A stretch of 64,000 nt of DNA, from assembly GCA_016720935.1 (NCBI GenBank), contig JADKJP010000004.1, positions 203,521 through 267,520 of the forward strand, written 5' to 3'. The notes under the pieces were generated by a model. The model was given only the letters and a program-made list of their open reading frames with translations, ran no database searches and was not told where the DNA came from. This document shows positions 1 to 64,000 of the stretch, piece by piece (position 1 is the first letter of the stretch; each line of letters starts with the position of its first letter). The position numbers were made by a program, and so were the translations under genes. The DNA is from Bacteroidota bacterium. Lineage in GTDB: Bacteria; Bacteroidota; Bacteroidia; AKYH767-A; 2013-40CM-41-45.

Positions 1-993
1 GCGCAATGGGAAAACCGTTCATCTTCCGGATGCAGTGGTTCTTCCTATGCTTTGAATGCTGCCGATTATACAACCATCACTCCCGGCTGCAAATTGCCAT
101 GGGATTTTAATAATGTCAACATTCCTGCAGCATGGAATACAGCTCAGGGAGCAGGGATTCGCATCGGCGTGATTGATGCAGGAATCAGTTCCAGCCAGAC
201 TTTGCTGGGTAGCCAGTTCAACGATGGCGAAAGCAATGTCGGTCGCAGCATCACTACCGATTACACATATGGCACTACTGCCTACACTTCCTGTTCACAC
301 GGAACTTCCATGGCAGGTCTTGCTGCCGGTCCGCGCAATGCACAAAATGCCACAACAGGTGTCGCTTACAAAGCAAACCTGCATTTCATCCGTGGTTGTG
401 ATGATGTGGTGCTCGATGCTTCAGCGGAATTATCCGGAGTAAAAAACGCGCTCATCCGCATGGGTGATCTCAACGATATCAAAATCATCAGCATGTCAAT
501 CGGTACGCCTTTCTCCAGTGGAACATTGAAAGATGGCGTTACATATGCTTACAACAAAGGCAAACTGATCTTCGCCGCGGCAGGAACTTCTTTTTCATGG
601 ACAAGCTGGTGGGGTGTAATTTATCCGGCAGCATTGAGTCAATGTCAGGCTGTAACAGGAGTAACGGAAAGCAGCTCTACCTGCAGTGATTGTCACGATG
701 GAAGTCAGGTTGATTTCACTATCCCGATGCAGCGCAACGGCAATTCCAACAGAACATCTTTATCGCTTGCACCAAGCGGATTCAACCCAACCTATATCGG
801 TGGTTCTTCCTGCGCGACAGCGATCACAGCGGGTATTGCAGGAATCATCTGGTCGGTAAAACCAACCCTGACCAGGACACAAATTATCACAGCTATGCAG
901 CAAACCGCACAGTATTATCCAAGCCCGAATTCAAGCAGAGGTTTTGGAAATATCAATGCAGCAGCAGCTGTCGCGCTGGCCTCCACTTATTGA
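1..993 (+). CDS. S8-family subtilisin-like serine peptidase, 5' end outside window
   Basis: Reading frame is open from nt 1 and stops at 993. Asp/His/Ser-box-like motifs GVIDAGI, HGTSMAGLAAG and GGSSCATAITAG are present. Confidence 0.55.
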   Translation, partial: AQWENRSSSGCSGSSYALNAADYTTITPGCKLPWDFNNVNIPAAWNTAQGAGIRIGVIDAGISSSQTLLGSQFNDGESNVGRSITTDYTYGTTAYTSCSHGTSMAGLAAGPRNAQNATTGVAYKANLHFIRGCDDVVLDASAELSGVKNALIRMGDLNDIKIISMSIGTPFSSGTLKDGVTYAYNKGKLIFAAAGTSFSWTSWWGVIYPAALSQCQAVTGVTESSSTCSDCHDGSQVDFTIPMQRNGNSNRTSLSLAPSGFNPTYIGGSSCATAITAGIAGIIWSVKPTLTRTQIITAMQQTAQYYPSPNSSRGFGNINAAAAVALASTY

Positions 994-1016
994 TTCAAAA
1001 CACCTCATTTTCTTTT

Positions 1017-1047
1017 AAAAGGGGATCCTCACCGGATCCCCTTTTTT
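1017..1047 (+). terminator. Rho-independent terminator hairpin (AAAAGGGGATCC..GGATCCCCTTTTTT)
   Basis: Perfect 10-bp GC-rich stem followed by a T-run immediately 3' of the peptidase stop codon. Confidence 0.8.
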
Positions 1048-1314
1048 ATTTCAAATACTCGCCTTTAGCCTTCAAATACTCAAACATTCAAAGAAATCCC
1101 AATTGATTGTCATCTCTTCACCCTTCTCCATTTACTCTTCACTTCTGAAACTCTATGGTTTTCAAAGCGTAAAACCCCGGTGCCCCAAACCCTCAAGCCA
1201 TTTTCCAATCTGAATTTTTATTGTTCAATGGATGAATCTATTGATTGTTTGGGATATGACTCCAGTCATTCATCCTTTCAGACAAACAGGTTAATTTAGA
1301 TTTGTTTTCTCTTC

Positions 1315-2346
1315 ATGAAAAAATTATTGGTCATCGGTTTTCTTGGTATCGTGATATACGGTTGTCACGACGCGCCGCCAGAAATTGACTACAACGAACT
1401 GGACAGAAAAGCGAACGAGACACTCATCGTCGAAGCGAATAAATTTTTCAAACCACTTCCCATTCGCGAGTACCAGTATGACCGCTCGGAAATTTCCAAA
1501 CAAGTCAAGCTGGGCAAAATGTTGTATTACGATCCCCGGCTTTCAAAATACGGTTCTTACTCCTGCAATTCCTGTCACAATCTTTCTACATCCGGTGTCG
1601 ACAACAAACCGACCACTGTAGCCAATTCCTCCAAAGAGATTGTAAGAAATGTACCTACGGTTTTGAACGCGATGATGAATCACATCTCATCATGGGACGG
1701 CACGTTTGAAGAAAATAAAAATGAAGATGAACTGGCGATTCCTCATCAGGATATTCTTTCCAAAAGAATCGCGGAGATTCCCGACTACCATCGTTTGTTT
1801 GAAGAAGCGTTCCCGAGCGAAGACAAACCGCTCACTTTAAAAAATCTTCAGTCCGCGATTATCGCATTTGAACGTACACTCATCACTCCTTCTCCTCTCG
1901 ATAAATTCCTGCAGGGAAATATTTATGCATTGTCTTATGATGAAAGAGAAGGTTTGCGGCTTTTCATCCAGACAGGTTGTACCGATTGCCATTCCGGAAC
2001 TATGCTTGGCGGATCCATGGTGCGTAAATTCGGTGAGGCGCACGATTATCATCCCTTGACAGGAAGTTCACACAAAGACGAAGGTTTGAAAAACAGAACC
2101 GGCGATCTGAAGGACAAAGATAAATTCAAAGTTGCAGGACTGAGAAACATCGGCCGCACGTATCCTTATTTTCATGATGGCAGTGTGGAGTATCTGAGTA
2201 CTGCTGTAAAAATCATGGCTAAAACTCAACTCGACAAGGATCTTGATGATGAGCAAATCCGACTCATTGTTACTTTTCTAAATGCACTCTCCGGCGACGT
2301 CCCTGAAGATGCCCAAAAAGCTCCGCTCAGCCTGGCGAGTTATTGA
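1315..2346 (+). CDS. ccp: Di-heme cytochrome c peroxidase (CCP/MauG family)
   Basis: Two CxxCH heme motifs (CNSCHN, CTDCHSG), N-terminal lipoprotein-like signal, length typical for bacterial CCP. Confidence 0.85.
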   Translation: MKKLLVIGFLGIVIYGCHDAPPEIDYNELDRKANETLIVEANKFFKPLPIREYQYDRSEISKQVKLGKMLYYDPRLSKYGSYSCNSCHNLSTSGVDNKPTTVANSSKEIVRNVPTVLNAMMNHISSWDGTFEENKNEDELAIPHQDILSKRIAEIPDYHRLFEEAFPSEDKPLTLKNLQSAIIAFERTLITPSPLDKFLQGNIYALSYDEREGLRLFIQTGCTDCHSGTMLGGSMVRKFGEAHDYHPLTGSSHKDEGLKNRTGDLKDKDKFKVAGLRNIGRTYPYFHDGSVEYLSTAVKIMAKTQLDKDLDDEQIRLIVTFLNALSGDVPEDAQKAPLSLASY

Positions 2347-2530
2347 TTCTGATTTCCTATCAAAATTAGTGGAATTTTTTTAGATCCAATCGTCTCCGTG
2401 TACCTCTGTGGTCAAAAGATAAATTCATTAAATAAGTATAGACTTATTTAATTCGGAAAGTGTTTTTAAAAGCCAGATTATTTTAGACACAGAGGTGCAC
2501 AGAATATTTCTGAATAAAACTATTGAATAA

Positions 2531-2568
2531 AAAAAGAGGCGCCGGGATCAAACCCTGGCGCCTCTTTT
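2531..2568. terminator. Bidirectional terminator between convergent ccp and ahcY
   Basis: GAGGCGCCGGG..CCCTGGCGCCTC stem flanked by an A-run on one side and a T-run on the other. Confidence 0.7.
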
Positions 2569-2587
2569 CAAAAAGCAATCTATATTC

Positions 2588-3910
2588 TTAGTAACGGTAA
2601 TGTTCAGATTTGAACGGACCACTTTTCTGTACACCGATATAATTTGCCTGCTCATCTGTAAGCTCATCGATTTCCACGCCGATTTTCTTCAGGTGTAAAC
2701 GTGCAACTTTTTCATCCAGATGTTTAGGAAGTGTGTACACTTTGTTTTCGTATTTGCTGTGGTTCTGCCACAATTCAAGCTGAGCCATTGTCTGGTTGGT
2801 GAATGAATTGGACATTACGAAAGAAGGGTGTCCCATCGCGCAACCCAGATTCACCAGACGTCCTTCTGCAAGAACGATGATGTCTTTGCCATCAATGGTA
2901 TATTTATCCACCTGTGGTTTGATAGTGTCTTTTGACGCGCCGTAGTTTTTGTTCAACCAGGCCATATCGATTTCATTATCGAAGTGACCGATGTTACAAA
3001 CCACCGCGTTGTGCTTCATCGCTTTGAAGTGACGATCTTTGATGATGTTATAGTTTCCGGTTGCAGTCACAATGATGTCTGCTTCCTTCACCGCGTCATC
3101 CATCTTTTTCACTTCATAACCTTCCATCGCCGCCTGCAATGCGCAGATCGGATCGATCTCAGTAACGATTACACGTACTTTAGAATCTTTCAAAGACTCA
3201 GCGGAACCTTTACCAACATCACCAAAGCCTGCAACAACTGCAATCTTTCCGGCCATCATCAGGTCAGTAGCACGACGGATCGCGTCAACCAGTGATTCAC
3301 GGCAACCGTATTTATTATCGAATTTGGATTTGGTAACCGAATCGTTGATATTGATCGCGGGAATCGGAAGTGTTCCGTTCTTCACGCGCTCGTGCAAACG
3401 GTGAACACCGGTTGTCGTTTCTTCAGAAAGTCCTTTGATGTTTTGAACGAGCTCAGGATATTTATCGAGAACCATGTTGGTCAGATCACCACCATCGTCA
3501 AGAATCATGTTCAATGGTTTGCGGTCTTCGCCAAAAAAGAGAGTCTGCTCAATACACCAGTCGAATTCCTCCGCGTTCATACCTTTCCAGGCATACACAG
3601 AAACTCCCGCAGCGGCAATCGCGGCAGCAGCATGGTCCTGAGTAGAGAAAATATTGCAGGAAGACCAGGTCACTTCAGCGCCCAGTTCCACGAGAGTTTC
3701 AATCAGGACAGCAGTCTGGATGGTCATATGCAGACAACCGGCAATACGCGCACCTTTCAAAGGTTTTTGTTTGCCATATTCTTCACGAAGAGACATCAGA
3801 CCCGGCATTTCAGCCTCGGCCAGTTTAATCTCTTTACGGCCCCATTCGGCCAGGGAAATGTCTTTTACCTTGTATTTCACGAATTTGTCAACGCTAGTGG
3901 TGTTTGCCAT
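2588..3910 (-). CDS. ahcY: Adenosylhomocysteinase (S-adenosyl-L-homocysteine hydrolase)
   Basis: Full-length match to the AhcY architecture (NAD-binding GFGDVGKG motif, MANTTS...HYRY). The ORF track start at 3991 adds a 27-aa extension; the start at MANTTS (3910) is preferred. Confidence 0.9.
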
Positions 3911-4056
3911 GATTAGAATTAGGTTTTTTGGATAGTCTTGAATTTCAGGCTGCAAAGATAACCAAAGCCTCTCTTTATTCAAAGAAATCATTGGAAATCC
4001 TGGAAAGCCCCGATTTTAGGTATGAAACAAGAATTTGGGGGAAATGTTTTGATTTT

Positions 4057-4098
4057 GGGGGGACGAGGGGCGAGGGACGGTGGGACGGTGGGGCGATG
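4057..4098 (+). repeat. G-rich GGGACGR heptamer array (G-quadruplex-prone)
   Basis: ggggggacgaggggcgagggacggtgggacggtggggcga. The same unit family recurs at 16459 and 51645. Confidence 0.8.
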
Positions 4099-4366
4099 TC
4101 ATTATGTCAAAAGTGGGTCTGCCTGTTTACTCGAGAGGATATTACCAAATTTCCAAAAAGGTCTCTGCGAGATGACAAAGCTTTTACTTATCAATATCGT
4201 CCAGATCCCGCCGAACAAGCCTTGGTTCATTTAACCAAATTGGATTGGCGGGATCTGGACGATAAAATCTCATGCTATGCGCTTGTCATCTCGAAGAGAA
4301 CTTTTAGGTCAGTTGAGACTAAATTGGTTTCTTATCTTAAAAACATTGGGGAAAAGGGGCGGGAGT

Positions 4367-4436
4367 TAGTGGAAGTGGAAGTGGAAGTGGAAGTGGAAGT
4401 TTAAAGTGGAAGTGGAAGTGGAAGTTTAAAGTGAAA
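4367..4436 (+). repeat. (GGAAGT)n hexamer array with higher-order structure [(GGAAGT)n TTTAAAGT]x2
   Basis: GGAAGT repeated 5 times, then TTTAAAGT, then GGAAGT 3 times, then TTTAAAGT. It produces the (VE)n tail of the spurious ORF 3928..4404. Confidence 0.85.
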
Positions 4437-4448
4437 GCAAAAATTGGG

Positions 4449-6038
4449 TTATTGATGGGATATAAAAATTTTGGAGGTCTGGGATTTTGAGTTCTTGAGG
4501 ATTTGCAGGAAATAGATACCGGAACTGATTCCCCGGAGATCGAGGGTGTTTTTTTGGGTGGAGGTGGACCAGTGATGGATCAGACGGCCGGTGGGATCAA
4601 TGAGTTGAATGGAAACCGGTTCAATTGGTGGACTGTTGAGTTCCACATTCAGAATTGATGAAACAGGATTGGGATAAACAACAGGTTTTTCTGAATCATC
4701 CTGAACCGTACCAATACCGACATTATTCAAACAAACATCCAGAATGAAAGCACTTGCCTGTGCAACAGAATCACAGGGCAGATGGGCGATGCTGTCATAA
4801 CTGACATCCGGATTGCATTGATAAAAACCTCCGATCAATGCACGATCAGAAACTCCAAAACACATCATTCCCGGAGCAAAACCGGCCAGACTGTCTTCGT
4901 AATCAAAAAATCTTGTAAGGTTACAACTGGTGTCCAGTGTTGCCAGAAATAATTTCGCGTTACTGTTTGCTGAATAGAATGAATGATTTCCAATCGACAT
5001 GGAATCGGAATATCTTCCCGACAAATAAATTCTATTTTCAAAAGTTTGAAGAATAGAAAAAGTTGGAGAAGGCGGTGTACCTATTTCCATTTCCAGAGAA
5101 AACAAAGAATCACCAAGCGGTGAATATTTTGTAATGAAATCGTAGTTCGCATCCAATGCATAAACATTCCCATGTTCATCGCCTGTTGCTTTGATCAAAG
5201 CAGTGGAAATTCCATTCTTCGCCCAGCGGATTGTACCACTCGAATCATAACAGGCGACAAAGGAAGAATTGTTCGCCGCGTTCAGCACGACACCATTTCC
5301 GAAATTCAATGTGACACTGTAATTTCCACTGATCGCGATACCATTTCCTCCTATTGCACTCAATCCATAAGGAAGCGAACCATTTGGTGTACTTGCCTGT
5401 TTTGCCCAGATCACATTTCCGGAAGGATCCATTTTCATGAGGAAGACGTCCATGGTCCCGGAGCAAATAAGAGTGTACGGTCCCAATCTGCAATATCCCC
5501 AAAAGCCACCCGTGACCAAAAGATTACCGGATTCATCAAGCTGCATCTCTCTTGTAATTTCTGATCCGTTACTTCCTCCACGAAATAACCATTGGCAGGC
5601 GCCGGTTGAAGCATTTAATTTCGCGACATAGACATCCCAGATCCCAAGAGTAGCGTAAGAAAAACCACCCAAAGAGATGCTGTCTATAAATGATCCGGAA
5701 ACATAGACACTGCCATCCTGCGAATAAAGTACACGACAGGTAATGTCATTCTGATCATGTGCATACACATGGATCCATTGCAAATGCTGAGCCCCATTGA
5801 GGCAAGCGATGTAACTGTTGTATTTTTGTCCGACGATACTTTGTCCGCCCAGATTTAAACTATCCGTAAAAAATCCGGCGATAAATACATTTCCACTATC
5901 ATCAGCAGCCAATCCGTTGATATAATGCTCACCGGGAAATCCCGCTCCCATGAACTGGTCACAGGAAATTTGAGCAAAAATATTTTTTGCAAAAAAGAAT
6001 AAAATCAGAAATACAAAAATGCGTCTAAGCATACTCAT
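4449..6038 (-). CDS. Secreted beta-propeller repeat protein with T9SS C-terminal sorting domain
   Basis: Signal peptide (MLRRIFVFLILFFFAKNIFAQ), repeated SGNVF/DxSGN motifs resembling SBBP repeats, C-terminal ~80-aa domain (VYPNPVSS...IYFLQI) typical of Por/T9SS CTD. Confidence 0.6.
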   Translation of the reverse strand: MSMLRRIFVFLILFFFAKNIFAQISCDQFMGAGFPGEHYINGLAADDSGNVFIAGFFTDSLNLGGQSIVGQKYNSYIACLNGAQHLQWIHVYAHDQNDITCRVLYSQDGSVYVSGSFIDSISLGGFSYATLGIWDVYVAKLNASTGACQWLFRGGSNGSEITREMQLDESGNLLVTGGFWGYCRLGPYTLICSGTMDVFLMKMDPSGNVIWAKQASTPNGSLPYGLSAIGGNGIAISGNYSVTLNFGNGVVLNAANNSSFVACYDSSGTIRWAKNGISTALIKATGDEHGNVYALDANYDFITKYSPLGDSLFSLEMEIGTPPSPTFSILQTFENRIYLSGRYSDSMSIGNHSFYSANSNAKLFLATLDTSCNLTRFFDYEDSLAGFAPGMMCFGVSDRALIGGFYQCNPDVSYDSIAHLPCDSVAQASAFILDVCLNNVGIGTVQDDSEKPVVYPNPVSSILNVELNSPPIEPVSIQLIDPTGRLIHHWSTSTQKNTLDLRGISSGIYFLQILKNSKSQTSKIFISHQ

Positions 6039-6162
6039 TGAATTTAAACAAGCTTAAAATTTACGAAATAAACTCTGCAAATTACCCAACTGTTCCTGCA
6101 CAGCGAATTTATACCAAATAAGTCCAATACTTTCCCCGCAACATCTTTTTTAGAAAACTGAA

Positions 6163-6837
6163 TTGATTTGGCCTACATTTGAACCCGCAATTCTGCCTGA
6201 ATTTATGCCGCTGACGTATCATCACAAGACCGACATTCTCCAACTGGGGATCTGGAAAAGTTCCGAACCCATGGAAGAGCTCGAGCAACTGGCAGGTCTG
6301 AGCGAATCAGAAATCATGCTGGTGCAAAGCTTTAAAAGCGAATTGAGAAAAAAAGAATTCCTGAGCGTACGCGCATTGCTGCACAACATGCATCCGGCTT
6401 CATCGCTGGTAATTCAATACGACGAGAATGGAAAACCCTATCTCGACAACATGCTTTCATTGTCCATATCTCACACGCAGGATTATGTCTCGGTTTTGTT
6501 CTCTCCCCTGCCCTATGTCGGCCTGGATCTGGAAACCATTCGTCCTCAGATTGAAAAGATCGCGCACAAATTTGTCAACGAAGAGGAGGCAAAATACATA
6601 GATGAAAAAAACAGGCGTCAGCACCTGCACATTCTCTGGGGCGCGAAAGAAGTTCTTTATAAAATTTACGGGAAAGGGAACGTTGATTTTCGCGGGCATT
6701 TGTCGGTAGCTCCATTCCAGTGCACCGATAAAGGAAGCACAGAAGCTACCATCAGGATGCCTGATTTTGAACGTACTTTCCTCGTTCATTTTGAAAAAAC
6801 AGAAAACCGCATGCTGGCCTATGCCACCGGTGAATGA
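6163..6837 (+). CDS. 4'-phosphopantetheinyl transferase family protein (Sfp-type)
   Basis: GLDLE...WGAKEVLYK motifs of the PPTase superfamily. True start may be the internal Met at ~6208. Confidence 0.55.
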   Translation: MIWPTFEPAILPEFMPLTYHHKTDILQLGIWKSSEPMEELEQLAGLSESEIMLVQSFKSELRKKEFLSVRALLHNMHPASSLVIQYDENGKPYLDNMLSLSISHTQDYVSVLFSPLPYVGLDLETIRPQIEKIAHKFVNEEEAKYIDEKNRRQHLHILWGAKEVLYKIYGKGNVDFRGHLSVAPFQCTDKGSTEATIRMPDFERTFLVHFEKTENRMLAYATGE

Positions 6838-6877
6838 TTCAAGGCTTCTTTGTATCTTCGTTTCGAACATTTAGCAC

Positions 6878-7627
6878 ATGAACCTGCTTTACAATCGTAT
6901 CCTCGCCGGCCGTGCGGGTCGCAAAAAATCTCTCGCGGTACTTGTTGATCCTGACAAGACCTCTCTTGTTGCCTGCGAAAAACTCGCTCACAACGCACTC
7001 GATGCCGGAGTTGATTATTTATTTGTCGGAAGCAGTATTCTCACCCACGGCGATCTTGATGCCTGTATTTCTGTACTGAAGCAAAACTGCAATATTCCTG
7101 TGATTCTTTTTCCGGGAAATACCATGCAAATTTCCGACAAAGCCGACGCGATTCTTTTTCTTTCTCTCATCAGTGGCAGAAACGCGGAAATGCTGATTGG
7201 CAGACACGTGATCTCCGCTCCCATGCTAAAAAAAAGCGGACTGGAAATTCTTCCTACCGGATATATGCTCATTGATAGCGGCGCTCCAACATCTGTGAGT
7301 TACATGAGCAACACCTTTCCGATTCCACATGACAAGGACGATATTGCTGCATGTACTGCCATGGCCGGAGAAATGCTGGGACTAAAAATGATATATATGG
7401 ATGCCGGTAGTGGCGCACGCTTTCCGGTAAGCAAATCCATGATCGCTTGTGTAAAAAACACGGTCAACACACCATTGATTGTAGGCGGAGGAATTCGTAC
7501 TCCGGAAAAAGCACTTGATCAATGTAATGCCGGAGCGGATATTGTGGTGATAGGAAATGCAATAGAAAAAGATCCCGCGCTGATTGGCGAAATTGCCACT
7601 GCAATGCACGTGGAGATCTTCAAATAA
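6878..7627 (+). CDS. Geranylgeranylglyceryl phosphate synthase family protein (PcrB/GGGPS-like)
   Basis: TIM-barrel PcrB-like sequence (LVDPDK..., GGGIRT...); length 249 aa matches the bacterial group of GGGPS homologues. Confidence 0.65.
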   Translation: MNLLYNRILAGRAGRKKSLAVLVDPDKTSLVACEKLAHNALDAGVDYLFVGSSILTHGDLDACISVLKQNCNIPVILFPGNTMQISDKADAILFLSLISGRNAEMLIGRHVISAPMLKKSGLEILPTGYMLIDSGAPTSVSYMSNTFPIPHDKDDIAACTAMAGEMLGLKMIYMDAGSGARFPVSKSMIACVKNTVNTPLIVGGGIRTPEKALDQCNAGADIVVIGNAIEKDPALIGEIATAMHVEIFK

Positions 7628-7651
7628 TCGTATTTTTTTTCCGAAAATTCT

Positions 7652-8575
7652 TTACACCAGCTGGCTTTTATTCTGCCTTACCGCATTCGCGTTCGAACCG
7701 AATTTCATTTTGAATCTCCTGCTGAAATAAGCCGGGTCTTTGAATCCTACACGGTGAGCGATTTCCTGGATATTATCGGGCTGGGTACGCAATAAAAACA
7801 TTGCGCGTTCGAGACGCTGGTTCTCGATATAATCCTGAAGATTTTTATTGGTGAGTGATTTGAAAAACTGCCCAACATAATCTTCCGAAACATAGGCGAT
7901 ATTCGCGATGGTCTTGTTGGACAAATCTTTTTCCAGATTTTCCTGGATGTATTTCACAATATCCACAAGGCGGCGATCCGATAAAAATTCCAGACGGTCA
8001 GTATACTTTTTAAATTTCTCCTGTGATTCTATATACCGGCACATGTGGATCATAATTTCCTCCATGTAATTCCGGATGAGTTTATCGCGGCCGAGTTTGT
8101 TCTGTTCGTTTTCCAGCGCGATATGTTTCACAAGGAATCCGAATTCTTCATCCTTTGTAAGCGCGAAAGGAGGCATTCCTAATACTTCAAAGAAAGGAAT
8201 GGCATCGTACAGCGTTACATCAAAGGCGAGAATGGTAAAAACTTCTTTCATGGAATTGAAGTCTTCCAGTCCGCTGATGGTTCTTAAAAACCTCGAACGA
8301 TGATCATCATCCTTGAATCCGTCAGGACCCAAATCATGATGATTGCCGATTGCATGTTTCACATAAATCGGCTGACCGGCAGGAAAGAAATAAAAACTGT
8401 CCTGGGGCATCACCTCATTGTCGTGACCGACAAAAAGGTTTCCACGGTTCAGGTGGATGATTACATTGTGTTTGTCAAAACTTCCATTTAGTTTGACCGG
8501 ATGAACCACTTCCCGAAAAGCGGTCCGGTGGAGGTCTACATTTAGGGAATCGATAAATTTGCTTAATAATGCCAT
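7652..8575 (-). CDS. AraC-family transcriptional regulator (N-terminal cupin-like sensor, C-terminal HTH)
   Basis: C-terminal double helix-turn-helix AraC signature (IANIAYVSEDYVGQFFK..., AHRVGFKDPAYFSRRFK). Confidence 0.8.
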   Translation of the reverse strand: MALLSKFIDSLNVDLHRTAFREVVHPVKLNGSFDKHNVIIHLNRGNLFVGHDNEVMPQDSFYFFPAGQPIYVKHAIGNHHDLGPDGFKDDDHRSRFLRTISGLEDFNSMKEVFTILAFDVTLYDAIPFFEVLGMPPFALTKDEEFGFLVKHIALENEQNKLGRDKLIRNYMEEIMIHMCRYIESQEKFKKYTDRLEFLSDRRLVDIVKYIQENLEKDLSNKTIANIAYVSEDYVGQFFKSLTNKNLQDYIENQRLERAMFLLRTQPDNIQEIAHRVGFKDPAYFSRRFKMKFGSNANAVRQNKSQLV

Positions 8576-8818
8576 AGTTAAAACCCCCGATTTAAAAAAT
8601 TATTCGGCTTTGAATAATACCCCCCCCCTTGGTATAATACAAATGTATCGAACAATATTACTTAAATACAAATACTTCAGCAATTTCCTGACACAGCTAT
8701 GACAAAAAGGGGCCAATAACTTAAAATTTCTTCATTATAAACCATCCCCCTCCTTGTGACCACCTTAAATAAATCCAATTTACCATAAAATGTCCTTTGG
8801 ATTCGGATATTTGCTCCC

Positions 8819-9427
8819 GTGGACCAGTACCAAATCTTAATTTTCGGCCAGCAGATCAATATTCTGGAACTCTTGGCCATGCTCAGCGGGATCATTGCTG
8901 TTTGGCTAACCGTGAAACATTCTGTCTGGTGCTTTCCGATTGGAATCGTCAATGTCCTACTGTATGCCTGGCTCTTCTACTCACCCTCTGTACGTCTTTA
9001 TGCCGATACATTACTGCAATGTATTTATGTAATTCTACTTATCTATGGATGGATCCGGTGGAACAGTAAAAAAGAGGAGAACCCTGATTTTGTGCCGGAG
9101 AACATGAGTCCAGATCAATGGAAAAAAAGCCTGCTTGTGTTTCTTGCAGGAAGCTGCCTCTTTGGTTACCTTTTTCAAAATTTCACGGACGCTTCTCTAC
9201 CCTGGCTGGATTCAACGCTCACAACGGCAAGTCTTATCGCTCAATGGATGGTAGCGAAAAAGAAAATTGAAAACTGGATTATCTGGATTATCGCGAACAG
9301 TGTTTACATTCCGCTCTTCTTTTTCAAACATCTCCCACTCACCTCGCTCCTGTATTTTCTCTTTCTCATTATGGCGATTTCAGGTTATCTTCAATGGAAA
9401 AAGTTAATGCCTGCAAATCAGTCATGA
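8819..9427 (+). CDS. pnuC: PnuC-family nicotinamide riboside (or thiamine-type) transporter
   Basis: WLTVKHSVWCFPIGIVNVLLYAWLFY core motif of PnuC; multi-TM. Confidence 0.8.
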   Translation: MDQYQILIFGQQINILELLAMLSGIIAVWLTVKHSVWCFPIGIVNVLLYAWLFYSPSVRLYADTLLQCIYVILLIYGWIRWNSKKEENPDFVPENMSPDQWKKSLLVFLAGSCLFGYLFQNFTDASLPWLDSTLTTASLIAQWMVAKKKIENWIIWIIANSVYIPLFFFKHLPLTSLLYFLFLIMAISGYLQWKKLMPANQS

Positions 9428-9951
9428 ACAAACGAATCAAAAGGATCGCGTTGATTGGTCCTGAATCTACAGGAAAGACAACGCTTGCAGAGCAACTCGC
9501 CAGGCATTATAAAACTGTTTGGATACCCGAATATTCGAGGAACTATGTAGAAAATCTAAACAGGAAATACACCAAAGAAGATATCCTGCTGACCATCCGG
9601 GAGCAATGCGCTGAGGAAGACAGGTTGCTGGAACAGGCCAATAAATTTCTCTTCGCGGATACAGAACCGATTCTGGCGCAAGTGTGGATGATGGATGTTT
9701 ACCATGAAAAGTCCGCCGAAATCGAAAAGCTGATCCAGGAACGAGCCTATGATTTGTACCTGTTACTTTCTCCTGATTTACCCTATGTAAATGATCCTGT
9801 GCGGGAAAACCCTGCACGGCGAGATTTTTTCTTTGATTGGTATAAAAAGGAATTGGAAGAAAGACAGCTGCCCTACCGCGTGATAACAGGCACAGGAGAA
9901 TCACGACTTGCTATCGCGATCAAAGAGATTGAATCACTCCGGGAAAATTAG
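9424..9951 (+). CDS. NadR-type ribosylnicotinamide-kinase-like P-loop ATPase
   Basis: Walker A GPESTGKTTL; ATGA start/stop overlap with pnuC (translational coupling). The ORF-track start at 9394 lies inside pnuC; start at 9424 preferred. Confidence 0.7.
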   Translation: MNKRIKRIALIGPESTGKTTLAEQLARHYKTVWIPEYSRNYVENLNRKYTKEDILLTIREQCAEEDRLLEQANKFLFADTEPILAQVWMMDVYHEKSAEIEKLIQERAYDLYLLLSPDLPYVNDPVRENPARRDFFFDWYKKELEERQLPYRVITGTGESRLAIAIKEIESLREN

Positions 9952-10469
9952 CGGAACACGTAGCGAACAGTGACACCAAAATCAATCCACTCCGGTCCGG
10001 GATTGTAAAACTCATAATAGGGAACAACGTCGATACCGATTGTGAAGGGAGCAATTTTTTTCACCTGGTATTCTATCTGGATCGTCGCGTCAACACCGGC
10101 AGAAACAACACTTTTATCATAGTACAAAGGCTCACCGTTTCTGCGTTTGTAATAACCTTGTTTGTTGTAAGGAAAATAGGCCCCGTGTACTCCTGCGCCG
10201 TAGATAAAATCAAGAGGCAATTGCACAATCGGCATCTTGAACGGAATCTGTTTGATCAGGATGGCTTTTACAGTGTATCCCTTGGAGGCAATATTGGTAT
10301 AGTAACCATCCAGGAGTAAGCCGGTCGCATTGTCGGCGTTAAAAAAGGATTTGATAGAAATCCCCGTATTGAATTTTCCCGCTCTAACACCTAATCCAAA
10401 TACATACAGCTGTGCCTGAGCTGCGGAGAGGATCATCAGGAAACAAATGCACAAAAGAACTCTTTTCAT
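9948..10469 (-). CDS. Small outer-membrane beta-barrel protein (OmpA-like TM barrel)
   Basis: Signal peptide, alternating-hydrophobic beta-strand pattern, aromatic C-terminus. Confidence 0.55.
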   Translation of the reverse strand: MKRVLLCICFLMILSAAQAQLYVFGLGVRAGKFNTGISIKSFFNADNATGLLLDGYYTNIASKGYTVKAILIKQIPFKMPIVQLPLDFIYGAGVHGAYFPYNKQGYYKRRNGEPLYYDKSVVSAGVDATIQIEYQVKKIAPFTIGIDVVPYYEFYNPGPEWIDFGVTVRYVFR

Positions 10470-10575
10470 AGTAAGCCGCTAAGGTTGCACAAGTTAAAAA
10501 ATTACCCGTTCATGAAAAATTACTTATGAAGTATTTTGCAAAAAAAATTCAGTCAAGGAATTTTTGATACTTTTG

Positions 10576-10662
10576 TACCATCAAACTGGGGTGCTCCTGA
10601 TCTACGGGGCTGAGATTATACCCATCGAACCTGTTCAGGGTAATGCCTGCGAAGGGAACGAG
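10576..10662 (+). promoter_or_regulatory. TPP (thiamine pyrophosphate) riboswitch, THI-box
   Basis: ACUGGGGUGCUCCUGAUCUACGGGGCUGAGAUUAUACCCAUCGAACCUGUUCAGGGUAAUGCCUGCGAAGGGAAC matches the THI-box consensus (CUGGGGUGC, GCUGAGA, ACCC, GAACCUG, UAAUGCC.GCG.AGGGAA). It is preceded by a TActTTTG -7 promoter motif and is 65 nt upstream of the TonB-dependent receptor ATG. Confidence 0.85.
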
Positions 10663-10727
10663 GTAAACAAATTATGGCGCGTTCACACCCCATGGTGCGT
10701 GCATTGTTCATCCTTAAATAATAAATC

Positions 10728-13151
10728 ATGAAGAAGGTATTTTTTGCAGGCCGGCACTGCCGGAATTTGCTCCTGATCATTTTCGTTTGTCTTCAGGCAA
10801 ATTCATTTGCACAACAAAACATCACCGGAGTTATCCTTGACGATGAAAACAATCAGCCTGTCGCAGGCGCTTCAATTCATATTGAAGGAACTTTCTTCAC
10901 CATTCTGAGCAATGATGAAGGAAAATTTTCTTTTCTGGATTATAAAAAAGGAGAAGCCGATCTGACCATCACGCACATCTCCTATGAAACAAAAAAAATC
11001 CATGTTCTGAGTAAAGATTCACCACAAAGTATTCGCATGAGCGTGAAGAATTATTTATCGGAAGAAGTCACCATCACTGCAACACGCATGGATGGCAGAA
11101 ATGGTTTCGCTTACAGCAATCAGAATAAAGAAGAACTGGAGAAGAAAAATCTAGGACAGGATTTACCCTTCCTGCTGAACATGACCCCTTCGCTTGTTGT
11201 CACTTCCGATGCCGGAAACGGTGTCGGTTATACCGGACTGCGCATCCGTGGAAGCGACGCGAGCAGGATCAATGTGACACTTAACGGAATTCCAGTGAAC
11301 GACCCGGAATCTCACCAGGTGTATTGGGTGGATCTTCCTGACCTTGCTTCTTCAGCGGAAAACATCCAGGTGCAACGCGGTGTGGGAACCTCCACCAATG
11401 GCGCCGGAGCTTTCGGTGGCAGTGTAAATATTCAATCCAGCGCTTTCCAGTCGAAAGCATTCGGACAAGTGAACAGCGCTGTTGGCTCCTTTAATACATG
11501 GAAAAACACCGTCTCCTTTGGAAGCGGATTAATCGACAATAAATTTTCTATCGATGGAAGATTTTCGAAAATAAATTCGGGCGGTTATATCGACCGATCA
11601 AAAAGTGATTTGCATTCGATGTATTTATCGGGCGGATATTATGGAAAGAAAAGTTCGCTGCGCGGACTCATTTTATCCGGTAAAGAAAAAACCTACCAGG
11701 CCTGGTACGGCGTTCCTGAGGATTCTTTGAGTTCAAATCCGAGTTTCAATCCGGCAGGCTTGTATACTGATGCCGCTGGAAATATTTTGTATTACGAAAA
11801 TCAAACCGACAATTATCAGCAGGACTATTACCAGTTGATTCATGCGATTGAACTCAGTCCCTCCCTGCTTTTAAATACAGCTGTTCATTACACAAAAGGA
11901 AAAGGATACTATGAAGAATACAGTGTTGGTGACGCTTTCTCCAAATACGGACTTCCTGATATTTACACTGCAACAGACACCATCAGCAGTTCTGATTTCA
12001 TTCGCAGACGATGGCTCAACAACGATTTCTACGGACTCACTGCCAATCTTCATTATGAGAAAGAAAAATGGAATTTCATTCTCGGACTTTGCGCTAATGA
12101 ATACGATGGAAAACATTTCGGTGAAGTGATTTGGGCAAAAGACGGATCTGTCCCTAATGGAAAACTGGAATACTACAGTGATGACGCTGTTAAAAAAGAA
12201 AGCAGCGGATTCTTAAAACTCGGCGGAACTTTTGCGCATGGAATTTATGTGTATGCAGATCTGCAGTCGCGTTTTGTTTCCTATCAATTTATCGGTTACG
12301 ACAGAGACGGAAAAAATCTTCCTCAAAAAACAAACTCAGCTTTTTTTAATCCGAAAGCCGGAATGTCCTGGCAGATCAATGAAAAACAACAGTTCTGTTT
12401 GTCGGTGGCTGTTGCTCACAAAGAACCGGTTCGTGACGATTATGTGAATTCATCGCCCGATAGTCGTCCGAAAGCGGAAGCACTCACCGATCTTGAAGCT
12501 GGTTACCGTTTTAGTCTGAAGAAATTTTTTCTTTCCGCAAATTTCTATCACATGGCATACACTGACCAGCTGATTCTCACCGGAGAAATCAATGATGTCG
12601 GTGAATACACAAGACAAAATGTCGCCGACAGCTACCGACAAGGAATAGAATTTGAAGGAGGCTGGTCGGTGTCGGAGAAAGTGAAGTTGTCGGCTAATGC
12701 TACATTCAGCAAAAATAAAATCAAACATTTCGAAGAATACATCGACAACTACGACGATTATACGCAGCAAAGAAATGATTACGACAACACAGACATTTCA
12801 TTTTCACCCTCACTCATCAGCGCGGGAATTATCAATTGGACACCGATAAAAAATCTCGAATTTGAATTCACCGGAAAATACATTGGCAAACAATTTCTGG
12901 ACAACACCATGAATGAAAAAAGAAAGCTCGATGCTTATGTTGTCAATGACGCGAGAATTGCCTGGACCATCAAACCAAAAGGCATCAGCGAAATCGGTTT
13001 TACTCTCGCCGTCAACAACCTCTTTGATCAACGCTATTCATCGAACGGTTATACCTATAGTTATATCTACGGCGGAAGCGCTTCTACTTTTAATTACTAT
13101 TTCCCGCAAGCAGGGGTGACGGTGATGTTTGGAATAAAAGCACGAATCTAG
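10728..13151 (+). CDS. TonB-dependent outer-membrane receptor (SusC-like, riboswitch-controlled; probable thiamine uptake)
   Basis: Signal peptide, carboxypeptidase-regulatory-like N-terminal domain, TonB box and plug, 22-strand barrel, C-terminal aromatic residue. A TPP riboswitch lies in its leader. Confidence 0.85.
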   Translation: MKKVFFAGRHCRNLLLIIFVCLQANSFAQQNITGVILDDENNQPVAGASIHIEGTFFTILSNDEGKFSFLDYKKGEADLTITHISYETKKIHVLSKDSPQSIRMSVKNYLSEEVTITATRMDGRNGFAYSNQNKEELEKKNLGQDLPFLLNMTPSLVVTSDAGNGVGYTGLRIRGSDASRINVTLNGIPVNDPESHQVYWVDLPDLASSAENIQVQRGVGTSTNGAGAFGGSVNIQSSAFQSKAFGQVNSAVGSFNTWKNTVSFGSGLIDNKFSIDGRFSKINSGGYIDRSKSDLHSMYLSGGYYGKKSSLRGLILSGKEKTYQAWYGVPEDSLSSNPSFNPAGLYTDAAGNILYYENQTDNYQQDYYQLIHAIELSPSLLLNTAVHYTKGKGYYEEYSVGDAFSKYGLPDIYTATDTISSSDFIRRRWLNNDFYGLTANLHYEKEKWNFILGLCANEYDGKHFGEVIWAKDGSVPNGKLEYYSDDAVKKESSGFLKLGGTFAHGIYVYADLQSRFVSYQFIGYDRDGKNLPQKTNSAFFNPKAGMSWQINEKQQFCLSVAVAHKEPVRDDYVNSSPDSRPKAEALTDLEAGYRFSLKKFFLSANFYHMAYTDQLILTGEINDVGEYTRQNVADSYRQGIEFEGGWSVSEKVKLSANATFSKNKIKHFEEYIDNYDDYTQQRNDYDNTDISFSPSLISAGIINWTPIKNLEFEFTGKYIGKQFLDNTMNEKRKLDAYVVNDARIAWTIKPKGISEIGFTLAVNNLFDQRYSSNGYTYSYIYGGSASTFNYYFPQAGVTVMFGIKARI

Positions 13152-13159
13152 TTTCGGGA

Positions 13160-13208
13160 TATGAGTTATGAGTTGAGAGTTAGAATTATGAATTATGAAT
13201 TATGAGTG
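13160..13208 (+). repeat. (ATGAGTT)n heptamer array
   Basis: atgagtt atgagtt gagagtt agaatt atgaatt atgaatt atgagtg. Starts 9 nt after the receptor stop codon. The same array occurs at 25587. Confidence 0.85.
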
Positions 13209-13217
13209 CCATAATTT

Positions 13218-13313
13218 CTAAGCACTAACCACTAACCTCTAAGCACTAAGCACCAACCACCAAGCACCAAGCACTAACCTCTAAGCACTAAGCACCAACC
13301 ACTAAGCACTAAT
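13218..13313 (+). repeat. (CTAAGCA/CTAACCA/CCAAGCA)n heptamer array, ~13.7 units, perfectly 7-nt periodic
   Basis: ctaagca ctaacca ctaacct ctaagca ctaagca ccaacca ccaagca ccaagca ctaacct ctaagca ctaagca ccaacca ctaagca ctaa. Confidence 0.9.
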
Positions 13314-13920
13314 TCTTACAAGCGCAACTCGGCGACATATAAATCTTCGCTGTCTTCACGACAAGTGAATCGATGCGGGCTTGTTGTTCATCGGAAAAAA
13401 GAATTCCTCTTAGTTCGAGTACTTTCAGATTGCCGAGATTACCAATTTCATCGGGAACATCAGCGAGTTCATTGTCCCAGAGTTCGAGCACTTCCAGACT
13501 TTGCAGTTTACCAATGCTTGCCGGCAATGATTCAAGAACATTGCGGTTGAGTCCGAGGTATTCAAGTTTGATCAGGTTACCGATTTCTTCCGGAAGAGAA
13601 TCCAGTTTGTTGTTAGCCAGATTCAATCGTTTCAATTGTGTAAGCTGTCCGATTTCAGGAGGCAAAGAATGCAACCTGTTTTTGCTCAGATCCAGTTCGC
13701 GGAGGTTTTTGAAAAGCAGAATTTCAGCCGGGAAACTATCGAGTTTTGTTTTGCTCAGGTTCAGGCGAAAAACCTGATCAGGATTTTCTTTAGCCTCTCT
13801 GATGCTACGATAAACATAGGCTGAATCTCTGAAAACCGCATGCGTCTCCTGAGCACTGGAAGTGAATACCGGTGCAAGAAGGTAAAATATGCTCAAAAGG
13901 CAGTTTTTCAGGAAATTCAA
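13309..13920 (-). CDS. Secreted leucine-rich repeat (LRR) protein
   Basis: Signal peptide plus seven consecutive 23-aa LxxLxLxxNxLxxLPxxIGxLxx repeats. Confidence 0.75.
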   Translation of the reverse strand: MNFLKNCLLSIFYLLAPVFTSSAQETHAVFRDSAYVYRSIREAKENPDQVFRLNLSKTKLDSFPAEILLFKNLRELDLSKNRLHSLPPEIGQLTQLKRLNLANNKLDSLPEEIGNLIKLEYLGLNRNVLESLPASIGKLQSLEVLELWDNELADVPDEIGNLGNLKVLELRGILFSDEQQARIDSLVVKTAKIYMSPSCACKN

Positions 13921-13947
13921 TGCGATTCGTTTAGTCTCAGAAAAACG

Positions 13948-14874
13948 TCAGGAAAGCAATTTTGTTGCGTTCTGAAGGTCTTCCTTCATCTTTTCCTTCA
14001 ATTGTTCCAGATTTTCGAAGTGCATATCACCCCGGATCCTCGTTTTTAGAAAAACAGTGATGGTTTTGCCATAAATATCTCTGTTAAAATCAAGGATATT
14101 CACTTCAGAAGTGTGTTTTTTGCCGTCGACCGTCGGCCTAGTTCCGAGATACAGCATTCCTTTATGAAGCTCTCCGTCAACTTCCACCATGACCGCGTAA
14201 ATGCCATCCTCCGGAATCAATTTATACGATTCCCTGATTTTGATATTGGCAGTCGGAAAACCAAGACTGGTGCCGATTCTGTCACCTTTAATGACCTCCC
14301 CACGCAGGGTGAAATCATGTCCCAATAATTTATTTGCAGCCTCAACATCACCCAGCAAAAGGGCTTTGCGAATCTTCGTAGAACTGACAGCAACCTCATC
14401 AATAACCTGTTTCGAGATCTCTTCCAGTCTGAACCCATACATCGATGCCATTTCCTCGAGTTCTTTGTATGAGCCTTCCCGGTTTCTTCCGAAATGGTGA
14501 TCATAACCAATCACCAGAGTTTTCATACCTATCTTACTGAGCAAAACATCCCGAACAAATTCCGTCGCGGAGATGCGGGAAAATTCCTTGCTGAAAGGTT
14601 GCACAATCAGATGATGGATTCCGTTTTTTTCGAGAAGAAGGGTTCTTTCCTCCATCGTGGTAATGAGCTTTAAATCACTGTCATCCGGCTGGAGAACCAT
14701 CCTTGGATGAGGAAAAAATGTGAGCAAAACCGTTTCACCCTTCGTTTCCCTGGCTACATCATTCAGTCTTTGAATAATTTTATTGTGACCGGCATGAACT
14801 CCGTCGAAGGTGCCGATGGTCACCACCGCATTCTCCAGACCGGGAAACTCTTCAACTGAATTGTATACTTTCAA
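13948..14874 (-). CDS. ribF: Bifunctional riboflavin kinase / FMN adenylyltransferase
   Basis: N-terminal FAD-synthetase nucleotidyltransferase motif (GTFDGVHAGH) and C-terminal riboflavin kinase domain. Confidence 0.85.
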   Translation of the reverse strand: MKVYNSVEEFPGLENAVVTIGTFDGVHAGHNKIIQRLNDVARETKGETVLLTFFPHPRMVLQPDDSDLKLITTMEERTLLLEKNGIHHLIVQPFSKEFSRISATEFVRDVLLSKIGMKTLVIGYDHHFGRNREGSYKELEEMASMYGFRLEEISKQVIDEVAVSSTKIRKALLLGDVEAANKLLGHDFTLRGEVIKGDRIGTSLGFPTANIKIRESYKLIPEDGIYAVMVEVDGELHKGMLYLGTRPTVDGKKHTSEVNILDFNRDIYGKTITVFLKTRIRGDMHFENLEQLKEKMKEDLQNATKLLS

Positions 14875-15071
14875 GGGTTAATGAATCAGGGAGCAAAAAT
14901 AAGATTCCCCATGAAACTACGGGTATATCCGGAAAGGAGGTTTTTAGCGTCCGTTCAGACAGCAGCCTCATTTTGCAAATATTGGCCTTTCTCCGGTTCC
15001 TATGACTATTTCCATTTCAAGGATACTTTGAAATGATTATTTTCGCCCTCCATTTTTAATATATCAATACT

Positions 15072-16400
15072 ATGTCAGGAAATAAAATTACCATGTCGGG
15101 CGGAAAGTTAACGGTTCCCGATCAACCTATTATTCCATTTATTGAAGGCGATGGCACCGGTCCGGATATCTGGCGTGCTTCTGTGCGTGTTTTGGATGCA
15201 GCGGTAGAAAAAGCGTATGCAGGCAAAAAGAAGATTGAATGGAAAGAAGTTCTTGCCGGTGAAAAATCGTTCAAGAAAACAGGAAACTGGTTGCCCGATG
15301 AAACGCTCGACGCATTCAAAGAATATCTCGTTGGTATTAAAGGTCCGCTGACAACTCCTGTTGGCGGAGGTATCCGTTCCCTCAATGTGGCATTACGTCA
15401 GATTCTTGATTTGTACGTTTGTCTGCGTCCCGTGCGTTGGTTTGAAGGTGTTCCTTCTCCGGTGAAAAATCCGGGTGCTGTTGACATGGTTATTTTCCGT
15501 GAGAACACAGAAGATATCTACGCGGGAATTGAATTTGTTGCCGGTTCACCGGAAGCACAAAAGGTTTTGGATTTTATCGCGAAAGAATTTCCGAAAGATT
15601 TCAATAAGATTCGTTTTGGTACAGAAGAAAAAGGCAAAGGCTTTTTACAGGCTGCCGGTTCTTCAGATAGCACAGCGGTTGCCGTTGGAATCGGTATTAA
15701 ACCGGTTTCAAAAATTGGTTCCGAGCGTTTGATCAGCTCAGCGATCGATTACGCGATTCTTCACAAAAAGAAATCGGTGACCATCGTTCACAAAGGCAAT
15801 ATCATGAAATACACTGAAGGTGCATTCCGTGACTGGGGCTATGCTGTCGCTGAAAAGAAATATGGCGACAAGGTTTACACATGGTCGACCTGGGAGAAAA
15901 CTAAAAAAGAAAAAGGTGAAGCTGCAGCTAATGAAGAACAAAAAGCGGCTTTGGCAGCAGGAAGAATTCTTGTGAAAGATTCCATTGCTGACATCACTCT
16001 GCAACAGGTACTCACTCGTCCGGAAGATTTTGATGTGATCGCAACACTCAATCTGAATGGAGATTACCTCAGTGACGCATTGGCTGCACAAGTTGGTGGA
16101 ATCGGTATTGCTCCGGGAGCGAATATCAACTATGTGACCGGACATGCGATCTTCGAAGCTACTCACGGTACAGCGCCAAAATATGCGGATCAGGACAAAG
16201 TAAATCCGGGTTCAGTAATTCTTTCCGGAGCGATGATGCTGGAACACCTCGGATGGATCGAAGCCGCTAACCTTATCTACAAGAGCATGGAAAAAAGCAT
16301 CGCGAAGAAACGTGTTACTTACGATTTCGAACGCCAGATGCAGGGAGCTACACTGCTGAAATGCTCTGAATTCGGAGATGAATTAATCAGCAATATGTAA
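15072..16400 (+). CDS. icd: NADP-dependent isocitrate dehydrogenase
   Basis: Full-length homodimeric IDH architecture ([27 protein letters not shown]). Confidence 0.9.
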
Positions 16401-16423
16401 TTTATCCTTCCTTATTTTTTTAA

Positions 16424-16452
16424 GAGCCTCGCGAATGCGGGGCTTTTTTTTT
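16424..16452 (+). terminator. Rho-independent terminator after icd
   Basis: AGCCTCGC-GAAT-GCGGGGCT stem (one G-U pair) followed by a T-run of 10. Confidence 0.75.
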
Positions 16453-16458
16453 AGAGAC

Positions 16459-16680
16459 AGGGGGCGAGGGACGGGTGACGGGGGATGAACGATTAGGCAG
16501 GAGAGAGAAAATATAACAATGAAATGGCCCATTCAAAAATAAACAATACTCAAGAAGTTTTCTCGAAACCTAATAACCTAATAACTCAATAACTCAATAA
16601 CTTAGTAACTTAATAACTCAATAACAAATCGTCCCCCGCCCCTTCTTCATGAACAACCCGGAACTCAGAACTCGAAACCC
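16459..16680 (+). repeat. Composite repeat element: G-rich GGGACGR block, (YYAATAAC)x7 octamer array, inverted C-rich block, (GAACTCR) heptamers
   Basis: 16461 ggggcgagggacg is inverted-complementary (12 of 13) to 16629 cgtcccccgcccc. The octamer array ctaataac x2, tcaataac x2, ttagtaac, ttaataac, tcaataac spans 16569-16626. gaactcagaactcgaaac (16661-78) is the reverse orientation of the GTTCYGA family. Confidence 0.8.
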
Positions 16681-16736
16681 TACACCATTACCATATTAAC
16701 TGAATTTCCTTATTTTCGCTCAGCCAAAGAAATGAA

Positions 16737-18257
16737 ATGCCGCTGATCGGAGCTCTTATTAAACAGGGATTGAAACTGGGTACACGCGTCAAACTGCGTG
16801 ATTATACTCCTATTCAACACCAGCGTAAGGAATTACGTAAACTCATGCGAAAAGCGGAGCATACCGCTTTTGGCAATCATTACGGTTTTAGCAAGATGCT
16901 TGACTCCCGGAATTTTGTCAGGGCATTCCAGAATGACGTTCCGGTTTTCAATTACAACTCTATTTTTCAGAACTGGTGGCATCGTTGTCTGGCCGAAGAA
17001 GAAAATGTCTGCTGGCCGGGACATGTGAATTATTTCGCCCTGAGTTCAGGCACTTCTGAATCCGCAAGCAAACACATTCCTGTCACCAACGACATGGTGA
17101 AATCCTTGCGCAAAGCAAGCATTCGTCAGATTATCACACTCAGCAAATACGATTTACCGGCTTCTTTTTTTGAAAAAGGAATTCTCTGGCTTGGCGGATC
17201 AACACAACTCAACAGACACGGTGGATATTACGAAGGTGATGTGAGCGGAATTTCCGCCCGACGTGTTCCGATCTGGTTTCAGCAATATTACAAACCCGGA
17301 AAAAAAATTTCCAAGGAGAAAGACTGGAATATCAAACTCGAAGAAATTACCAAGCAGGCCGACAAATGGGATATCGGAATTATTACCGGTGTTCCTTCAT
17401 GGGTTCAGCTGCTGATGGAAAAAGTAATCGAACGTTACAAGTTAAAAAGCATCCACGATATTTGGCCCAATCTCCAGGTAGTCGCTCATGGTGGTGTTTC
17501 TTTCGAGCCATACCGCAGAAGCTTTGAGCGTTTCTTTTCCAAACCTGTACACTTCATCGAAATGTATCCTGCTTCGGAAGGCTTCATCGCGTTCCAGGCA
17601 GAACCGGATGTACGTTACATGAAACTCATCCTGAACAACGGACTGTTTTATGAATTCGTTCCTTTCAACGATGAGAACTTCGACGCGAATGGAGAACTAA
17701 AACAAAACCCTCAGGCATTACTGGTGAATGAAGTAAAAGAAGGTGTTGATTACGCCATTCTAATCAGCACCTGCGCCGGAGCATGGAGATATATGATTGG
17801 TGATGTTGTTCGATTTGTCAACAAAGAGAACTGCGAAATCGTCATTAGCGGAAGAACAAAACATTTCCTCAGTCTGGTTGGCGAACATCTCAGTGTCGAT
17901 AACATGAACAAAGCTGTCGAATATGTCGCGGAACAACTCAATGTTGAAATCCCCGAATTCACTGTCGCCGGAATTCCTTACGAAGGATCTTTTGCCCATC
18001 ACTGGTTTCTTGGTGTGAATGGAAATCTGGACAGAGCCCAGGCCAAACTTTTACTCGATAAAAAACTAAAAGAACTGAACGACGATTACGCCGTTGAACG
18101 TGTCTCTGCATTGAAAGAAGTCATTATCGAAACACTTCCTGCAATTAAGTTCTACAACTACATGAGCAACAACGGCAGGCTCGGCGGACAAAACAAATTC
18201 CCCCGCGTACTCAAAGCTTCGCAGTTGGAGGAGTGGAAGCAATATATTGCTGGCTAG
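16737..18257 (+). CDS. GH3-family (auxin-responsive GH3-like) acyl-adenylate-forming enzyme homologue
   Basis: Length and motifs (YALSSGTSE, FIEMYPASEGF) typical of bacterial GH3 auxin-responsive promoter family proteins. Confidence 0.7.
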   Translation: MPLIGALIKQGLKLGTRVKLRDYTPIQHQRKELRKLMRKAEHTAFGNHYGFSKMLDSRNFVRAFQNDVPVFNYNSIFQNWWHRCLAEEENVCWPGHVNYFALSSGTSESASKHIPVTNDMVKSLRKASIRQIITLSKYDLPASFFEKGILWLGGSTQLNRHGGYYEGDVSGISARRVPIWFQQYYKPGKKISKEKDWNIKLEEITKQADKWDIGIITGVPSWVQLLMEKVIERYKLKSIHDIWPNLQVVAHGGVSFEPYRRSFERFFSKPVHFIEMYPASEGFIAFQAEPDVRYMKLILNNGLFYEFVPFNDENFDANGELKQNPQALLVNEVKEGVDYAILISTCAGAWRYMIGDVVRFVNKENCEIVISGRTKHFLSLVGEHLSVDNMNKAVEYVAEQLNVEIPEFTVAGIPYEGSFAHHWFLGVNGNLDRAQAKLLLDKKLKELNDDYAVERVSALKEVIIETLPAIKFYNYMSNNGRLGGQNKFPRVLKASQLEEWKQYIAG

Positions 18258-18292
18258 TTCCGGGTTCCGGGTTCGAAGTTCAAAGTTTGAGC
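18258..18292 (+). repeat. (GTTCYRR)n heptamer array (GTTCCGG x2, GTTCGAA, GTTCAAA, GTTTGAG)
   Basis: Begins at the first nucleotide after the GH3 stop codon and is nearly identical to the array at 59591-59615. Its first 12 nt (gggttccgggtt) form an inverted repeat with 18343-18354 (aacccggaaccc). Confidence 0.85.
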
Positions 18293-18307
18293 AGATCTCA
18301 ATTCTCC

Positions 18308-18360
18308 CAACCACTAAGCACTAACCACTAACCACTAACCACAAACCCGGAACCCAAAAA
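18308..18360 (+). repeat. (CCACTAA/CTAAGCA)n CA-rich heptamer array ending at the lysE-family ATG
   Basis: ccaacca ctaagca ctaacca ctaacca ctaacca caaaccc ggaaccc aaaaa|ATG. Confidence 0.85.
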
Positions 18361-18966
18361 ATGCTCGAACCCATTTTCAGCGGATTTACTTTTGGACTGT
18401 TGCTGGCAATCATGCTGGGGCCGGTGTTTTTTGCTTTGCTGCAAACGAGTCTGCACGAAGGGTTCAAGGCGGGTGTACACATGGCAATTGGCGTATTCAT
18501 CAGTGACGCGACAGTCATCGCCGTTTGTTATTTTTTCGCTGCTCAGCTTAACCTCATGGAACAAAACAAAACCCTGATGGGTTGGATCGGAGGGATCTTG
18601 CTGATTGGATTTGGTGTTGTCAATTTCATCAAGAAAATAAAAGTAAAAGAAGTGGATGATGACAAAAAAACCGTCCATGCCAAATTTATGTTGCAGGGAT
18701 TTCTCCTCAACATCATGAACCCGGCGGTTTTACTTTTCTGGCTGAGTGTAATCAGTATGGTGAGTCTGAAATCCTATAACCGGAGCGAAGAGGCTGCATT
18801 CTTTGCTTCTGTTTTATTGACAGTCTTTGGGACTGATTTACTGAAATCATTTGTCGCTAACCGTATTAAAAATCTTTTAAAAGCCAATGTCATCCTTTGG
18901 GTGAACCGTGTCATCGGTTGCGCACTGATTGGATTTGGCGTTCACATGATCTGGAAGATTATCTGA
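18361..18966 (+). CDS. LysE/RhtB-family amino-acid exporter
   Basis: Six-TM 201-aa protein with the LysE-type translocator N-terminal motif (FGLLLAIMLGPVFFALLQTS). Confidence 0.7.
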   Translation: MLEPIFSGFTFGLLLAIMLGPVFFALLQTSLHEGFKAGVHMAIGVFISDATVIAVCYFFAAQLNLMEQNKTLMGWIGGILLIGFGVVNFIKKIKVKEVDDDKKTVHAKFMLQGFLLNIMNPAVLLFWLSVISMVSLKSYNRSEEAAFFASVLLTVFGTDLLKSFVANRIKNLLKANVILWVNRVIGCALIGFGVHMIWKII

Positions 18967-19125
18967 TTTGTTCGGGCTTTCAATTATTTTTCAAAATTCC
19001 AGTTTCAAATTTTATTCCTGCAAAATCACAGCATTTCTATAGGCAGAAATAATACCAATTCTGATCATTGGTCATAGTATTTTTTTGTGTTTGTATCTAA
19101 CTTTAATAGACAAAACCGAAGAATC

Positions 19126-19608
19126 ATGAAAACCGCTGAAAATTTCGAAACAGGATGTTGCCCACGATTTAACCTTGATGCCTGGCAGGAAAAAGAAGTG
19201 ACTTTCACGGACAAATTATTTCTGAAAGATCATGTCACCAGTATTTTTCACATTCCGCTGAACTTTGGAAAGGTGATGGAGAAAAACATGGAAATAATTG
19301 AACACGCCGGAGCGAAAAGCAAAGAACAGCTTGTTTTGTCAGAAGAAAAATCTCCCTGGGGATCTGAAGTCCATATCGCGGTAGAAAAGGAAATCCCTCA
19401 GGCGGAAATGGAAAAGATTTCCGGCACTTTTTTATCAAAAGTTTTCGAAGGTTCCTACAACGAGATGGCGAAGTTCGTAGAACAGATGAAGGTGTATGTC
19501 CATTCTAAAGGAAAAGAAGCAAAGAAATTATTGTTCTACTATCCTTACTGTCCGAAGTGCGCGAAGGCTTACGGTAAAAACTACATAGTTATTTTGGCTC
19601 AATTGTAG
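19126..19608 (+). CDS. Hypothetical protein (C-terminal YYPYCPKCAK motif)
   Basis: ORF with good coding periodicity. Start placed at the internal Met (MKTAENF); the upstream GTG/TTG extension is doubtful. No family recognised. Confidence 0.45.
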   Translation: MKTAENFETGCCPRFNLDAWQEKEVTFTDKLFLKDHVTSIFHIPLNFGKVMEKNMEIIEHAGAKSKEQLVLSEEKSPWGSEVHIAVEKEIPQAEMEKISGTFLSKVFEGSYNEMAKFVEQMKVYVHSKGKEAKKLLFYYPYCPKCAKAYGKNYIVILAQL

Positions 19609-19613
19609 GTCAA

Positions 19614-20759
19614 CTAACTACTCTTCACCTCTTCCTTCCCATCCGCGTGTTTGGCAAACCTGCTTTTTTCACGCGGGTGAACCTGATCATATCTCGGCCA
19701 TGGCCAGCCACCGAATTGAGTGCGGTGATAATCTTCAAAAGCCTGGTTGATTTCTTCCTTGGTGTTCATCACAAATGGTCCGTATTGAATGACGGTTTCA
19801 CCAATCGGTTTTCCTTGGAGCAATAAGATACTAGTCGGCTGATCACCTGCCTGAACCAATACATCCATATTGGCTTCGAGTTCCACCGCATTGTATTTGG
19901 GAATGGAAGTACCTGCAAGATTGAGCGATTCACCTTCATAGAAATAAACGGTACGGTTAATTCCTGCAGAAGCTTTTGGCAAAGTCCAGACCGCGCCCGG
20001 ATTCATTTTAATATTCCATATAGCAACTTCATTACTCTCTGTCGCGGCCCAGGAATCCGGCGGAGGCGCAGGAGCTTTGATACTTCCGATCTTACCGGCA
20101 ATCACTTCAACTGTTGTTGATTTTCCGTTATTGTCTTTGTGAACATAACGTGGAATCATATCCTGCCATAACATTTTAAAATGCGGCTCAACCATTTTAT
20201 TTTTCTTCGGAAGATTCAGCCAGATCTGAAAAAGCTCCATCGGATTTTCCTTCTTTTCACTCAGCAGTGGAAACATTTCCGAATGCTGAACACCTTTGCC
20301 TGCAGTCATCCATTGCACATCACCATTACCATATCTTCCTGCCGCACCCATGGAATCCGCGTGATCCACGATACCTTGTCTGACCACCGTAATCGTTTCA
20401 AATCCCCGGTGAGGATGACCGGGAAAACCGGGAACTTTTTTCCCGTGATACATTCTGAAACCATCCTTGATGATAAAATCATCGCCGAGATTTCTTCCCT
20501 GCATCGATGTAACCGGACCCATCTCCGCATTTCCTTTTGGAAATTTGTCTTCATGATGAACACAAAACAAAAACGGATCTGCGGTGTCCCACATAAATCC
20601 AAGGGGTTTGATATTTTTTATCGGGTTCATTTTCTTGTCCTCAGGATTGATAGATTCTTTGATTGAATTTGAAATTCCGTTGAAAGGAACAGCAATTGCT
20701 GACACCAGTCCGAGAGTTACACGGGAGATGAAGCTTCTTCGCTTTAAGGGTTCGCTCAT
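19614..20759 (-). CDS. Pirin-family (bicupin) protein with twin-arginine (Tat) signal peptide
   Basis: N-terminal KRRSFISRVTLGL Tat motif; bicupin pirin motifs (HPHRGFETIT..., two cupin halves). Confidence 0.8.
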   Translation of the reverse strand: MSEPLKRRSFISRVTLGLVSAIAVPFNGISNSIKESINPEDKKMNPIKNIKPLGFMWDTADPFLFCVHHEDKFPKGNAEMGPVTSMQGRNLGDDFIIKDGFRMYHGKKVPGFPGHPHRGFETITVVRQGIVDHADSMGAAGRYGNGDVQWMTAGKGVQHSEMFPLLSEKKENPMELFQIWLNLPKKNKMVEPHFKMLWQDMIPRYVHKDNNGKSTTVEVIAGKIGSIKAPAPPPDSWAATESNEVAIWNIKMNPGAVWTLPKASAGINRTVYFYEGESLNLAGTSIPKYNAVELEANMDVLVQAGDQPTSILLLQGKPIGETVIQYGPFVMNTKEEINQAFEDYHRTQFGGWPWPRYDQVHPREKSRFAKHADGKEEVKSS

Positions 20760-20865
20760 TGGATTAGGATTGTTGGTTGGGGAGCTTGAAATTACAAAAT
20801 TTTAATTATTAAAACTGCGAGGCAGGATCGTTCAATTCAACCAGCCTGATTTTAACATTTGATGA

Positions 20866-20920
20866 TGAGTGGAAGAGTAAGTGTAAGTGCAAGTGCAAGT
20901 CTCAAGTTTGGGTGTTTAAA
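20866..20920 (+). repeat. (AAGTGCA/GTGGAAG)-type heptamer array
   Basis: gatgagt ggaagag taagtgt aagtgca agtgcaa gtctcaa gtttggg tgtttaa. Confidence 0.7.
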
Positions 20921-20947
20921 GAAATGAAAGATTTTCAATCCAAAGGG

Positions 20948-20990
20948 TACCAAAAACCAACAACCAAAAACTAATAACCAATAAAAAAAG
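20948..20990 (+). repeat. (ACCAAMA)n heptamer array abutting the tRNA-Val(GAC) 3' end
   Basis: accaaaa accaaca accaaaa actaata accaata aaaaaag, immediately followed by the tRNA at 20991. Confidence 0.8.
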
Positions 20991-21065
20991 TGGACGCTAC
21001 AGGATTCGAACCTGTGACCCCTACCCTGTCAAGGTAATGCTCTAAACCAACTGAGCTAAGCGTCC
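20991..21065 (-). tRNA. tRNA-Val (anticodon GAC)
   Basis: Reverse complement GGACGCTTAGCTCAGTTGGTTTAGAGCATTACCTTGACAGGGTAGGGGTCACAGGTTCGAATCCTGTAGCGTCCA folds as a cloverleaf with a 7-bp acceptor stem, anticodon loop TTGACAG and T-loop TTCGAAT. Confidence 0.85.
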
Positions 21066-21222
21066 ATTTCTTCCTGAATTCGGAAGAGGCGGCAAAACTA
21101 AAAATAAATCCGGATTCACTCTAAAATTTAAGCCTATTTCATCTTTCCGGCGCTATTTATCTGCGATGCGAAATGATTTTTGGGTTTAATTCGTAGATTT
21201 GCCTTAGTTCAAACAGAACATC

Positions 21223-22128
21223 TTGAGCCTCACTACAGAAAACATTTTTCGCAGTCGTTCCTCACCGGAATCCGCTTCCATTTTCATCCTTGATGAAAGC
21301 CTGGAAACGCAAACCGCCGGGCGTTGCGATCTGTTTGTTTCCGTGGAACCGGGCGGAATTCAGCTTGCTTTGAAGGAGCTAAAAGAGAATTGCTTTCTCG
21401 CACTTGAATGTTTTCCTGCTGATCCTAAAAAAACTGAAACACAATGGACGGAAGTTTTTGAAAAAATTTCCGCTCAAAGTAAGTTGCTCAGGAAATATGA
21501 ATTTGCCAGGGTCACAGTAAGTATTTCCACTCCGTATTACACATTGGTGCCGGATGGTTTATTCCGCAAAGGCGATGAGCAGGGTTACCTTCAGTTTAAT
21601 TTCCCAGTAGAACAGGACATGACTGTTTACGCAACCCCAGTTCCGTTTTTTCAATTGTATTCTGTTTTTGCCATTCCAACTTCCCTGGTTACCGAACTGA
21701 ATCATCTTTTTGAAGATCCTGAAATTGTTCACCACTCCAGGGCTCTCCTGGAAAGTATGAGCATGTTTGCACGTACGCACCAGGAGCGACAACTCTTTCT
21801 GAATTTTTACGGTAACGACATGGACGCGATTGTCACCGACGGAAAGAATCTCATTCTGATGAATTCATTTTCCTGCAAAGGCATTGAAGATACCTTGTAT
21901 TTCGTTCTCTTCCTTTGCGAACAGCTCGATATGAATCCGGAAACAATCGATGTTAGACTTGCCGGAAATATCGAAAAAGAATCCGCCTTGTATAAACTCT
22001 TGTTCCGTTACATTCGTAACCTGAGCTTCAGCACGCGTCCTGGTCCTGCCGAATACAGTTACGGCTTCAAGGATTTGCCTTCCCAGTTCTTTCACCCGCT
22101 TTTTAGTCTGGCCCTTTGCGAATCATAG
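21223..22128 (+). CDS. Hypothetical protein (DUF3822-like, commonly adjacent to rsmD in Bacteroidota)
   Basis: 301-aa ORF whose stop overlaps the rsmD start by 13 nt. Family assignment is from memory of conserved synteny, not verified. Confidence 0.5.
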   Translation: MSLTTENIFRSRSSPESASIFILDESLETQTAGRCDLFVSVEPGGIQLALKELKENCFLALECFPADPKKTETQWTEVFEKISAQSKLLRKYEFARVTVSISTPYYTLVPDGLFRKGDEQGYLQFNFPVEQDMTVYATPVPFFQLYSVFAIPTSLVTELNHLFEDPEIVHHSRALLESMSMFARTHQERQLFLNFYGNDMDAIVTDGKNLILMNSFSCKGIEDTLYFVLFLCEQLDMNPETIDVRLAGNIEKESALYKLLFRYIRNLSFSTRPGPAEYSYGFKDLPSQFFHPLFSLALCES

Positions 22129-22649
22129 GAGGAAAATACGGAGGCCGCACTTTACTTGCTCCGGCTTCTTTGCCTGTGAGGCCGACAACAGATTACGCGA
22201 AGTCGGGCTTATTCAATATCCTCAACAACAAAATCGATTTTGAATCCCTGCGTGTGCTTGATCTGTTTAGCGGAGTCGGCGGAATCAGTCTTGAATTCGC
22301 GTCCAGAGGCGCGAAAAGTGTTACCGCTGTGGATATTCATTTCAATTGTGTCAAATACCTGAATGATACCGCAGCAAAACTTGGCATCAAAGAACTGAAA
22401 TGCATTCGTTCCGATGTCTACAAGTTCCTGAAACAAAACACCTCCACCTACGATCTGATATTCGCTGATCCGCCATTTGATCAAGCCGAAACCGACCAGA
22501 TCCCGGATCTGGTTTTTGAAAGAAATCTACTCGAACCCGGAGGAATTCTTATCGTTGAACATCAATCCAAACGAGAACTAAATTCAAAAATCCCGGCCAC
22601 CGAAATACGGAAGTATGGGAATGTGGGGTTTTCGTTTTATGAAGCTTAA
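22116..22649 (+). CDS. rsmD: 16S rRNA (guanine966-N2)-methyltransferase
   Basis: MRIIGGKYGGRTL...PTTD N-terminus, SAM-binding LDLFSGVGGISLE and DPPF catalytic motif. Confidence 0.8.
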   Translation: MRIIGGKYGGRTLLAPASLPVRPTTDYAKSGLFNILNNKIDFESLRVLDLFSGVGGISLEFASRGAKSVTAVDIHFNCVKYLNDTAAKLGIKELKCIRSDVYKFLKQNTSTYDLIFADPPFDQAETDQIPDLVFERNLLEPGGILIVEHQSKRELNSKIPATEIRKYGNVGFSFYEA

Positions 22650-22653
22650 TTTA

Positions 22654-22710
22654 CTTGGTACCTGGCACCTTGTACCATGTAATTAGTACAAGGTACCAGG
22701 ATTATTGTTA
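22654..22710 (+). repeat. Palindromic (YNGGTAC)n heptamer array forming a 15-bp-stem hairpin
   Basis: ttggtac ctggcac cttgtac catgtaa ttagtac aaggtac cagg; cctggcaccttgtac is inverted with gtacaaggtaccagg (one mismatch). Confidence 0.75.
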
Positions 22711-22750
22711 GGAAAACTTTAAAATTATTTTCGATATTTGATATCTCAAT

Positions 22751-22816
22751 CTAAGCACCAAGCACCAAGCACCAAGCATCAACACCTAACACCTAACAAC
22801 TAACAACTAACAACCA
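22751..22816 (+). repeat. (CTAAGCA/CCAAGCA/CTAACAA)n heptamer array ending 6 nt before the coaD ATG
   Basis: ctaagca ccaagca ccaagca ccaagca tcaacac ctaacac ctaacaa ctaacaa ctaacaa ccactcc. Confidence 0.9.
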
Positions 22817-22822
22817 CTCCGA

Positions 22823-23287
22823 ATGTCATCAAAAAAAATCGCAGTATTCCCGGGATCATTTGATCCAATCACGAAAGGGCACGAAAGCATTGTGAGCCGT
22901 TGTCTGGATTTATTTGATGAAATCGTTATCGGTATTGGTTACAATTCAAACAAACATTATTATTTCTCACAGGACAGACGGGAACATTTTATTAAAAAGA
23001 CTTTTGAAAATCAAAGCAAGGTCAGGGTTGAAAGATACAGCGGACTCACTGTTGAGTTTTGCAAACAGATTGGCGCGCAGTACATCCTGCGTGGACTGCG
23101 TACATCAGCAGACTTTGAATTCGAGCGTGCGATTGCACAGATGAACAGGGCCATGATTCCGGAAGTAGAAACTATTTTTATTGTATCCGATCCTGCATTG
23201 TCACATATCTCCTCCACGATCGTCCGTGACATCCTGCTCTACCAGGGAGATGTTTCCAAATTTGTTCCGGTTGCCGTTACAGTTTAA
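22823..23287 (+). CDS. coaD: Pantetheine-phosphate adenylyltransferase
   Basis: AVFPGSFDPITKGHE nucleotidyltransferase motif; length 154 aa. Confidence 0.9.
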   Translation: MSSKKIAVFPGSFDPITKGHESIVSRCLDLFDEIVIGIGYNSNKHYYFSQDRREHFIKKTFENQSKVRVERYSGLTVEFCKQIGAQYILRGLRTSADFEFERAIAQMNRAMIPEVETIFIVSDPALSHISSTIVRDILLYQGDVSKFVPVAVTV

Positions 23288-23385
23288 TTTCCTTCGGAAT
23301 TTCTTCAAATAGATTCGATATCCCTGCGTTAGATATTCAAACAATCAAAAGATACGGGAAGATTATTTCTAATTCATTCATACAA

Positions 23386-24171
23386 ATGAATCGGTTACTC
23401 ATCACATTGCTTGTTGTTCTCGGACTGAATTGCATTCGCACTACCGCCAATGCACAGGGAACCCTTGTGTTTTGTGAAAGTGTCACACCTGCCGGTCAGC
23501 CTGTGGGAATCATGGAATCACTGATAATGGATCCGGGCGGACAAACAGTGAAGATGTTTTATAAAGCCTCGAATGGAAAACTGGATACCAGAAAAATAAA
23601 AATCACTTTCGAAAAGCTGAAGAAGAGCGCTTTCCAAAAAATCAATGAGATTTCATTTTTCAGCGACCCGACAAAGGAGAGCATTGTGAATGATTTCAGG
23701 ATTGTTGAAAGCGGAGATTACAGAATTCGTTATTACGATTACGATAACAAACTTCTCGCGGATGAAGTATTAAGTGTTTCTGATGCCATGCAGGAAGGAG
23801 ATTCTCAACATGAAACTGATGCTGTGGCTCTTGCTCCCGACAGTTTGCACACTACTCAGATACTTTTTTCAGACGGCCCACTTGGTGATGGCGCCAATCT
23901 GAATACGGAATTTTCATTTCGAGGAACACATGGCAAATTGCATCTCTACATAGAACCGTTCGATGAAAACAACAAAAACAGAATTGTGGATATCTGGAAA
24001 AAAGAAGGCGAAGAATACAGCCGGTTCGTGAACTCGAGTCAATTTTCTTTTTCAGCTGATAAAAACCGTGGCTTTACCATCGTGACATTTCCTGAAGCTG
24101 CGGCCTATAAAGTTACGCTCTACACCACAGAAAATATCCTGATCACCACCAGCTACGTAGAGTTCAAATAA
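23386..24171 (+). CDS. Hypothetical secreted protein
   Basis: Signal peptide (MNRLLITLLVVLGLNCIRTTANAQG); no recognised domain. Confidence 0.45.
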   Translation: MNRLLITLLVVLGLNCIRTTANAQGTLVFCESVTPAGQPVGIMESLIMDPGGQTVKMFYKASNGKLDTRKIKITFEKLKKSAFQKINEISFFSDPTKESIVNDFRIVESGDYRIRYYDYDNKLLADEVLSVSDAMQEGDSQHETDAVALAPDSLHTTQILFSDGPLGDGANLNTEFSFRGTHGKLHLYIEPFDENNKNRIVDIWKKEGEEYSRFVNSSQFSFSADKNRGFTIVTFPEAAAYKVTLYTTENILITTSYVEFK

Positions 24172-24174
24172 TGC

Positions 24175-24816
24175 TTACTTCACAGGAGTAAAAAAAGTTT
24201 CCAGCAGATCCCGGATTGAAATATACGTTTTTGGATAAACAGTTTTTATTATTTCCTCTTCCGACATCCACACAGCTTCCTGAATATCTTCTTCCGCCTG
24301 TGGAACAAGTTCACGTTTGTCTTCGGAATCCATCAGGTACCAATGTGTTTTTTTGAGAATGCGCTTACCGCCCTCAGGATAGGTATGAAATGTTGCAGGC
24401 AATGCTTTGAGAATTCTCAACTGACCAATTCCACACTCCTCTTCCACTTCGCGCACAGCGGCCTGTTCAGGAGTTTCATCATAGTCGAGTTTTCCTTTTG
24501 GTAAATCCCATTTTCCTCTTCTGAAAATCACCAGGTATTTATCTTCCTCATTTTTCACCAATCCACCTGCTGCTTCTATCAATGTATACAAAGAGACAAA
24601 ACGAAGCCAGCATTGAGCGGGAGAATCCGACAAATAAATAACTTGTTTCCACTTTTTATTTCTCTCCAATTCACCGACTGCCTTCTCGAGCGGCATCGCG
24701 GATTCACTCAACACCTGGATTCCCTCTGAAGAATCTTCTTTGAGAGGATTGTAAATCTCCCTGATGAGAAAGGGTTTATCATTTACAAAAACTTTGAATT
24801 CGCTTTTTTCTTTCAT
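24175..24816 (-). CDS. NUDIX hydrolase with N-terminal extension domain
   Basis: Nudix box GKWDLPKGKLDYDETPEQAAVREVEEECG. Confidence 0.7.
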   Translation of the reverse strand: MKEKSEFKVFVNDKPFLIREIYNPLKEDSSEGIQVLSESAMPLEKAVGELERNKKWKQVIYLSDSPAQCWLRFVSLYTLIEAAGGLVKNEEDKYLVIFRRGKWDLPKGKLDYDETPEQAAVREVEEECGIGQLRILKALPATFHTYPEGGKRILKKTHWYLMDSEDKRELVPQAEEDIQEAVWMSEEEIIKTVYPKTYISIRDLLETFFTPVK

Positions 24817-24946
24817 CCTTCTTTACCGCTAAACCTGATGCATGACAAAGGTAAGCGATTGAACGCAATGCATTGATCTGATGAAAATCATTTTTTTGAT
24901 TTGTTGTTCACTTTGTCAAGTGGCGGAAATCGTGTACGTTTGTCCT

Positions 24947-25588
24947 ATGCCAGTAAAAGACGAAACGGCAGGGAATATTGCCGAATACCTCCTCCAGATC
25001 AAAGCGATAAAATTACAACCCGACAAGCCTTTTACCTGGGCTTCAGGATGGAAATCACCGATTTACTGTGACAACAGAATAAGCTTATCCTATCCTAAAG
25101 TCAGGACATACATCCGCCAGGCACTTGTTAAAGCAATCGAAGAAAAGTTCGGTAAGCCGGACTGTATCGCAGGTGTTGCCACAGCAGCCATTGCTCAGGG
25201 AGCATTGGTAGCGGAAGCCATGGGATTGCCTTTCGTGTATGTCAGATCCTCCCCCAAGGATCATGGTCGGGAAAATCTGATCGAAGGCGAAATCAGCAAG
25301 GGCCAGTCAGTAGTTGTCATTGAAGACCTCATTTCTACAGGCAAATCATCTCTCAAAGCTGTCGAAGCACTCCGCGAAGCAGGTTGCAAAGTGAAAGGTA
25401 TGATTTCTGTTTTCACCTACGGCTTCCCGCTTGCAGACGCGAATTTCGAAAAAGAAAACTGTCAGAATATTTCTCTCTGCGATTACGAAACCCTTCTCGA
25501 AAAAGCACTTGAAGCAAAATACATCTCCAAAAACGATCTCGACACTCTCCGTAAATGGCGAGAGGCTCCGGAAGCATGGGGGATTTAG
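24947..25588 (+). CDS. pyrE: Orotate phosphoribosyltransferase
   Basis: PRPP-binding VVVIEDLISTGKS motif. The ORF-track start at 24881 adds a 22-aa Cys-rich extension; the internal ATG at 24947 is preferred. Confidence 0.85.
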   Translation: MPVKDETAGNIAEYLLQIKAIKLQPDKPFTWASGWKSPIYCDNRISLSYPKVRTYIRQALVKAIEEKFGKPDCIAGVATAAIAQGALVAEAMGLPFVYVRSSPKDHGRENLIEGEISKGQSVVVIEDLISTGKSSLKAVEALREAGCKVKGMISVFTYGFPLADANFEKENCQNISLCDYETLLEKALEAKYISKNDLDTLRKWREAPEAWGI

Positions 25589-25632
25589 TGAGTTATGAGT
25601 TTTGAATTATGAATTATGAGTTATGAGTTATT
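25587..25632 (+). repeat. (ATGAGTT/ATGAATT)n heptamer array overlapping the pyrE stop codon
   Basis: gtgagtt atgagtt ttgaatt atgaatt atgagtt atgagtt att. Confidence 0.85.
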
Positions 25633-25793
25633 TTGCTTCTGGTTCACCGTTATTTAATTTTAATTGAATAAAATAGCTAACCTAAAAAACCTAGAGCACT
25701 CAGAAATTACCCTTCACTAAACACCAGAGTCCAGACTATTACTTTCGCAAATCACAGACACCACACACGCACTTCACAAACACTCCCTCAACA

Positions 25794-26189
25794 ATGACTC
25801 GTATCGAAAGTGACAAAGTAGTTGTAAAAAAAACACAGGCTGAGATTTATAATTTCCTGAGCAACTTCAACAATTTCCAGAAACTGATGCCTGAACAGGT
25901 AACGAACTGGCAATCGACAGAAGAAGAATGCAGTTTCACCATCGCGGGAATGGCCAGTCTTGGAATGAAAATTATTGAAAAGACACCGAATAGTCAGATA
26001 AAAGTTACAAGAAACGGAAAAGCTCCTTTTGATTTTAATCTCGACTGCGCCATCAAAGATCTTTCTGACAATTGCGAAGTACAACTTGCATTCGATGCTG
26101 ATCTGAATCCGATGCTGAAAATGATGGCAGTCAAACCACTCACGAACTTTTTAAATCTCCTCGTACACAAACTCAACGAATTGCCATAA
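25794..26189 (+). CDS. SRPBCC (START/Bet v1-like) ligand-binding domain protein
   Basis: 131-aa protein with the cyclase/dehydrase-like pattern (EIYNFLSNFNNFQKLMPEQV). Confidence 0.45.
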   Translation: MTRIESDKVVVKKTQAEIYNFLSNFNNFQKLMPEQVTNWQSTEEECSFTIAGMASLGMKIIEKTPNSQIKVTRNGKAPFDFNLDCAIKDLSDNCEVQLAFDADLNPMLKMMAVKPLTNFLNLLVHKLNELP

Positions 26190-26212
26190 ACACGTTGTTC
26201 CAAAAATTCACA

Positions 26213-26253
26213 AAAAAGATTTGTTAAGGATTCCTCAACAAATCTTTTTTTTA
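26213..26253 (+). terminator. Rho-independent terminator
   Basis: AAAAGATTTGTT..AACAAATCTTTTTTTT: 12-bp stem followed by T8. Confidence 0.8.
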
Positions 26254-26358
26254 TGTCCTCATTCTGTTCGTTTTTCATCCGATAGCGTTAAACTTTGTTA
26301 GCGAATTCCGGGAATCAAAAACCACGATTTACTTTGCGCTTCCAAATAAAAATTCATT

Positions 26359-27678
26359 ATGAAAAAATTTACCCCCACTCCATTTACATTCATTCTATCC
26401 TTCATTCTTTTACTCAGCAATCTTGTAGCATTTTCGACACCTCCGCAATGGACAAGTCTGATAACCGGCACTACAGAAAAACTTCGAGATGTCAATTTCC
26501 TTGATCCGGATTATGGTATTGTTGTTGGCGACAATGCAACAGTTCTCCTCACAAGTGATGGTGGACAAACCTGGTCCAACATCAACGCGCATGCATTTTC
26601 AGGAAATGTGTATTCCGGTTTGGTTTTGAATCAGGATACATTCGTGGTTTGCACCTTTGATCAAATCAATTTTACCGGTGGAACATATATCACTTATAAT
26701 GCCGGCAATAGCTGGACACAGATCGGCACAGAACCCGGAACCGCGCATCCAACTCAATTGGGAAGCTCAGATCATCAGAATATCTATTCAGTTGGAAGTA
26801 ATTTATTGAGGTCAACAAATTCGGGCCTAGCTTGGGATACTTTGCTTCAATATACAGGCGGAATCAATTCCCTTTACCAGATCCAGTTTCAGGATCAGCA
26901 AACCGGTGTCGCGGGCGGATTGAACTCAGGCTTCGCGACGTATTCGGCAAATTTCGCGCGTACGACCAATGGAACAAACTGGTACCTGGCTGATGTTTTT
27001 TCATTTCCGAACGCGGATGCATACACAACACTTGACTTCCCGGCGCTGGATACCGGTTATATGTTTGTGAATCATTACAACGGATTTGTTCCTTCGAATC
27101 AGAATGCACTCTGGAAGCTTTACAACTTCACACTAAGCGTCCCCTTCCCCGGCGATTCACTTGTGCAGTTCAGCAGTCAGATCGTGAACGCGAACACACC
27201 GGGATATGCATTCGCCGCTGATTTTCAAGATACTCAAAACGGGTATGCTTTATTTACCGGTGGAACAATTTACAAAACCAATGACGGTGGTCTCAACTGG
27301 AACCTTGATTTCACTTCTACTGCAGATACTTTATCCGATATTCAAATCTTTGAAGAAAGCACAGGATATGCGGTTGGCGATGACGGAACCGTTTTGAAAT
27401 TATCGCAAAGCACGGCTGTTCCTTCTGTTCAAAAAGAAGTGTCCTACCACTTATTCCCCAACCCCGCTTCTGACAAAGTAGTATTGTCATGTCATTCAAA
27501 AGAAAACTCATTGACATATTCCATTGTATCCCTGGACGGCAAAATCTGTTTAAGCGGAATAATAAAAGATAAAAATACAGACATCAATATTTCTGACCTC
27601 ACTCCAGGAGTTTATTCTTTTAAGCTTTTGAATCCCGATGGAACCTTGCTGAGCGATTCGAAACTGTTGAAGCAGTAA
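26359..27678 (+). CDS. Secreted Ycf48/BNR-like beta-propeller protein with T9SS C-terminal domain
   Basis: Signal peptide; repeated S(D/T)GG.TW sialidase-like BNR motifs; C-terminal YHLFPNPASDKVVLS...YSFKLL Por-secretion CTD. Confidence 0.65.
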   Translation: MKKFTPTPFTFILSFILLLSNLVAFSTPPQWTSLITGTTEKLRDVNFLDPDYGIVVGDNATVLLTSDGGQTWSNINAHAFSGNVYSGLVLNQDTFVVCTFDQINFTGGTYITYNAGNSWTQIGTEPGTAHPTQLGSSDHQNIYSVGSNLLRSTNSGLAWDTLLQYTGGINSLYQIQFQDQQTGVAGGLNSGFATYSANFARTTNGTNWYLADVFSFPNADAYTTLDFPALDTGYMFVNHYNGFVPSNQNALWKLYNFTLSVPFPGDSLVQFSSQIVNANTPGYAFAADFQDTQNGYALFTGGTIYKTNDGGLNWNLDFTSTADTLSDIQIFEESTGYAVGDDGTVLKLSQSTAVPSVQKEVSYHLFPNPASDKVVLSCHSKENSLTYSIVSLDGKICLSGIIKDKNTDINISDLTPGVYSFKLLNPDGTLLSDSKLLKQ

Positions 27679-27700
27679 ACAAAAACAGATTAACTATCGA

Positions 27701-28462
27701 TCAGATAAATCGAATCTCCTTGGTGTCATACGAAACAACTTGGCCGTCTTCCGATTTCAGGGTAAGGCGGCCTGAAGGATCGATGCCGGTGATTTTCGCA
27801 GTGAAAACTGTATTCGCTTTTTCAAATGGAAACCATTCGTCAAAACGATACAGGACGTTCAGGTAATCTCTGTTGAGTAAATCGTATTCTCCTCTTTTCA
27901 GCTGAAGATACCTCGCTTCAAGAAAATTGCACAGGGCATTGATTTCTTCATCGAGATTCAACTCCTTTCCTATTATCTGGGACATGGAAATAGCGATATC
28001 CAAAAAATCCGGAAACACGTCCTGGTTTACATTTAAACCGATACCAAGGATGGACTGGTTGATACTACTGCTGTTGATTTGGTTCTCTACGAGGATCCCA
28101 CAAATCTTCTTGTTTTTGAAATATATGTCATTAGGCCACTTGATTCGGACATCGCTCCCAACATGGGATTTGACGTAATCAAAAATGCCAAGGGAATAAG
28201 CTTTATTGAGCATGAAAATATCCTTTACATGCAAAAAAACGGGAAAAAAGGCGATGCTAACCAACATATTCTTGCCTTTTTCGCTAAACCAGCGGGTTTC
28301 ACCCTGTCCGCGGCCGGCTGACTGACTTGATGCTTTCAGGAGGGTTCCCTCAGGCATAATACGCATTCGGAGCAAATCAGAAAGGTAGGAATTGGTAGAC
28401 ATAACCGTCCCCAAAGAAATGACCTGCCGCCCTGTGAATAAGGTTGTTAACTCTTTTTGCAT
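27701..28462 (-). CDS. birA: Biotin--[acetyl-CoA-carboxylase] ligase
   Basis: GRGQ(G)xxRW adenylation motif (QSAGRGQGETRWFSEKG) and C-terminal SH3-like domain; no N-terminal HTH (group I BirA). Confidence 0.75.
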   Translation of the reverse strand: MQKELTTLFTGRQVISLGTVMSTNSYLSDLLRMRIMPEGTLLKASSQSAGRGQGETRWFSEKGKNMLVSIAFFPVFLHVKDIFMLNKAYSLGIFDYVKSHVGSDVRIKWPNDIYFKNKKICGILVENQINSSSINQSILGIGLNVNQDVFPDFLDIAISMSQIIGKELNLDEEINALCNFLEARYLQLKRGEYDLLNRDYLNVLYRFDEWFPFEKANTVFTAKITGIDPSGRLTLKSEDGQVVSYDTKEIRFI

Positions 28463-28561
28463 AAAATAAAGAATGGTAAGTCCTGAACGGAATACCTTTA
28501 AGTGTCGACAATATTTTCAGTACTTTTGCGTCCTCAATCTTGATAAGACTTAATCAGAAGA

Positions 28562-28978
28562 ATGATCAAAAAGACTAAATCTCCTTCGCGAAAGGTAACG
28601 AAAAAACCTTCGAAAAAGACAGATGAATCGGTACGAATGAAGGATTTGATTGTGGAAGGAATGCAGGAAAAAAAAGCAAAGGACATTGTCTGTATTGATC
28701 TCCGAAATTTAAAAAATGCCGTGGCAGATTTTTTTGTGGTCTGTCACGCGGATTCCAGGACTCACATTGACGCAATTGCCCGTTCCGTTGAAGAATTCGT
28801 CTACAAAAAACAAGGTGAAGATCCCCTTCACCGCGAAGGAATGGCGAATTCAGAGTGGATATTGCTCGATTATGTCAATGTGGTTGCCCACGTTTTCCGC
28901 CAGGAACAGCGGGAATTTTATGGAATCGAGCGCCTGTGGGCGGACGCCGAAATTCAGCGTATTGCAAGTAACTATTAA
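28562..28978 (+). CDS. rsfS: Ribosome silencing factor RsfS (Iojap family) with Lys-rich N-terminal tail
   Basis: Conserved core ...IVCIDLRNL...DFFVVCHADSRTHIDAIARSV...GMANSEWILLDYVNVVAHVF. Confidence 0.8.
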   Translation: MIKKTKSPSRKVTKKPSKKTDESVRMKDLIVEGMQEKKAKDIVCIDLRNLKNAVADFFVVCHADSRTHIDAIARSVEEFVYKKQGEDPLHREGMANSEWILLDYVNVVAHVFRQEQREFYGIERLWADAEIQRIASNY

Positions 28979-29062
28979 TCCGTAACTTTGTTAAAGATGA
29001 CGATATGTCGGATGCCATGAAGATGGTATCATGTTTGACTTTCGTATACGATTACATTTTCC

Positions 29063-31162
29063 ATGAGCGAGAACAATAGAAATAACGAGTCATCGGGCGG
29101 ACAGCCCAAAGGCGGGAAAGACGGAAAAAAATTTCCAAACTCTCCCCGCTTCAATTTTAATTTTTACTGGATCTACGGGATTATCATTGTAGTCTTGATC
29201 ATTACCCAGTTTTTTCAATGGGGTACTGCCGAGCATAAAATACTTTTTGATGATTTCGAAAGGACCATGCTGGTCTCCAAAGATGTCGACCGTATCGTGG
29301 TCACCAATGATGTCGCGCACATCTATATTAAAAAAGACAAACTCAGCGATCCGAAATACAAAGATGTCAGGTTTAAAACCTGGGGCAATGTAGAAAACCC
29401 GGGTCCGCATTACTACCTGAATACCGGTCCGGCTGAACTTTTTTCCAAAAAAGTTGAGGAAGCTCAGAAAGATTTTAAGCCTGAAGAAAAAATCAGCATC
29501 GACTACGAGCAGGACAGCCACAGCTATTGGGACATTGTCCTGAACTGGTTACTCCCGATCGGATTCTTTATTGTTATCTGGGTCTTCATCATGCGCCGGA
29601 TGGGCGGTGGTGGTGGCGGAAGCCAGATTTTCAATATCGGGAAATCAAAAGCTCAGCTCTTTGATAAAGATCTTCAGGTACGTGTTACCTTCAACGATGT
29701 AGCAGGTCTGGAAGAAGCGAAAGTGGAAGTCATGGAAATTGTCGACTTCCTCAAAACGCCAAAAAAATATACTACCCTCGGTGGAAAAATTCCACGCGGA
29801 GCATTGCTTGTGGGCCCTCCGGGAACAGGTAAAACTCTCCTTGCAAAAGCCGTTGCCGGCGAAGCACAGGTGCCTTTCTTCTCCTTGTCTGGTTCCGATT
29901 TCGTAGAAATGTTCGTTGGTGTGGGAGCTTCCCGTGTAAGGGATCTTTTCCGTCAGGCAAAAGAAAAAGCGCCTTGTATTATTTTCATTGATGAAATTGA
30001 CGCGATCGGTCGTGCCCGTGGCAAATCGCCTTCCTTCTCCGCGAATGACGAGCGGGAAAGTACACTCAACCAGTTGCTCACGGAAATGGATGGTTTCGGA
30101 AGCAATTCCGGTGTCATCATCCTTGCTGCTACTAACCGTGCGGATATTCTCGACAGAGCTCTTTTACGTCCCGGACGTTTTGACCGCCAGATTTATGTCG
30201 AGCTTCCGGATGTGAACGGACGTAAAGCAATTTTCCTCGTTCACCTGAAGCCACTCAAAATTAACGACACGCTCGATATCGATTTCCTTGCCCGCCAGAC
30301 ACCGGGATTCTCCGGCGCGGATATTGCAAACGTCTGTAACGAAGCAGCGTTGATCGCCGCGCGTAAGAACAAAACGAGTATCGATAAACAGGACTTCCTC
30401 GATGCCATTGACAGAATCATCGGTGGTCTTGAAAAGAAAAACAAAATCATTTCTCCACAGGAAAAGAAAGTCATCGCTTTTCACGAAGCCGGTCATGCCG
30501 CAGTGAGCTGGTTGCTTGAACATGCTCACCCGCTGATTAAAGTTACCATCGTTCCACGCGGTAATTCTCTCGGCGCTGCATGGTATCTTCCTGAAGAAAG
30601 ACAAATCACGACTACCGATCAGCTCATGGATGAAATCTGCGCGGCCCTCGGCGGACGTGTGGCCGAAGACATCATCTTCGGAAAAATCTCTACCGGTGCG
30701 CTGAGTGATCTGGAAAAAATCACCAAGCAGGCTTATGCCATGGTGACGATTTATGGATTGAATGAAAAAATCGGAAACATCAGTTTTTACGATAGCTCCG
30801 GTCAGCAAGAATATACTTTCAACAAACCTTACAGCGAACAAACAGCTGAGACGATTGATTCCGAAGTGAAGAAAATGATCGACATCGCTTATGCACGCAC
30901 CAAGGACATTCTTTCCAGACACAAAGAACAATTGTCACAACTGGCAGGCCGTCTGCTTGAACGCGAAGTCATCTTCAAAGAAGACCTCGAACAAATCTTT
31001 GGCAAACGTCAGTGGGAAGATAAACCGGAAGTTCCGCTACTGCCTGTTCCAAATTCCAATGGAAGCAGCAATGGCTCAAACACTCCAAAAGACCAGGAAA
31101 TTCCAAGCATGCCACCGGTAAATCCTCCGACAGCATTCGATGCGAATCCGCGATCTGAGTGA
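29063..31162 (+). CDS. ftsH: ATP-dependent zinc metalloprotease FtsH
   Basis: Two N-terminal TMs, AAA+ Walker [12 protein letters not shown], and the HEAGH zinc-binding motif. Confidence 0.95.
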
Positions 31163-31236
31163 AAACGGGAATAAGAATTTCCGATATGAACGATTTGACC
31201 GGGTAGATAATTTTAGCAAAAAATTGACCCTTACGT

Positions 31237-31887
31237 ATGCAGGACAGTACAACGCGGGAGAAAATACTAAAGAAAATCCGCCAGGCATTGATTCACAAAA
31301 CGAATCAACGTTTTCCGAATATTGATTGGGACAAAAATATTTATGTCACTTCAGATGAAAGTCTGGAGGAACAATTCGCGAAATCATTTACTAAAATTGG
31401 CGGTCAGTTTGTCTTTTGTGAAAATGAACTTGAATTTTTAGAACACCTTGTCGGCCTTGCAGAAGAACGCGGGTGGAAATTAATCCATTGCCGTGAACAA
31501 AAAATCACGGATCTGATGGATCAGGTTGAATTTCCTTATCTGAAAAATAGTGTCGATTATCCCGAGGGAATGGTCTCCGTGACCAGTTGCGAAGCATTGG
31601 TTGCAAGACTTGGATCAGTAATCATTTCCTCCAAACTCGGGTCGGGCCGACAATTATTTGTTGTACCAACAACGCATGTTGTTCTCGCATACACTTCTCA
31701 ACTTGTACCTGAATTAAAAGACGCTCTTCAGCTGATCCGAAGTAAATATGGCGATCAAACACCTTCCATGATCGCTTCCCTTACCGGCCCGAGTCGTACC
31801 GCTGATATTGAAAAAACATTGGTTACACCGGCCCATGGTCCGCGTGACATTATGGTTTTTCTGGTGGACGACAGCGCTACTGAATGA
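31237..31887 (+). CDS. LUD-domain protein (LutB/LutC, YkgG-like)
   Basis: 216-aa protein with the C-terminal LUD-domain pattern; assignment by recollection of family features only. Confidence 0.5.
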   Translation: MQDSTTREKILKKIRQALIHKTNQRFPNIDWDKNIYVTSDESLEEQFAKSFTKIGGQFVFCENELEFLEHLVGLAEERGWKLIHCREQKITDLMDQVEFPYLKNSVDYPEGMVSVTSCEALVARLGSVIISSKLGSGRQLFVVPTTHVVLAYTSQLVPELKDALQLIRSKYGDQTPSMIASLTGPSRTADIEKTLVTPAHGPRDIMVFLVDDSATE

Positions 31888-31896
31888 TTTTGCTCT

Positions 31897-32103
31897 ATGG
31901 AAAACGGATGGGAATGTATTTACAGCAGCGATAAAATGCACCTGGCTGAAATTGTGCAGGCTGTGTTGCGTGACGAAGGAATAGAATCTGTCGCGGTAGA
32001 CAAACGCGACTCCAGCTACGTAACAATTGGCGAAGTCGAATTGTATGTCCCCGGAGAAAATGCTATTCTTGCGCGTTCAATAATCGAACAACATCAACTG
32101 TGA
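31897..32103 (+). CDS. Small DUF2007-like protein
   Basis: 68-aa ORF whose stop overlaps the cdsA start by 4 nt. Weak family assignment. Confidence 0.4.
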   Translation: MENGWECIYSSDKMHLAEIVQAVLRDEGIESVAVDKRDSSYVTIGEVELYVPGENAILARSIIEQHQL

Positions 32104-32921
32104 GCAACTTCCTTCAACGTCTTTTTACCGCACTCATCGGCGCAGCCGTGGTGATTTTCAGCATCCTTTACAGTGAGTGGACTTTTTTACTTTTGTTGGT
32201 ACTGATGGTCACATTGGGATTAAGGGAGTTTTATTCACTGAGTAAAGGTGAGGGAATCCAACCACAGGCAATGTTTGGAATTTTACTGGGACTGGTCCCA
32301 TTTCTTTCTCCACTGCTCAACAGCGCGCTGAAAATTGAACTGAATTTTCTTCCCTTGTTGCTTATCCTTCCTTATTTTATTTTTATCAGGGAACTGTATA
32401 CGAAAGCTGAAAAGCCATTCACCAACATTGCTTACACACTTCTTGGCCCGATTTATATTTCTGCTTCTGTGTTTATGTTCTATCTGTTTTCATTCCAGGG
32501 ACTTGAACAAGGCACTTATCATGGAACAAATATCGTCGGCTACTTTCTCCTCCTGTGGGCAAATGATACCGGCGCTTACCTGGCAGGAAGATGGCTTGGT
32601 AAAACAAAATTGTTCGAAAGGATCTCACCAAAAAAAACCTGGGAAGGAGTTTTCGGCGGAATCGTTTTGACTGCTATCGTTGCTTCGATTATCTCACACT
32701 ATTTTACAAACATTGATGTTGTGAACTGGTATTTTATTGCCGGGATCATTATCCTTACGGGAACTCTTGGTGATCTCGTTGAATCTCTTTTCAAAAGAAG
32801 TGTTCATACCAAAGATTCTTCCTCCCTTCTTCCAGGTCATGGTGGTGTGCTGGATCGTTTCGATGGGCTTTTCATTTCGGCGCCATTCGTATTCTTCTAT
32901 ATGCTGATGATTTTTTCCTGA
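32100..32921 (+). CDS. cdsA: Phosphatidate cytidylyltransferase (CDP-diglyceride synthase)
   Basis: Polytopic membrane protein with the C-terminal CTP-transferase signature (TWEGVFGG..., SLFKRSVHTKDSSSLLPGHGGVLDRFD). Confidence 0.8.
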   Translation: MSNFLQRLFTALIGAAVVIFSILYSEWTFLLLLVLMVTLGLREFYSLSKGEGIQPQAMFGILLGLVPFLSPLLNSALKIELNFLPLLLILPYFIFIRELYTKAEKPFTNIAYTLLGPIYISASVFMFYLFSFQGLEQGTYHGTNIVGYFLLLWANDTGAYLAGRWLGKTKLFERISPKKTWEGVFGGIVLTAIVASIISHYFTNIDVVNWYFIAGIIILTGTLGDLVESLFKRSVHTKDSSSLLPGHGGVLDRFDGLFISAPFVFFYMLMIFS

Positions 32922-33144
32922 GCTGATCTTTCAGGAGGTGTTAAACAGACATCTATAAAATCTGTTTTTGCCCCAGAGAGACGTATCTGCATTTTTCCTG
33001 AATTTTTTTTCTCTTCGGACCAACCCCTAAAGCAATGGTATTAAGGGTATTGAGGATATTTGAAAATTGGACTTCATTTCAGGATAAATCAAAAGTCCCT
33101 GCTACTTCTTAAAAGCCTACCTTTGCCGCCCTCAAATAAAAACC

Positions 33145-34440
33145 ATGATTACTGCGGAATCCAAAGAATTAACAAATGCCGGTCTGGCTTCAAAAGACAC
33201 CAACAACCCCTACGACTCCATGATACAGCGCTTTGATGTCGCTGCAAAAATTATGGGTCTTGATGATGACACTTACAATGTTCTCAAAACCCCACATCGC
33301 CAATATCTGGTCAGTCTGCCGGTAAAAATGGACGATGGAAAAGTAAAAGTTTTCGAAGGTTATCGTATCGTGCACAACGCGAGTCGTGGTCCTTCAAAAG
33401 GTGGAATACGTTATTCCCTTGAAGTAAACCTCGATGAAGTAAAAGCTCTTGCTGCATGGATGACGTGGAAATGCGCCATCGCTGATATTCCATATGGCGG
33501 TGCGAAAGGCGGTATTACCGTTGACCCTTCCAAATTATCCGAAGGCGAACTCGAGCGACTCACACGTGCCTATACTGCTGCCATGAGTGATGTCTTTGGT
33601 GTTGACAAAGATATTCCTGCTCCGGATGTAGCTACCGGCCCTCGTGAAATGGCATGGATCGTTGATGAATATTCAAAAATCAAAGGCGCATTTACTCCCG
33701 GCGTGGTTACAGGAAAACCAATTCACCTTGGCGGTTCTGAAGGACGTGTTGAAGCAACCGGTCGTGGTGTAAATACAGCCGCTCTGGAAGCAATGAAAAA
33801 AATTAAGATGGACCCGAAAAAATCCACTGCCGCTGTACAGGGCTTTGGAAATGTAGGTTCCATCACCGCCAAATACATGGAAGAAGCGGGCATAAAAATT
33901 GTCGCAATCAGTGATCATACCGGAGCATTCTACAATGCAGAAGGAATCAACATCGCGGATGCCATTGCTTACCGTACTTTGAACAACGGAGTCCTCAAGG
34001 GCTTTCCCGGTGGAAAATTAATTCCGAACGAGGAATTACTCACACTTGATGTAAACATCCTCGCCCCTTGTGCGCTGGAAAATCAGATCCGTCGTGCAAA
34101 TGCGAATGATATCAAAGCACAACTCATCGTCGAAGGTGCCAACGGCCCGATCACCGCGGGGGCAGATGAAATTCTTACTCAAAAAGGAATTGTCGTGATC
34201 CCGGATATCCTCGCAAATGGTGGCGGCGTAACCGTTTCTTATTTTGAATGGACACAAAACCGTTTCGGATATTATTATCCTGTAGAAGAAATTCACAAAC
34301 GTGCCGACCGTTCCATGATCAGAGCCTTTGAAAATGTTTGGGCAATTTCACAAAAACACAAAGTATCCATGCGTATAGCGGCTTACATTTTTGCACTGGA
34401 AAAGGTGTCTGTCGCCTTAAAATCACGCGGAAACTATTGA
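33145..34440 (+). CDS. gdhA: Glu/Leu/Phe/Val-family NAD(P) glutamate dehydrogenase
   Basis: Catalytic GGAKGG motif (IPYGGAKGGI) and Rossmann GFGNVG. Confidence 0.9.
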   Translation: MITAESKELTNAGLASKDTNNPYDSMIQRFDVAAKIMGLDDDTYNVLKTPHRQYLVSLPVKMDDGKVKVFEGYRIVHNASRGPSKGGIRYSLEVNLDEVKALAAWMTWKCAIADIPYGGAKGGITVDPSKLSEGELERLTRAYTAAMSDVFGVDKDIPAPDVATGPREMAWIVDEYSKIKGAFTPGVVTGKPIHLGGSEGRVEATGRGVNTAALEAMKKIKMDPKKSTAAVQGFGNVGSITAKYMEEAGIKIVAISDHTGAFYNAEGINIADAIAYRTLNNGVLKGFPGGKLIPNEELLTLDVNILAPCALENQIRRANANDIKAQLIVEGANGPITAGADEILTQKGIVVIPDILANGGGVTVSYFEWTQNRFGYYYPVEEIHKRADRSMIRAFENVWAISQKHKVSMRIAAYIFALEKVSVALKSRGNY

Positions 34441-34450
34441 TTCCGGCTTA

Positions 34451-34486
34451 AAAAACGGAGAAGCTTCAGGGCTTCTCCGTTTTTGT
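34451..34486 (+). terminator. Rho-independent terminator after gdh
   Basis: AAAACGGAGAAGC-TTCAG-GGCTTCTCCGTTTTTG. Confidence 0.85.
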
Positions 34487-34602
34487 TTTAGATAACTCTA
34501 AAAAGATGTTGAAATCCCCTTTTCAAAAAGCATCACGCTTCACCTACAAATCCTATATTCGCTCCTGAATTCTGATCAAAAGCATCTCACAATACTAAAT
34601 CC

Positions 34603-35262
34603 ATGACGATTCACAAAGAAGGCTATGCATCCCTTGCCATCACAATCCTCGTACTGGCAGGATTACACATTCTCGGGGACCAGTTCCTCAGTAATTTCCC
34701 CATGCTCCGCCTGGGAATCCTCATTGGCTCCATTATTCTTTTTCTCATCATCCTTCAATTTTTCAGACATCCTTCCCGCAACATCGTAAAGAACGAAAAC
34801 TATGTCATCTGTCCTGCGGATGGTAAAGTGGTGGTGATTGAAGAAACTACTGAAGGAGAATACCTGAAAGACAAAAGGATCCAGGTTTCTATTTTTATGT
34901 CGCCGTTCAATGTGCATGTGAATCGTTATCCGGTGAGCGGACAAGTTACTTTTTGTAAATATCATCCCGGCTTGTATCTCGTCGCATGGCATCCAAAATC
35001 TTCCACGGAGAATGAAAGAACTACAGTTGTGATCGAGACCAGTTCCAAAACACAAATTCTTCTCAGACAAATTGCAGGAGCTCTTGCACGACGTATTGTC
35101 TGCTACCCGCAACAAGGCTGGATGGTAAAACAGGGAGAAGAAATGGGCTTCATCAAATTCGGCTCTCGAGTGGATGTCTTCCTTCCACTCAATGCAAAGA
35201 TCAAAGTGAATATGGATCAAAAGGTAACAGGCGGAGAAACAATCCTGGCTGAACTTTCCTGA
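34603..35262 (+). CDS. psd: Phosphatidylserine decarboxylase proenzyme (short bacterial form)
   Basis: GEEMGFIKFGSRVD cleavage/pyruvoyl motif near the C-terminus; N-terminal TMs. Confidence 0.85.
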   Translation: MTIHKEGYASLAITILVLAGLHILGDQFLSNFPMLRLGILIGSIILFLIILQFFRHPSRNIVKNENYVICPADGKVVVIEETTEGEYLKDKRIQVSIFMSPFNVHVNRYPVSGQVTFCKYHPGLYLVAWHPKSSTENERTTVVIETSSKTQILLRQIAGALARRIVCYPQQGWMVKQGEEMGFIKFGSRVDVFLPLNAKIKVNMDQKVTGGETILAELS

Positions 35263-35288
35263 TCCACTCCAAAAATTTTTCAAATAAA

Positions 35289-35322
35289 AAAAGGGAGCCA
35301 TTCGGTTCCCTATTTTATTTAT
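35289..35322. terminator. Bidirectional terminator between psd and the convergent lipocalin-like gene
   Basis: AGGGAGCC-ATTC-GGTTCCCT stem with A-rich 5' and T-rich 3' flanks. Confidence 0.6.
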
Positions 35323-35338
35323 TCTTATTGAAGAAAAT

Positions 35339-35767
35339 TTATTTATGCGCGCTGCCGGTTCTATAGTCAGGTATTTGACCATCCTTGATGGTAAAATTAA
35401 ATGAAAGTGTATTGTTGTTATTGTATGTACCTGAACCGGTAACTGTATCGCCCGCAAATACATTCAAAGGAGCTCCGGGGATTGTTATCGAATTACCAGT
35501 GACAGTAGCAACAACCATCGTATACGCATCAAAATTATACATTAGGATTTGGTCCGGCGCACTGTTACTTGCGGAAATTGTCATGTTCCAGTTGAGTGAA
35601 TTCCCTGAAGATCCTGTTGAAGATCCCTGCCAGTCACCCAGAAATTTTTCCCGATCAGTGGTTGTAGGACCATTTTCGGTGGAATTCTTCTCGCAGGAAT
35701 ACAATACCAACAAAGAACTCACTATCACCATTGCCGAAAGCAATTTTATTTTTCTCATGAGAAGCAT
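35339..35767 (-). CDS. Lipocalin-like lipoprotein (hypothetical)
   Basis: Signal peptide plus lipobox (LVLYSC); ~140-aa beta-rich sequence. Confidence 0.4.
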   Translation of the reverse strand: MLLMRKIKLLSAMVIVSSLLVLYSCEKNSTENGPTTTDREKFLGDWQGSSTGSSGNSLNWNMTISASNSAPDQILMYNFDAYTMVVATVTGNSITIPGAPLNVFAGDTVTGSGTYNNNNTLSFNFTIKDGQIPDYRTGSAHK

Positions 35768-35800
35768 TTAAGCTTAAACTAGTCAATTACCGGACCAAAA

Positions 35801-37492
35801 TTATTTGAGCCTTGCTTTCAGGTCTAAATTGAACTTCCGTGCCGTATCCAGAGCAATGTCATAGCCGGCATCCGCATGACGAATGACACCCATTGCAGGG
35901 TCGTTATTGAGTACACGTTTGATCCTTCTCTTTGCATCATCTGTACCATCCGCGACGATGACCATGCCGGAATGGATGCTATAACCCATTCCAACGCCTC
36001 CTCCATGATGCAATGACACCCAGCTGGCACCACCGGCTGTGTTGATCAGCGCGTTCAATACAGGCCAGTCTGCAATCGCGTCACTGCCATCTTTCATGGC
36101 TTCGGTTTCCCTGTTGGGTGAAGCCACACTACCTGTATCGAGGTGATCACGACCAATCACAATCGGCGCCTTCACCTTGCCTGATTTCACGAGCTCGTTA
36201 AAAGCCAGTCCTGCCTTTTCACGATCGCCCATACCGAGCCAACAAATTCGTGCAGGCAAACCCTGGAAGGCGATTCTTTCCTGCGCCATTTTTATCCAGC
36301 GGTGGAGAGATTTGTTTTCAGGGAAGAGCTCGAGAATAACTTTATCCGTCTCGTAAATATCCTGTGGATCTCCGCTCAAAGCTGCCCAACGGAAAGGTCC
36401 CTTTCCTTCGCAAAACAATGGACGAATATAAGCAGGAACAAAACCGGGAAAATCAAAAGCGTTTTTCACGCCGTGTTCGAGTGCGCGTCCGCGGAGATTA
36501 TTGCCGTAATCAAACGTAATCGCTCCCTTCGCCTGTAATTCGAGCATCAAACGCACATGTTCCGCCATGGAATCATAAGCCATTTCAAGATAACGTGCAG
36601 GATTGGATTCTCTCAGCACATTTGCTTCTTCATTGCTGAGACCTTCCGGCAAATAACCCACAAGCGGATCGTGCGCGGAAGTCTGATCTGTAAGTGCATC
36701 CGGAATTACACCGCGCTCTTTCAAACGACGCAGCAATTTTACCGCGGTGCAGATAACACCAATGGATTTATTTTCGCCACTCTTCTTAAACGAAAGTGCG
36801 AGATCAATCGCCTTATCTATATCATGTTCGATAAAATCAAGATAACGTGTCTCCACACGCTTTTGCGCGCGCCATTCTTCCACTTCCGCGGCAAGACAAA
36901 CACCATCTGCCATGGTGATAGCAAGTGGCTGAGCTCCGCCCATTCCGCCAAGCCCTGCTGTTACACAGAGCTTGCCTTTGAGGCTTCCGTTAAAATGTTT
37001 ATCCGCAAGCGCGTTGAATGTTTCGTAAGTACCCTGTACGATGCCCTGTGAGCCGATGTATATCCAGGAACCTGCTGTCATCTGACCATACATGATCAGA
37101 CCTTTCTTTTCCAGCTCATCGAATACTTCCCAGGTCGCCCAATGCGGAACCAACTGAGAATTGCTGATGATGACACGCGGAGCATCTTTGTGTGTCGGTA
37201 AAATCCCAACCGGCTTTCCACTCTGCACCAGCAAAGTTTCATCTTCATTCAGATCACGCAGTGCTTTCACAATGAGGTGAAACGATTCTACATTTCTGGC
37301 AGCCTTCCCTCTGCCACCATAAACAATCAGATCCTCCGGGCGTTCCGCTACATCCGGATCCAGGTTGTTATGAAGCATGCGTAAGGCAGCTTCCTGAATC
37401 CAGCCTTTGCAGGAAATAGTTGTACCTGTTGGCGTCTTGGTTTTTGACAAATCCAGCTTCTCATGAAGTGTTGTTGATGGTATCATGTTCAA
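35801..37492 (-). CDS. hutU: Urocanate hydratase (urocanase)
   Basis: Full-length 560-aa match including the NAD-binding region. An ATG at 37486 is an alternative start to the TTG at 37492. Confidence 0.9.
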
Positions 37493-37659
37493 TCTCTTTT
37501 GTATTTCTTTTTCAAAGATTCATTGTATTTCCAAGGACAATGACGGCATCCGCTCTGACAACAATATCCTCTTTTCAGATGATATTTCTCTGTAAAGATA
37601 ATATAGCCTTCAGGTGATAAGTAAAAATCCTCTTTCTCAAATTTCTCGTGATGGGCCAT
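37489..37659 (-). CDS. Small (56-aa) cysteine-rich protein [56 protein letters not shown]
   Basis: Not in the ORF track (<60 aa). Its stop overlaps the hutU TTG start. The [11 protein letters not shown] motif resembles a small conserved Bacteroidota protein family (possibly DUF5522; unverified). Confidence 0.45.
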
Positions 37660-37785
37660 ATTCGGCAATAGGATCAGATGAAAATCAGTGAATCACTTCG
37701 GAGCCCCTGATTATCAATAGAATATTATCATTCAGGTGTCAAATTTACCGATTCGGAATGGAAGCACAAATTGTAGTTTTGCACC

Positions 37786-38691
37786 GTGTTGAACAGCGAT
37801 CCGGTCTCCAAAATCGAAGAAATTCAGTTTTCTCCCCTTCATAACAGCGGTATCAGGCTTTTTGTTCTGCGGGATGATCTCATTCATCCATTTCTTAGCG
37901 GAAATAAATGGAGAAAATTAAAATACAATATCCCTGATATACTCAAAGAGCCTAATACTGTTATGGTCACCTTTGGTGGCGCCTGGTCCAACCACCTCAT
38001 TGCCTCCGCAGCAGCGGGAAAAATTTATGGCTTTGAAACAATAGGCATTGTGCGTGGTGAGGAAGGTGTGATGAATGATGCCTTACGTTTTGCACAAAAA
38101 TGCGGTATGAATTTGTATTACATTTCCCGTGAAGAGTATCGCAAACGCAAGGACCCTGAATTTTTATCCCACATTGAAAACAATTTGAGGATATTTTTTC
38201 CATCAATTCTTCAAAATAAAAATATTTTTCACCTCCCCGAAGGCGGATCAAATGCAGCGGCAGTAAAAGGCTGCGAAGAAATTCCTTCCGCGATTCCAAT
38301 TCATACGGATTATATCTGTTGCGCATGCGGCACGGGAGCAACACTGGCAGGCATTGCAAGAGGATTGAAACATAATCAAAAAGCATTGGGAATACCGGTT
38401 CTGAAAGCGGAGTCCTTTATGCATAAGGATGTCATGCAATGGAATGTAAACCCTGAAAATTTTGAACTGCACTTTGGTTACAGTTTCGGAGGTTATGCAA
38501 AATTCAGTACCGAGCTAATCAATTTCTGTCATGACTTCAGCAGGGAAACACATGTCCCGATAGAACCCGTTTACACCGGTAAATTATTTTTCGCACTCAC
38601 ACAATTGATCAGGCAGGGATATTTTAAAAAGGGTTCGGTAATCACAGCTGTACACAGCGGCGGTCTTTACGATTTTACAAAAGAATGCTGA
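37786..38691 (+). CDS. PLP-dependent ACC deaminase / D-cysteine desulfhydrase family protein
   Basis: Fold-type II PLP enzyme pattern (GGNKWRKL PLP-lysine region, TGGA...GT glycine-rich loop). Confidence 0.7.
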   Translation: MLNSDPVSKIEEIQFSPLHNSGIRLFVLRDDLIHPFLSGNKWRKLKYNIPDILKEPNTVMVTFGGAWSNHLIASAAAGKIYGFETIGIVRGEEGVMNDALRFAQKCGMNLYYISREEYRKRKDPEFLSHIENNLRIFFPSILQNKNIFHLPEGGSNAAAVKGCEEIPSAIPIHTDYICCACGTGATLAGIARGLKHNQKALGIPVLKAESFMHKDVMQWNVNPENFELHFGYSFGGYAKFSTELINFCHDFSRETHVPIEPVYTGKLFFALTQLIRQGYFKKGSVITAVHSGGLYDFTKEC

Positions 38692-38918
38692 CCATTCTTC
38701 ATTAGAAATTTAAATCATTTAATGTGTAAATGAAAAATGTTACATTTTTGGAAGAATTTTTTCTAATAATCAGGAGTAATTTTTAATGAAGAAAATAAAT
38801 GATACGGATTTTATATTCTGCTGTATCCATTTAAGCACATTTCAGGTATAAAATGAACAAAACCTTACCGTTTAGGTTCGGAATTCAATTTGTCGTCAAC
38901 AAAACCGTTGTAATACCA

Positions 38919-39884
38919 ATGAAACAAACATCCCTCTTATTGCTGAGCTTATTCTTTGCAGTCTCCTCCTTCGCCGGAGACAACCGGCGCATGTCGAGAA
39001 GCGAATACATCGCTCTGTATAAAGACGATGCGATTCGTGATATGCAAAAAACAGGTGTTCCTGCCTGCATCACTATGGCGCAGGCTCTCCTGGAATCGAA
39101 TGATGGAAATTCTCCCCTCGCGCTTGAAGCCAATAATCATTTCGGTATCAAGTGCGCCGAATGGACAGGACCTTCCTATATCCAGGATGATGACAAAAGA
39201 GATGAATGCTTCCGTAAATACAGCAGCGTTCTTGAATCATACGATGACCACTCCAACTTTTTGAAAACAAGACCGCGTTATTCTTCTCTCTTTCAACTTG
39301 ACATTACCGATTACAAAGGATGGGCAAAAGGATTGAAAAAAGCAGGTTACGCGACCGATCCAACGTATGCGGATCGTCTGATAAAAATTATTGAAGACAA
39401 TCAACTGTATCTGCTCGACCAGGGACAATCTCCTCCGGAATATGCAAGCACCAACAACTTCATCTCTATTCCTGAAGAAAAACCTGTCGCGGAGCCCAAA
39501 CGTATTTTTGTTCCAAGTGTAGACGCGGTGGATCCTTACACTTCCCGTCGTGTTAAACAGGTGAATGGAGTTGATTACATTGTTGCACGCCGTGGTGATA
39601 CTTTCAAAAGCATCGCGAAAGAATTTGAACTGGGTTACTGGCAACTTCCTAAGTACAATGAACTCTCAGATGATGTTCCGCTGGTTGAAGGACAGATCGT
39701 TTTCCTGAAACCAAAGAAAAAAGAAGGTGAACGCACTAATTATACTGTTAAAGAAGGCGACACGGTGTACTATATCTCCCAGGTGATGGGCATCAAAATA
39801 AAATATCTTTACAAATACAACAACCTGAGCGAAGGTCAGCAACTCCAGCCCGGACAGAAATTAAATCTGAAAAAACAATCCTAA
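38919..39884 (+). CDS. Glucosaminidase (mannosyl-glycoprotein endo-beta-N-acetylglucosaminidase-like) with two C-terminal LysM domains
   Basis: Signal peptide from the internal Met (MKQTSLLLLSLFF), FlgJ-type glucosaminidase core (TMAQALLESN...HFGIK) and two LysM repeats (DTFKSIAKEF..., DTVYYISQVMG...). Confidence 0.7.
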   Translation: MKQTSLLLLSLFFAVSSFAGDNRRMSRSEYIALYKDDAIRDMQKTGVPACITMAQALLESNDGNSPLALEANNHFGIKCAEWTGPSYIQDDDKRDECFRKYSSVLESYDDHSNFLKTRPRYSSLFQLDITDYKGWAKGLKKAGYATDPTYADRLIKIIEDNQLYLLDQGQSPPEYASTNNFISIPEEKPVAEPKRIFVPSVDAVDPYTSRRVKQVNGVDYIVARRGDTFKSIAKEFELGYWQLPKYNELSDDVPLVEGQIVFLKPKKKEGERTNYTVKEGDTVYYISQVMGIKIKYLYKYNNLSEGQQLQPGQKLNLKKQS

Positions 39885-39908
39885 GGGTACCACTTAGGAT
39901 AAAATAAA

Positions 39909-39937
39909 AAACTGCTCCTGTAAGAGCAGTTTTTTTG
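39909..39937. terminator. Bidirectional terminator between convergent genes
   Basis: AACTGCTC-CTGTAA-GAGCAGTTTTTTTG with an A-run upstream. Confidence 0.75.
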
Positions 39938-39944
39938 TTTTGCA

Positions 39945-41468
39945 TCAAAGTGTGATGCTGACCATGTAAAATTTATTTTCCTTGTAAGCCGGCAGTACGA
40001 TCGTCTCTTCATCTATTTGTCGTGCCGATCTGGCAACAATACTCACCTTTTCGATTTCATTGAACAGAACATCCGTTTTCTGGTTCCCTTGTCCATCGAC
40101 AGTTGAATACAATACGGAAGACTCTTCGTCCGCATACTTGTTATAGATCGTGATTATTTTTCCTCCTGAAATCGCGGAAGCGTAAGATGAATAATACCCG
40201 GCATCATCCGTAGAATTCTGATCTTTACTAAACACAGTACTCCAAAGAATATTTCCATCCGGGTTGACGGAAAGAATCATGATGTTCCCGAAGTGGTAAT
40301 AATAGTGACTGGTAACCGTTTGCGTATAATAATCCCAATAGGTCCTCGATGTTTCATAATAGGATTCAGCCACAACTGCGGCTCCTCCATCCTTTCTTAA
40401 AACCAGTCGGTCGATGGAATAATTGACGAGCTCCTTATTTTTATTTTCCTTTCTGTCACCTACAAACTTCTGAAGAAACGCGGCAGGGAACGGCGAATTC
40501 GTCACCTGCTGATCTTTCAGACTATCTTCTTCAAAAGAACAGGAAAATATACCTGCCGTAGAATAAGTGGTTTTATCCGAATAAAATCCGGCCACAACAA
40601 TTTTGTGATTGAAGTTATCACTTGAAATTGCCACATCGGTCAGGAATTTATCCTGGATCTTTACTTCTTTATCAATCACACGATCTTCTTTCAGATTATA
40701 TCCTACTAGTTGGTAATAACTTTCTCCCGGCGCTTTCACTTTTTTATCAGTGGTATATTTTATTCCCAGAACAAAATAATTTCCGGAGTCAGACAAGACC
40801 GCTGTCACCGGTACAAAATACCGGATCGCGAGAGGCACCTGTATTTCCTTACGGTACAAAATACGAAGTGTATTATCCGCGACCACAACCATGAAGGCCT
40901 GCACTTCCTGATCTTTCTGAAATTTACGATAGGACATGGCGAATTTTGTCTGATCATGTGACAGCATTATTCCCGGTTTATTTTCTTCATCAAATTCATC
41001 CGCTGAAAAATCATCAAGCAATACAGCCTGATCCTGCCATTTACCTGAAGCATTTATAAACTGAACATAGAAATTGAATTTCTTACTCGCTTTATCACGC
41101 GTGTAAAACAAAACGATCACTTTATCATCCATCACCTGAACGTCGGCGATTTTACCACCTTCTGCGGGAGCTGTCAGTTCTTGTTCCCAATGCAGATTCA
41201 ATTCCATCCCGTAATATTGCAAAAGGTATTTCCTGCTCTTAAATCCGGACCTATCCTTTGTTGAGCTCAGCGAGAGATTGCTGCGCAAAACATAAAAACC
41301 ATCTCCATCAGAACCAATAATTTTCAGGTAGCCGTATTTACTGTTATCAGCCATGGGTTGGGACCAGCGTACACTTTGGCACAAGGCAGATGGCAACATG
41401 GATATGCTGAAAAATACAACCAGAAAAAATATCAAACGATTTAAGTTATGCATAGACATATTATTCAA
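39945..41468 (-). CDS. Hypothetical secreted protein (507 aa)
   Basis: Signal peptide (LIFFLVVFFSISMLPSALCQ); Y/D-rich beta-propeller-like composition; no family recognised. Confidence 0.45.
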   Translation of the reverse strand: MNNMSMHNLNRLIFFLVVFFSISMLPSALCQSVRWSQPMADNSKYGYLKIIGSDGDGFYVLRSNLSLSSTKDRSGFKSRKYLLQYYGMELNLHWEQELTAPAEGGKIADVQVMDDKVIVLFYTRDKASKKFNFYVQFINASGKWQDQAVLLDDFSADEFDEENKPGIMLSHDQTKFAMSYRKFQKDQEVQAFMVVVADNTLRILYRKEIQVPLAIRYFVPVTAVLSDSGNYFVLGIKYTTDKKVKAPGESYYQLVGYNLKEDRVIDKEVKIQDKFLTDVAISSDNFNHKIVVAGFYSDKTTYSTAGIFSCSFEEDSLKDQQVTNSPFPAAFLQKFVGDRKENKNKELVNYSIDRLVLRKDGGAAVVAESYYETSRTYWDYYTQTVTSHYYYHFGNIMILSVNPDGNILWSTVFSKDQNSTDDAGYYSSYASAISGGKIITIYNKYADEESSVLYSTVDGQGNQKTDVLFNEIEKVSIVARSARQIDEETIVLPAYKENKFYMVSITL

Positions 41469-41559
41469 AAATTAATGATCTAAAACTCCCACAATTAAAT
41501 TTCAATCTCACGTATTCATGCTTCAGGAATAATTTCTATTTTGCCTACAAAATAAGCGT

Positions 41560-42198
41560 ATGAAATCTACATTCCGCATCCTTGTATTCATTTTATTTTG
41601 TTCTGTCGCGCAAAACAGCCATGCACAATCCGAAGAACTGAAAACTCTTTCACAATGGATGTCCGGGTCCTATTCGAGTGAAGCGCAACACCTCAAAGAT
41701 ACAGCGAATTATTTCGACATCCGACTCCAGATTATCCCCATCTGGACCAACCGAAAAGACGGATTCTGGTTTTATGTGGAACAGGCTGTTGCAAGCTATA
41801 TTGACCAGCCTTATCGCCAACGCGTTTATCACTTGAAAGAAAACGATAAAGGCAAATTTGAAAGCGTGGTTTACACTCTCAGCAATCCGCTTCGTTTTAC
41901 ACATAAACCTGAAGATGTTGAAAAACTGAGCACCGACAGTCTTAGCGAAAAAGAAGGATGTTCCGTTTACCTGACCAGGAAAGACAAGGATTCATTCTCA
42001 GGTGGTACCGATGGTAAAAAATGCCCAAGTGATCGCAAAGGTGCAGCTTATGCTACTTCTGAAGTCAGCATCACAGCTAACGAATTAATTTCATGGGATC
42101 GCGGATACAATGATAAAGACGAACAGGTTTGGGGAGCTGAAAAGGGAGGATATCATTTTATCAAAATTTCTCAGATCAATTCAGTCGAAAAAAAATAA
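41560..42198 (+). CDS. CpcT/CpeT-like (DUF1001) protein with signal peptide
   Basis: Similarity to the phycobilin lyase CpcT fold signature (FDIRLQIIPIWTNRKDGFWFYVEQA...); signal peptide MKSTFRILVFILFCSVAQNSHAQ. Confidence 0.55.
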   Translation: MKSTFRILVFILFCSVAQNSHAQSEELKTLSQWMSGSYSSEAQHLKDTANYFDIRLQIIPIWTNRKDGFWFYVEQAVASYIDQPYRQRVYHLKENDKGKFESVVYTLSNPLRFTHKPEDVEKLSTDSLSEKEGCSVYLTRKDKDSFSGGTDGKKCPSDRKGAAYATSEVSITANELISWDRGYNDKDEQVWGAEKGGYHFIKISQINSVEKK

Positions 42199-42221
42199 AA
42201 TACTAAGACGAATACTAAGCG

Positions 42222-42262
42222 ACAAGGGTTCATTTCAAAAAAAATGAACCCTTGCTTTTTTT
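42222..42262. terminator. Bidirectional terminator
   Basis: CAAGGGTTCATTT-CAAAAAAAA-ATGAACCCTTG followed by T7. Confidence 0.85.
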
Positions 42263-42302
42263 ATAATCCTAAATTAAATTTTTCAGAAAATCCTTCAGAC
42301 AA

Positions 42303-42656
42303 TCAATTAAAACTTTTCCAGAAAACAGGTTTGCAGGATTTAATTCTTGCCTGGATCCGTTTTTCTGCGACATCGGGATTACTCCTTACGAATTTGTGAA
42401 TTTCATATTCAGTCTCCGCTTCCACCAACGTTATGAAGCCACTGCCATTTTCAAACAAAGCGGCCATCAACAAACGTCCGTCTTTGTATGCCTGTCGAAT
42501 ATAATTTTCATGGCGCTGCAAATCGGCATTTGTAAAACTTTTGTGTGCAGGAAAATTTTCCCCCATGGTCCAAAGGATAAAATACAATTGTTTCAATCCG
42601 CGTTCTACGGGCGCTTCCTCATTTCCGAAATACGTCATGTCGATGTTTGGTTTCAT
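42303..42656 (-). CDS. YciI-like (Dabb-fold) protein
   Basis: ~117 aa with the ferredoxin-like YciI pattern (LFENGSGFITLVEAETEYEIHKFVRSNP). Confidence 0.5.
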   Translation of the reverse strand: MKPNIDMTYFGNEEAPVERGLKQLYFILWTMGENFPAHKSFTNADLQRHENYIRQAYKDGRLLMAALFENGSGFITLVEAETEYEIHKFVRSNPDVAEKRIQARIKSCKPVFWKSFN

Positions 42657-42686
42657 AAGTGGTGAAATAGTTTTTATGTGAGAATT

Positions 42687-43196
42687 TTATTTTCGTGTAT
42701 ATGAAATATGCCATAACGATTTCCAGTTGAGTCGGTCAGTAGAGCTCTGCCAGTCCCACTCAAAACTGTCTTTTTTTATCGAAAAGAATATCATACGTCT
42801 GTAATTCTTCTGTCCGTTTTTTGTCACAGTTTCATCTCCTTCAAAAATCACCGTATCGCCTTCTTTTCTCCCGGTGAACACGAGATAAGCTCCCGCATTA
42901 TCCACCCAGGTTTGTCTCCATTTCGATGTTGTCGAATCAAACATGCTCCAGCTTTTACCAATAAAGGTTCCATCACTGTAGTGAAAATTTTCTTCAATCA
43001 CTTTGTTGTCAAGAATCCGGGAAATATGATTTGTCGCCTGAACGGAATCACCCCAGACACAATTCCAGTCACCCAGCCAGAAATCCATGAGGTCTTTTTG
43101 CATGGCTGGTATTTCAGCTTTTGTCATGATGCAAAGAAGCAGGGAGAGGAGGGTGAGTGTGAGTGTGAGTGTGAGTGTGCGTGTGAGTGTGGGCAT
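42687..43196 (-). CDS. Hypothetical protein; N-terminus encoded by a hexanucleotide repeat gives (TL)n
   Basis: M1 reading gives MPTLTRTLTLTLTLTLLSLLLCIMTKAEI.... The alternative start at MTKAEI would lack a signal peptide. The start lies 6 nt downstream of the stop of the beta-helix gene. Confidence 0.5.
   Translation of the reverse strand: MPTLTRTLTLTLTLTLLSLLLCIMTKAEIPAMQKDLMDFWLGDWNCVWGDSVQATNHISRILDNKVIEENFHYSDGTFIGKSWSMFDSTTSKWRQTWVDNAGAYLVFTGRKEGDTVIFEGDETVTKNGQKNYRRMIFFSIKKDSFEWDWQSSTDRLNWKSLWHISYTRK
43150..43193. repeat. (GTGAGT)n hexanucleotide microsatellite (ACACTC on the coding strand)
   Basis: ggtgagtgtgagtgtgagtgtgagtgtgcgtgtgagtgtggg: six-plus units, in frame, at the 5' end of the 42687..43196 gene. 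Confidence 0.85.
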
Positions 43197-43202
43197 TGCT
43201 CT

Positions 43203-44636
43203 TTAGTTTCTTGCGATGATTAGCTTTAACACTTTCTGAACATCGCCGCACATATAACGGATAGTATATATCCCATTGCTATAGCCTTGCAGGTTGAGTA
43301 TTTCGCCCTGGCTAAGTGATTCTGAAGAAAATTTCTTTTGCAAAATTTCTCTTCCCGAATAATCATACATTATCAACACGATTTCTTTCCCCGTATTGCT
43401 ACTGGCTTTGATCATCACCTGATCCTTGTGCACAGGATTGGGATATACATCTACTGAAAAATTATTTTTCTGTGATGGCGATAAGATTCCTGTTGCAACA
43501 CCCGGACAAGAAGGCAAAGTCATCGCCAATGGTCCGCCATAGACACCCATGTCATTTTGCAATGATCCAAGTGAAGGAAATTCCGCCACACCAATGGATT
43601 CAGATTCCGGATCGAAAAAAACAGAACCCGGAGTACCCGCATCAATACAGGGTGAACCAATCGACAAGAGCCAAGAAGAAGTATTCGCGAAAAGCGGATT
43701 CACATCGATATTGGATGTACCGGGATAACCTCCTTCAATATCGCAATGACTCGCTCTGACAACACCACCGAAATATGTATTGATGGGACCGCCGGCGGAC
43801 TGTGTATTTCCCCAGACAATATTGTTTTGTAAATCAAATTTTATCGAGAACACAAAAATGCCTCCGCCTTTGCCTGCATAAGAACCTGTTCCTGTTACCT
43901 GATTGTTCACGATGGTGTTGTTGATCACATGCACGACAGTATTTGAATCAACTCCTGTTCCCCACAAACCACCACCTCCGTAGGATTGTCCGCCTGAATT
44001 GTAAGCGATCAGATTGTTCTCTACCCTTCCCTGGCAATAGTTTAAAACGATACCACCGCCATATTTTCCCTGGTTGTGACAAATGACATTATTCCGGATG
44101 GTCGGATTTCCATCACCGGAGCGAATTCCTCCACCACCGGTAGAATTTACGTTGGTAGTATTCATTACGATATTGTCATGAATCAGGTTGTACTGAATCA
44201 CAGGCGAAGAAAACTCCGTGATGATCCCTCCACCTTCGCGAAATGTTCCGGCACCATGAATATCCAGCCAGACAGTTCCTGCTCCACCGGTCAGAGTGAA
44301 TCCCTGAATTACTGTTGTGGAATCCTCACCTGAATTAAAAATGACACAGGAAGCAGTATCCGGATGAATGGGCTGACTTCCATTAATGATAGTAGAATGT
44401 ATAAATGCAGTATCAAGAGATTCATAAAACCGGCTTGTAAGCACAATTTTTTTTCCTCTGAAATTTATATTTTCATAATACGTTCCCGGGGCGACCACAA
44501 CCGTATCGCCATTCGCGGAAGCCAGAATGGCCGATTGGATCTGTGGATAATCAGCAGGGACCTGAATCAGTCCGGCCCGGAGAGAAAAACTCAACAGGCA
44601 AAAAACAAGCAGCGGGGGTAAGAATTGTTTTTTCAT
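43203..44636 (-). CDS. Right-handed parallel beta-helix repeat protein with T9SS C-terminal domain
   Basis: Signal peptide, multiple NNxI(xx)N pectate-lyase-like PbH1 repeats, C-terminal VYPNPVHKDQVMIK...IYTIRYMCGD Por CTD. Confidence 0.7.
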   Translation of the reverse strand: MKKQFLPPLLVFCLLSFSLRAGLIQVPADYPQIQSAILASANGDTVVVAPGTYYENINFRGKKIVLTSRFYESLDTAFIHSTIINGSQPIHPDTASCVIFNSGEDSTTVIQGFTLTGGAGTVWLDIHGAGTFREGGGIITEFSSPVIQYNLIHDNIVMNTTNVNSTGGGGIRSGDGNPTIRNNVICHNQGKYGGGIVLNYCQGRVENNLIAYNSGGQSYGGGGLWGTGVDSNTVVHVINNTIVNNQVTGTGSYAGKGGGIFVFSIKFDLQNNIVWGNTQSAGGPINTYFGGVVRASHCDIEGGYPGTSNIDVNPLFANTSSWLLSIGSPCIDAGTPGSVFFDPESESIGVAEFPSLGSLQNDMGVYGGPLAMTLPSCPGVATGILSPSQKNNFSVDVYPNPVHKDQVMIKASSNTGKEIVLIMYDYSGREILQKKFSSESLSQGEILNLQGYSNGIYTIRYMCGDVQKVLKLIIARN

Positions 44637-44734
44637 GATTCAGGAATTTGGAGCACAAAAATCTCCCCTGATCATGCAAAGAGAGTCCTGAATTATAAAA
44701 AACAGGTACTATCTTATAAGTATAGACCACATTT

Positions 44735-45973
44735 TTATAAAAAAAGGTCGGTTCCGGTGCGGACAACACGTAATGTTTGTCTCGACTGCGCCCGTTTAAA
44801 TTCCAATGGCGACATTCCCGTTAACTTTTTGAAAGCACTGTTGAATGTTGCCTTGTTACTGTAACCGACATCAAAAGCGATACTGAGAATTTTCGTTTCC
44901 GCATAATTCGGATCAGAGAGCAGTCGTTCCGCTTCTCTGATCCTGTATTTATGAATGAATTCAGGATAACTCAGTCCTAGTTGTTCATTCACCAATTGCG
45001 AAAGCTGATGTGAAGAAATCCCCATCATTTCCGAGAGTTGCTGAATTTTTAACTCACTGTTAAGAAATGGCTTCTTTTCCTCCATCAATTGGATCAGTCG
45101 TTCTTTAAGCAGAATCAATTGTTCCGGTTTCAAAGTGGATCTGGAATATTTTGCTTCCGCTTCTTTTTTCTGTTGTTCGACACCATTGAAAATTTCAGGT
45201 TGCCGGAAACCAAGATATCCGGTCATGTAAATGAATACGGAGATCGCGAAAGAAATTGTGTAATCGTATTCGACACGAATCATGTCGGTCCACACGAGAA
45301 CCCAATACAACAAGTAGCCCCACACAAAACCATTGTAAGCGAGGATCACTTTTTTTAGCCAGCTTTTTTTCACGGCTTCTGCCTGATCTGATGAATCAGA
45401 AGGAGCATATTTTTTCAGATCGCGAAGCAGGATGACTCCATAAGTAATAAGGCTGATATTTTGTGCGACCACGACTGTTCTGAAAAACCACAGCCAGTGA
45501 CGCATATTCCCGAAAAGCGGCATGATCCAATCAGGACTACCGAAAGTATTTTTGATCAATACAGGAACGAGATAGATCAGCGAAAGCCAGACGGGGATAA
45601 AATGTCTTTTATAATTCCGAGGCAGCGTGCCATCTTCAAGCACTTTGACATAGAAATAAGTAAGCGGACCGAAGATGAGCGGGAATGAATCGGTCCATCC
45701 ATCCATCCAGGTATACACTTTATAATAGCCCGTCCAATAGATCACATAGGAGACGAGTGTGATGGAATACAGACCGATGAGTAGAGAAAGAATATGATTG
45801 GCCAGCAGGTTACCCTTCTTGTGCCGGAAGAGCACCAGCGACAAAAAGAAGCCTTGTAGGGCGGCTACCAGGAAGAGGGAAGTCCAGGTATCGAAGGAAG
45901 CCTGGTTCTGCAGGTCCAGAAGTATGCTCATTAACATAGTGGTGAAAATACAGAAAGGAACAAGGGCAGTCAT
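44735..45973 (-). CDS. Membrane-anchored AraC-family regulator (N-terminal multi-TM sensor domain, C-terminal HTH)
   Basis: Seven predicted TMs followed by an AraC HTH signature (MMGISSHQLSQLVNEQLG..., ETKILSIAFDVGYSNKATFNSAFKK). Confidence 0.7.
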   Translation of the reverse strand: MTALVPFCIFTTMLMSILLDLQNQASFDTWTSLFLVAALQGFFLSLVLFRHKKGNLLANHILSLLIGLYSITLVSYVIYWTGYYKVYTWMDGWTDSFPLIFGPLTYFYVKVLEDGTLPRNYKRHFIPVWLSLIYLVPVLIKNTFGSPDWIMPLFGNMRHWLWFFRTVVVAQNISLITYGVILLRDLKKYAPSDSSDQAEAVKKSWLKKVILAYNGFVWGYLLYWVLVWTDMIRVEYDYTISFAISVFIYMTGYLGFRQPEIFNGVEQQKKEAEAKYSRSTLKPEQLILLKERLIQLMEEKKPFLNSELKIQQLSEMMGISSHQLSQLVNEQLGLSYPEFIHKYRIREAERLLSDPNYAETKILSIAFDVGYSNKATFNSAFKKLTGMSPLEFKRAQSRQTLRVVRTGTDLFL

Positions 45974-46096
45974 TAGTTCCCCTGTTAATCTTTGTTAATG
46001 ATGCATTTATGAGATTTGAAGCCATATCCCGCCTATTCCTCTCCAAATTTTTTAAACCCCTTAAAACCAGCCATTTTTAAAATAAATCAAAGAAAT

Positions 46097-46126
46097 TTTG
46101 TTAAAAATAAAAAGTGGCTATCTTTG
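46097..46126 (+). promoter_or_regulatory. Bacteroidota sigma-A-type promoter (-33 TTTG, 18-nt spacer, -7 TAtcTTTG) for tRNA-Val(UAC)
   Basis: Exact TAnnTTTG match at 46119-46126 with an upstream TTTG at 46097-46100. Confidence 0.5.
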
Positions 46127-46174
46127 CCGTCCGTTTTTGAGGGAGCTTAGCTCAAATCAAAAAAGGAACATAAT

Positions 46175-46249
46175 GGGAGCTTAGCTCAGCTGGTTCAGAG
46201 CATCTGCCTTACAAGCAGAGGGTCACAGGTTCGAACCCTGTAGCTCCCA
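46175..46249 (+). tRNA. tRNA-Val (anticodon UAC)
   Basis: GGGAGCTTAGCTCAGCTGGTTCAGAGCATCTGCCTTACAAGCAGAGGGTCACAGGTTCGAACCCTGTAGCTCCCA forms a canonical cloverleaf with anticodon loop CTTACAA. A rho-independent terminator hairpin AAAGCCCACC-ATAA-GGTGGGTTTT follows. Confidence 0.9.
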
Positions 46250-46520
46250 CTTCAAACAAAGCCCACCATAAGGTGGGTTTTGTCGTTTTAAGTAAATTCA
46301 TTTTGTTCACCATCATAAAAGCAACAACAGAGCATCCCGGTTTATAACCGGGAGGGTCACAGGTTCGAACCCTGTAGCTCCCACTTCAAACAAAGCCCAC
46401 CACTTGGTGGGTTTTGTCGTTTTAAGTAAATTCATTTTGTTCACCATCATAAAAGCAACAACAGAGCATCCCGGTTTATAACCGGGAGGGTCACAGGTTC
46501 GAACCCTGTAGCTCCCACTT
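46250..46520 (+). repeat. Tandem ~120-bp units, each carrying a tRNA-Val 3'-half fragment (altered anticodon arm) plus terminator hairpin plus spacer
   Basis: Units at about 46329-46448 and 46464-46520 repeat AGAGCATCCCGGTTTATAACCGGGAGGGTCACAGGTTCGAACCCTGTAGCTCCCAC and the terminator. A 14-bp 5' fragment (gggagcttagctca) lies at 46141-46154. Confidence 0.85.
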
Positions 46521-46637
46521 CAAAACAAAACATTTATCCTTGTAAAAATACACCGCTCATATTATCTTTTAGACCCTGATCAATTTAATTGTGTCCAGAC
46601 GAAAAATAAGGGACAAAACCGAAAAGAGTAGCAGCCC

Positions 46638-47408
46638 ATGAACCCCAATCAAATTCTGATTGATAAAATCTTCAAAGCACAGGATGAAAACGGTTTATGG
46701 AAAGTGTTACCGACTTCCGACAAACATTATCCCGACTATCTTCATTACAAACCGAATTTCAGTGCTTCCTTGTGGACTTTGATATTGCTGGCTGATCTGG
46801 AGACCGACAGAAATGAGCCACGTGTGAAACAGGCATTAGCTGAAATTAAAAACCATTTCTACGACAAAAAATTCGGGATCTATACTTTAAAAGAAGACCA
46901 CTTCCCAATACCATGCTTAAACGGGAACATTCTTTATATCGATTTCTACTTCAACAAAACACCGGATCCGCGAAGCCTGAAAGCACTTTCATTCTTTTGC
47001 AAAAATCAAAGATTTGACGATGGAAAATACGAGGAACCCAAAAATGAATTTTGTTCCAATACCAGCTGTTACGGAAAACACTCCTGTTACTGGGGAATTG
47101 TAAAACTTTTCAAAGGCATTTCATTTATTCCTGCTAAATCCAGAACAAAAGAAATCCTGGAATTGAGAGACAAATGTGTAAGCTTTATTTTAAAACATCA
47201 TGTTTGCTTTAGCTCACATTCTCCCGATAATTTTATGATCGACAAAATTGACCGGCTTACTTTTCCAAACATGTACATAAGTGATTTTCTGGAAATTCTC
47301 TGGCTATTGAAACGTGAAAAAATAAAATCCGAAGAACTTACCAAAGCCATTCGTCTCCTCAAATCAAAACAACAAAAGGACGGCACCTGGCATCTGAAAG
47401 AAAAGTGA
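46638..47408 (+). CDS. Prenyltransferase/squalene-oxidase-repeat (alpha-alpha toroid, QW-motif) protein
   Basis: Two QxxxGxW motifs (QDENGLW near the N-terminus, QQKDGTW near the C-terminus) typical of terpene-cyclase and prenyltransferase beta-subunit repeats. Cys cluster CSNTSCYGKHSCYWG. GC content is lower than in flanking genes. Confidence 0.45.
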   Translation: MNPNQILIDKIFKAQDENGLWKVLPTSDKHYPDYLHYKPNFSASLWTLILLADLETDRNEPRVKQALAEIKNHFYDKKFGIYTLKEDHFPIPCLNGNILYIDFYFNKTPDPRSLKALSFFCKNQRFDDGKYEEPKNEFCSNTSCYGKHSCYWGIVKLFKGISFIPAKSRTKEILELRDKCVSFILKHHVCFSSHSPDNFMIDKIDRLTFPNMYISDFLEILWLLKREKIKSEELTKAIRLLKSKQQKDGTWHLKEK

Positions 47409-47662
47409 ACAACATGGTTGTTTCCATTGGTGAACTTGAGAAGTACAATCCTTTTGTCACAAAAAGAGCTAATGAAGTTTTGGAGTATTACCACTCATGA
47501 ACAGTTAAATTTTTTCATAAACTCCAAATGAAAATTTGAAAAACAAGATTTAAGCACTTAAAGAAATTTTTTTGGAACAATTTTCTCCGTATTGACAAGC
47601 TTTGTGAGTGTAGGTTACCCGTATCTTCTAAAATTAATATCTTAGTCCTTCAATTCCTCTCC

Positions 47663-48994
47663 TTGAAGTATTTCGCAAAATTTGAAATCCTGATCATCGG
47701 GTTAATTTTCATCATCTGTGCCTCAAACATCAATTGGGGAAAAGATAGGTGGAAGGACATCATCGCGACAGATGGAAAAGGCTATTACGCCTATTTGCCC
47801 GCGATTTTCATTTACCATGATGCTTCTTTTAGTTTTCACAATGAAATTGAAGAGAAATATTACCCGCCCTACTCCCGCTATGACTACCGGATAAAATACG
47901 GTGAGCAAACAATCAATAAATACTTCGCGGGTACAGCCATCGCTGAATTGCCATTCTTCGCCATAGCGCATGTCTGTGCTCTGGTATTTCATCAACCCGC
48001 GGATGGATATTCTTTCCCTTACCAGGTCGCAATCAATATCGCGGCTATTTTTTATACGCTTGCGGGTTTCTGGTTTTTGAAAAAGTGGTTGCAGCAAAAT
48101 AATATCAAATCCGCACTGATCAGCCTTACCTTACTTTGCATGGCTTTCGGGACGCATTTGTTTTATTATGCAGTAGACGACGCATCTTTGTCACACGCTT
48201 ATTCATTCGGAATCACTTCCGCTCTTATTTTTCTTGCCGATCAGTTTTTCAGAAACAAAAGCGAAAAACGGTGGCTGCTTCTTGTCGCACTTCTCGCCTG
48301 GATCATTCTCATTCGTCCGGTGAATGGAATCATTGTACTTGCACTTCCATTTCTTGCAGGTAACAAGAAAGCTCTCCTCGAAGGGATTGCATTTGTACTT
48401 AGAAAGAAAACTATTTTCATACTGTCTCTGCTATTGCTATTTTGTATTCCCGGCATTCAGCTCCTCGCCTATTATTGGCAGACAGGCCACTTCTTTGTGT
48501 ACACATACGGCTCCGAACATCTGGACTTACTGCAAGCGCATTTCATGGATTTTCTTTTCAGTTATAAAAAAGGATTGTTCATTTATACTCCGCTTCTATT
48601 CCTGAGTCTTTTCGGGTTTCTGCATTTTGCAAAAACAAATAAATGGCAGCTGATCACACTCTCAGGATTCCTGGTCATTCTGATCTATGTTCTCTCTTGC
48701 TGGTCGGTGTGGTGGTATGGAGGAAGTTTCAGTCAGCGCCCGGTCATTGAGTTTCTCCCGTTTTTTGCATTTCTCCTTTGCCATTTCTTTCAGCTAATCA
48801 AAAAGCGAATTCCTGCTATCATGATTGGAACAGCATTTTTATTTCTTATGGTTCTGAACCAGGTACAAATCTACCAGTACCGTTACAACGTGATTCATTG
48901 GGAAAATATGGACAAGGAACACTACTGGAGAGTTTTCCTCCGTATTGATCAGATCATGAAAAACGAAAACGCGAACAAAGATTTACTCCGTTAA
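47663..48994 (+). CDS. Polytopic membrane protein, putative GT-C-fold glycosyltransferase (ArnT/PMT-like)
   Basis: ~12 predicted TMs with an N-terminal periplasmic-loop motif (DGKGYYAYLPAIFIY) reminiscent of GT39/GT83-type lipid-linked sugar transferases. Low confidence on function. Confidence 0.45.
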   Translation: MKYFAKFEILIIGLIFIICASNINWGKDRWKDIIATDGKGYYAYLPAIFIYHDASFSFHNEIEEKYYPPYSRYDYRIKYGEQTINKYFAGTAIAELPFFAIAHVCALVFHQPADGYSFPYQVAINIAAIFYTLAGFWFLKKWLQQNNIKSALISLTLLCMAFGTHLFYYAVDDASLSHAYSFGITSALIFLADQFFRNKSEKRWLLLVALLAWIILIRPVNGIIVLALPFLAGNKKALLEGIAFVLRKKTIFILSLLLLFCIPGIQLLAYYWQTGHFFVYTYGSEHLDLLQAHFMDFLFSYKKGLFIYTPLLFLSLFGFLHFAKTNKWQLITLSGFLVILIYVLSCWSVWWYGGSFSQRPVIEFLPFFAFLLCHFFQLIKKRIPAIMIGTAFLFLMVLNQVQIYQYRYNVIHWENMDKEHYWRVFLRIDQIMKNENANKDLLR

Positions 48995-49002
48995 CATTGA
49001 AA

Positions 49003-50304
49003 TCAGGATAATGCCTGTAGAATTTCTGCCACCACAAAAGTACTTCCTCCGATAAAAACAAAATCCGATTTCTCCGCCGCATTTTTCGCGGCAAGAAAAG
49101 CGTCGTAAACTGAATCGTAAGCTTCACCCTTGAGGCCAAAATTTTGAGCTTGATTTTTTAACTCCTCCTGTCCAAGCGCCCTCGGTAAATTCGCTTTGCA
49201 AAAATAATATTTGGCATTTACCGGTAGCAGTTTCAGGATGGACGTGACATCCTTATCATTGACCACTCCAAAAACAATGTGCAAACGATCATACGAAAGC
49301 AATGCCAGCTGATTCAGAATCTCACGAATACCGTCTTCATTGTGTCCAACATCACAGACGATTCGCGGAGATTCAGATATTGTTTGCCATCGTCCCATCA
49401 AACCGGTAAGTCCACGGACATTGCTTAATCCTGCACGAATATGTTCTTCTTCTATTCTAAATCCCGCTTCATTCAATTTCAAAACAGACTCAATGACCGT
49501 AAGAATATTTTTACGCTGGTAATGTCCGGCAAGGTCGATCTCGAGTGAGTCAAAAAGCAATTGCTTCCCGGCATAAATGCTAAACACCTGACGGTCGGGA
49601 GCCGTAGATTCCTTTTGTTCCGCGCGCAGGAGAACTTCTGCGAAAACAATAGGAGCACTCATTGAAGCAGCTTTGTCGGTGAACACAACTGCTGTTACTT
49701 CTCTTACCTCTCCAATCACAACAGGGATTTCTTTTTTGATAATGCCCGCTTTTTCAGCTGCGATTTTTTTCAATGTATCTCCAAGCAGGTTGGCATGATC
49801 CCAGCTGATATTGGTGATGACGGATAAAAGCGGCGTGATCACATTGGTAGAATCGAGCCGGCCACCAAGACCCGTTTCAATAACCGCGATTTCCACTTTT
49901 TCGTTTGCAAAATAATCGAAGGCTAGCCCAACAGTCCACTCAAAAAAAGAAGGCTGCACTTTTTCAAACTGCGTTTTATATTTCTCTACAAATCCAACAA
50001 CAGCATCCTTCGAAATCATTTCACCGTTGATCCGAATGCGTTCCCGGAAATCGATGAGGTGGGGAGAAGTATATAATCCTGTCTTGTATCCTGCCGACTG
50101 CAGAATAGCCGCAAGCATGTGAGAAGTACTGCCTTTACCGTTGGTCCCCGCTATGTGTATGGAACGAAATTTATTTTCCGGATGATCCAGGAATTCGCAA
50201 ATCGCATGGGTGTTGTCAAGGTTGGCCTTGTACGCCGCGGCACCGATACGATGAAACATCGGCAATTGGGCAAAAAGATAATCCAGGGTTTCCTCGTAAT
50301 TCAT
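49003..50304 (-). CDS. folC: Bifunctional folylpolyglutamate synthase / dihydrofolate synthase
   Basis: Mur-ligase-family P-loop (IAGTNGKGST) and FolC-specific C-terminal domain. Confidence 0.85.
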   Translation of the reverse strand: MNYEETLDYLFAQLPMFHRIGAAAYKANLDNTHAICEFLDHPENKFRSIHIAGTNGKGSTSHMLAAILQSAGYKTGLYTSPHLIDFRERIRINGEMISKDAVVGFVEKYKTQFEKVQPSFFEWTVGLAFDYFANEKVEIAVIETGLGGRLDSTNVITPLLSVITNISWDHANLLGDTLKKIAAEKAGIIKKEIPVVIGEVREVTAVVFTDKAASMSAPIVFAEVLLRAEQKESTAPDRQVFSIYAGKQLLFDSLEIDLAGHYQRKNILTVIESVLKLNEAGFRIEEEHIRAGLSNVRGLTGLMGRWQTISESPRIVCDVGHNEDGIREILNQLALLSYDRLHIVFGVVNDKDVTSILKLLPVNAKYYFCKANLPRALGQEELKNQAQNFGLKGEAYDSVYDAFLAAKNAAEKSDFVFIGGSTFVVAEILQALS

Positions 50305-50356
50305 GTCCGCGATTTGAAAAAATCGCGCAGTCCGATAACATACCGGTACGCGAAAT

Positions 50357-51205
50357 TTATTGCACTACAAAAACAAAGGTAATTGTCCCTTTTTGAATAT
50401 CCGCGTCATCCGGACCGGCATTAAATTTAGCTTTCATGGCAGCTTCCCGTGCAAGTTTATATAAATAGGAAGACGTTGTCGTAGATCCACGACCTCCCGG
50501 AACAGCAGCAGTTACTTCACCATTTTTATCTACAGTAATATCGACAACAACCTTTCCGGTTTCCTGGGAGCGGTCGTTGATTTGTGGTGTACGAATCATT
50601 CTGCGACCAGCCAGACTAAAGCTCACACCACCACCTTTTCCGGGACCCTGACCGGGACCTTCACCCGGACCAATTCCGGGTCCATTGCCACTACCGTTTT
50701 TACCTGTATACCGTGAGTTTGGATCTCCTTGCGGATCACCCTGGTCACCTGCACCTTTGCCGGTTCCCTGTGATGTACTGTTGTTGGATTTTCCTTTATA
50801 CAGTGAACGAGTATCAACAGTTTTTACAGGCTCAACCACGGGTTTATTTTCCTTTGGTGTTGTAACCGTTGGCTTGACTTTTTGTACATCTACTTTCTTT
50901 GGATCTTTTACTTCTCTGGCCACACCGGATTCTTCCAGATCCTGTGTCGCAAAATTTTCTTCCGGTTGAACGGCAGGTTTTGCTTTTGTGAGTGAAGGGT
51001 CTTCGGTAATATTTTCCGACATCGGTTGAATCTCACCACCGGCTTCATCCACATATCCGATGTTCACGATCACTCCGCCGCCGCCGCCTGTTTCCGGGAA
51101 GGGAGGAATTTGTGTTTTCACCATCACAAAAAGCAGGATGAGAAACAGCACCGAGTGAATCGCTACTGAAATAATAATGGACCTTGAACGGATGGTTGCA
51201 TCCAT
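50357..51205 (-). CDS. tonB: Energy transducer TonB (Pro/Gly-rich linker, C-terminal TonB domain)
   Basis: N-terminal TM, long PVxPxxKP / GPGxG low-complexity spacer, C-terminal ~90-aa TonB-CTD; located downstream of exbB-exbD. Confidence 0.7.
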   Translation of the reverse strand: MDATIRSRSIIISVAIHSVLFLILLFVMVKTQIPPFPETGGGGGVIVNIGYVDEAGGEIQPMSENITEDPSLTKAKPAVQPEENFATQDLEESGVAREVKDPKKVDVQKVKPTVTTPKENKPVVEPVKTVDTRSLYKGKSNNSTSQGTGKGAGDQGDPQGDPNSRYTGKNGSGNGPGIGPGEGPGQGPGKGGGVSFSLAGRRMIRTPQINDRSQETGKVVVDITVDKNGEVTAAVPGGRGSTTTSSYLYKLAREAAMKAKFNAGPDDADIQKGTITFVFVVQ

Positions 51206-51212
51206 AGTAAGC

Positions 51213-51614
51213 TTATTGCTTGGAGGATTGAGTGGCCAGCACCATTTTAATTTTTAAACGATTCCCGATATCGAGAAGGTCAACGAGGTTTTGAACCTGA
51301 ACCGATTTGTCAACCTTCAACAAAGCTGTCGGATCGGTTTGTCCTGCTATATTCACTTTAATGGCCGCTTCCAGTTCGTCCGCGCTGATGGGAGTATTGT
51401 TAATCGCATATTGCAAATCGGCAGTAACTGAAATGGTGAGCGGGTGCTTCACAGATTGCGTGCTGCTCTTGGCGTTAGGAAGCAAGAGCTTCAACACGTT
51501 CGGTGTCGCCATCGTAGACGTGATGAGGAAGAACAACAACAGAAAAAACATGATGTCATTCAGGGAAGCGCTGTACACTTCACCAACTACTCGTGTTCTT
51601 CTTCGGAGATTCAT
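51213..51614 (-). CDS. exbD: Biopolymer transport protein ExbD/TolR
   Basis: 133 aa, single N-terminal TM, ExbD-family periplasmic domain. Confidence 0.8.
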   Translation of the reverse strand: MNLRRRTRVVGEVYSASLNDIMFFLLLFFLITSTMATPNVLKLLLPNAKSSTQSVKHPLTISVTADLQYAINNTPISADELEAAIKVNIAGQTDPTALLKVDKSVQVQNLVDLLDIGNRLKIKMVLATQSSKQ

Positions 51615-51644
51615 TTTTGTTATTATTTATTTTTGAATTTTGTA

Positions 51645-51695
51645 GGGGACGAGGGACGGTGAAAAGGGGACGAGGGACGGGGGGCGAGGGACGTT
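51645..51695 (+). repeat. G-rich (GGGACGR)n array inside the exbB-exbD intercistronic spacer
   Basis: gggacgagggacggtgaaaaggggacgagggacggggggcgagggacg. Confidence 0.85.
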
Positions 51696-51729
51696 AAATT
51701 AGTGTGTCACACATTCAAATTTCCTTCCC

Positions 51730-51765
51730 GCACCAACCACTAAGCACCAACCACCAGGCACTAGT
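51730..51765 (+). repeat. (CCAACCA/CTAAGCA)-type heptamer array abutting the exbB stop codon
   Basis: caccaaccactaagcaccaaccaccaggcactag; the CA-rich strand is antisense to the exb operon here. Confidence 0.8.
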
Positions 51766-52483
51766 TCTTCACCGGCTCCTCAAGCAGGTCGATAAACTGA
51801 ACCGCGTTAATTTCCATTTTATTGATTACCCTGTCGATCATGTGAACGAGATAGTGATAAGCTGCGTAAGCGATCATACCGACAAGCAGACCTGCCGCGC
51901 TGGAAATCATTTTCACATAGAGACCACCTGAAATTGTATTGATCTCAAGAGAATTCTGAAGAGCGATCTGATAGAAGATTTTGATTACACCGAAGATGGT
52001 ACCAAGGAATCCGAACATCGGAGCGATACCGGCGATAGTTCCGAGGATGTTGAGGTTTTTCTCCATCATGTAGATCTGGAGTTTCCCGACATTCTCTATC
52101 GCGCCTTCAATTTCCTTTACAGGTTTTCCGAGACGCATCAGTCCTTTTTCGATCATACGTGCAACCGGACTGCTGGTGTTTTTGCAGAGCGCTTTTGCAG
52201 CGTCGATATTTCCACTGTGGACGTAATCGCGAATCTGGTTCATGAAATTCATATCAATTTTTGAGAAACGCTGAATAGTAAACAGCCTTTCAAAAAAGAT
52301 GTAGAATGCCATCACTGAAAGAATCGCGATTGGAACGAGGATGGGCCCGCCTTTTACAGCCATATCCCAGAGAGAAATGGATTGCTCAACAGGAGGAGTA
52401 ACAGCTGTCGTTGCAGCCTGAGCAAGCGAGTCCGAGGCTGCGCCAAGGTTTTGAGTGATCTGCAGGATGAGTCCGTAGGTCAT
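51761..52483 (-). CDS. exbB: MotA/TolQ/ExbB proton-channel protein
   Basis: Three TMs, conserved MotA_ExbB C-terminal region (PMFGFLGTIFGVI). Confidence 0.8.
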   Translation of the reverse strand: MTYGLILQITQNLGAASDSLAQAATTAVTPPVEQSISLWDMAVKGGPILVPIAILSVMAFYIFFERLFTIQRFSKIDMNFMNQIRDYVHSGNIDAAKALCKNTSSPVARMIEKGLMRLGKPVKEIEGAIENVGKLQIYMMEKNLNILGTIAGIAPMFGFLGTIFGVIKIFYQIALQNSLEINTISGGLYVKMISSAAGLLVGMIAYAAYHYLVHMIDRVINKMEINAVQFIDLLEEPVKN

Positions 52484-52598
52484 AAAGTGGTTTGGATATT
52501 AATAACTCACAAAAGTAGGGACTGAGCTCCCATGCAGGCTGGAACATGCCCCTACTTTTAAACATTGTCGTGTTAGTCTAAACGAGCCTTTGAAATTA

Positions 52599-53429
52599 TT
52601 ATTGAAGAAGATTAAAGCTGATCGGGAGCACCATTTGTGTCCGAACAGGTCTGGTTTGACTGATTCCGGGTTTCCATACCGGGGAAGAGGCCAAAACCTT
52701 CTGTACTTCTTCATCCTGACCATAACCAATAGATTTCATCATTTCCACATCACTGATGGTTCCGTTTTCATTCACGATAAAGGTTACATAATACCTTCCA
52801 TTCAGTCCTGCCGCTCTGGCTTGAGGAGTATAACGTATGTGATTTTTCAGGAATTCATAAAATTTGAATAAACCGCCCGGAAAATCAGGTTGTACGTCAA
52901 CAGAAGCGATGTTCAGAGGTTTATCAATAATTTTCGGTGGAGGATTTGTAGCGATTCCGGTCGGACTACCGATCAGAGGTTGAGTGGGAGTTGCGGTTCC
53001 TGTTCCGGAACCTATGGCCGGTGAAATTGGTTCAATCTTCGGTGCCGGAACATTTACTACAGGTTTGAATGCATTTTCGTCGACCTGTGGCTTCGGTTGA
53101 ATCGTCCTGTGATTAAGTTCAGGCGGGATCACTTTTGGAGCGGGGATATCTACATAAAAATTATCCGAAACAAACAGACGCTCATCGTTTGGCCTGGCCC
53201 GGGCGATTTCTTCCCGGAAAAAGATTTTACTGATCGCAAGTGGTATAAAAAAAAGAGCGGTAAGTCCCAGCAACATAAAAAGAAGAGATTTGGTAAGGCG
53301 CCGGTCATAGTTCATTCTCAATTCATAAGCACCATAGGCTTTATTCCTGTTTTCAAAAAGGACATCTTCCCAGGCTGTCTTTGCTTTTTTTTCTGTAAAC
53401 ATGGCTTGAGTATTTAAAGCATAGAGCAT
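52599..53429 (-). CDS. Second TonB-family energy transducer (TonB C-terminal domain protein)
   Basis: N-terminal TM (LLFMLLGLTALFFIPLAI), proline-rich spacer, C-terminal TonB-like domain (DVQPDFPGGLFKFYEFL... YYVTFIVNENGTISD). Confidence 0.55.
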   Translation of the reverse strand: MLYALNTQAMFTEKKAKTAWEDVLFENRNKAYGAYELRMNYDRRLTKSLLFMLLGLTALFFIPLAISKIFFREEIARARPNDERLFVSDNFYVDIPAPKVIPPELNHRTIQPKPQVDENAFKPVVNVPAPKIEPISPAIGSGTGTATPTQPLIGSPTGIATNPPPKIIDKPLNIASVDVQPDFPGGLFKFYEFLKNHIRYTPQARAAGLNGRYYVTFIVNENGTISDVEMMKSIGYGQDEEVQKVLASSPVWKPGISQTRPVRTQMVLPISFNLLQ

Positions 53430-53612
53430 GGTGTGTACCTGATTCCATAAAATCTTGAAAATTTTCGGTTAATGAACTTATGTATGTCGTAAGTGGGTCA
53501 TGATATTTCCTGAACTTCAGGCTGCTGTGATATTTGAAGGAATGCTCATGAACCCCTTTTTTTTGCTGCTGCAAATTTTTATACCTTTCCCATTCAATTC
53601 ACAGACCAGCAT

Positions 53613-54356
53613 ATGTTTAAAGCGAATAAACTCTTCCTGATCATTTTCCTTTTCTTTTCAGTTCTCTCGCAAGATTCCTTTGCCCAATTGAAAGTGACAT
53701 TTCCTTCAAAAGACAGTTTGCAAATCACCGCGGACTGGTACCCTATAAGCAGCGAGATGCCGATCATCCTGTTGTGTCATCAGAATAAATTCAGCCGCGG
53801 AGAATACAATGAAACGGCTTTGCGTTTAAACAAATTCGGGTTTAATTGTCTGGCCATCGACCAACGTGTAGGAGATGCCGTGAACGGAATAAAAAATGAA
53901 ACTGCCGAAAGAGCAAAAGCTGCCGGCAAAACTCCTTTGAATACAGATGCGGAACAAGACATCGAAGCAGCCATTGATTTCCTTTATGATAAATACAATA
54001 AAAACATCATCGTCATCGGTAGCTCCTACTCCGCTTCCCTTGCATTAAAAATTGCGGCGACAAACAATAAAGTGCTGGGTGTTGCAGTTTTTAGTCCGGG
54101 AGAATATTTCGCCGATCCGAATTACATCTCGAAAAGTATAGGCAATCTGAATAAACCTTTATTCGCGACCTCTTCACTTCAGGAAGCAGATGCCGTCACC
54201 GACTTGCTCAAGGATGTCAATTCGAGAATTAAAGTGCAATACATCCCAAAAACTCCGGGGAATCATGGCTCCAAAGTACTCTGGTCTGTCGCACCCGACA
54301 ATCAGGAATACTGGATCGCTCTCATGAGCTTCCTGAATAAGATGAAAACACTTTGA
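53613..54356 (+). CDS. Secreted alpha/beta hydrolase (dienelactone-hydrolase-like)
   Basis: Signal peptide; GSSYS nucleophile elbow (GxSxG); ~250 aa. Confidence 0.6.
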   Translation: MFKANKLFLIIFLFFSVLSQDSFAQLKVTFPSKDSLQITADWYPISSEMPIILLCHQNKFSRGEYNETALRLNKFGFNCLAIDQRVGDAVNGIKNETAERAKAAGKTPLNTDAEQDIEAAIDFLYDKYNKNIIVIGSSYSASLALKIAATNNKVLGVAVFSPGEYFADPNYISKSIGNLNKPLFATSSLQEADAVTDLLKDVNSRIKVQYIPKTPGNHGSKVLWSVAPDNQEYWIALMSFLNKMKTL

Positions 54357-55105
54357 TGAAGGTCAAGTACTCCTTTTCTTTTCCGAATTCATTTCACAGG
54401 CTATCAGTGTATTTTCTTTTTTTCATGCTTGCAACCACACCGTTGAAAGCACAAAAAGGAATCACAACAGTAGGAATCCAGTACAAACCTATTTTTCCTG
54501 TTTCATTTCTTGGCACAGGAAAACAAAGCACTTCCTCGAATCAGGTAAATTTTGATGTAGAATTAAAATCCGGTTTCTGCGGAGGAATGGTGGTACGTCA
54601 TGGGTTTTCCGAACTGCTTGCATTTGAGACAGGAATTAATTATGTCAAAAGAAAGTACGACCTCATCATTACGGATGGTGATTTCAAAGGAACCTCTGAA
54701 TTCAGAATTATAGGATATGAAATACCGGTGAATCTGTTGGTCTATATTCAGCTCGGTGAAAAATTATTCATGAATGCATCCATGGGACCGAGCGCGGATA
54801 TGTTCGCGAGCAATGTGCAATCCTATGACGAATATTTTCAGCATGTATCTTTCCGAAACCATATTTTTCAGGCTTCCGTTCTTGCGAATCTTGGCTGGGA
54901 ATGGAGAACAGAAAAAAGTGGCTTCATCTATCTTGGCGCATCTTATCATCGTCCCTTTTCTTTTATTTATCTCACAAAAGTTGAATACAAATTTCGTGGG
55001 AAGGACGAATCTACCGATCAGAAATTGCTTGGCAATTACCTGACTCTGGATCTGCGTTATTTTTTCCCTGAGAACAAAGGCAAGAAGCCGGGCAGAAATG
55101 AATAA
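54353..55105 (+). CDS. Hypothetical outer-membrane-type protein
   Basis: ATGA start/stop overlap with the upstream hydrolase; signal peptide; beta-strand-rich; ends in aromatic-rich segments. Confidence 0.4.
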   Translation: MMKVKYSFSFPNSFHRLSVYFLFFMLATTPLKAQKGITTVGIQYKPIFPVSFLGTGKQSTSSNQVNFDVELKSGFCGGMVVRHGFSELLAFETGINYVKRKYDLIITDGDFKGTSEFRIIGYEIPVNLLVYIQLGEKLFMNASMGPSADMFASNVQSYDEYFQHVSFRNHIFQASVLANLGWEWRTEKSGFIYLGASYHRPFSFIYLTKVEYKFRGKDESTDQKLLGNYLTLDLRYFFPENKGKKPGRNE

Positions 55106-55169
55106 GGAGCGGATTGCTCCACTCCTTAGATGATCATTAGATCAAAAATTATCAGATTGGTTGATGAGA

Positions 55170-57467
55170 TTACTCAACAATCATTCTTGCGATACTTTCA
55201 TTTTCTCCGGTTTGCATTTTCACGAAATAAATTCCTGCACTGAGGCCGGATACATCCTGTGAAATACGATGGTTGCCTGAATCAAACTTTTGATTTTCAA
55301 AAATGCGGCTCACGAGTTGTCCGGTAGATGAATAAATTTTCATGGATACAGTCGTTGCTTTGGGCAAATGGAAAGAAATCAATGACGGATGATTAGCACC
55401 GGCAGGACTTGCTGTCAAACCAAGATTATTAACATTAACAGATCCGACCTGAGTAGTACCATTTGCAACAACTACCACAGTACCAAAATAAGGGATACGA
55501 TTGTACGCAGTAACGGTAACATCAAGTGTATCTCCGATGGTCAATCCGGGAATGGTGAGATAGGCAGAACCACTCAGCGCATATCCTGTACTTACGATCT
55601 GATTATGGTGACTGAGACAAACCAATGCCTGATCAACATTGCATTGCACCACCCAAGTTGAGGTATTTTCATCAATTGTTGCATCGTGGGCTACCGGAAT
55701 CGGTTCAGGAGTTGCAGTCCGCACTGTGATACTTGGATCTCCAAAGCATGTCCATGTATCTGTCATTTCCACTCCTGCAGCTCCATACTGATCATTCATG
55801 TGAAGACAGCCATTGACAGAAATTCCACCAAAAGTATGCTTGATATTTCCAGGATAAGTTTCAACAAGAATGTCCACCATTTCATCCTGTCCATCCATTG
55901 GAGGATCCCAACTCTGGTTGATTGTTGACATCAAGGTAGCGATCGCTCCAATCGGAGCACCAGAAATTGTAGTGGTTCTCATCAGTGCTTCCGCAAGACA
56001 ACTTCCATTGTTAAAATCACCATTCACACAGGCAACTGACCAGATGAATGGAAGCATGTTTTCGTTTGTGAGATTCTGTACATCACCTGAACTAAAGCTG
56101 GTTGTTCCACAGCTGTTCTGACTTCCATGTCCTGTATACGTAAGTACACTGCGACCAGAATTGAAAGCATCTGCAAGATCCTGTGGACCCGGATCACCGG
56201 AAACATCCATTCCACCCTGACTGCCGTCGTAAATCTCATCAACATCGGTATAGGTGTAGCCCAGATATTTCAGACGAATATTTCTTTCATGTTCGAAATC
56301 AATTTCGTTGTCATCACCAGGTCCTTGGTCTGACCCTACACAAATTCCTTTGTGATACCATTGCCCCATTGGGTCGGGATGCATTTCATAACTGATGGAA
56401 CGCTGAACTTGCGTTTCCAATTCAGCAGGAGTATTCGCGGAAAAACGACCGACAATTACTTCAGCATAGGAATCGTTACCAAGGATATCACCATAAGATG
56501 GATCTGAATCTCCGTTTCCTGTAGGATACGGAGGAATCTGCGGACCATCACCAACCAGCAGAACAAACGTCAATCCATCTGTATTGTATTTATCTGTTAT
56601 AAATGTCTTGATCGCTGTGGGACTTACGCCAATGGTACTTACATCTACCATTTCTGTTTTTTGCCCCATTCTGTTTTTCCAGTCAACAAAAGGCTGCATA
56701 GTAGCCATCAGGGAAGGATCTGAAATTACCAGCATACTACCTGTTTCAGCAGTTTGCACGTACTGAGTCTGGTTGTAATTGATAAAACGATTGGAATAAA
56801 TCGGATTAAAAATATCGTTAGGTTGTGGTTGACGGGAACGTGAGAATGCATTCAGAGAAACAGAAGAAGTTACCGGACTTGTTTTGACAGTAAGCTGATC
56901 ATACACACGTAATACACGAGTGACAGGATTGTATTGAAAAGGATACACGACAATGGTTTGTCCACGGAAATCACGAAGAATATATGGATCTCTTAGTTCA
57001 GCGATTGTACCCGGATAAAAGCTATTGCTTGAATATGCCGGTCCGTATGTGTATGGAATTGCAGACGGATCCTGATTTCTTTTCAGGTTTCCTTTGGAAG
57101 GGAGCAAATGAATATTGTTGTATTCATGATAGGAAGAAGCAATCACCTGCACATCCATTGTTGCAGCATCCGGAATGATAACCGATACCGCCATTTTCAA
57201 AACATCAGGAGCTCCTGCAATCAATAAATGACTTGCATTTTCCGCATCAATCTGATGCGAAATACCCTGCGCAGTGGAAACTGTTTGCAGGTTAAACCCG
57301 GGAACATGAAAAGCGATTGTAGTCTCATCACCGGATTGTTGCACAAGACTTGCGCTGAGTTTCTGAGATGTAGAATGATCTGCCGAAATCCATTGTTTCG
57401 GATTTGATGAAAAAGCAATAGCTGAAATCATCAGACAGATTCCTGAAAGGAGTATTCTTTTTTTCAT
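55170..57467 (-). CDS. C25-family (gingipain-like) cysteine peptidase with T9SS C-terminal domain
   Basis: Signal peptide, ~400-aa caspase-fold C25 core with conserved His/Cys context (GHGS..., SVACVNGDF), Ig-like domain, C-terminal GIYFVKMQTG...RMIVE Por CTD. Confidence 0.65.
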   Translation of the reverse strand: MKKRILLSGICLMISAIAFSSNPKQWISADHSTSQKLSASLVQQSGDETTIAFHVPGFNLQTVSTAQGISHQIDAENASHLLIAGAPDVLKMAVSVIIPDAATMDVQVIASSYHEYNNIHLLPSKGNLKRNQDPSAIPYTYGPAYSSNSFYPGTIAELRDPYILRDFRGQTIVVYPFQYNPVTRVLRVYDQLTVKTSPVTSSVSLNAFSRSRQPQPNDIFNPIYSNRFINYNQTQYVQTAETGSMLVISDPSLMATMQPFVDWKNRMGQKTEMVDVSTIGVSPTAIKTFITDKYNTDGLTFVLLVGDGPQIPPYPTGNGDSDPSYGDILGNDSYAEVIVGRFSANTPAELETQVQRSISYEMHPDPMGQWYHKGICVGSDQGPGDDNEIDFEHERNIRLKYLGYTYTDVDEIYDGSQGGMDVSGDPGPQDLADAFNSGRSVLTYTGHGSQNSCGTTSFSSGDVQNLTNENMLPFIWSVACVNGDFNNGSCLAEALMRTTTISGAPIGAIATLMSTINQSWDPPMDGQDEMVDILVETYPGNIKHTFGGISVNGCLHMNDQYGAAGVEMTDTWTCFGDPSITVRTATPEPIPVAHDATIDENTSTWVVQCNVDQALVCLSHHNQIVSTGYALSGSAYLTIPGLTIGDTLDVTVTAYNRIPYFGTVVVVANGTTQVGSVNVNNLGLTASPAGANHPSLISFHLPKATTVSMKIYSSTGQLVSRIFENQKFDSGNHRISQDVSGLSAGIYFVKMQTGENESIARMIVE

Positions 57468-57588
57468 ACGATTTATTTCTACCGGCCATGAAGCACGGAA
57501 AAGCCGGGATTAAGATACATAATTACTGTATATATTACACATTGTCAGAGAAGTGTCAGGCATTACAGTGAGGAATCGTAGAATTCTT

Positions 57589-57921
57589 TCAGGAATTAAT
57601 CCAATTTTGGATTTTGCTTGTGACGTTCAGAATCCCGTTTTGATTTTTTTCAAGATTTTTCTGAAATGCGGCGGTCAGATCTACGCCGGTTTGATTGGCC
57701 AGACAGATCAACACAAACAATACATCAGCAAGTTCATCGCCCAGATCTTTTCCAAGATCCGATTCTTTTGAAGATTGCTCACCGTATTTCCTGGCAATAA
57801 TTCGGGCTACCTCTCCTACTTCTTCGGTAAGCATAGCCATATTGGTGAGCTCATTAAAATAACGAACGCCATGAGTTTTGATCCACTGGTCTACTTGGGC
57901 TTGTGCTTCGGTGAGGTCCAT
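57589..57921 (-). CDS. MazG-like nucleotide pyrophosphohydrolase (single-domain)
   Basis: EExGExxE motif region (LTEEVGEVARIIARKYGEQS..., DELADVLFVLICLAN). Confidence 0.7.
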   Translation of the reverse strand: MDLTEAQAQVDQWIKTHGVRYFNELTNMAMLTEEVGEVARIIARKYGEQSSKESDLGKDLGDELADVLFVLICLANQTGVDLTAAFQKNLEKNQNGILNVTSKIQNWINS

Positions 57922-57976
57922 GTTAGTTGTTAGTTTTTAGTGGTTGGTGCTTAGTGGTTGGTGCTTGGTGCTTAGA
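57922..57976 (-). repeat. (CTAAGCA/CCAACCA/CTAACAA)n heptamer array (sense to mazG) ending at its ATG
   Basis: On the minus strand: tctaagca ccaagca ccaacca ctaagca ccaacca ctaaaaa ctaacaa ctaac|ATG. Confidence 0.85.
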
Positions 57977-57991
57977 ATGCATTGTAAACTT

Positions 57992-58020
57992 GCTGACTCA
58001 AGACTCCGAACTCCAGACTT
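57992..58020 (-). repeat. (GAGTTCN/GAGTCTT) heptamer block, GTTC-family module upstream of the CA-rich module
   Basis: On the minus strand: aagtctg gagttcg gagtctt gagtca. Confidence 0.65.
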
Positions 58021-58058
58021 TTTAACCCAAGCTCCTGTCATTCGATTCCAAATTTCCG

Positions 58059-58511
58059 TTACTCTTTATTCTTTGAGTCTATCCAAATCGTAACCGGGCC
58101 GTCGTTGATGAGAGCGACTTTCATATCGGCACCGAACTCTCCGGAGTAGACATTTCTTCCGCTTTCCTGTGCAAGTCGTGATAGAAATTTTTCATACAAA
58201 GGAATTGCCTGTTCAGGTCGGGCTGCGCGGATGAATGACGGGCGATTCCCTTTTTTTGTGGATGCATGTAGTGTGAACTGACTCACCACCAGAAAATCTC
58301 CCTGAACATCTGAAACAGAGAGATTCATTTGTCCGTTTTCGTCACCGAACACACGAAGCTTTGATATTTTACCACATAGCCACTCTATGTCTTCGTCCGT
58401 GTCAGCTTCTTCAATTCCAAGAAGAATAAGAAAACCATTTGCTATCGCAGCTTTTTCATTTCCTTCTATATTGACAGAAGCCTGTGATACGCGTTGAATA
58501 AGGACCCTCAT
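58059..58511 (-). CDS. dtd: D-aminoacyl-tRNA deacylase
   Basis: 150 aa, MRVLIQRV... N-terminus and SQFTL/GPVT motifs of DTD. Confidence 0.9.
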   Translation of the reverse strand: MRVLIQRVSQASVNIEGNEKAAIANGFLILLGIEEADTDEDIEWLCGKISKLRVFGDENGQMNLSVSDVQGDFLVVSQFTLHASTKKGNRPSFIRAARPEQAIPLYEKFLSRLAQESGRNVYSGEFGADMKVALINDGPVTIWIDSKNKE

Positions 58512-58552
58512 GAGATTCTTGATAAATTCTGAGAAAGAAACATGAAATATAT

Positions 58553-59473
58553 TTATCTGAAAATATCCTGGTTACTCAGAATACTGAGATAACTATCGTA
58601 CCGGCTGTATGCGATTTCGCCCCGTTCCACTGCCGGTTTAACGGCACAATCCTTTTCAGTGGTGTGCAAACAGTTATTGAATTTACAACCTTTCCCAACA
58701 GCAAAAATATCAGGGAAGAAGTGTGACACTTCATACTTGTCAAAATCAATAGTACCGAATTCACGAATTCCGGGAGTATCGATTAGGAAACCTCCTTCAG
58801 GCAGCGCATGCATCTCTGCAAATGTGGTTGTATGCGTTCCTTTCATGTGCTGAGATGAAAGCGTAGAGGTTTTCAAACCGAGTCCGGGAATAAGCGCGTT
58901 AATCAAGGAGGACTTCCCTACTCCGCTATGTCCGGAAAACAGATTCACTTTCCCCTTGAGTTCGTCCTTCAAAGCATGCAAACCAAAACCCGACAATCCA
59001 GAAACTGCAAGTACTTTATAACCAATTCCCTCGTAGAGATTTTTCAGCTCATTCACAAAATCCCAGACATCATCATCGTAAATGTCTGCTTTGTTCCAGA
59101 GTATTCCGGCCGGAACACTATGAGCCTCCGCTGTTGCCAGAAACCTGTCAATAAAACCAAGTGACGTTTTCGGAAGAACAGGAGTCGCCACAACCCAGGC
59201 GCGATCTACGTTGGCAGCAATGATCTGAACCTGTTTGGATAGTTTGACAGACTTCCGGATGATGTAATTCTTACGATCGAAAACACGAATAATATGGCCG
59301 ACTTCATGCGCTGAATCCCATTCCACCTCAACCTTGTCGCCAACTGTTACCGGGTTAGTTGCCTCAAAATCCTTTAAACGTAAATTTCCACGAATCCTGC
59401 AGGTCAGATTCTTACCATCCTCCAGTCTTACCGTGTATAAAGAACCCGTTGATTTTATCACTATCCCATGCAT
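58553..59473 (-). CDS. rsgA: Ribosome small-subunit biogenesis GTPase RsgA
   Basis: OB-fold N-terminus (MHGIVIKSTGSLYTVR), circularly permuted GTPase motifs (NKADI...SGHSGVGKSS), C-terminal zinc-finger CxxC...C. The ORF-track start at 59596 is an artefact of read-through into the GTTCYGA repeat. Confidence 0.85.
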   Translation of the reverse strand: MHGIVIKSTGSLYTVRLEDGKNLTCRIRGNLRLKDFEATNPVTVGDKVEVEWDSAHEVGHIIRVFDRKNYIIRKSVKLSKQVQIIAANVDRAWVVATPVLPKTSLGFIDRFLATAEAHSVPAGILWNKADIYDDDVWDFVNELKNLYEGIGYKVLAVSGLSGFGLHALKDELKGKVNLFSGHSGVGKSSLINALIPGLGLKTSTLSSQHMKGTHTTTFAEMHALPEGGFLIDTPGIREFGTIDFDKYEVSHFFPDIFAVGKGCKFNNCLHTTEKDCAVKPAVERGEIAYSRYDSYLSILSNQDIFR

Positions 59474-59540
59474 GGCACGAAAGTAAAAAAAGCAAGTGGA
59501 GAATTCACCTGAATTTCGTGAGAAATAACTTAGATTTGCG

Positions 59541-59636
59541 CTTCTCGGGTTCTGAGTTCTGAGTTCTGAGTTCCGAGTTCTGAGTTCCGAGTTCAAGGTT
59601 CGAAGTTCAATGTTTGAATTGTTCGAGGATCGAGGT
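59541..59636 (+). repeat. (GTTCTGA/GTTCCGA/GTTCGAA/GTTCAAT)n heptamer array, ~13 units
   Basis: ttctcgg gttctga gttctga gttctga gttccga gttctga gttccga gttcaag gttcgaa gttcaat gtttgaa ...; the 3' part is nearly identical to 18272-18292. Confidence 0.9.
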
Positions 59637-59667
59637 TAATGAATGCTAGAAGTATCAGGTAAAAATT

Positions 59668-59718
59668 CTAAGCACTAAGCACTAACCACCAAGCACTAAC
59701 CACCAAGCACCAAGCACC
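59668..59718 (+). repeat. (CTAAGCA/CTAACCA/CCAAGCA)n heptamer array ending at the gldA-like ATG
   Basis: ctaagca ctaagca ctaacca ccaagca ctaacca ccaagca ccaagca ccaaaaa aa|ATG. Confidence 0.9.
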
Positions 59719-59725
59719 AAAAAAA

Positions 59726-60646
59726 ATGAGTGTAAAAGTCAGTTCGATCACTAAAATGTATGGAAGTCAGAAGGCGCTGGATGAAGTGACATTTAGCGTT
59801 GATGGCGGTCAGGTTGTGGGGTTTCTTGGTCCAAATGGGGCGGGGAAATCAACGATGATGAAGATTATCACCTGCTTCATTCCTCAGACTTCCGGCAAAG
59901 TGGATGTTTGCGGATATGATGTGACGGAACAAAGCCTGGAAGTGAGAAAACTGGTAGGATATTTGCCTGAGCACAACCCGCTTTACCTTGAAATGTACGT
60001 CAAGGAATACCTCGAGTTCATCGCAGGATTGCATCACCTCGCCGGAACCAAGAAAGCGAGGATCTCTGAAATGATTGAAATCACCGGATTGCAAATAGAA
60101 CAGAATAAAAAAATCGGAGCCTTGTCAAAAGGCTACCGGCAGCGCGTTGGCCTGGCTCAGGCCATGATTCACGATCCGAAAGTGCTTATTCTCGATGAAC
60201 CAACCTCCGGTCTGGATCCAAACCAATTGTCTGAAATCCGTGCATTGATAAAATCCATCGGAAAAGAAAAAACCGTGATTCTTTCGACGCATATCATGCA
60301 GGAAGTTGAGGCGATTTGCGACAGAGTCATCATCATCAACAAAGGAAAAATAGTTGCAGATGAAAATACCGAGTTATTGCGAAAGTCCTCTACCGGTGAT
60401 GATATTATCATGGTAGAGTTTGATAATCCCTGTTCTTCCAAACAACTTTTACAGATTGAAGGTGTTGTCAGAGCAGAAGCATTGAATGGAAACAACTGGA
60501 AACTTGTTTCCGATGGCAAAACAGATATCCGCAGTCATGTTTTTCAATTTGCTGTTCAGAATAATCTCACAGTATTGTCAATGCAAAAGCAGGAGCAGAA
60601 ACTCGAAGATATTTTCCATCAGCTGACGCAGAAAAAAAATTCCTGA
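59726..60646 (+). CDS. gldA: ABC transporter ATP-binding protein, GldA-like (gliding motility-associated)
   Basis: Walker A GPNGAGKST, ABC signature LSKGYRQR, Walker B ILDEPTSGLD, ~300 aa with C-terminal extension as in Flavobacterium GldA. gldA symbol is tentative. Confidence 0.65.
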   Translation: MSVKVSSITKMYGSQKALDEVTFSVDGGQVVGFLGPNGAGKSTMMKIITCFIPQTSGKVDVCGYDVTEQSLEVRKLVGYLPEHNPLYLEMYVKEYLEFIAGLHHLAGTKKARISEMIEITGLQIEQNKKIGALSKGYRQRVGLAQAMIHDPKVLILDEPTSGLDPNQLSEIRALIKSIGKEKTVILSTHIMQEVEAICDRVIIINKGKIVADENTELLRKSSTGDDIIMVEFDNPCSSKQLLQIEGVVRAEALNGNNWKLVSDGKTDIRSHVFQFAVQNNLTVLSMQKQEQKLEDIFHQLTQKKNS

Positions 60647-60655
60647 TCCGAAAGA

Positions 60656-61771
60656 ATGGCAGCGTCAAGACAAACCACAAAGTCTTTGTTGATTCAAAAA
60701 CTGATTTTGATTTTCATCATCAGTTTTTATTACTCATTGTCTTTGCGTGCACAAAACATTTCCGCTTACACGGATTACAGAGGGTATTTGCAGGCCTTTG
60801 ACAACGGGATGTTCAAGCAACTCGAATACCTGCCGCCAAAATCCTATAAGTTCGGTGCGAGTTCTATTGCCTACATCGACAATAGGAGTGATTTTAAAAT
60901 TTATTACAAGGGGCAGACTTACCCACAGATTAACGCGGCTGATTTTTCATATTTCATGACCGACTATCTTGTTGCCTTTAAAGTTGGTTCTGTCTTGTAT
61001 ATTTTTGATGACGGCAATCGTAAAACACTGAGTTATTACAATTCAATTGTCGCCGTGAATGACAGCGTCATGGCGTATTTTGATGATTCGAATTACAATC
61101 TGAGCGTTTATTACCGGGGCAAAACAGCGGTGCTTGAATCCTCTTTACTCGATAAACCAAAGAGCATAAAAACAGGAGCCAATACAATCGCATGGGTCAA
61201 CCAGAGTAATTTTTTCAGCATTTTTTACCGGGGACAGGTACACACGATAAGCAACATTCCTCCAATCGAATATCAGGCCGGAAGAGATCTGGTTGCTTAT
61301 GTGGATGATTACGACAAACATTTTCATCTTTTTTACAAAGGTGATTCCGCGGTGGTGGAAGAATATGCTCCCGATTCCTTCAAAGTTGGTTATGGTATTA
61401 TGGCTTATGTCGACAATCTTGGCAATTTCAGGGTGTTTTACAATGGAGCTACAAAGAGGCTCCTGTCGGACCGACCGGATTTCTTTGTTGTCAAAGGAAA
61501 TATGGTGGTATATTCTTATAACCGGATGTTCAATGTGTTTTACAACGGACAAGTCACTACTATTGAGAATTTCGCCCCAAACGACTTCCAGGTGGGTACA
61601 GATGCTGTTGCCTGGATCAACGACAGTGGCAGGCTGAAAATATTCGACAAAGGCAAGACCTATACGGCTTCCTATGAACTGATCAATAAATACAACCTGA
61701 CCGGAAATGTGCTCAAATACGAAACCGGAACAAATACGGTCACTGTGTTTTTTGATGGTAAAAACTACTGA
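60656..61771 (+). CDS. Secreted repeat protein (~8 tandem ~40-aa units with A(Y/W)(V/I)D...F.(V/I)(F/Y)Y.G motif)
   Basis: N-terminal hydrophobic segment; internal periodicity visible by eye (AYIDNRSDFKIYYKGQ, AYFDDSNYNLSVYYRGK, AWVNQSNFFSIFYRGQ, AYVDDYDKHFHLFYKGD, AYVDNLGNFRVFYNGA, AWINDSGRLKIFDKGK). Confidence 0.5.
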   Translation: MAASRQTTKSLLIQKLILIFIISFYYSLSLRAQNISAYTDYRGYLQAFDNGMFKQLEYLPPKSYKFGASSIAYIDNRSDFKIYYKGQTYPQINAADFSYFMTDYLVAFKVGSVLYIFDDGNRKTLSYYNSIVAVNDSVMAYFDDSNYNLSVYYRGKTAVLESSLLDKPKSIKTGANTIAWVNQSNFFSIFYRGQVHTISNIPPIEYQAGRDLVAYVDDYDKHFHLFYKGDSAVVEEYAPDSFKVGYGIMAYVDNLGNFRVFYNGATKRLLSDRPDFFVVKGNMVVYSYNRMFNVFYNGQVTTIENFAPNDFQVGTDAVAWINDSGRLKIFDKGKTYTASYELINKYNLTGNVLKYETGTNTVTVFFDGKNY

Positions 61772-62019
61772 TTCCCCTGCTTTTGGGTATTTTTTCCTCT
61801 TGAATTCAATGTATTTTAGAGTCTCCTGCGACTCCTGAATCAAAGTAATTTCTTACTTTTGCAGCCGAGTGGAAAGATTTGATTAGCTGCCTGTATCAGT
61901 AGCAATATTGCAACCACGGTAAAAAATGCTAAAGCTGGACTAAAGCTTTTGCACCCGCGATCAAACCCTCCCGATTCCTTGTTTTACAAAAATAGTCTTT
62001 AAAAAACCTACAGAGAACC

Positions 62020-63327
62020 ATGTCTTATTTGTTCACCTCAGAATCCGTTTCCGAAGGGCATCCCGACAAAGTAGCGGACCAGATTTCAGATGCATTGATT
62101 GATTATTTCCTGGCCTATGATCCCAAGTCAAAAGTGGCTTGTGAAACACTTGTTACTACCGGACAGGTTGTCCTTGCAGGGGAAGTAAAATCGGAGGCTT
62201 ACCTCGATGTTCAGGATATCGCACGTGATGTAATCCGTAAAATCGGTTACACCAAAAGCGAATATATGTTCGAGGCCAACTCCTGCGGAATTTTCAGCGC
62301 GATTCACGAACAATCACCGGATATCAACCAGGGTGTAGATAAAAAGGATCCATGGAAACAAGGTGCCGGTGATCAGGGTATGATGTTCGGTTATGCCAGC
62401 AAAGAAACGGATACCTACATGCCTTTGCCACTGGAACTCGCACACCTTTTGTTGCGTGAACTTGCTGCTATCCGCAAAGAAGGCAAGACAATGACTTACC
62501 TCCGTCCGGATGCTAAGTCACAGGTGACGATCGAATACGGCGACGACAATCAACCTATCCGTATTGACACGATTGTGATTTCCACACAACATGACGATTT
62601 CGAAAAGGATGCCGCTATGTTGAAGAAAATTAAAGAAGATGTTATCAATATCCTCGTGCCACGTGTGATGAAAAAATTACCAAAACGTGTGCAGGCATTG
62701 TTCAATGATAAAATCAAATACCATGTGAATCCGACCGGTAAATTTGTGATCGGTGGACCACACGGTGATACAGGACTTACAGGACGTAAAATTATCGTGG
62801 ATACATACGGTGGAAAAGGTGCTCACGGTGGTGGTGCATTCTCCGGCAAAGATCCGTCAAAAGTGGACCGTTCCGCGGCATATGCCACACGTCACATTGC
62901 CAAAAACATGGTTGCAGCAGGTTTGTGCGACGAAGTACTTGTACAGGTTGCTTATGCTATCGGTGTCGCTGAGCCTGTTGGATTGTATGTAAATACTTAT
63001 GGTACTGCTAAAGTTCAAATGAACGACGGAGAAATTGCTCAAAAGATTCGCAAGATTTTTGACATGCGCCCTTACGCGATTGAACAGCGTTTTAATCTTC
63101 GTACCCCAATTTATCTTGAGACTGCAGCATATGGTCACATGGGCCGCGAAACCAAGGTGGTGGAAAAAATCTTCAACAAAGGGAAGAAGAATGAGAAACG
63201 TATCAAGGTTAAATTATTCCCTTGGGAAGAACTTAACTACGTAACTCGTTTGAAAGATCTTTTCGTTACAGAAAAAAAGAGCGCCAAGAAAACCAACGCG
63301 AAACAAGCGCAGCTTGAAATGGTATAA
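62020..63327 (+). CDS. metK: S-adenosylmethionine synthetase (methionine adenosyltransferase)
   Basis: [20 protein letters not shown] motifs; includes a ~30-aa Lys-rich C-terminal tail. Confidence 0.95.
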
Positions 63328-63348
63328 TTACTGAATTCAGTGAATCTG

Positions 63349-63378
63349 AAAAGGCTTTCCGAAAGGGAAGCCTTTTTT
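63349..63378 (+). terminator. Rho-independent terminator after metK
   Basis: AAGGCTTTCC-GAAA-GGGAAGCCTT followed by TTTT. Confidence 0.8.
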
Positions 63379-63487
63379 ATGACAATTTTTTTAAGAAAAA
63401 ATTTGTGTTGAAACTATTATTACAAAAAAGCAGATATCAAATGATGGTAAATTGTGAAACGACTGAAAAGCCGTTTATATTCACACC

Positions 63488-64000
63488 ATGAATTCCAGGA
63501 TGCTCAAGATTTTGATTGGCCCGGCGGCAGCAATAGTGACTTACCTATTACTCTTCTATCAGGGATTGTCACAACCAATTGCGGGTACTGCTTGTGTTCT
63601 GGTCTGGATGGCTCTGTGGTGGATCATGGAACCTGTAGATCTCGGAGTTACTTCATTTATTCCTTTCATCCTCTTTCCGATCCTTGGCGTCATGGACACC
63701 GCGACGGTCGCGATGCAATACATGGAACAAACCATTTTTCTTTTCATGGGAGGATTTTTCATGGCTTATGCAATGGAAAAATGGAATCTGCACCACCGGC
63801 TGGCATACAAAGTACTTCGCCACACCGGACAACGTCCTTCGAAAGTTTTACTTGGAGTGATGCTTACTACTTTTCTTGTATCCATGTGGATTTCGAATAC
63901 TGCAACAGTCATGATGTTGCTTGCGGCAGTTTTATCTATTGTAAGACACGAACATTTGTTTGACAGAAAATACCACACACAAATTGCATGTGCATTACTA
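63488..64000 (+). CDS. DASS/SLC13-family divalent-anion:sodium symporter (citrate/sulfate transporter type), 3' end outside window
   Basis: Frame starting MNSRMLKILIGPAAAIVTYLL... runs open to the window end and carries the WWIMEP...SNTATVMM motifs of the SLC13/CitT-like family. The ORF-track entry 63454..63963 is in a different, non-coding frame. Confidence 0.6.
   Translation, partial: MNSRMLKILIGPAAAIVTYLLLFYQGLSQPIAGTACVLVWMALWWIMEPVDLGVTSFIPFILFPILGVMDTATVAMQYMEQTIFLFMGGFFMAYAMEKWNLHHRLAYKVLRHTGQRPSKVLLGVMLTTFLVSMWISNTATVMMLLAAVLSIVRHEHLFDRKYHTQIACALL

Follow-up and report, generated by a model that had tools for sequence, protein, structure and literature searches.

Heptanucleotide tandem arrays with a gene-relative strand polarity in intergenic DNA of an uncultured Bacteroidota bacterium

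Results

Period-7 arrays in the window

The window, that is, the whole 64-kb stretch of DNA analysed here, comes from the genome of an uncultured Bacteroidota bacterium from activated sludge. Tandem arrays of 7-base units occupy 12 of its 47 intergenic regions (∼1/4; Table 1). Their total of ∼960 nt is about 11.5–12% of the 8.3 kb of intergenic DNA; the dozen or more 7-nt-periodic regions of the original prediction are thus present, but they do not dominate the intergenic DNA as it had proposed. TRF places period-7 arrays at 4060, 13160, 13218, 18257, 18309, 20949, 22753, 22781 and 25589 in the first half of the window and at 51646, 51730, 57921/57940, 59549 and 59670 in the remainder, with 6-mers at 4368, 20868 and 43149 and an 8-mer at 16567. 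In the intergenic DNA, bases 7, 14 and 21 nt apart match at frequencies of 0.311, 0.306 and 0.304, compared with 0.269 in shuffles (z = 8.6, 7.7 and 7.1 against 300 dinucleotide-preserving shuffles). No lag-7 autocorrelation peak is found in the coding DNA of the window. The arrays are non-coding, are not CRISPRs and keep a strict period of 7, as initially described. An assembly artefact was ruled out, since more than 20 independent metagenome contigs, as well as NCBI MAG contigs (587 and 728 kb), contain the same arrays.

The arrays are built from a small, genome-specific set of units. Within the 64 kb, CYAASCA is found at six sites, the GTTCYGA/ATGAGTT superfamily at six and GGGACGR at three; GTTCYGA and ATGAGTT interconvert inside one array among strain variants and are therefore placed in one superfamily. 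These families had been correctly recognised at the outset, but two of the listed items are not heptamer arrays: the supposed YNGGTAC array at 22654 is a palindrome that folds into a hairpin (−22.4 kcal/mol), and heptamer phasing in 994–1314 is unsupported (lag-7 z = 1.8, lag-8 z = 3.2). Two tracts had escaped the first reading, (GAGTGT)7 (43149) and a C/A-rich one (25753–25790).

Table 1. Tandem arrays and associated elements, in window coordinates
Feature	Position	Strand	Context
GGGACGR x5, G4 motif	4057..4096	+	5′ of minus-strand adenosylhomocysteinase (annotated start 3910); sense YCGTCCC
(GGAAGT)n 6-mer, 25-nt super-period	4368..4437	+	11 nt past stop of T9SS-tail protein (minus)
ATGAGTT/ATGAATT x7	13160..13207	+	9 nt past TonB-dependent receptor stop (plus); sense G/T-rich
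CYAASCA x13.6, higher-order periods 21 and 42 nt	13217..13312	+	abuts LRR gene (minus) and provides its TAG stop codon
GGGRCGR, G4 motif	16460..16484	+	past terminator of isocitrate/isopropylmalate dehydrogenase-family gene
8-mer YYAATAAC x7.4	16567..16625	+	
CGTCCCCCGCCCC	16630-16642		inverted partner of GGGRCGR array (16460..16484)
CCCGGAACTCAGAACTCGAAACCC, reverse complement of GTTCYGA, C-rich	16657..16680	+	56 nt 5′ of GH3-family gene ATG (16737)
GTTCCGG/GTTCGAA/GTTCAAA x5	18257..18291	+	begins within TAG stop of GH3 gene; G-rich arm of inverted pair with 18330-18355
CYAASCA x6 grading into CCCGGAACCC	18307..18355	+	ends 6 nt short of LysE ATG (18361)
(AGTGNA)n 6-mer, G-rich	20868..20900	+	pirin/tRNA-Val(GAC) spacer
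ACCAAMA x4.7, C/A-rich	20949..20981	+	reads toward tRNA-Val(GAC) 3′ end
-7-like box GATATTTG	22733-22740		5′ of CCAAGCA array 22753..22814
CCAAGCA x5, CTAACAC, CTAACAA x3	22753..22814	+	ends 8 nt before ATG 22823 (cytidylyltransferase-like gene)
ATGAGTT x6	25587..25631	+	begins at phosphoribosyltransferase gene TAG stop; sense G/T-rich
Degenerate repeat, C/A-rich, G-poor	25753..25790	+	immediately 5′ of ATG 25794
(GAGTGT)7 6-mer	43149..43191	+	separates two minus-strand genes; sense ACACTC
GGGACGR x7, G4 motif	51645..51693	+	31 nt 5′ of minus-strand gene (start 51614); sense C-rich
CYAASCA x4.5	51730..51761	+	adjoins stop of minus-strand gene 51761-52483
CTAACAA x3 and CYAASCA x5	57921..57973	-	directly 5′ of MazG-family gene start (57921)
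GAGTTCG-type (GTTCYGA-family) units	57995..58019	-	40 nt past D-Tyr-tRNA deacylase gene stop
TAGATTTG, exact Bacteroidetes -7 promoter consensus TAnnTTTG	59531..59538	+	first array begins ∼9 nt 3′
GTTCYGA x10	59547..59614	+	rsgA/gldA divergent spacer
CYAASCA x7.5, then A8	59668..59720	+	followed by gldA ATG (59726)

Strain variation and turnover

Copy number varies between strains, a question raised in the original prediction, and does so in 7-nt steps with near-identical flanking genes. The rsgA/gldA spacer is 277, 284, 286, 312, 319 or 326 nt long among strains differing at 0–6 of 921 nt of gldA DNA, and its GTTCYGA array (59547..59614) is length polymorphic in steps of 7 nt. Strain comparison of the array region gives 6–16 substitutions and 2–44 gap positions per ∼185 nt; the adjoining 67 nt of non-array spacer are identical across strains except one, with 1 substitution. 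The YYAATAAC array (16567..16625) is longer by exactly one 8-nt unit in strains L002 and L004, CYAASCA units at 13217 number 13.6 in the window and 9.6 in other strains, and are replaced by CTAACAA units in further strains, and AGC and ACC units are swapped among strains in the 18307..18355 array. Higher-order periods become rarer from 14 to 21 to 28 nt. In a relative with 82% GldA identity, GGGACGG x4 replaces both rsgA/gldA arrays at the orthologous site, with the rsgA-proximal spacer and the −7 box (59531..59538) retained. From the 7-nt length steps between near-identical flanks, together with the unrelated array in this relative, we conclude that slippage is the driver of rapid array turnover. 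The active generating or homogenising mechanism first proposed finds only partial support, in unit-step slippage and rapid turnover; dedicated machinery is not indicated.

Strand polarity relative to genes

The orientation of the arrays is an unexpected result: the C/A-rich strand points to the nearest gene, at gene starts and stops alike. Hand classification from sequence places 18–19 of the 20 arrays in the window under this rule, the (GGAAGT)n array at 4368..4437 being the one clear exception, and an automated count of period-7 arrays gives 9:1. The strand bias noted originally is real, but the polarity refers to the nearest gene and not to the chromosome strand. In other genomes, start-facing arrays follow the rule at 85:24 and stop-facing arrays at 72:26 (15:5 and 25:5 in low-GC loci with reliable ORF calls), and the polarity is present in each major phylum and is also obeyed by solo arrays and by arrays whose unit is not the one searched for. 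Non-array flanks have no comparable skew. Among unselected relatives, single-array polarity is weak (17:12).

Where neighbouring arrays have opposite skew, the G-rich array precedes the C-rich one in 61:5 cases across phyla, a count for which gene calls are not needed. This order is seen in five phyla and for every arrangement of flanking genes (co-directional, 25:3; convergent, 8:0; divergent, 16:0). In 35 of 64 G→C pairs the two arrays are true inverted copies of a single unit (≥6/7 identity), compared with 18% of random pairs and none of five C→G pairs.

Promoter boxes

Exact TAnnTTTG boxes in Bacteroidota loci lie 5′ of C-rich start-facing arrays (7:0); most array-bearing leaders have no exact box. 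We infer a putative transcribed leader for one locus, and at four further loci boxes with one mismatch only suggest such leaders.

Discussion

Relation to known heptamer repeats

The arrays are heptanucleotide long simple-sequence repeats (LSSRs), or bacterial microsatellites of unit length 7 nt, a class already documented. In 480 kb of unselected Bacteroidota relatives, tandem arrays most often have period 7 (64 arrays vs 16 of period 6 and 32 of period 8), and this period also dominates in 844 kb from many phyla (386 arrays, 180 distinct units); (CYAASCA)x4 is itself present in genomes of many phyla. The STRR heptamers of heterocystous cyanobacteria, originally named as the nearest analogue, belong to the same broad class, sharing the period, several unit families per genome and the intergenic location, but they come from another phylum and are not the same family. 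Their units (STRR1–3, CCCCAGT, TTGGTCA and CAACAGT), like TAACTGA and GGGAATC, are not found in tandem in the window.

As cited in two later papers (PMC4679880, PMC4692102), heptanucleotide repeats, tandem units exceeding chance length, are the most abundant long-SSR class in many bacteria, intergenic, scattered phylogenetically and variable in length by slippage (Mrazek, Guo and Shah, 2007). The sole proposal that we found for the 7-nt preference, a slippage bias set by the polymerase footprint, comes from the same survey, which, as represented in those papers, does not single out Bacteroidota and leaves multi-family vocabularies and gene-relative polarity undescribed. The view that Bacteroidota lack an equivalent is outdated: TAACTGA and other heptamer arrays were reported in Flexibacter litoralis, Gramella forsetii, Aequorivita, Elizabethkingia and Paludibacter (MacGregor, 2015, PMC4679880). 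TAACTGA repeats, known from Beggiatoaceae, Cyanobacteria and five Bacteroidetes, also resemble the window arrays in their “forward” arrays a few nt before start codons, Shine-Dalgarno-poor genomes, inter-strain indels in 7-nt increments and, in Bacteroidetes such as Gramella forsetii, mixing with other heptamers. They differ in unit, the window arrays are equally frequent after stop codons, and that study describes neither the polarity rule nor the G→C ordering (PMC4679880). The GGGAATC repeats of Xanthomonas and GGGGAYT repeats of Nostoc are, like the GGGACGR arrays at 4057, 16460 and 51645, G4 motifs built on a 7-nt unit, and the 70–75 “convergent” GGGAATC pairs per Xanthomonas genome have the same G→C order as found here (Rehm et al., 2015, PMC4692102). 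The unit differs, however, only 3 of ∼20 window arrays are G4 capable, and the window pairs are mostly heterologous.

Origin and orientation of the arrays

With modest confidence, we favour a model in which slippage generates the heptamer arrays and their orientation is filtered at the transcript level. Arrays lengthen, shorten and swap unit variants through slipped-strand mispairing or unequal exchange of whole units or 2–6-unit blocks, turn over completely between related species and persist only outside coding sequence. The strand orientation that survives at a given place would then be selected in the RNA. The G-poor, C/A-rich version would be kept where RNA enters a gene, as a 5′ leader predicted to be unstructured and to lack start codons and Shine-Dalgarno-like motifs, which would suit a Bacteroidota lineage translating without Shine-Dalgarno pairing, and the G/T-rich version would lie where RNA exits a gene, as a G/U-rich trailer right after the stop. 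Start-codon avoidance is inseparable from plain composition, as start-codon content is collinear with G/C skew. If this reading is true, the arrays would be tolerated, length-tunable leader and trailer spacers, not sequence-specific sites. The limited vocabulary counts against it, not being expected under neutral slippage from random seeds. Leader selection also does not predict that polarity is as strong at stop codons and in convergent spacers as at starts, and a mechanism independent of gene orientation may be the real cause of the polarity.

Such a mechanism could be a directional process at the DNA level that makes the arrays and puts the G-rich strand 5′→3′ toward mid-spacer from both sides, for example, fold-back priming by self-pairing G/T-rich nascent 3′ ends, or repeat-adding 3′-end extension at breaks followed by rejoining. 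We consider this unlikely, although it would account for the 61:5 order, its preservation in every spacer type and in five phyla, the inverted copies among G→C but not C→G pairs, the equal polarity at starts and stops and the “convergent” Xanthomonas pairs (PMC4692102). However, solo arrays obey the rule, making pairing unnecessary, and the window pairs are heterologous and, except for 18257–18355, do not fold as hairpins. The 180 different units exclude a fixed template, the arrays are not associated with any candidate enzyme, and selection on both flanks could yield the same order.

It is improbable that the arrays are multivalent sites for a sequence-specific RNA- or DNA-binding protein (S1-, Csp- or CsrA-like) forming a post-transcriptional regulon, as was proposed for TAACTGA repeats in the same arrangement (MacGregor, 2015, PMC4679880). 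The small vocabulary and the six sense-oriented arrays that end 6–8 nt before, or directly at, a start codon are consistent with this. Yet copy number and units vary freely among strains with identical flanking genes, the unit at the orthologous site in the 82% relative is unrelated, the same units lie past stop codons, between convergent genes and beside a tRNA gene, and the downstream genes are unrelated housekeeping genes.

Very doubtful, too, is a role as contingency loci, in which copy-number changes in promoters or leaders tune expression of the adjacent gene in the population by phase or rheostat variation. Phase-variable SSRs of Haemophilus, Neisseria and Moraxella (uspA2 AGAT) have 1–5-nt units at surface or virulence genes, with on/off or graded effects demonstrated. 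The window arrays share slippage polymorphism that at times lies between promoter and start codon, as in the 7-nt-step variation between the −7 box and the gldA start, and gliding and T9SS-related surface functions are encoded nearby; but their units are 7 nt long, many lie past stops or in convergent spacers, and their neighbours are mostly housekeeping genes (rsgA, dtd, mazG, adenosylhomocysteinase, the isocitrate/isopropylmalate dehydrogenase-family gene). A 7-nt change within a ∼180-nt leader is no obvious switch, and the arrays are not placed between the −33 and −7 elements.

Least probable of all are structural elements, with G-rich arrays forming G-quadruplexes and inverted arrays hairpins that act as terminators, RNA stabilisers or replication/transcription barriers: most units (CYAASCA, GTTCYGA, ATGAGTT, ACCAAMA) can form neither G4s nor self-pairs, array pairs have no following U-tracts, and the folds of 9 of 10 array regions in the window do not exceed shuffles in stability (z = −0.3 to +1.3), against which stand the many inverted array pairs in other phyla, the G4 formation of GGGAATC and GGGGAYT repeats in vitro (PMC4692102), the three GGGACGR arrays as the only canonical G4 motifs in the 64 kb, and the 18257–18355 pair with its 12-bp stem (z = −3.7).

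Heptamer arrays in the intergenic DNA

Tandem arrays with exact 7-nt periodicity are a real feature of the intergenic DNA of the window. TRF located the arrays listed in the table, with 2.6–13.6 copies each, and, with genes mapped crudely (59 ORFs, 87% coding), the fraction of identical bases at lags of 7, 14 and 21 nt in the 8.3 kb of intergenic DNA is 0.311, 0.306 and 0.304, compared with 0.269 in shuffled sequence (z = 8.6, 7.7 and 7.1 against 300 dinucleotide-preserving shuffles). The coding DNA of the window gave no comparable lag-7 signal. The unit families named in the original prediction proved correct on direct inspection, but its statement that arrays dominate the intergenic DNA was too strong, as they sum to ~960 nt, or roughly 11.5% of intergenic DNA, and occupy 12 of 47 spacers. 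Its YNGGTAC element turned out to be a palindromic hairpin and no tandem array, and the heptamer phasing it saw in the 994–1314 spacer is unconvincing (lag-7 z = 1.8).

Arrays and other elements located in the window
Feature	Position	Remark
Period-7 array (TRF)	4060	
Period-7 array (TRF)	13160	
Period-7 array (TRF)	13218	
Period-7 array (TRF)	18257	
Period-7 array (TRF)	18309	
Period-7 array (TRF)	20949	
Period-7 array (TRF)	22753	
Period-7 array (TRF)	22781	
Period-7 array (TRF)	25589	
Period-7 array (TRF)	51646	
Period-7 array (TRF)	51730	
Period-7 array (TRF)	57921/57940	
Period-7 array (TRF)	59549	
Period-7 array (TRF)	59670	
6-mer array (TRF)	4368	
6-mer array (TRF)	20868	
6-mer array (TRF)	43149	
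8-mer array (TRF)	16567	
Composite hairpin	4135–4305	~150 nt; MFE −83 kcal/mol, z = −6.9; 18-bp perfect inner stem (4195–4212 / 4247–4264), 33-nt outer stem
TPP riboswitch	10577–10674	ahead of TonB-dependent receptor; exact TACTTTTG −7 box directly before, at 10568
Palindromic hairpin (YNGGTAC)	22654	−22.4 kcal/mol
tRNA-Val(TAC), then 134-nt unit	46175–46529	2.3 copies, 97% identity
SAM-II (long-loop) riboswitch	61863–61942	ahead of metK; exact TACTTTTG −7 box directly before, at 61854

As had been predicted, the arrays are non-coding: every period-7 array lies between ORFs or overlaps just their first or last codons. Some overlap or supply stop codons (13309–13312, 18255–18257, 25586–25588), and a TGCTTAG unit provides an LRR gene with its TAG stop and the two codons before it, the final residue of the protein being altered in strains with CTAACAA units. 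In agreement with the definition of heptanucleotide long simple-sequence repeats (LSSRs), the 7-nt arrays are head-to-tail repeats of a 1–11-nt unit longer than expected by chance, their unit, not a multiple of 3, is confined to non-coding DNA, and their length varies among strains by whole units. Since the arrays recur in independent assemblies, among them contigs of 587 and 728 kb, an assembly artefact is excluded. Nine comparison contigs (L145, L146, L016, L028, L041, L069, L100, L108 and L123) start or stop inside heptamer arrays, which commonly break short-read assemblies. Longest-ORF calls are also inflated by arrays: rsgA has 306 aa (start 59473) versus 347 by longest ORF (58553–59596), adenosylhomocysteinase is annotated with 440 aa (start 3910) versus 467 (2588–3991), and a 158-aa ORF (3928–4404) that spans two arrays and a long hairpin is probably spurious.

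The placement of the window in Bacteroidota is based on T9SS C-terminal sorting domains, a C25 peptidase, an NCBI-named gldA, TAnnTTTG promoters and NCBI names, and proteins identical to those of the window occur in wastewater and activated-sludge metagenomes and also in NCBI MAGs. MAGs with these genes include GCA_016721635.1 and GCA_016714145.1. The TAnnTTTG motif, the Bacteroidetes −7 element, is enriched in spacers, which hold 20 of its 52 matches in 13% of the sequence; it typically lies 12–80 nt ahead of starts and also directly precedes both riboswitches.

Slippage and turnover at orthologous sites

Slippage drives the birth, growth and turnover of the arrays. A natural strain series places arrays that are hypervariable in 7-nt steps beside nearly invariant flanks. 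Among strains with an identical GldA protein, whose gldA DNA differs from that of the window at 0–6 of 921 positions, the rsgA/gldA spacer measures 277, 284, 286 (window), 312, 319 or 326 nt, lengths that differ by 7-nt steps save for a 2-nt indel in the window. The 67-nt non-array part of this spacer is invariant except for a single substitution in one strain, and the array region carries 6–16 substitutions and 2–44 gap positions per ~185 nt. At 13217, the window and comparison locus L137 share a CYAASCA array of 13.6 units, five other strains have 9.6 units, and two further strains carry CTAACAA units instead. The 8-mer array has exactly one additional unit in two strains. Furthermore, GTTCTGA, GTTCCGA and GTTATGA units substitute for each other inside one array, so GTTCYGA and ATGAGTT, whose units were correctly read at the outset, form one superfamily and not the separate families proposed. 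Higher-order periods of 14, 21 and 42 nt are present and become rarer with length, as expected of multi-unit slippage. A special 21-nt super-period (two helical turns, or 3 × 7) was rejected, the order of frequency being 14 > 21 > 28.

In the nearest species-level relative (82% GldA identity), the rsgA-proximal spacer is kept, as is the TAGATTTG box (59531–59538), which in the window lies ~9 nt ahead of the first array, and GGGACGG ×4 stands in place of the GTTCYGA and CYAASCA arrays. Thus the position has been reused while the sequence has turned over.

In two GTTCYGA arrays (59547–59614 and 18257–18291), the gene-proximal end is homogeneous and the end toward the middle of the spacer is increasingly degenerate (GTTCAAG, GTTCGAA, GTTCAAT, GTTTGAA), a gradient that hints at polar growth.

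Arrays in other genomes and their polarity

A scan for (CYAASCA)×4 in one genome per species gave at least 120 loci, and 844 kb of loci were analysed. The matches listed fall in Chloroflexota, Cyanobacteria, Planctomycetota, Acidobacteriota, Bacteroidota, Victivallales, Firmicutes and Proteobacteria; they contain 386 tandem arrays of period 7, 50 of period 6, 40 of period 8 and 107 of period 9, with 180 distinct canonical units. Period 7 is also commonest in 480 kb surrounding gldA homologues (57–82% identity), a set unselected for repeats, with 64 arrays versus 16 of period 6 and 32 of period 8.

The part most worth follow-up is a polarity rule that holds across phyla: the C/A-rich strand of an array runs 5′ to 3′ toward the nearest gene end, be it a start or a stop. 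By hand classification from the sequence, 18–19 of 20 window arrays are so oriented, the exception being the (GGAAGT)n 6-mer at 4368, and an automated count of window period-7 arrays gives 9:1. G/T-rich arrays start at or just past stop codons (13160, 18257, 25587 and, on the minus strand, 57995), and C/A-rich arrays end 0–8 nt ahead of ATG in the sense orientation (18307, 22753, 25753, 59668 and, minus, 57921). In loci of other genomes, arrays no more than 80 nt from a gene have C>G toward it in ratios of 85:24 facing starts and 72:26 facing stops. The polarity persists in arrays of units other than the one searched, in solo arrays (34:11 facing starts, 30:12 facing stops) and also when the count is confined to low-GC loci and ORFs of 180 aa or more, for which the strand can be called reliably (15:5 and 25:5, respectively). 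It is present within each major phylum and is seen in Chloroflexota, Cyanobacteria, Bacteroidota, Planctomycetota and Acidobacteriota irrespective of gene orientation. Background composition was rejected as its source, the non-array flanks being almost without skew.

If the C/A-rich strand points toward the nearest gene, pairs should run G-rich then C-rich on both strands. Indeed, adjacent arrays of opposite skew are G-rich then C-rich in 61 cases and the reverse in 5, a count that needs no gene calls, and the order is kept whether the flanking genes are co-directional (25:3), convergent (8:0) or divergent (16:0). Of the 64 G-to-C pairs (61 from other genomes and 3 from the window), 35 consist of a single unit and its inverted copy, as does none of the reverse-ordered pairs. 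In the repeat-unselected Bacteroidota set, pairs give 5:0 and single arrays only 17:12. The papers searched did not state the polarity as a general rule; "convergent" pairs were noted in Xanthomonas only (Rehm 2015, PMC4692102). Polarity and pair order together are a simple, testable regularity for which any model of origin or function must account.

Possible origins of the polarity

The initiation of translation in Bacteroidota relies on leaders that are unstructured and rich in A and C, and the arrays would form long 5′ leaders in this phylum. We infer that array orientation is filtered at the transcript level, where G-poor leaders would offer no ATG, GTG or TTG codons, no Shine-Dalgarno-like motifs and no stable folding. 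Nine of ten array regions of the window fold no better than shuffles, the exception being a GGGUUCCGGGUU/AACCCGGAACCC stem around 18262–18355. Exact −7 boxes lie upstream of C-rich start-facing arrays by 7:0 in Bacteroidota loci, and one-mismatch boxes can be read ahead of the C-rich arrays at 4096, 18307, 22753 and 51693. Given the distance of the TAGATTTG box from the first array, the GTTCYGA and CYAASCA arrays would make up the gldA leader of roughly 180 nt. Avoidance of start codons and plain G/C skew are too collinear to be told apart, with only 3–4 discordant arrays.

However, the polarity is equally strong beside stop codons and in convergent spacers, both of which a transcript-level filter leaves unexplained, so a directional process at the level of DNA has to be considered. 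The occurrence of the same rule in five phyla and its indifference to gene orientation likewise allow for an unrecognised directional process, either the generation of repeats at 3′ ends of DNA or a constraint that acts universally on transcripts; we regard this tentatively, as a minority possibility. If true, it could explain the dominance of 7-nt repeats among long bacterial microsatellites.

Only the three GGGACGR arrays, at 4057, 16460 and 51666, could have a G4 role. They provide all the predicted G4 motifs of the window (at least four tracts of at least 3 G, 1–7 nt apart), the remaining families having none; the heptamers GGGAATC and GGGGAYT form G4 structures elsewhere, often as convergent inverted pairs (Rehm 2015, PMC4692102). 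Copy number does vary, as it would in a phase-variable contingency locus where such changes alter expression, but the arrays lie neither inside ORFs nor between promoter elements. Closure of all three frames by a stop-bearing unit (7 being coprime to 3) is not a main driver, the enrichment of stops in units being weak (z = 1.6–2.3, searched family excluded). A sequence-specific regulon is unlikely given that copy number and unit vary freely, orthologous sites turn over and neighbouring genes are unrelated. Rho loading at rut sites is unlikely to be the general cause, since equal polarity is seen in Cyanobacteria, which are not known to possess Rho. Hairpins were rejected as a general explanation of the window array pairs on the folding result. 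REP/BIME or MITE-type elements (conserved palindromic units of ~20–40 nt or more, scattered as entire copies and often bearing terminal inverted repeats) do not fit, as no conserved whole element recurs and only the 7-nt units do, in arrays whose length and composition differ from site to site, and CRISPR arrays (~23–50-nt repeats, unique spacers of comparable length) are ruled out, as originally predicted, by contiguous 6–8-nt units without spacers.

Relation to known heptamer systems

Heptanucleotide repeats have been described as STRR since 1990 and were surveyed as LSSR in 2007, and among the long microsatellites of bacteria they are, oddly, the dominant kind. The units of STRR1–3 are CCCCAGT, TTGGTCA and CAACAGT, and no tandem copies of these were found in the window. 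The proposed analogy with STRRs therefore holds for the broad class but not for the units, nor for the host, which is a heterocystous cyanobacterium for STRRs and a member of the Bacteroidota here. As relayed by PMC4679880 and PMC4692102, Mrazek 2007 reported that heptanucleotide repeats outnumber all other long SSRs in many bacteria and proposed polymerase slippage. Arrays of TAACTGA and other heptamers that differ among strains by 7-nt indels were reported immediately ahead of start codons in Beggiatoaceae, Cyanobacteria and five Bacteroidetes (MacGregor 2015, PMC4679880), a precedent in Bacteroidota that the original prediction did not name. The window arrays share with the TAACTGA network the placement of forward arrays a few nucleotides upstream of starts, and TAACTGA itself occurs in the window five times singly and never in tandem. 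Our literature search found no description of CTAACCA/CCAAGCA tandems, and Rfam holds no family matching the arrays or the hairpin at 4135–4305. Given the precedents and the lack of any named unit in tandem, the arrays are a further member of a class that is known but poorly understood, to which the window adds a well-resolved Bacteroidota case with a strain series and full turnover at an orthologous site.

Other elements in the window

The composite hairpin, which lies between the GGGACGR and (GGAAGT)n arrays, is present in a single copy, with no second in the window. Each copy of the 134-nt repeat behind tRNA-Val(TAC) contains two small hairpins and has the final ~35 nt of that tRNA (GAGGGTCACAGGTTCGAACCCTGTAGCTCCCA) at its end; the repeat resembles a stack of partial tRNA 3′ ends, perhaps left behind at an integration (att) site.

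Follow-up and report, generated by a model that had tools for sequence, protein, structure and literature searches.

In a bacterium of the phylum Bacteroidota, the spacer between icd and a GH3-family gene most probably consists of fixed edges and a slippage-prone, repeat-filled variable middle, and is not a discrete element. The repeats belong to a known kind, the intergenic heptamer-type simple sequence repeats, which include a family capable of forming G-quadruplexes (G4). The variable middle would be assembled from GGGRCGR units in forward orientation, GGGRCGR units in reverse, reversed GTTCYGA units, a locus-specific octamer array and a unique AT-rich core. These tracts are proposed to arise and change via slipped-strand mispairing, in which whole 7-, 8- or 14-nt units are gained or lost, and they appear to be replaced entirely from one sister species to the next. 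The G-rich/C-rich inverted pair that marks the region would then reflect the presence of one repeat family in both orientations, as dictated by a strand-symmetric polarity rule.

The locus lies in a window of 64,000 nt (the whole stretch of DNA analyzed), with a G+C content of 43%. The spacer measures 336 nt, and its modules are listed in Table 1.

Table 1. Features of the icd–GH3 locus, in window coordinates
Feature	Position	Strand	Description
icd	15072–16400	+	
GH3-family gene	16737–18257	+	ATG at 16737; assigned by Pfam labels
Putative icd intrinsic terminator	16422–16452	+	11-bp stem GAGCCTCGC/GCGGGGCTT and T9 run; terminator scan
G-rich block	16460–16495	+	Degenerate heptamers GGGGCGA, GGGACGG, GTGACGG, GGGATGA, ACGATTA
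Unique AT-rich core	16496–16566	none	Non-repeated; alignments
Octamer array (YYAATAAC)x7	16567–16625	+	Tandem Repeats Finder
C-rich arm CGTCCCCCGCCCC	16630–16642	−	Two reversed GGGRCGR-family units; reverse complement GGGGCGGGGGACG
Reversed GTTCYGA tract GAACTCAGAACTCGAAAC	16661–16678	−	2.5 heptamer units
Promoter-like block ATATTAACTGAATTTCCTTATTTTCGC	16693–16719	+	Conserved in L001, L003 and L077

Both edges of the variable spacer are conserved. The left edge is the predicted icd terminator, the hairpin of which is kept in the relatives L001, L002, L003 and L077. The right edge is the promoter-like block, the assignment of which draws on the known Bacteroidetes −7 consensus: a −7-like TAnTTTG box (TATTTTC in this strain) is found ~20 nt upstream of the GH3 ATG, and L004–L012 have the box at equal spacing to the ATG. 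Together with the leader, the conserved block spans 16693–16736. A scan for sigma-70 promoters returned no match; the sigma-70 promoter type is not that of Bacteroidota.

The spacer appears to hold no convincing gene. Rfam searches, performed on the whole window at gathering thresholds and on the spacer at E ≤ 1, gave only sub-threshold terminator-like matches in the spacer, in each case to the terminal terminator portion of an sRNA or leader model, and the AT-rich core has no Rfam match. The small ORFs of the spacer (22–49 codons) are not conserved, and a 7-codon mini-ORF with its ATG at 16520 is stopped in L077 by a TGG>TAG change. The original prediction saw the spacer as a composite of repeat modules, a description that is supported, and as almost entirely structured repeat, which is overstated: the modules cover about 140 of the 336 nt (~40%), while 16496–16566 is unique and 16693–16736 is the conserved block.

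The repeat modules are part of a larger population. The window contains 18 non-overlapping arrays of period 5–9, essentially all in spacers, with units GGGACGA, CTAAGCA/AACCACT, GTTCYGA, TATGAGT and CTAACAA, as well as hexamers. At least six short-repeat families co-exist in the spacers of this bacterium. The features of simple sequence repeats are all observed, i.e., tandem units of 5–11 nt, a non-coding site, many arrays and copy variation by whole units. The 13-mer GGGGCGAGGGACG, which the original prediction correctly placed at 16461–16473 as the G-rich arm, occurs exactly at 4067, 16461 and 51681, and at up to two mismatches it is matched seven times in the window versus 0.42 expected. 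The C-rich arm is a reverse copy of GGGGCGAGGGACG with a single mismatch. Because the exact 13-mer and its one-mismatch reverse copy recur, both arms are read as two GGGRCGR units in opposite orientation, and the G-rich block as a whole comprises four to five degenerate units of this dispersed family.

The tract GAACTCAGAACTCGAAAC was likewise recognized as reversed GTTCYGA, and it is indeed the reverse complement of the arrays at 59549–59614 and 18257–18274. Its AACTCARAAC portion aligns in L001, L003 and L077, indicating partial conservation at the genus level.

The octamer array is the only repeat module that is private to the locus within the window. Tandem Repeats Finder reports a period of 8, 7.4 copies and 88% matches, and the seven units of the original prediction are found as listed, at 16570–16625. 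The array is nearly devoid of G. The octamer motif has six matches in the window versus 0.6 expected, all at the icd–GH3 locus, and the rarity of the 8-nt period that had been pointed out is borne out by the arrays of period 5–9, among which 11 of 18 have period 7 and two have period 8.

Relatives were gathered by a GH3-based scan of species-representative genomes and by exact-protein look-ups. L077 is a near-identical MAG, with 99% identity over the 195 GH3 residues covered by its contig, and L001–L003 are sister species with a GH3 identity of 91–93%; the locus was also recovered from more distant relatives. The element is harbored in the icd–GH3 context by each of the 16 distinct contigs at strain level, comprising L077 and 15 contigs obtained by the exact-protein look-ups. 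Comparison of the strain spacers demonstrates that copy number varies, as had been anticipated, and that both the octamer array and the C-rich module are affected. Seven octamers are present in the window and in 11 contigs, eight in four contigs and five in L077. The C-rich unit pair occurs once or twice; L077 has gained a 14-nt double unit and reads TCGTCCCCCGACCT TCGTCCCCCGACAC at this place. The T-run of the terminator varies from 8 to 10 T among the strains. The original prediction had named conservation of the spacer without repeat-number variation as the result that would speak against it; with 5, 7 or 8 octamers and one or two C-rich pairs, such constancy is not what the strains display. 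The neighboring GH3–LysE spacer behaves similarly, since in these strains its length lies between 96 and 113 nt and changes by heptamers, and the L003-type species and its JGI relative L100 are exactly four heptamers apart.

Between species, the change extends to the whole interval. The AT-rich core is common to L077 and all strain contigs and is absent from the sister species. In L001–L003, both the icd terminator and the GH3 promoter block persist, but different sequence lies between them: L003 carries a (TTAGTGC)n array and then a (TTCACCA)n array, L001 a stretch of degenerate G-rich and then C-rich sequence, and L002 no arrays. A 27-base pattern of the core has no matches in JGI metagenomes, and blastn against plasmids and phages gave no match to the unique core. 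The pattern of the promoter block, searched in JGI metagenomes, finds L100, a relative of L003, and one unrelated contig, L101. Variation by whole units and turnover between fixed boundaries point to local slipped-strand evolution and not to an inserted element.

The orientation of the arrays follows a polarity that is symmetric with respect to the strands: when either strand is read 5′ to 3′, spacers tend to have a G-rich left side and a C-rich right side. Relative to the genes, this means that G and T prevail on the sense strand downstream of a stop codon, and C and A upstream of a start codon. The GC skew of the left half minus that of the right half has a mean of +0.20 in the window (n = 37 spacers, Wilcoxon p = 0.015), with the strongest effect in ++, +− and −− spacers. 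In the loci of the relatives, 24 arrays are left/G, five left/C, four right/G and 11 right/C (Fisher p = 6e-4). When restricted to the window and based on automated gene calls, the array test is not significant (Fisher p = 0.31); the stronger statement for the window comes from placing the arrays on the gene map by hand, by which nearly every array fits. The AGTGGA array at 4368, located beside an unannotated hairpin element, is the one clear exception. The GGGRCGR blocks illustrate the rule, since the block at 16460 is on the sense strand downstream of the icd stop, while those at 16630–42, 4057–84 and 51666–90 are on the antisense strand upstream of start codons. This polarity is common to the published repeat classes and is also seen in scattered other Bacteroidota.

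The G-rich block contains a canonical G4 motif, GGGGGCGAGGGACGGGTGACGGGGG (16460–16484), with four G3+ tracts, and it begins 8 nt downstream of the T-run of the terminator. Three such motifs occur in the 64 kb, compared to 0.19 in shuffles. All three lie within GGGRCGR arrays, and their placement obeys the polarity rule. For the G-rich block alone, an RNA energy model that includes G4 predicts −14.0 kcal/mol versus −1.9 kcal/mol without G4. In both tract number and strand placement, the block matches what is expected of G4-forming heptamer repeats.

These properties would suit a transcription insulator, a tentative and rather improbable proposal that concerns a possible function on top of the slippage-prone repeat spacer and not another identity for it. 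On the non-template strand, the G-rich block could adopt a G4 or an R-loop; in read-through RNA, it could form a G4 or a hairpin with its C-rich partner. Polymerases escaping the terminator would in this way be halted ahead of the GH3 promoter, and antisense transcription leaving GH3 would meet the same barrier at the C-rich arm. The strand-symmetric polarity is what an “outward-facing” insulator predicts, and the placement agrees, by analogy, with that of published heptamers that form G4 in vitro and are transcribed (PMC4692102). However, the four-tract motif is not conserved. The sequence of the G-rich block differs in L077 and L082; the number of G3+ tracts is three in L077, two in L001 and zero in L002 and L003. 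L090, a nanopore-era assembly, lacks 16 nt of the block, although this may be an assembly error. Furthermore, most G/T-rich arrays that follow stop codons in the window (TATGAGT, GTTCYGA) are not G4-capable, and Rehm et al. established no regulatory role for their repeats (PMC4692102).

The C-rich arm exists as the original prediction described it, save that it is located at 16630–16642 and not at 16629–16641. The two arms are 12/13 inverted-complementary, as claimed, and are separated by 156 nt (155 in the original prediction). A 13-nt inverted repeat with at most one mismatch is obtained in eight of 300 shuffles of the spacer, and the pair falls within the highest-scoring 7% when left halves of spacers are compared to right halves of other spacers. 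The inverted pair is thus nominally unusual but not extreme.

Whether the arms pair functionally in RNA or in single-stranded DNA, looping out ~156 nt for a regulatory purpose, is a question to which the data give a largely unfavorable answer, and such a stem is improbable. The predicted RNA fold does include the long-range helix in both its minimum-free-energy and centroid versions, so that the proposed stem can be drawn; its suggested high stability, in contrast, does not exceed that of shuffled sequences. As RNA, the element has a z score of −1.14 and the whole spacer one of −1.03; the minus strand scores −0.46 and the DNA fold +0.33, compared to −6.9 for a long, genuine hairpin elsewhere in the window. 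With a 156-nt loop, cruciform extrusion in duplex DNA is implausible. RNA covering both arms should also be rare, because a strong terminator precedes the arms and the GH3 promoter follows them.

The comparative evidence for pairing is mixed. The L077 spacer, with its altered arms, retains pairing potential and folds at z = −2.35 (5/200 shuffles), and it is the sole supporting point for membership in the structured RNAs. For a structured cis-regulatory RNA or sRNA, neither a fold distinguished from shuffles, nor an Rfam family, nor conservation at the genus level was found. Strain variants involve gain or loss of units and changes at unpaired positions, providing no informative pairs for covariation and no compensatory substitutions, and pairing is absent in L001, L002 and L003. 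Moreover, the C-rich arm pairs in several registers with any GGGRCGR array. Complementarity does recur in other places: the GH3–LysE spacer has a perfect 12-nt inverted pair (18262–18273 with 18344–18355), and distant Bacteroidota harbor long mirrored arrays, with striking array/inverted-array pairs in L073 (3650–3900 and 730–915) and in L004. The latter hint at a possible importance of complementarity as such in some lineages.

Intra-spacer complementarity as a genome-wide rule is rejected, since the mean score is 7.5 for the two halves of one spacer versus 6.7 for halves of different spacers, and the big array spacers at 13152, 25589, 51615, 57922 and 59474, which are generally not self-complementary, score only 5–7. 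Some selection for pairing is possible because the inverted 13-mer appears in only 8/300 shuffles and L077 reaches z = −2.35. The inverted pair is probably better explained by a single heptamer family placed in both orientations under the genome-wide polarity.

The octamer array invites comparison with phase-variable contingency repeats, in which a change in unit number would shift the distance or helical phase relative to the GH3 promoter and thereby switch expression. Repeats upstream of promoters act as switches in Haemophilus and Neisseria (PMC4679880), and alleles with five, seven and eight copies exist, those with seven and eight co-occurring within the same sequencing projects. Several observations nevertheless make a switch very unlikely. 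The array lies outside any ORF and outside the core promoter, with ~85 nt between its end and the downstream −7-like box. Its units are imperfect, with 88% matches, which lowers the expected rate of slippage. The alleles carry linked SNPs and would therefore mark distinct strains, not switching within a clone. Similar arrays also adjoin housekeeping genes across the window, a neighborhood that served as an argument against phase variation for the repeats of Xanthomonas and Nostoc (PMC4692102).

A MITE-like or composite mobile insertion, with the 13-nt inverted repeats as terminal inverted repeats, is the least credible alternative and highly improbable: the imperfect inverted termini 156 nt apart do give a MITE-typical size, and a 9-nt direct repeat, CTCGAAACC, is present at 16562 and 16671, but the arms are ordinary tandem-repeat units that are found elsewhere without the core; neither the core nor the octamer array has a second copy in the window, nor does the core have one in JGI metagenomes, plasmids or phages; no target-site duplication was found next to the arms; and no empty site is seen among the relatives, in which other arrays, or the array-less sequence of L002, fill the interval. 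As a candidate target-site duplication, CTCGAAACC fails in that it does not flank the arms, is lost in L077 and has an expectation by chance of ~0.2 (own estimate). The suggestion of a composite insertion is consequently not supported: a single copy is seen, in constant context in 16 contigs, and the dispersed whole-unit copies, target-site duplication and empty sites of a MITE are missing from the material searched.

REP/BIME elements of enterobacteria are intergenic, often follow terminators, and form mosaics of dispersed motifs in alternating orientation, with a copy number that varies between strains. The REP units are imperfect palindromes of ~35 nt that are mobilized by the RAYT transposase. 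The icd–GH3 spacer shares with them the intergenic mosaic in both orientations, the position downstream of a terminator and the strain-variable copy number. Unlike REP/BIME, its units are non-palindromic tandem 7–8-mers and have no unit hairpin.

The closest parallel for the GGGRCGR family is provided by the heptamers GGGAATC of Xanthomonas and GGGGAYT of Nostoc, which occur on the coding strand after stop codons or on the non-coding strand before start codons (PMC4692102). These repeats form G4 in vitro, are transcribed, vary greatly between close relatives, and have no tie to mobile elements or phase variation; a regulatory role could not be established (Rehm et al. 2015, PMC4692102). The repeats described here are similarly intergenic 7-nt units with one G3+ tract each, and, like the repeats of Xanthomonas and the STRR-type repeats of Nostoc, they are most often found between genes of the same orientation (PMC4692102). 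They are also variable in length and sequence between constant flanking genes and are not tied to mobile elements or surface-antigen genes. Inverted copies occur in both cases, and those of Rehm et al. could form hairpins in place of G4. There are several salient differences, however. The unit is GGGRCGR, the phylum is Bacteroidota, and the arrays are short and degenerate. The G-rich block is 60–87 nt from the stop codon and behind the terminator, whereas the repeats of Rehm et al. are within 50 nt. GGGRCGR is one of at least six co-existing families, most of which are not G4-capable, unlike the case of Rehm et al. Finally, G4 formation is predicted here from the motif and an energy model, whereas the repeats of Rehm et al. 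form G4 in vitro.

A second parallel is offered by the long simple sequence repeats (LSSR) with units of 5–11 nt (Mrazek et al. 2007, as related in PMC4679880). MacGregor (2015) described intergenic heptamer arrays of multiple families in a few Bacteroidetes, e.g., Gramella forsetii, Aequorivita sublithincola, Elizabethkingia anophelis and Flexibacter litoralis, that are missing from close relatives (PMC4679880). As in those arrays, heptamers dominate, several arrays can share a spacer, and the phylogenetic distribution is patchy (PMC4679880). A “forward” orientation upstream of start codons is also common to both, as are shorter, array-less spacers in close relatives. The repeat of MacGregor is TAACTGA; here, TAACTGA is present once (16697–16703), inside the promoter block, without the run of at least two tandem copies ahead of a start codon that characterizes those repeats. 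The icd–GH3 locus further differs in the 8-nt period of its array and in the strand-symmetric polarity, which is absent from PMC4679880.

In the slippage-prone repeat spacer that is favored here, the tracts would have no function specific to icd or GH3, and their copy-number changes would be essentially neutral length variation. Their orientation is probably constrained by selection on what transcription meets when leaving or entering a gene. On either strand read 5′ to 3′, G/T-rich arrays would adjoin the left-hand gene and C/A-rich arrays the right-hand gene. The G-rich block could form a G4 directly behind the terminator, and G-poor sequence may be tolerated ahead of start codons in Bacteroidota. 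The start of translation in this phylum does not use Shine–Dalgarno sequences. Slippage does not explain the recurrence of identical heptamer families at many separate loci.

A broader proposal is that several Bacteroidota build their spacers by a strand-symmetric grammar kept by an active process, with dispersed heptamer families that are G/T-rich by the 5′ gene, C/A-rich by the 3′ gene and sometimes mirrored. This is speculative, and its probability is low. The active process may depend on a protein recognizing 7-nt repeats in single-stranded nucleic acid, on gene conversion between arrays, or on insulation of transcription units by G4 or R-loops. If true, the grammar would be a functional analogue of enterobacterial REP/BIME, and the icd–GH3 composite would be one instance of it, in which the G-rich block backs the terminator and the G-poor tracts shield the promoter side.

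Taken alone, the locus is an ordinary hypervariable, repeat-filled spacer and a warning that such regions break short-read assemblies. Its alleles with five, seven and eight octamers are useful mainly as a strain marker, and the natural allelic series lends itself to tests of repeat influence on termination, read-through and translation. At the scale of the genome, the puzzles are the presence of a few heptamer families at many loci, the strand-symmetric orientation across phyla and the mirrored arrays of L073 and L004. The repeat families of this uncultured activated-sludge bacterium obey an orientation rule known from Xanthomonas and cyanobacteria, and an unexplained cross-phylum regularity is thereby extended to a phylum that starts translation without Shine–Dalgarno sequences.

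The conserved block upstream of GH3 harbors a TAnTTTG box, the −7-like element of the Bacteroidetes consensus, which lies ~20 nt ahead of the GH3 ATG in all relatives compared (the near-identical MAG L077, the sister species L001-L003, and the more distant L004-L012). Window-type strains carry TATTTTC in its place, with loss of the G, a change that could possibly make for a weaker GH3 promoter in these strains. The surrounding 26 nt, TATTAACTGAATTTCCTTATTTTCGC, are identical in an unrelated JGI metagenome contig (L101, JGI20214J51088_10023867), where they also precede the start of an ORF by ~20 nt. TATTAACTGAATTTCCTTATTTTCGC may be a promoter module common to both. It contains one TAACTGA, a heptamer known as tandem repeats in other bacteria (MacGregor 2015, PMC4679880).

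The spacer downstream of GH3 harbors a perfect 12-nt inverted pair, GGGTTCCGGGTT and AACCCGGAACCC, enclosing an array of AACCACT heptamers that is immediately adjoined by the LysE start codon. This spacer is 96-113 nt long depending on the strain, and the differences come in heptamer-sized steps.

Coordinates of features in the window
Feature	Position	Context
Long hairpin	4130-4310	inside spacer 3992-4448, between two minus-strand genes
TPP riboswitch	10577-10674	above Rfam gathering score
SAM-II riboswitch	61863-61942	above Rfam gathering score
TATTAACTGAATTTCCTTATTTTCGC	16696-16719	upstream of GH3
TATTTTC	16710-16717	within TATTAACTGAATTTCCTTATTTTCGC
GGGTTCCGGGTT	18262-18273	GH3-LysE spacer, 18258-18360
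AACCCGGAACCC	18344-18355	GH3-LysE spacer, 18258-18360
tRNA-Val(tac) gene	46175-46250	
134-nt repeat	46218-46529	2.3 copies, 97% identity

Mirrored arrays are also found in MAGs of distant Bacteroidota (L073, 3650-3900 and 730-915; L004, 269-470 and 703-790), and their self-complementarity is far above that of any feature in the window. In L073, (GGGCAAG)x16 is followed by a short loop and (CTTGCCC)x15 immediately upstream of the GH3 homologue. A second mirrored case among these loci has two nonamer arrays around a palindromic core, and the mirror centre of the L004 arrays is a terminator-like hairpin.

Elsewhere in the window, a near-perfect hairpin of ~170 nt contains nested inverted repeats (e.g., TATCGTCCAGATCCCGCC...GGCGGGATCTGGACGATA) and has GGGACGA and AGTGGA arrays at its flanks. 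Folded as RNA, 4095-4345(-) reaches −83.1 kcal/mol (z = −6.9), equalled by 0 of 200 shuffles, and Rfam returned only chance miRNA-like matches for the hairpin, which may be a palindromic element or a non-coding RNA of unrecognised type. A 134-nt unit is repeated at the tRNA-Val(tac) gene, every copy comprising the 3′ half of the tRNA and a hairpin downstream; the repeats look like serial att-type duplications from an integrating element. The TPP and SAM-II riboswitches are ordinary and have no relation to the icd-GH3 spacer finding.

In the strain-level contig L090 (GCA_016721635.1, JADKHU010000011.1), the G-rich block of that spacer is 16 nt short, homopolymers are reduced, and the GH3 gene is without a call. 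The deletion is probably a long-read assembly error at G-runs rather than a real allele, and L090 illustrates the assembly difficulty of these repeats.

Follow-up and report, generated by a model that had tools for sequence, protein, structure and literature searches.

A polar pair of heptanucleotide repeat arrays at the GH3-lysE junction of an uncultured Bacteroidota bacterium and its possible role in lysE translation

The 103-nucleotide (nt) gap that separates the co-oriented GH3 and lysE genes of an uncultured wastewater Bacteroidota bacterium is occupied by a cassette that belongs to an already known class of intergenic heptamer repeats and is not a mobile element. For this cassette and its kin, we observed an array structure, a high abundance, a G-then-C polarity, a turnover of units among strains, none of the hallmarks of miniature inverted-repeat elements (MITEs), and direct adjacency of the two genes in relatives at ~70% identity. 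The explanation that we favor, and that we consider probable, is that the cassette is a heptanucleotide tandem-repeat (SSR) array pair of the polar type that is scattered in large numbers through the lineage's intergenic regions, that it originated in place, and that it acts as a lock on lysE and couples it to GH3.

Structure of the GH3-lysE junction

The gap runs exactly from the nucleotide after the GH3 TAG up to the lysE ATG (18258 to 18360; all positions are those of the window, i.e., the whole 64-kb stretch of DNA that was analyzed), and the synteny of the two genes is kept in relatives. An earlier note on this DNA had described one unit that fills the gap from stop to start codon, which our analysis bears out: two 7-nt arrays and a spacer occupy it (Table 1). 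The upstream protein matches Pfam PF03321 (GH3 amido-synthetase family), PF23571, and PF23572; it is an amido synthetase-type protein, not a glycoside hydrolase. The start context of lysE carries A at positions -1 to -6.

Table 1. Coordinates of the features at the GH3-lysE junction
Feature	Position in window	Strand	Remarks
GH3-family (acyl-acid amido synthetase-like) gene	16737-18257	+	Upstream gene; 506 aa; TAG at 18255-18257; from the ORF list
Left G/T-rich heptamer array	18257-18291	+	Units GTTCCGG, GTTCCGG, GTTCGAA, GTTCAAA, GTTTGAG; first base is the last base of the stop codon
Left arm of the inverted repeat, GGGTTCCGGGTT	18262-18273	+	Starts 4 nt past the GH3 stop
Candidate internal promoter -7 box, AAAGTTTG	18281-18288	+	One mismatch to Bacteroidota TAnnTTTG; in the decaying end of the left array
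Unique spacer between the arrays, CAGATCTCAATTCTCCC	18292-18308	+	~17 nt
Right C/A-rich, G-poor heptamer array	18309-18357	+	Units AACCACT, AAGCACT, AACCACT, AACCACT, AACCACA, AACCCGG, AACCCAA; 3 nt short of the lysE ATG
Right arm of the inverted repeat, AACCCGGAACCC	18344-18355	+	Covers the final 1.7 right-array units; from -17 to -6 with respect to the lysE ATG
LysE-type exporter gene	18361-18966	+	Downstream gene; 201 aa; Pfam PF01810; start context CCCAAAAAATG

TRF assigned a period of 7 to both arrays, with 2.6 perfect copies of GTTCCGG on the left (100% match, 18257-18274) and 5.6 copies of AACCACT on the right (90% match, 18309-18347). By direct reading of the sequence, the left array then decays as GTTCGAA, GTTCAAA, and GTTTGAG until ~18291, and the right one stays in register past 18347, with AACCCGG and AACCCAA, up to 18357. 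The GC skew is +0.17 for the left array, which is T rich, and -0.73 for the right array. Both have kin elsewhere in the window: the left array shares 88% identity, in an alignment of 33 nt, with the end of another array (59585-59617), and the right one is of the C[CT]AA[GC]CA family, as are the arrays at 13217-13312, 22753-22786, 57921-57973 (minus strand), and 59668-59720.

The earlier note had also reported a perfect 12-bp inverted repeat around the cassette. The pair is real, AACCCGGAACCC being the exact reverse complement of GGGTTCCGGGTT, but the positions given for it (18260-18271 and 18343-18354) were off by 2 nt and 1 nt, and it had been overlooked that both arms are in-register units of the two 7-nt arrays. 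With mismatches, the repeat extends to 19 nt at 84% complementarity (18262-18280 and 18337-18355). The 12-mer, with at most one mismatch, occurs 4 times in the window, compared to an expected 0.18.

Distribution and variation of the arrays

Heptamer arrays are abundant in the window, which contains ~16 merged heptamer-type arrays, 10 of the 16 with a period of 7, and 21 TRF rows of period 7, 14, or 21, compared to a mean of 0.6 (maximum, 3) in 20 block shuffles. Nearly all of them are intergenic, and they are usually laid out with a G/T-rich array behind the stop codon and then a C/A-rich, G-poor one in front of the next ATG. On the sense strand, all start-proximal arrays of the window are C rich (10/10), and the stop-proximal ones are G rich in 6/8 cases. 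Among neighboring pairs called by TRF, the order is G rich and then C rich in 5/5 pairs of the window, 4/4 pairs of a 92%-identical relative (L009, with 9 arrays in 21.5 kb), and ~20/22 pairs at other Bacteroidota loci (~29/31 overall), and in unrelated soil contigs the non-ascertained pairs favor the G-then-C direction by 18 to 4, all of these polarity tallies being based on crude longest-ORF gene calls. Given that the same polarity is found in this uncultured lineage, in its relatives, and in unrelated soil contigs, we argue for a general constraint and not a quirk of one lineage.

The array loci of the window have no conserved palindromic unit in common. Their unit vocabulary is closed under reverse complementation, with pairs such as GAGTTCN/NGAACTC, GGGACGA/TCGTCCC, TGGTTAG/CTAACCA, and GAGTTAT/ATAACTC. 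The heptamers also differ at orthologous spacers, as in the one at 13152-13372, where L009 has TAGAAAA/ACTAACA and the window has TATGAGT/CTAAGCA. Since the arrays upstream of GH3 lie between a terminator and a conserved promoter-like block, arrays are not always part of the mature mRNA.

To describe strain variation, we used a population set of 11 same-species contigs encoding identical GH3 or LysE proteins, in all of which (11/11) the cassette is present. In the right array, strains differ by swaps between AACCACT and AAGCACT units and by one additional 7-nt unit; a CAC insertion occurs as well. The right arm is invariant in all 11 contigs covering it, and the left arm exists in three variants, each with one GTTCCGGGTT core, shifted by one 7-nt register. 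In haplotypes L207/L002/L211 and L208, the left arm breaks the 12-mer and the right side is unchanged, rescue being provided only by the 7-nt register shift; every haplotype nevertheless retains a core of the stem of at least 10 bp. No compensatory change or covariation between the arms was seen among these few haplotypes. The diversity of the gap is 0.057 per column, compared to 0.012 to 0.023 per site in the coding sequences, where all changes are synonymous. Since the gap thus varies at about the level of synonymous sites, there is no sign of purifying selection on it within this small number of haplotypes.

At greater distances the junction itself changes. In relatives at ~70% identity (L012 to L017), the GH3 stop and the lysE start are adjacent or overlapping (junction of ~0 to 15 nt), which indicates an operon. 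Relatives at 91 to 93% identity have unrelated fillers of 51 to 150 nt: 51 nt without repeats in L008, ~115 nt without arrays in L007, and ~150 nt with (GGTATTA)5 in L009. A cross-species comparison of the junctions gave no homology except for a vague C/A-rich stretch before the ATG, and none of the junctions could be aligned. We infer that replication slippage and unit conversion, acting locally within a formerly tight operon junction, gave rise to the arrays and drive their turnover. The junction would be transcribed as part of a GH3-lysE mRNA, neither a terminator nor a consensus promoter being predicted there.

The earlier note had instead likened the ~95-bp cassette to a MITE. On this reading, a 94-nt nonautonomous element with 12-bp terminal inverted repeats would have inserted between GH3 and lysE. 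The resemblance lies in a length of ~100 nt, an intergenic location, and a perfect inverted repeat at the extreme ends of the insert; moreover, the insert is missing from the junction in distant relatives, and five population contigs break inside the right array, implying that this array is repeated elsewhere in the genome. However, this reading is already largely refuted, and we give it next to no credence. The repeat that breaks the assemblies is the C[CT]AA[GC]CA array and not the cassette, and the supposed terminal repeats are tandem-array units, the left one of which shifts its register among strains. No direct repeat, and hence no target-site duplication, flanks the cassette (..GCTAGTTCC on the left, AAAAAATG on the right), at either the 12-bp boundary or an extended 16-nt boundary. 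Within 1.41 Mb of Bacteroidota loci, of which 64 kb came from this genome and 62 kb from the relatives at 91 to 93% identity, the orthologous junction was the sole site of the 12-mer pair, even with one mismatch allowed. BLAST searches with the whole 103-nt unit and with the spacer region (18275-18310) matched only the same-species orthologous junction, and the two halves of the cassette independently matched different arrays of the window. Although a metagenome scan for the exact 12-mer pair returned >120 contigs, mostly of high-GC soil organisms, we rejected them as copies of the cassette because they come from other organisms and lack a common core, sharing only GGTTC-type heptamer inverted arrays and no internal sequence. 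In the loci and contigs searched, no multicopy family with a shared interior was found, nor did relatives offer a clean empty site, since their stop and start codons either adjoin or are separated by the fillers described above. As a warning for annotation, terminal inverted repeats built of tandem-repeat units should not be called MITEs.

Predicted stem and the lysE initiation region

The earlier note had alternatively suggested that the inverted repeat forms a long stem in the intercistronic RNA. This suggestion holds as a prediction: the minimum free energy (MFE) structure and the centroid structure alike have the 12-bp stem closing the cassette, and the core of the stem is kept in the population haplotypes. 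The fold has a z-score of -2.8 against dinucleotide shuffles and -3.8 against mononucleotide shuffles, the predicted duplex between the arms amounts to -22.9 kcal/mol, and the stem encloses a 70-nt loop, in an MFE structure with an ensemble frequency of 4%. In other species, whose junction sequences are unrelated, the stem is not conserved.

We then considered the predicted energy needed to open the translation initiation region. ATGs abutted by C-rich arrays have low opening energies (1.9 to 6.6 kcal/mol, whereas 48 other genes have a median of 8.5 kcal/mol; one-sided Mann-Whitney test, P = 0.0012). lysE is the exception among these array-led genes, with 15.9 to 16.5 kcal/mol, which leaves only one of 56 genes with a more occluded initiation region, and the population haplotypes all fall between 12.8 and 17.4 kcal/mol. 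Shuffling the left arm lowers the predicted value to 7.4 kcal/mol, and a ribosome at the GH3 stop that covers the message up to 18265, 18268, or 18271 lowers it to 10.0, 9.4, or 7.0 kcal/mol, respectively. Bacteroidetes tune initiation through mRNA structure and an A at -3 and not through Shine-Dalgarno (SD) pairing (PMC6847099). The coincidence of G-poor arrays with unusually open predicted initiation regions in a phylum without SD-led initiation gives this repeat class a testable function. The G-poor array could serve as an unstructured stretch on which ribosomes land when they initiate without SD pairing.

At the GH3-lysE junction alone, the first two left units (GGGUUCCGGGUU) would pair with the last 1.7 right units. 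Because such a stem would extend from 4 nt past the GH3 stop to 5 nt short of the lysE AUG, it may lock the initiation region of lysE. Termination on GH3 would bring a ribosome over the 5' arm and melt it, so that lysE translation would be coupled to GH3 translation in spite of the 103-nt insertion.

The stem could, on the other hand, be a mere by-product of two arrays drawn from a vocabulary closed under reverse complementation. In that case, the cassette would be a slippage-made filler without function, in which units of the types GGTTCNN and NNGAACC yield 12 bp of complementarity by chance. We regard this as possible but rather doubtful. It is favored by the vocabulary itself, by AACCCGGAACTC standing alone upstream of GH3 (16655-16666), by the neutral level of diversity together with the uncompensated variation of the left arm, and by the fact that published studies of such repeats were unable to assign a function. 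Most array pairs of the window are also unstructured; a general duplex between G-side and C-side arrays (GGUU with AACC every 7 nt) was rejected after 5 of the 6 other window pairs folded like shuffles (z-scores of -0.2 to +1.6, computed, as for all array pairs, against mononucleotide shuffles). Slippage alone hardly accounts for the strict gene-relative strand polarity and the low opening energies of array-led genes, however, and at this junction the complementarity falls on the outermost units of either side. A perfect 12-bp repeat was not reached in any of 5,000 dinucleotide-preserving shuffles of the 103-nt gap (maximum, 11 bp), and the invariance of the right arm and the core retained by every left haplotype speak in the same direction.

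An unlikely reading makes the stem irrelevant by transcribing lysE alone from the -7 box of Table 1, the C/A array then being a ~65-nt unstructured 5' untranslated region (UTR). Transcripts starting at 18290-18300 would indeed leave the lysE initiation region open (6.2 to 6.5 kcal/mol). TAnnTTTG boxes precede genes, riboswitches, and a tRNA in the window (e.g., at 10568, 46119, and 61854), and by eye an nAnnTTTG is seen at the G-side array end or spacer of several pairs (18281, ~59609, and the minus-strand pairs near 4110 and 51720). But 18258-18360 contains no exact TAnnTTTG, a sigma-70 scan of that region was negative, and no convincing -33 TTG exists at the proper spacing, where TTC is found. 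The motif is not enriched in the window either (52 observed versus 51.9 expected), and the 59549/59668 pair, both arrays of which are preceded by an exact TAGATTTG (59531-59538), is thereby placed as a whole in the 5' UTR. The adjacency or overlap of GH3 and lysE in relatives also counts against a separate lysE transcript. A role as a 3'-end hairpin of the GH3 message, either a terminator or a REP-like mRNA stabilizer, appears very unlikely to us, even though the stem lies immediately behind the GH3 stop and such hairpins are predicted elsewhere in this repeat class. In related lineages (L079, L013, and L010), inverted array pairs have predicted folds of -37 to -190 kcal/mol (z-scores of -9 to -23, and -4.6 in one case), and most of these hairpin-type pairs adjoin stop codons, 40 to 70 nt from the next start; GGTTC pairs of soil contigs lie 6 to 30 nt from stops, in convergent (14), tandem (15), and divergent (6) contexts. 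It seems likely that those long, perfect pairs and the soil pairs are terminators or REP-like stabilizers. The GH3-lysE stem has only 12 bp over its 70-nt loop and is followed by AAAAAATG (AAAAAA) instead of a U tract, and since its 3' arm ends 5 nt before the ATG, no room is left for a separate promoter and leader. Arrays are also absent from all convergent intergenic regions of the window (6/6). A terminator scan was negative in 18258-18360, although it detected a genuine terminator at 16422-16447; the loop and the missing U tract likewise speak against an intrinsic (Rho-independent) terminator. Rfam gave no match at the gathering threshold in the region, and none at an E value of ≤1 for 18150-18450.

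Beyond the cis-acting lock that we favor, array pairs might form a modular RNA toolkit that is actively and sequence-specifically installed or maintained, rather than being passive products of slippage. We consider this quite improbable. Four unit families recur at many loci, G/U rich after stops and C/A rich as leaders, and their vocabulary would allow both cis locks such as the GH3-lysE stem and pairing in trans between the G-side 3' arrays of some operons, e.g., (UGGUUAG)n behind the gene whose end is at 51761 or at 9750-9820 of L009, and the (CUAACCA)n leaders of other operons. If true, this would amount to a genome-wide posttranscriptional network in an SD-less phylum.

Comparison with known repeat classes and translational coupling

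REPs are conserved imperfect palindromes of 20 to 40 nt that occur in hundreds of copies and have a RAYT transposase associated with them. Like REP and BIME elements, the cassette is intergenic or intercistronic, probably transcribed, potentially hairpin forming, and located right after a stop, as such elements often are; it differs from them in that the array loci of the window share no conserved palindromic unit and consist of 7-nt tandem units. Cyanobacterial STRR heptamers are a further class of heptanucleotide repeats. Among long SSRs, heptanucleotides are the most overrepresented class in many bacterial genomes, and polymerase slippage was proposed as their origin (Mrazek et al. 2007, as cited in PMC4679880 and PMC4692102). 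Such surveys deal with abundance only, whereas gene-relative polarity and stems are not covered by them.

The closest description is that of the intergenic heptameric SSRs of Xanthomonas and Nostoc (GGGAATC and GGGGAYT), which occur at numerous loci per genome as imperfect tandem arrays with between 2 and ~26 units (Rehm 2015, PMC4692102). Their G-rich strand is the coding one just after stops and the noncoding one just upstream of starts, and 70 to 75 convergent inverted pairs per genome have the capacity to fold into stem-loops. Close relatives share the positions of the arrays but differ in their length and sequence, there is no link to insertion sequences, and no function was assigned (PMC4692102). 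The arrays described here agree with this class in their 7-nt tandem units, overrepresentation, polarity, inverted pairing, and variation among strains and species. They differ in phylum and in units; a G-quadruplex explanation, as considered in that work, is possible for the GGGACGA family only and not for GTTCCGG (or its partner AACCACT), TATGAGT, or GGTATTA units. In addition, the pairs studied here mostly mix unit families, and therefore have only short complementarity (12 bp at this junction), and their C-rich arrays often reach the ATG.

A second precedent is the TAACTGA heptamer, whose direct repeats lie in forward orientation directly upstream of start codons in Beggiatoaceae and five Bacteroidetes (MacGregor 2015, PMC4679880). 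The hosts include Flexibacter litoralis and Gramella forsetii, which carry it alongside further heptamer repeats; the spacers of close relatives are shorter and free of repeats, the repeats are where contigs tend to break off, and a role in translation initiation was proposed (PMC4679880). Start-proximal heptamers, repeat-free spacers in relatives, and contig breaks recur here. The unit sequence is different, and the paired G-then-C layout and the stem between arrays are not described in that study.

Taken alone, the cassette is one more example of an intergenic heptamer repeat, in a class documented in Xanthomonas, cyanobacteria, Beggiatoaceae, and a few Bacteroidetes. As a compact and mutable locus, the GH3-lysE junction is at the same time a test case for complementary repeat units acting as a ribosome-opened translational lock. 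Translational coupling through an inhibitory intercistronic stem that is opened by ribosomes is classical in RNA phage MS2 and several Escherichia coli operons. The predicted arrangement is similar, in that a ribosome at the upstream stop could reach the 5' arm and the 3' arm would be located inside the downstream initiation region. It differs in that Bacteroidota lack SD-led initiation and in that the stem would be formed here by repeat units and not by conserved regulatory sequence.

The GH3-lysE inverted repeat and the arrays behind it

The 103-nt gap between the GH3 stop codon and the lysE ATG (18258-18360) is laid out in the window as TAG-TTCC-GGGTTCCGGGTT...AACCCGGAACCC-AAAAA-ATG, and GH3 here denotes, by its Pfam domains, the acyl-acid amido-synthetase family and not a glycoside hydrolase. 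An earlier note had described a perfect 12-bp inverted repeat bounding a unit that fills this gap from stop codon to ATG. Both points are confirmed, the arms near the gap ends being exact reverse complements, but the arm positions in that description are too low by 2 nt (left) and 1 nt (right). A perfect 12-bp inverted repeat occurred in 0 of 5,000 dinucleotide-preserving shuffles of 103 nt (the longest was 11), and the 12-mer, allowing at most one mismatch, occurs four times in the window versus 0.18 expected, showing that the inverted repeat is real and beyond chance. Both arms are in register with 7-nt tandem arrays, and the “terminal inverted repeat” therefore consists of the first two units of the left array and the last 1.7 units of the right one.

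Feature coordinates (window positions unless a locus is named)
Feature	Position	Strand	Details
GH3 ORF	16737-18257	+	Pfam PF03321/PF23571/PF23572
Left array	18257 to ~18291	+	GTTCCGG GTTCCGG GTTCGAA GTTCAAA GTTTGAG
Left 12-mer GGGTTCCGGGTT	18262-18273	+	exact reverse complement of right 12-mer
Right array	18309-18357	+	AACCACT AAGCACT AACCACT AACCACT AACCACA AACCCGG AACCCAA
Right 12-mer AACCCGGAACCC	18344-18355	+	exact reverse complement of left 12-mer
lysE ORF	18361-18966	+	Pfam LysE, PF01810
Composite example	13152-13372		intergenic print-out
Composite example (GH3-lysE cassette)	18258-18360	+	intergenic print-out
Composite example	25589-25793		intergenic print-out
Composite example	59549-59725		intergenic print-out
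Composite example	58058-57922	-	intergenic print-out
Composite example	51761-51615	-	intergenic print-out
Hairpin-type pairs, Bacteroidota locus L079	790-965, 12150-12360, 14770-15035, 16695-16890		-90 to -190 kcal/mol, z -9 to -23
Hairpin-type pair, Bacteroidota locus L013	9855-9930		z = -10.9
Hairpin-type pairs, Bacteroidota locus L010	16150-16240 (listed)		z = -4.6 and -11.7
TPP riboswitch	10577-10674		upstream of TonB-dependent receptor gene (10728-13151); exact TAnnTTTG at 10568
SAM-II long-loop riboswitch	61863-61942		upstream of ORF 62020-63327; exact TAnnTTTG at 61854

The same note had read the unit as a miniature inverted-repeat element. We reject this interpretation, given that the cassette's flanks carry no target-site duplication, that no second 12-mer pair occurs in 1.41 Mb of Bacteroidota loci, and that BLAST of the full unit and of the spacer retrieved the orthologous junction only. 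The right half matched the arrays at 13218-13309, 57922-57961, and 59668-59703 and, when reversed, also G-side arrays of L009 (a MAG with a 92% identical GH3), while the left half matched 59585-59617. Scanning metagenome contigs for GGGTTCCGGGTT-N50-80-AACCCGGAACCC yielded the pair in at least 120 contigs, most of which, among the matches listed, have 54-72% G+C and a soil or rhizosphere origin. There, again among the matches listed, the 12-mers sit inside inverted arrays, (GGGTTCN)n ... (NGAACCC)n, that have no core in common, and we rejected these contigs as copies of the cassette for that reason. Judging from these sequences, GGTTC-type inverted heptamer arrays appear to recur across phyla. 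In the listed matches with callable genes, the GGTTC pairs lie 6-30 nt from stop codons, in convergent (14), tandem (15), and divergent (6) contexts; other, non-ascertained pairs in the listed contigs run G-then-C by 18 to 4. AGTGCTT/AAGCACT and GGGATTC/GAATCCC are among these other inverted heptamer pairs.

Polar array pairs in the window and in relatives

Tandem Repeats Finder (TRF) returned 45 rows for the whole window. With a stricter score, 21 rows had a period of 7, 14, or 21, versus a mean of 0.6 and a maximum of 3 in 20 composition-preserving block shuffles; after merging, the period is 7 in 10 of 16 arrays. Reading all intergenic regions of the window, we found a recurring composite: a G/T-rich array starts 0-13 nt downstream of a stop codon and is separated by a short stretch of unique sequence from a G-poor array rich in C and A, which often ends 0-9 nt before the next ATG. 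By crude longest-ORF gene calls, on which the array-to-gene tallies rest, the sense strand is C-rich in all 10 start-nearest arrays and G-rich in 6 of 8 stop-nearest arrays, and arrays are absent from all six convergent intergenic regions. Adjacent TRF-called pairs run from G-rich to C-rich in 5/5 cases in the window, 4/4 in L009, and ~20/22 in other Bacteroidota loci, an order that is identical whichever strand is read. Four unit families occur in the window, each with its own complement (GAGTTCN/NGAACTC, GGGACGA/TCGTCCC, TGGTTAG/CTAACCA, and GAGTTAT/ATAACTC), and the stop side always holds the G-rich version.

Some pairs in relatives are of a hairpin type, in which the two arrays are exactly complementary. 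In other Bacteroidota MAGs these span -37 to -190 kcal/mol overall (e.g., GTGAGAG.. / ..CTCTCAC and GGCAAGG / CCTTGCC); the heptamer is locus specific, the first arm is always the G-rich one, and unit variants are mirrored between arms.

On the minus strand at 20860-20990, the array architecture comes after an RNA gene, tRNA-Val(GAC) (20990-21065, minus), where a stop codon would otherwise stand: the first array is G/U-rich (UUGGUUU-type), and a spacer separates it from a C-rich array of hexamers (CACUUG/CACUUA) that lies ~109 nt before the start of the pirin gene (20759), with an equivalent arrangement in L009 at 16380-16700. A further hexamer array, (GAGTGT)7 at 43149-43191, lies at the 5' end of a called minus-strand ORF (42687-43196) and either encodes a His/Thr-type dipeptide repeat or is a C-rich (ACACTC) leader with the true start downstream. 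At 46175-46529 (TRF period 134, 2.3 copies, 97% match), tRNA-Val(TAC) (46175-46250) is followed by two more 134-nt direct repeats, each containing the tRNA 3' half (GAGGGTCACAGGTTCGAACCCTGTAGCTCCCAC) once more together with a hairpin, resembling stacked attachment-site remnants of elements integrated at the tRNA.

Variation of the junction among strains and relatives

An identical GH3 or LysE protein is encoded by contigs of wastewater and other metagenomes and by NCBI MAG GCA_016721635.1; the best genome matches are Bacteroidota/“Flavobacteriales” MAGs, and the G+C content of the window is 42.8%. The GH3-lysE gene order is conserved among relatives. In L012-L017 (~70% identity) the lysE start directly adjoins or overlaps the GH3 stop; the junction measures 51 nt without repeats in L008 (91%), ~115 nt without arrays in L007 (93%), and ~150 nt in L009, where (GGTATTA)5 follows the stop. 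The window gap aligns with none of these junctions beyond an ill-defined C/A-rich stretch ahead of the ATG. Other orthologous spacers vary likewise: at the TonB-receptor spacer, TATGAGT/CTAAGCA arrays in the window compare with TAGAAAA/ACTAACA arrays in L009, and a conserved unique segment comes next. At orthologous spacers, array position and polarity are kept and unit sequence turns over.

Among 11 contigs that cover the gap, wholly or in part, we found seven haplotypes. The right arm is identical in all 11, and the left arm takes three forms (GTTCCGG GTTCCGG, GTTCCGG GTTCGAG, and GTTCCGA GTTCCGG), each keeping one GTTCCGGGTT core, so that shifting the register by 7 nt preserves a stem of at least 10 bp. 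The right array varies by AACCACT/AAGCACT swaps, a CAC insertion, and one whole additional 7-nt unit. Gap diversity is 0.057 per column versus 0.012 (GH3) and 0.023 (lysE) per coding site, where it is synonymous throughout; the level in the gap is roughly neutral. Five contigs break off inside the C/A array, at their beginning or their end, as a repeat that occurs at many loci would be expected to cause.

Predicted folding, lysE initiation, and known heptamer repeats

Partners of the window's array pairs mostly belong to different unit families, and the pairs fold like shuffles (z -0.2 to +1.6), with two exceptions: the cassette (z -3.8 against mononucleotide and -2.8 against dinucleotide shuffles) and 16455-16685 (z -2.4). 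The intercistronic RNA stem that the earlier note had offered as an alternative does appear in prediction, in which the 12-bp stem dominates the MFE and centroid structures of the cassette (arm duplex -22.9 kcal/mol; 10-bp core -16.3 kcal/mol). The gap yielded no Rfam family, no sigma-70 promoter, no terminator (a genuine one at 16422-16447 was detected by the same scan), and no exact Bacteroidota -7 box TAnnTTTG, only AAAGTTTG at 18281-18288. An exact box does lie at 59531-59538, directly ahead of an entire array pair, placing both arrays in a 5' UTR.

The icd-GH3 spacer (16455-16685) holds a second bracketing complementarity (GGGGGCGAGGGACG at ~16460 and CGTCCCCCGCCCC at ~16628) that encloses the 8-mer array (AATAACTC)7, with AACCCGGAACTCAGAACTCGAAACCC after it, and differs by one 8-nt unit between strains. 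A nested long palindrome (4146-4315), flanked by the arrays at 4060-4092 and 4368-4437, has 33-nt arms with 82% complementarity around a perfect 18-bp inverted repeat (4195-4212 / 4247-4264), and its predicted RNA fold reaches -80.4 kcal/mol (z = -8.75). It has no other copy among the loci compared and no Rfam match at the gathering threshold, and is a better foldback-element or structured-RNA candidate than the cassette; the overlapping 102-aa ORF (4096-4404) is probably spurious.

Bacteroidetes initiate translation without Shine-Dalgarno pairing, tuned by mRNA structure and an A at -3 (PMC6847099). We computed the opening energy of the region from -20 to +12 for 56 genes. The five genes with a C-array abutting the ATG require 1.9-6.6 kcal/mol, and 48 other genes have a median of 8.5 (one-sided Mann-Whitney p = 0.0012), showing that G-poor arrays coincide with open initiation regions. 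The exception is lysE, at 15.9-16.5 kcal/mol (rank 2 of 56; 12.8-17.4 across all haplotypes), since its positions -17 to -6 belong to the right arm. Its cost falls to 7.4 with the left arm scrambled, to 6.2-6.5 for RNA starting at 18290-18300, and to 10.0, 9.4, or 7.0 with a ribosome at the GH3 stop covering to 18265, 18268, or 18271.

What we computed covers the identity of the arrays, their polarity and turnover, and the energetics; to this we add, as inferences, an origin by slippage, co-transcription, and coupling. In the model we favor, a once-tight operon joint between GH3 and lysE has expanded through repeat growth; the C/A array would provide an open leader for lysE, and the terminal complementarity would lock it, making initiation at lysE depend on ribosomes that complete GH3. 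The chief rival reading takes the stem for an accident of a repeat vocabulary closed under complement, and it stays plausible because the stem shows neither covariation nor conservation across species and the population data give no hint of selection.

The arrays themselves have published counterparts. Xanthomonas genomes contain ~185 GGGAATC-type heptamer SSRs each, and SSRs of a similar kind occur in Nostoc; these are intergenic, with the G-rich strand being the coding strand within 50 bp after stops and the noncoding strand within 50 bp before starts, and form 70-75 convergent inverted pairs per genome (Rehm et al. 2015, PMC4692102). They are transcribed, variable among close species, unlinked to mobile elements, and of unknown function (PMC4692102). 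In Beggiatoaceae, cyanobacteria, and five Bacteroidetes, TAACTGA heptamer repeats immediately precede start codons; relatives have shorter, repeat-free spacers, assemblies broke within the repeats, and the author suggested a role in translation (MacGregor 2015, PMC4679880). The cassette shares all the descriptive features of the heptamer-repeat class of these two studies, and adds a new lineage and new units to the polar, intergenic pairs of heptamer repeats already known.
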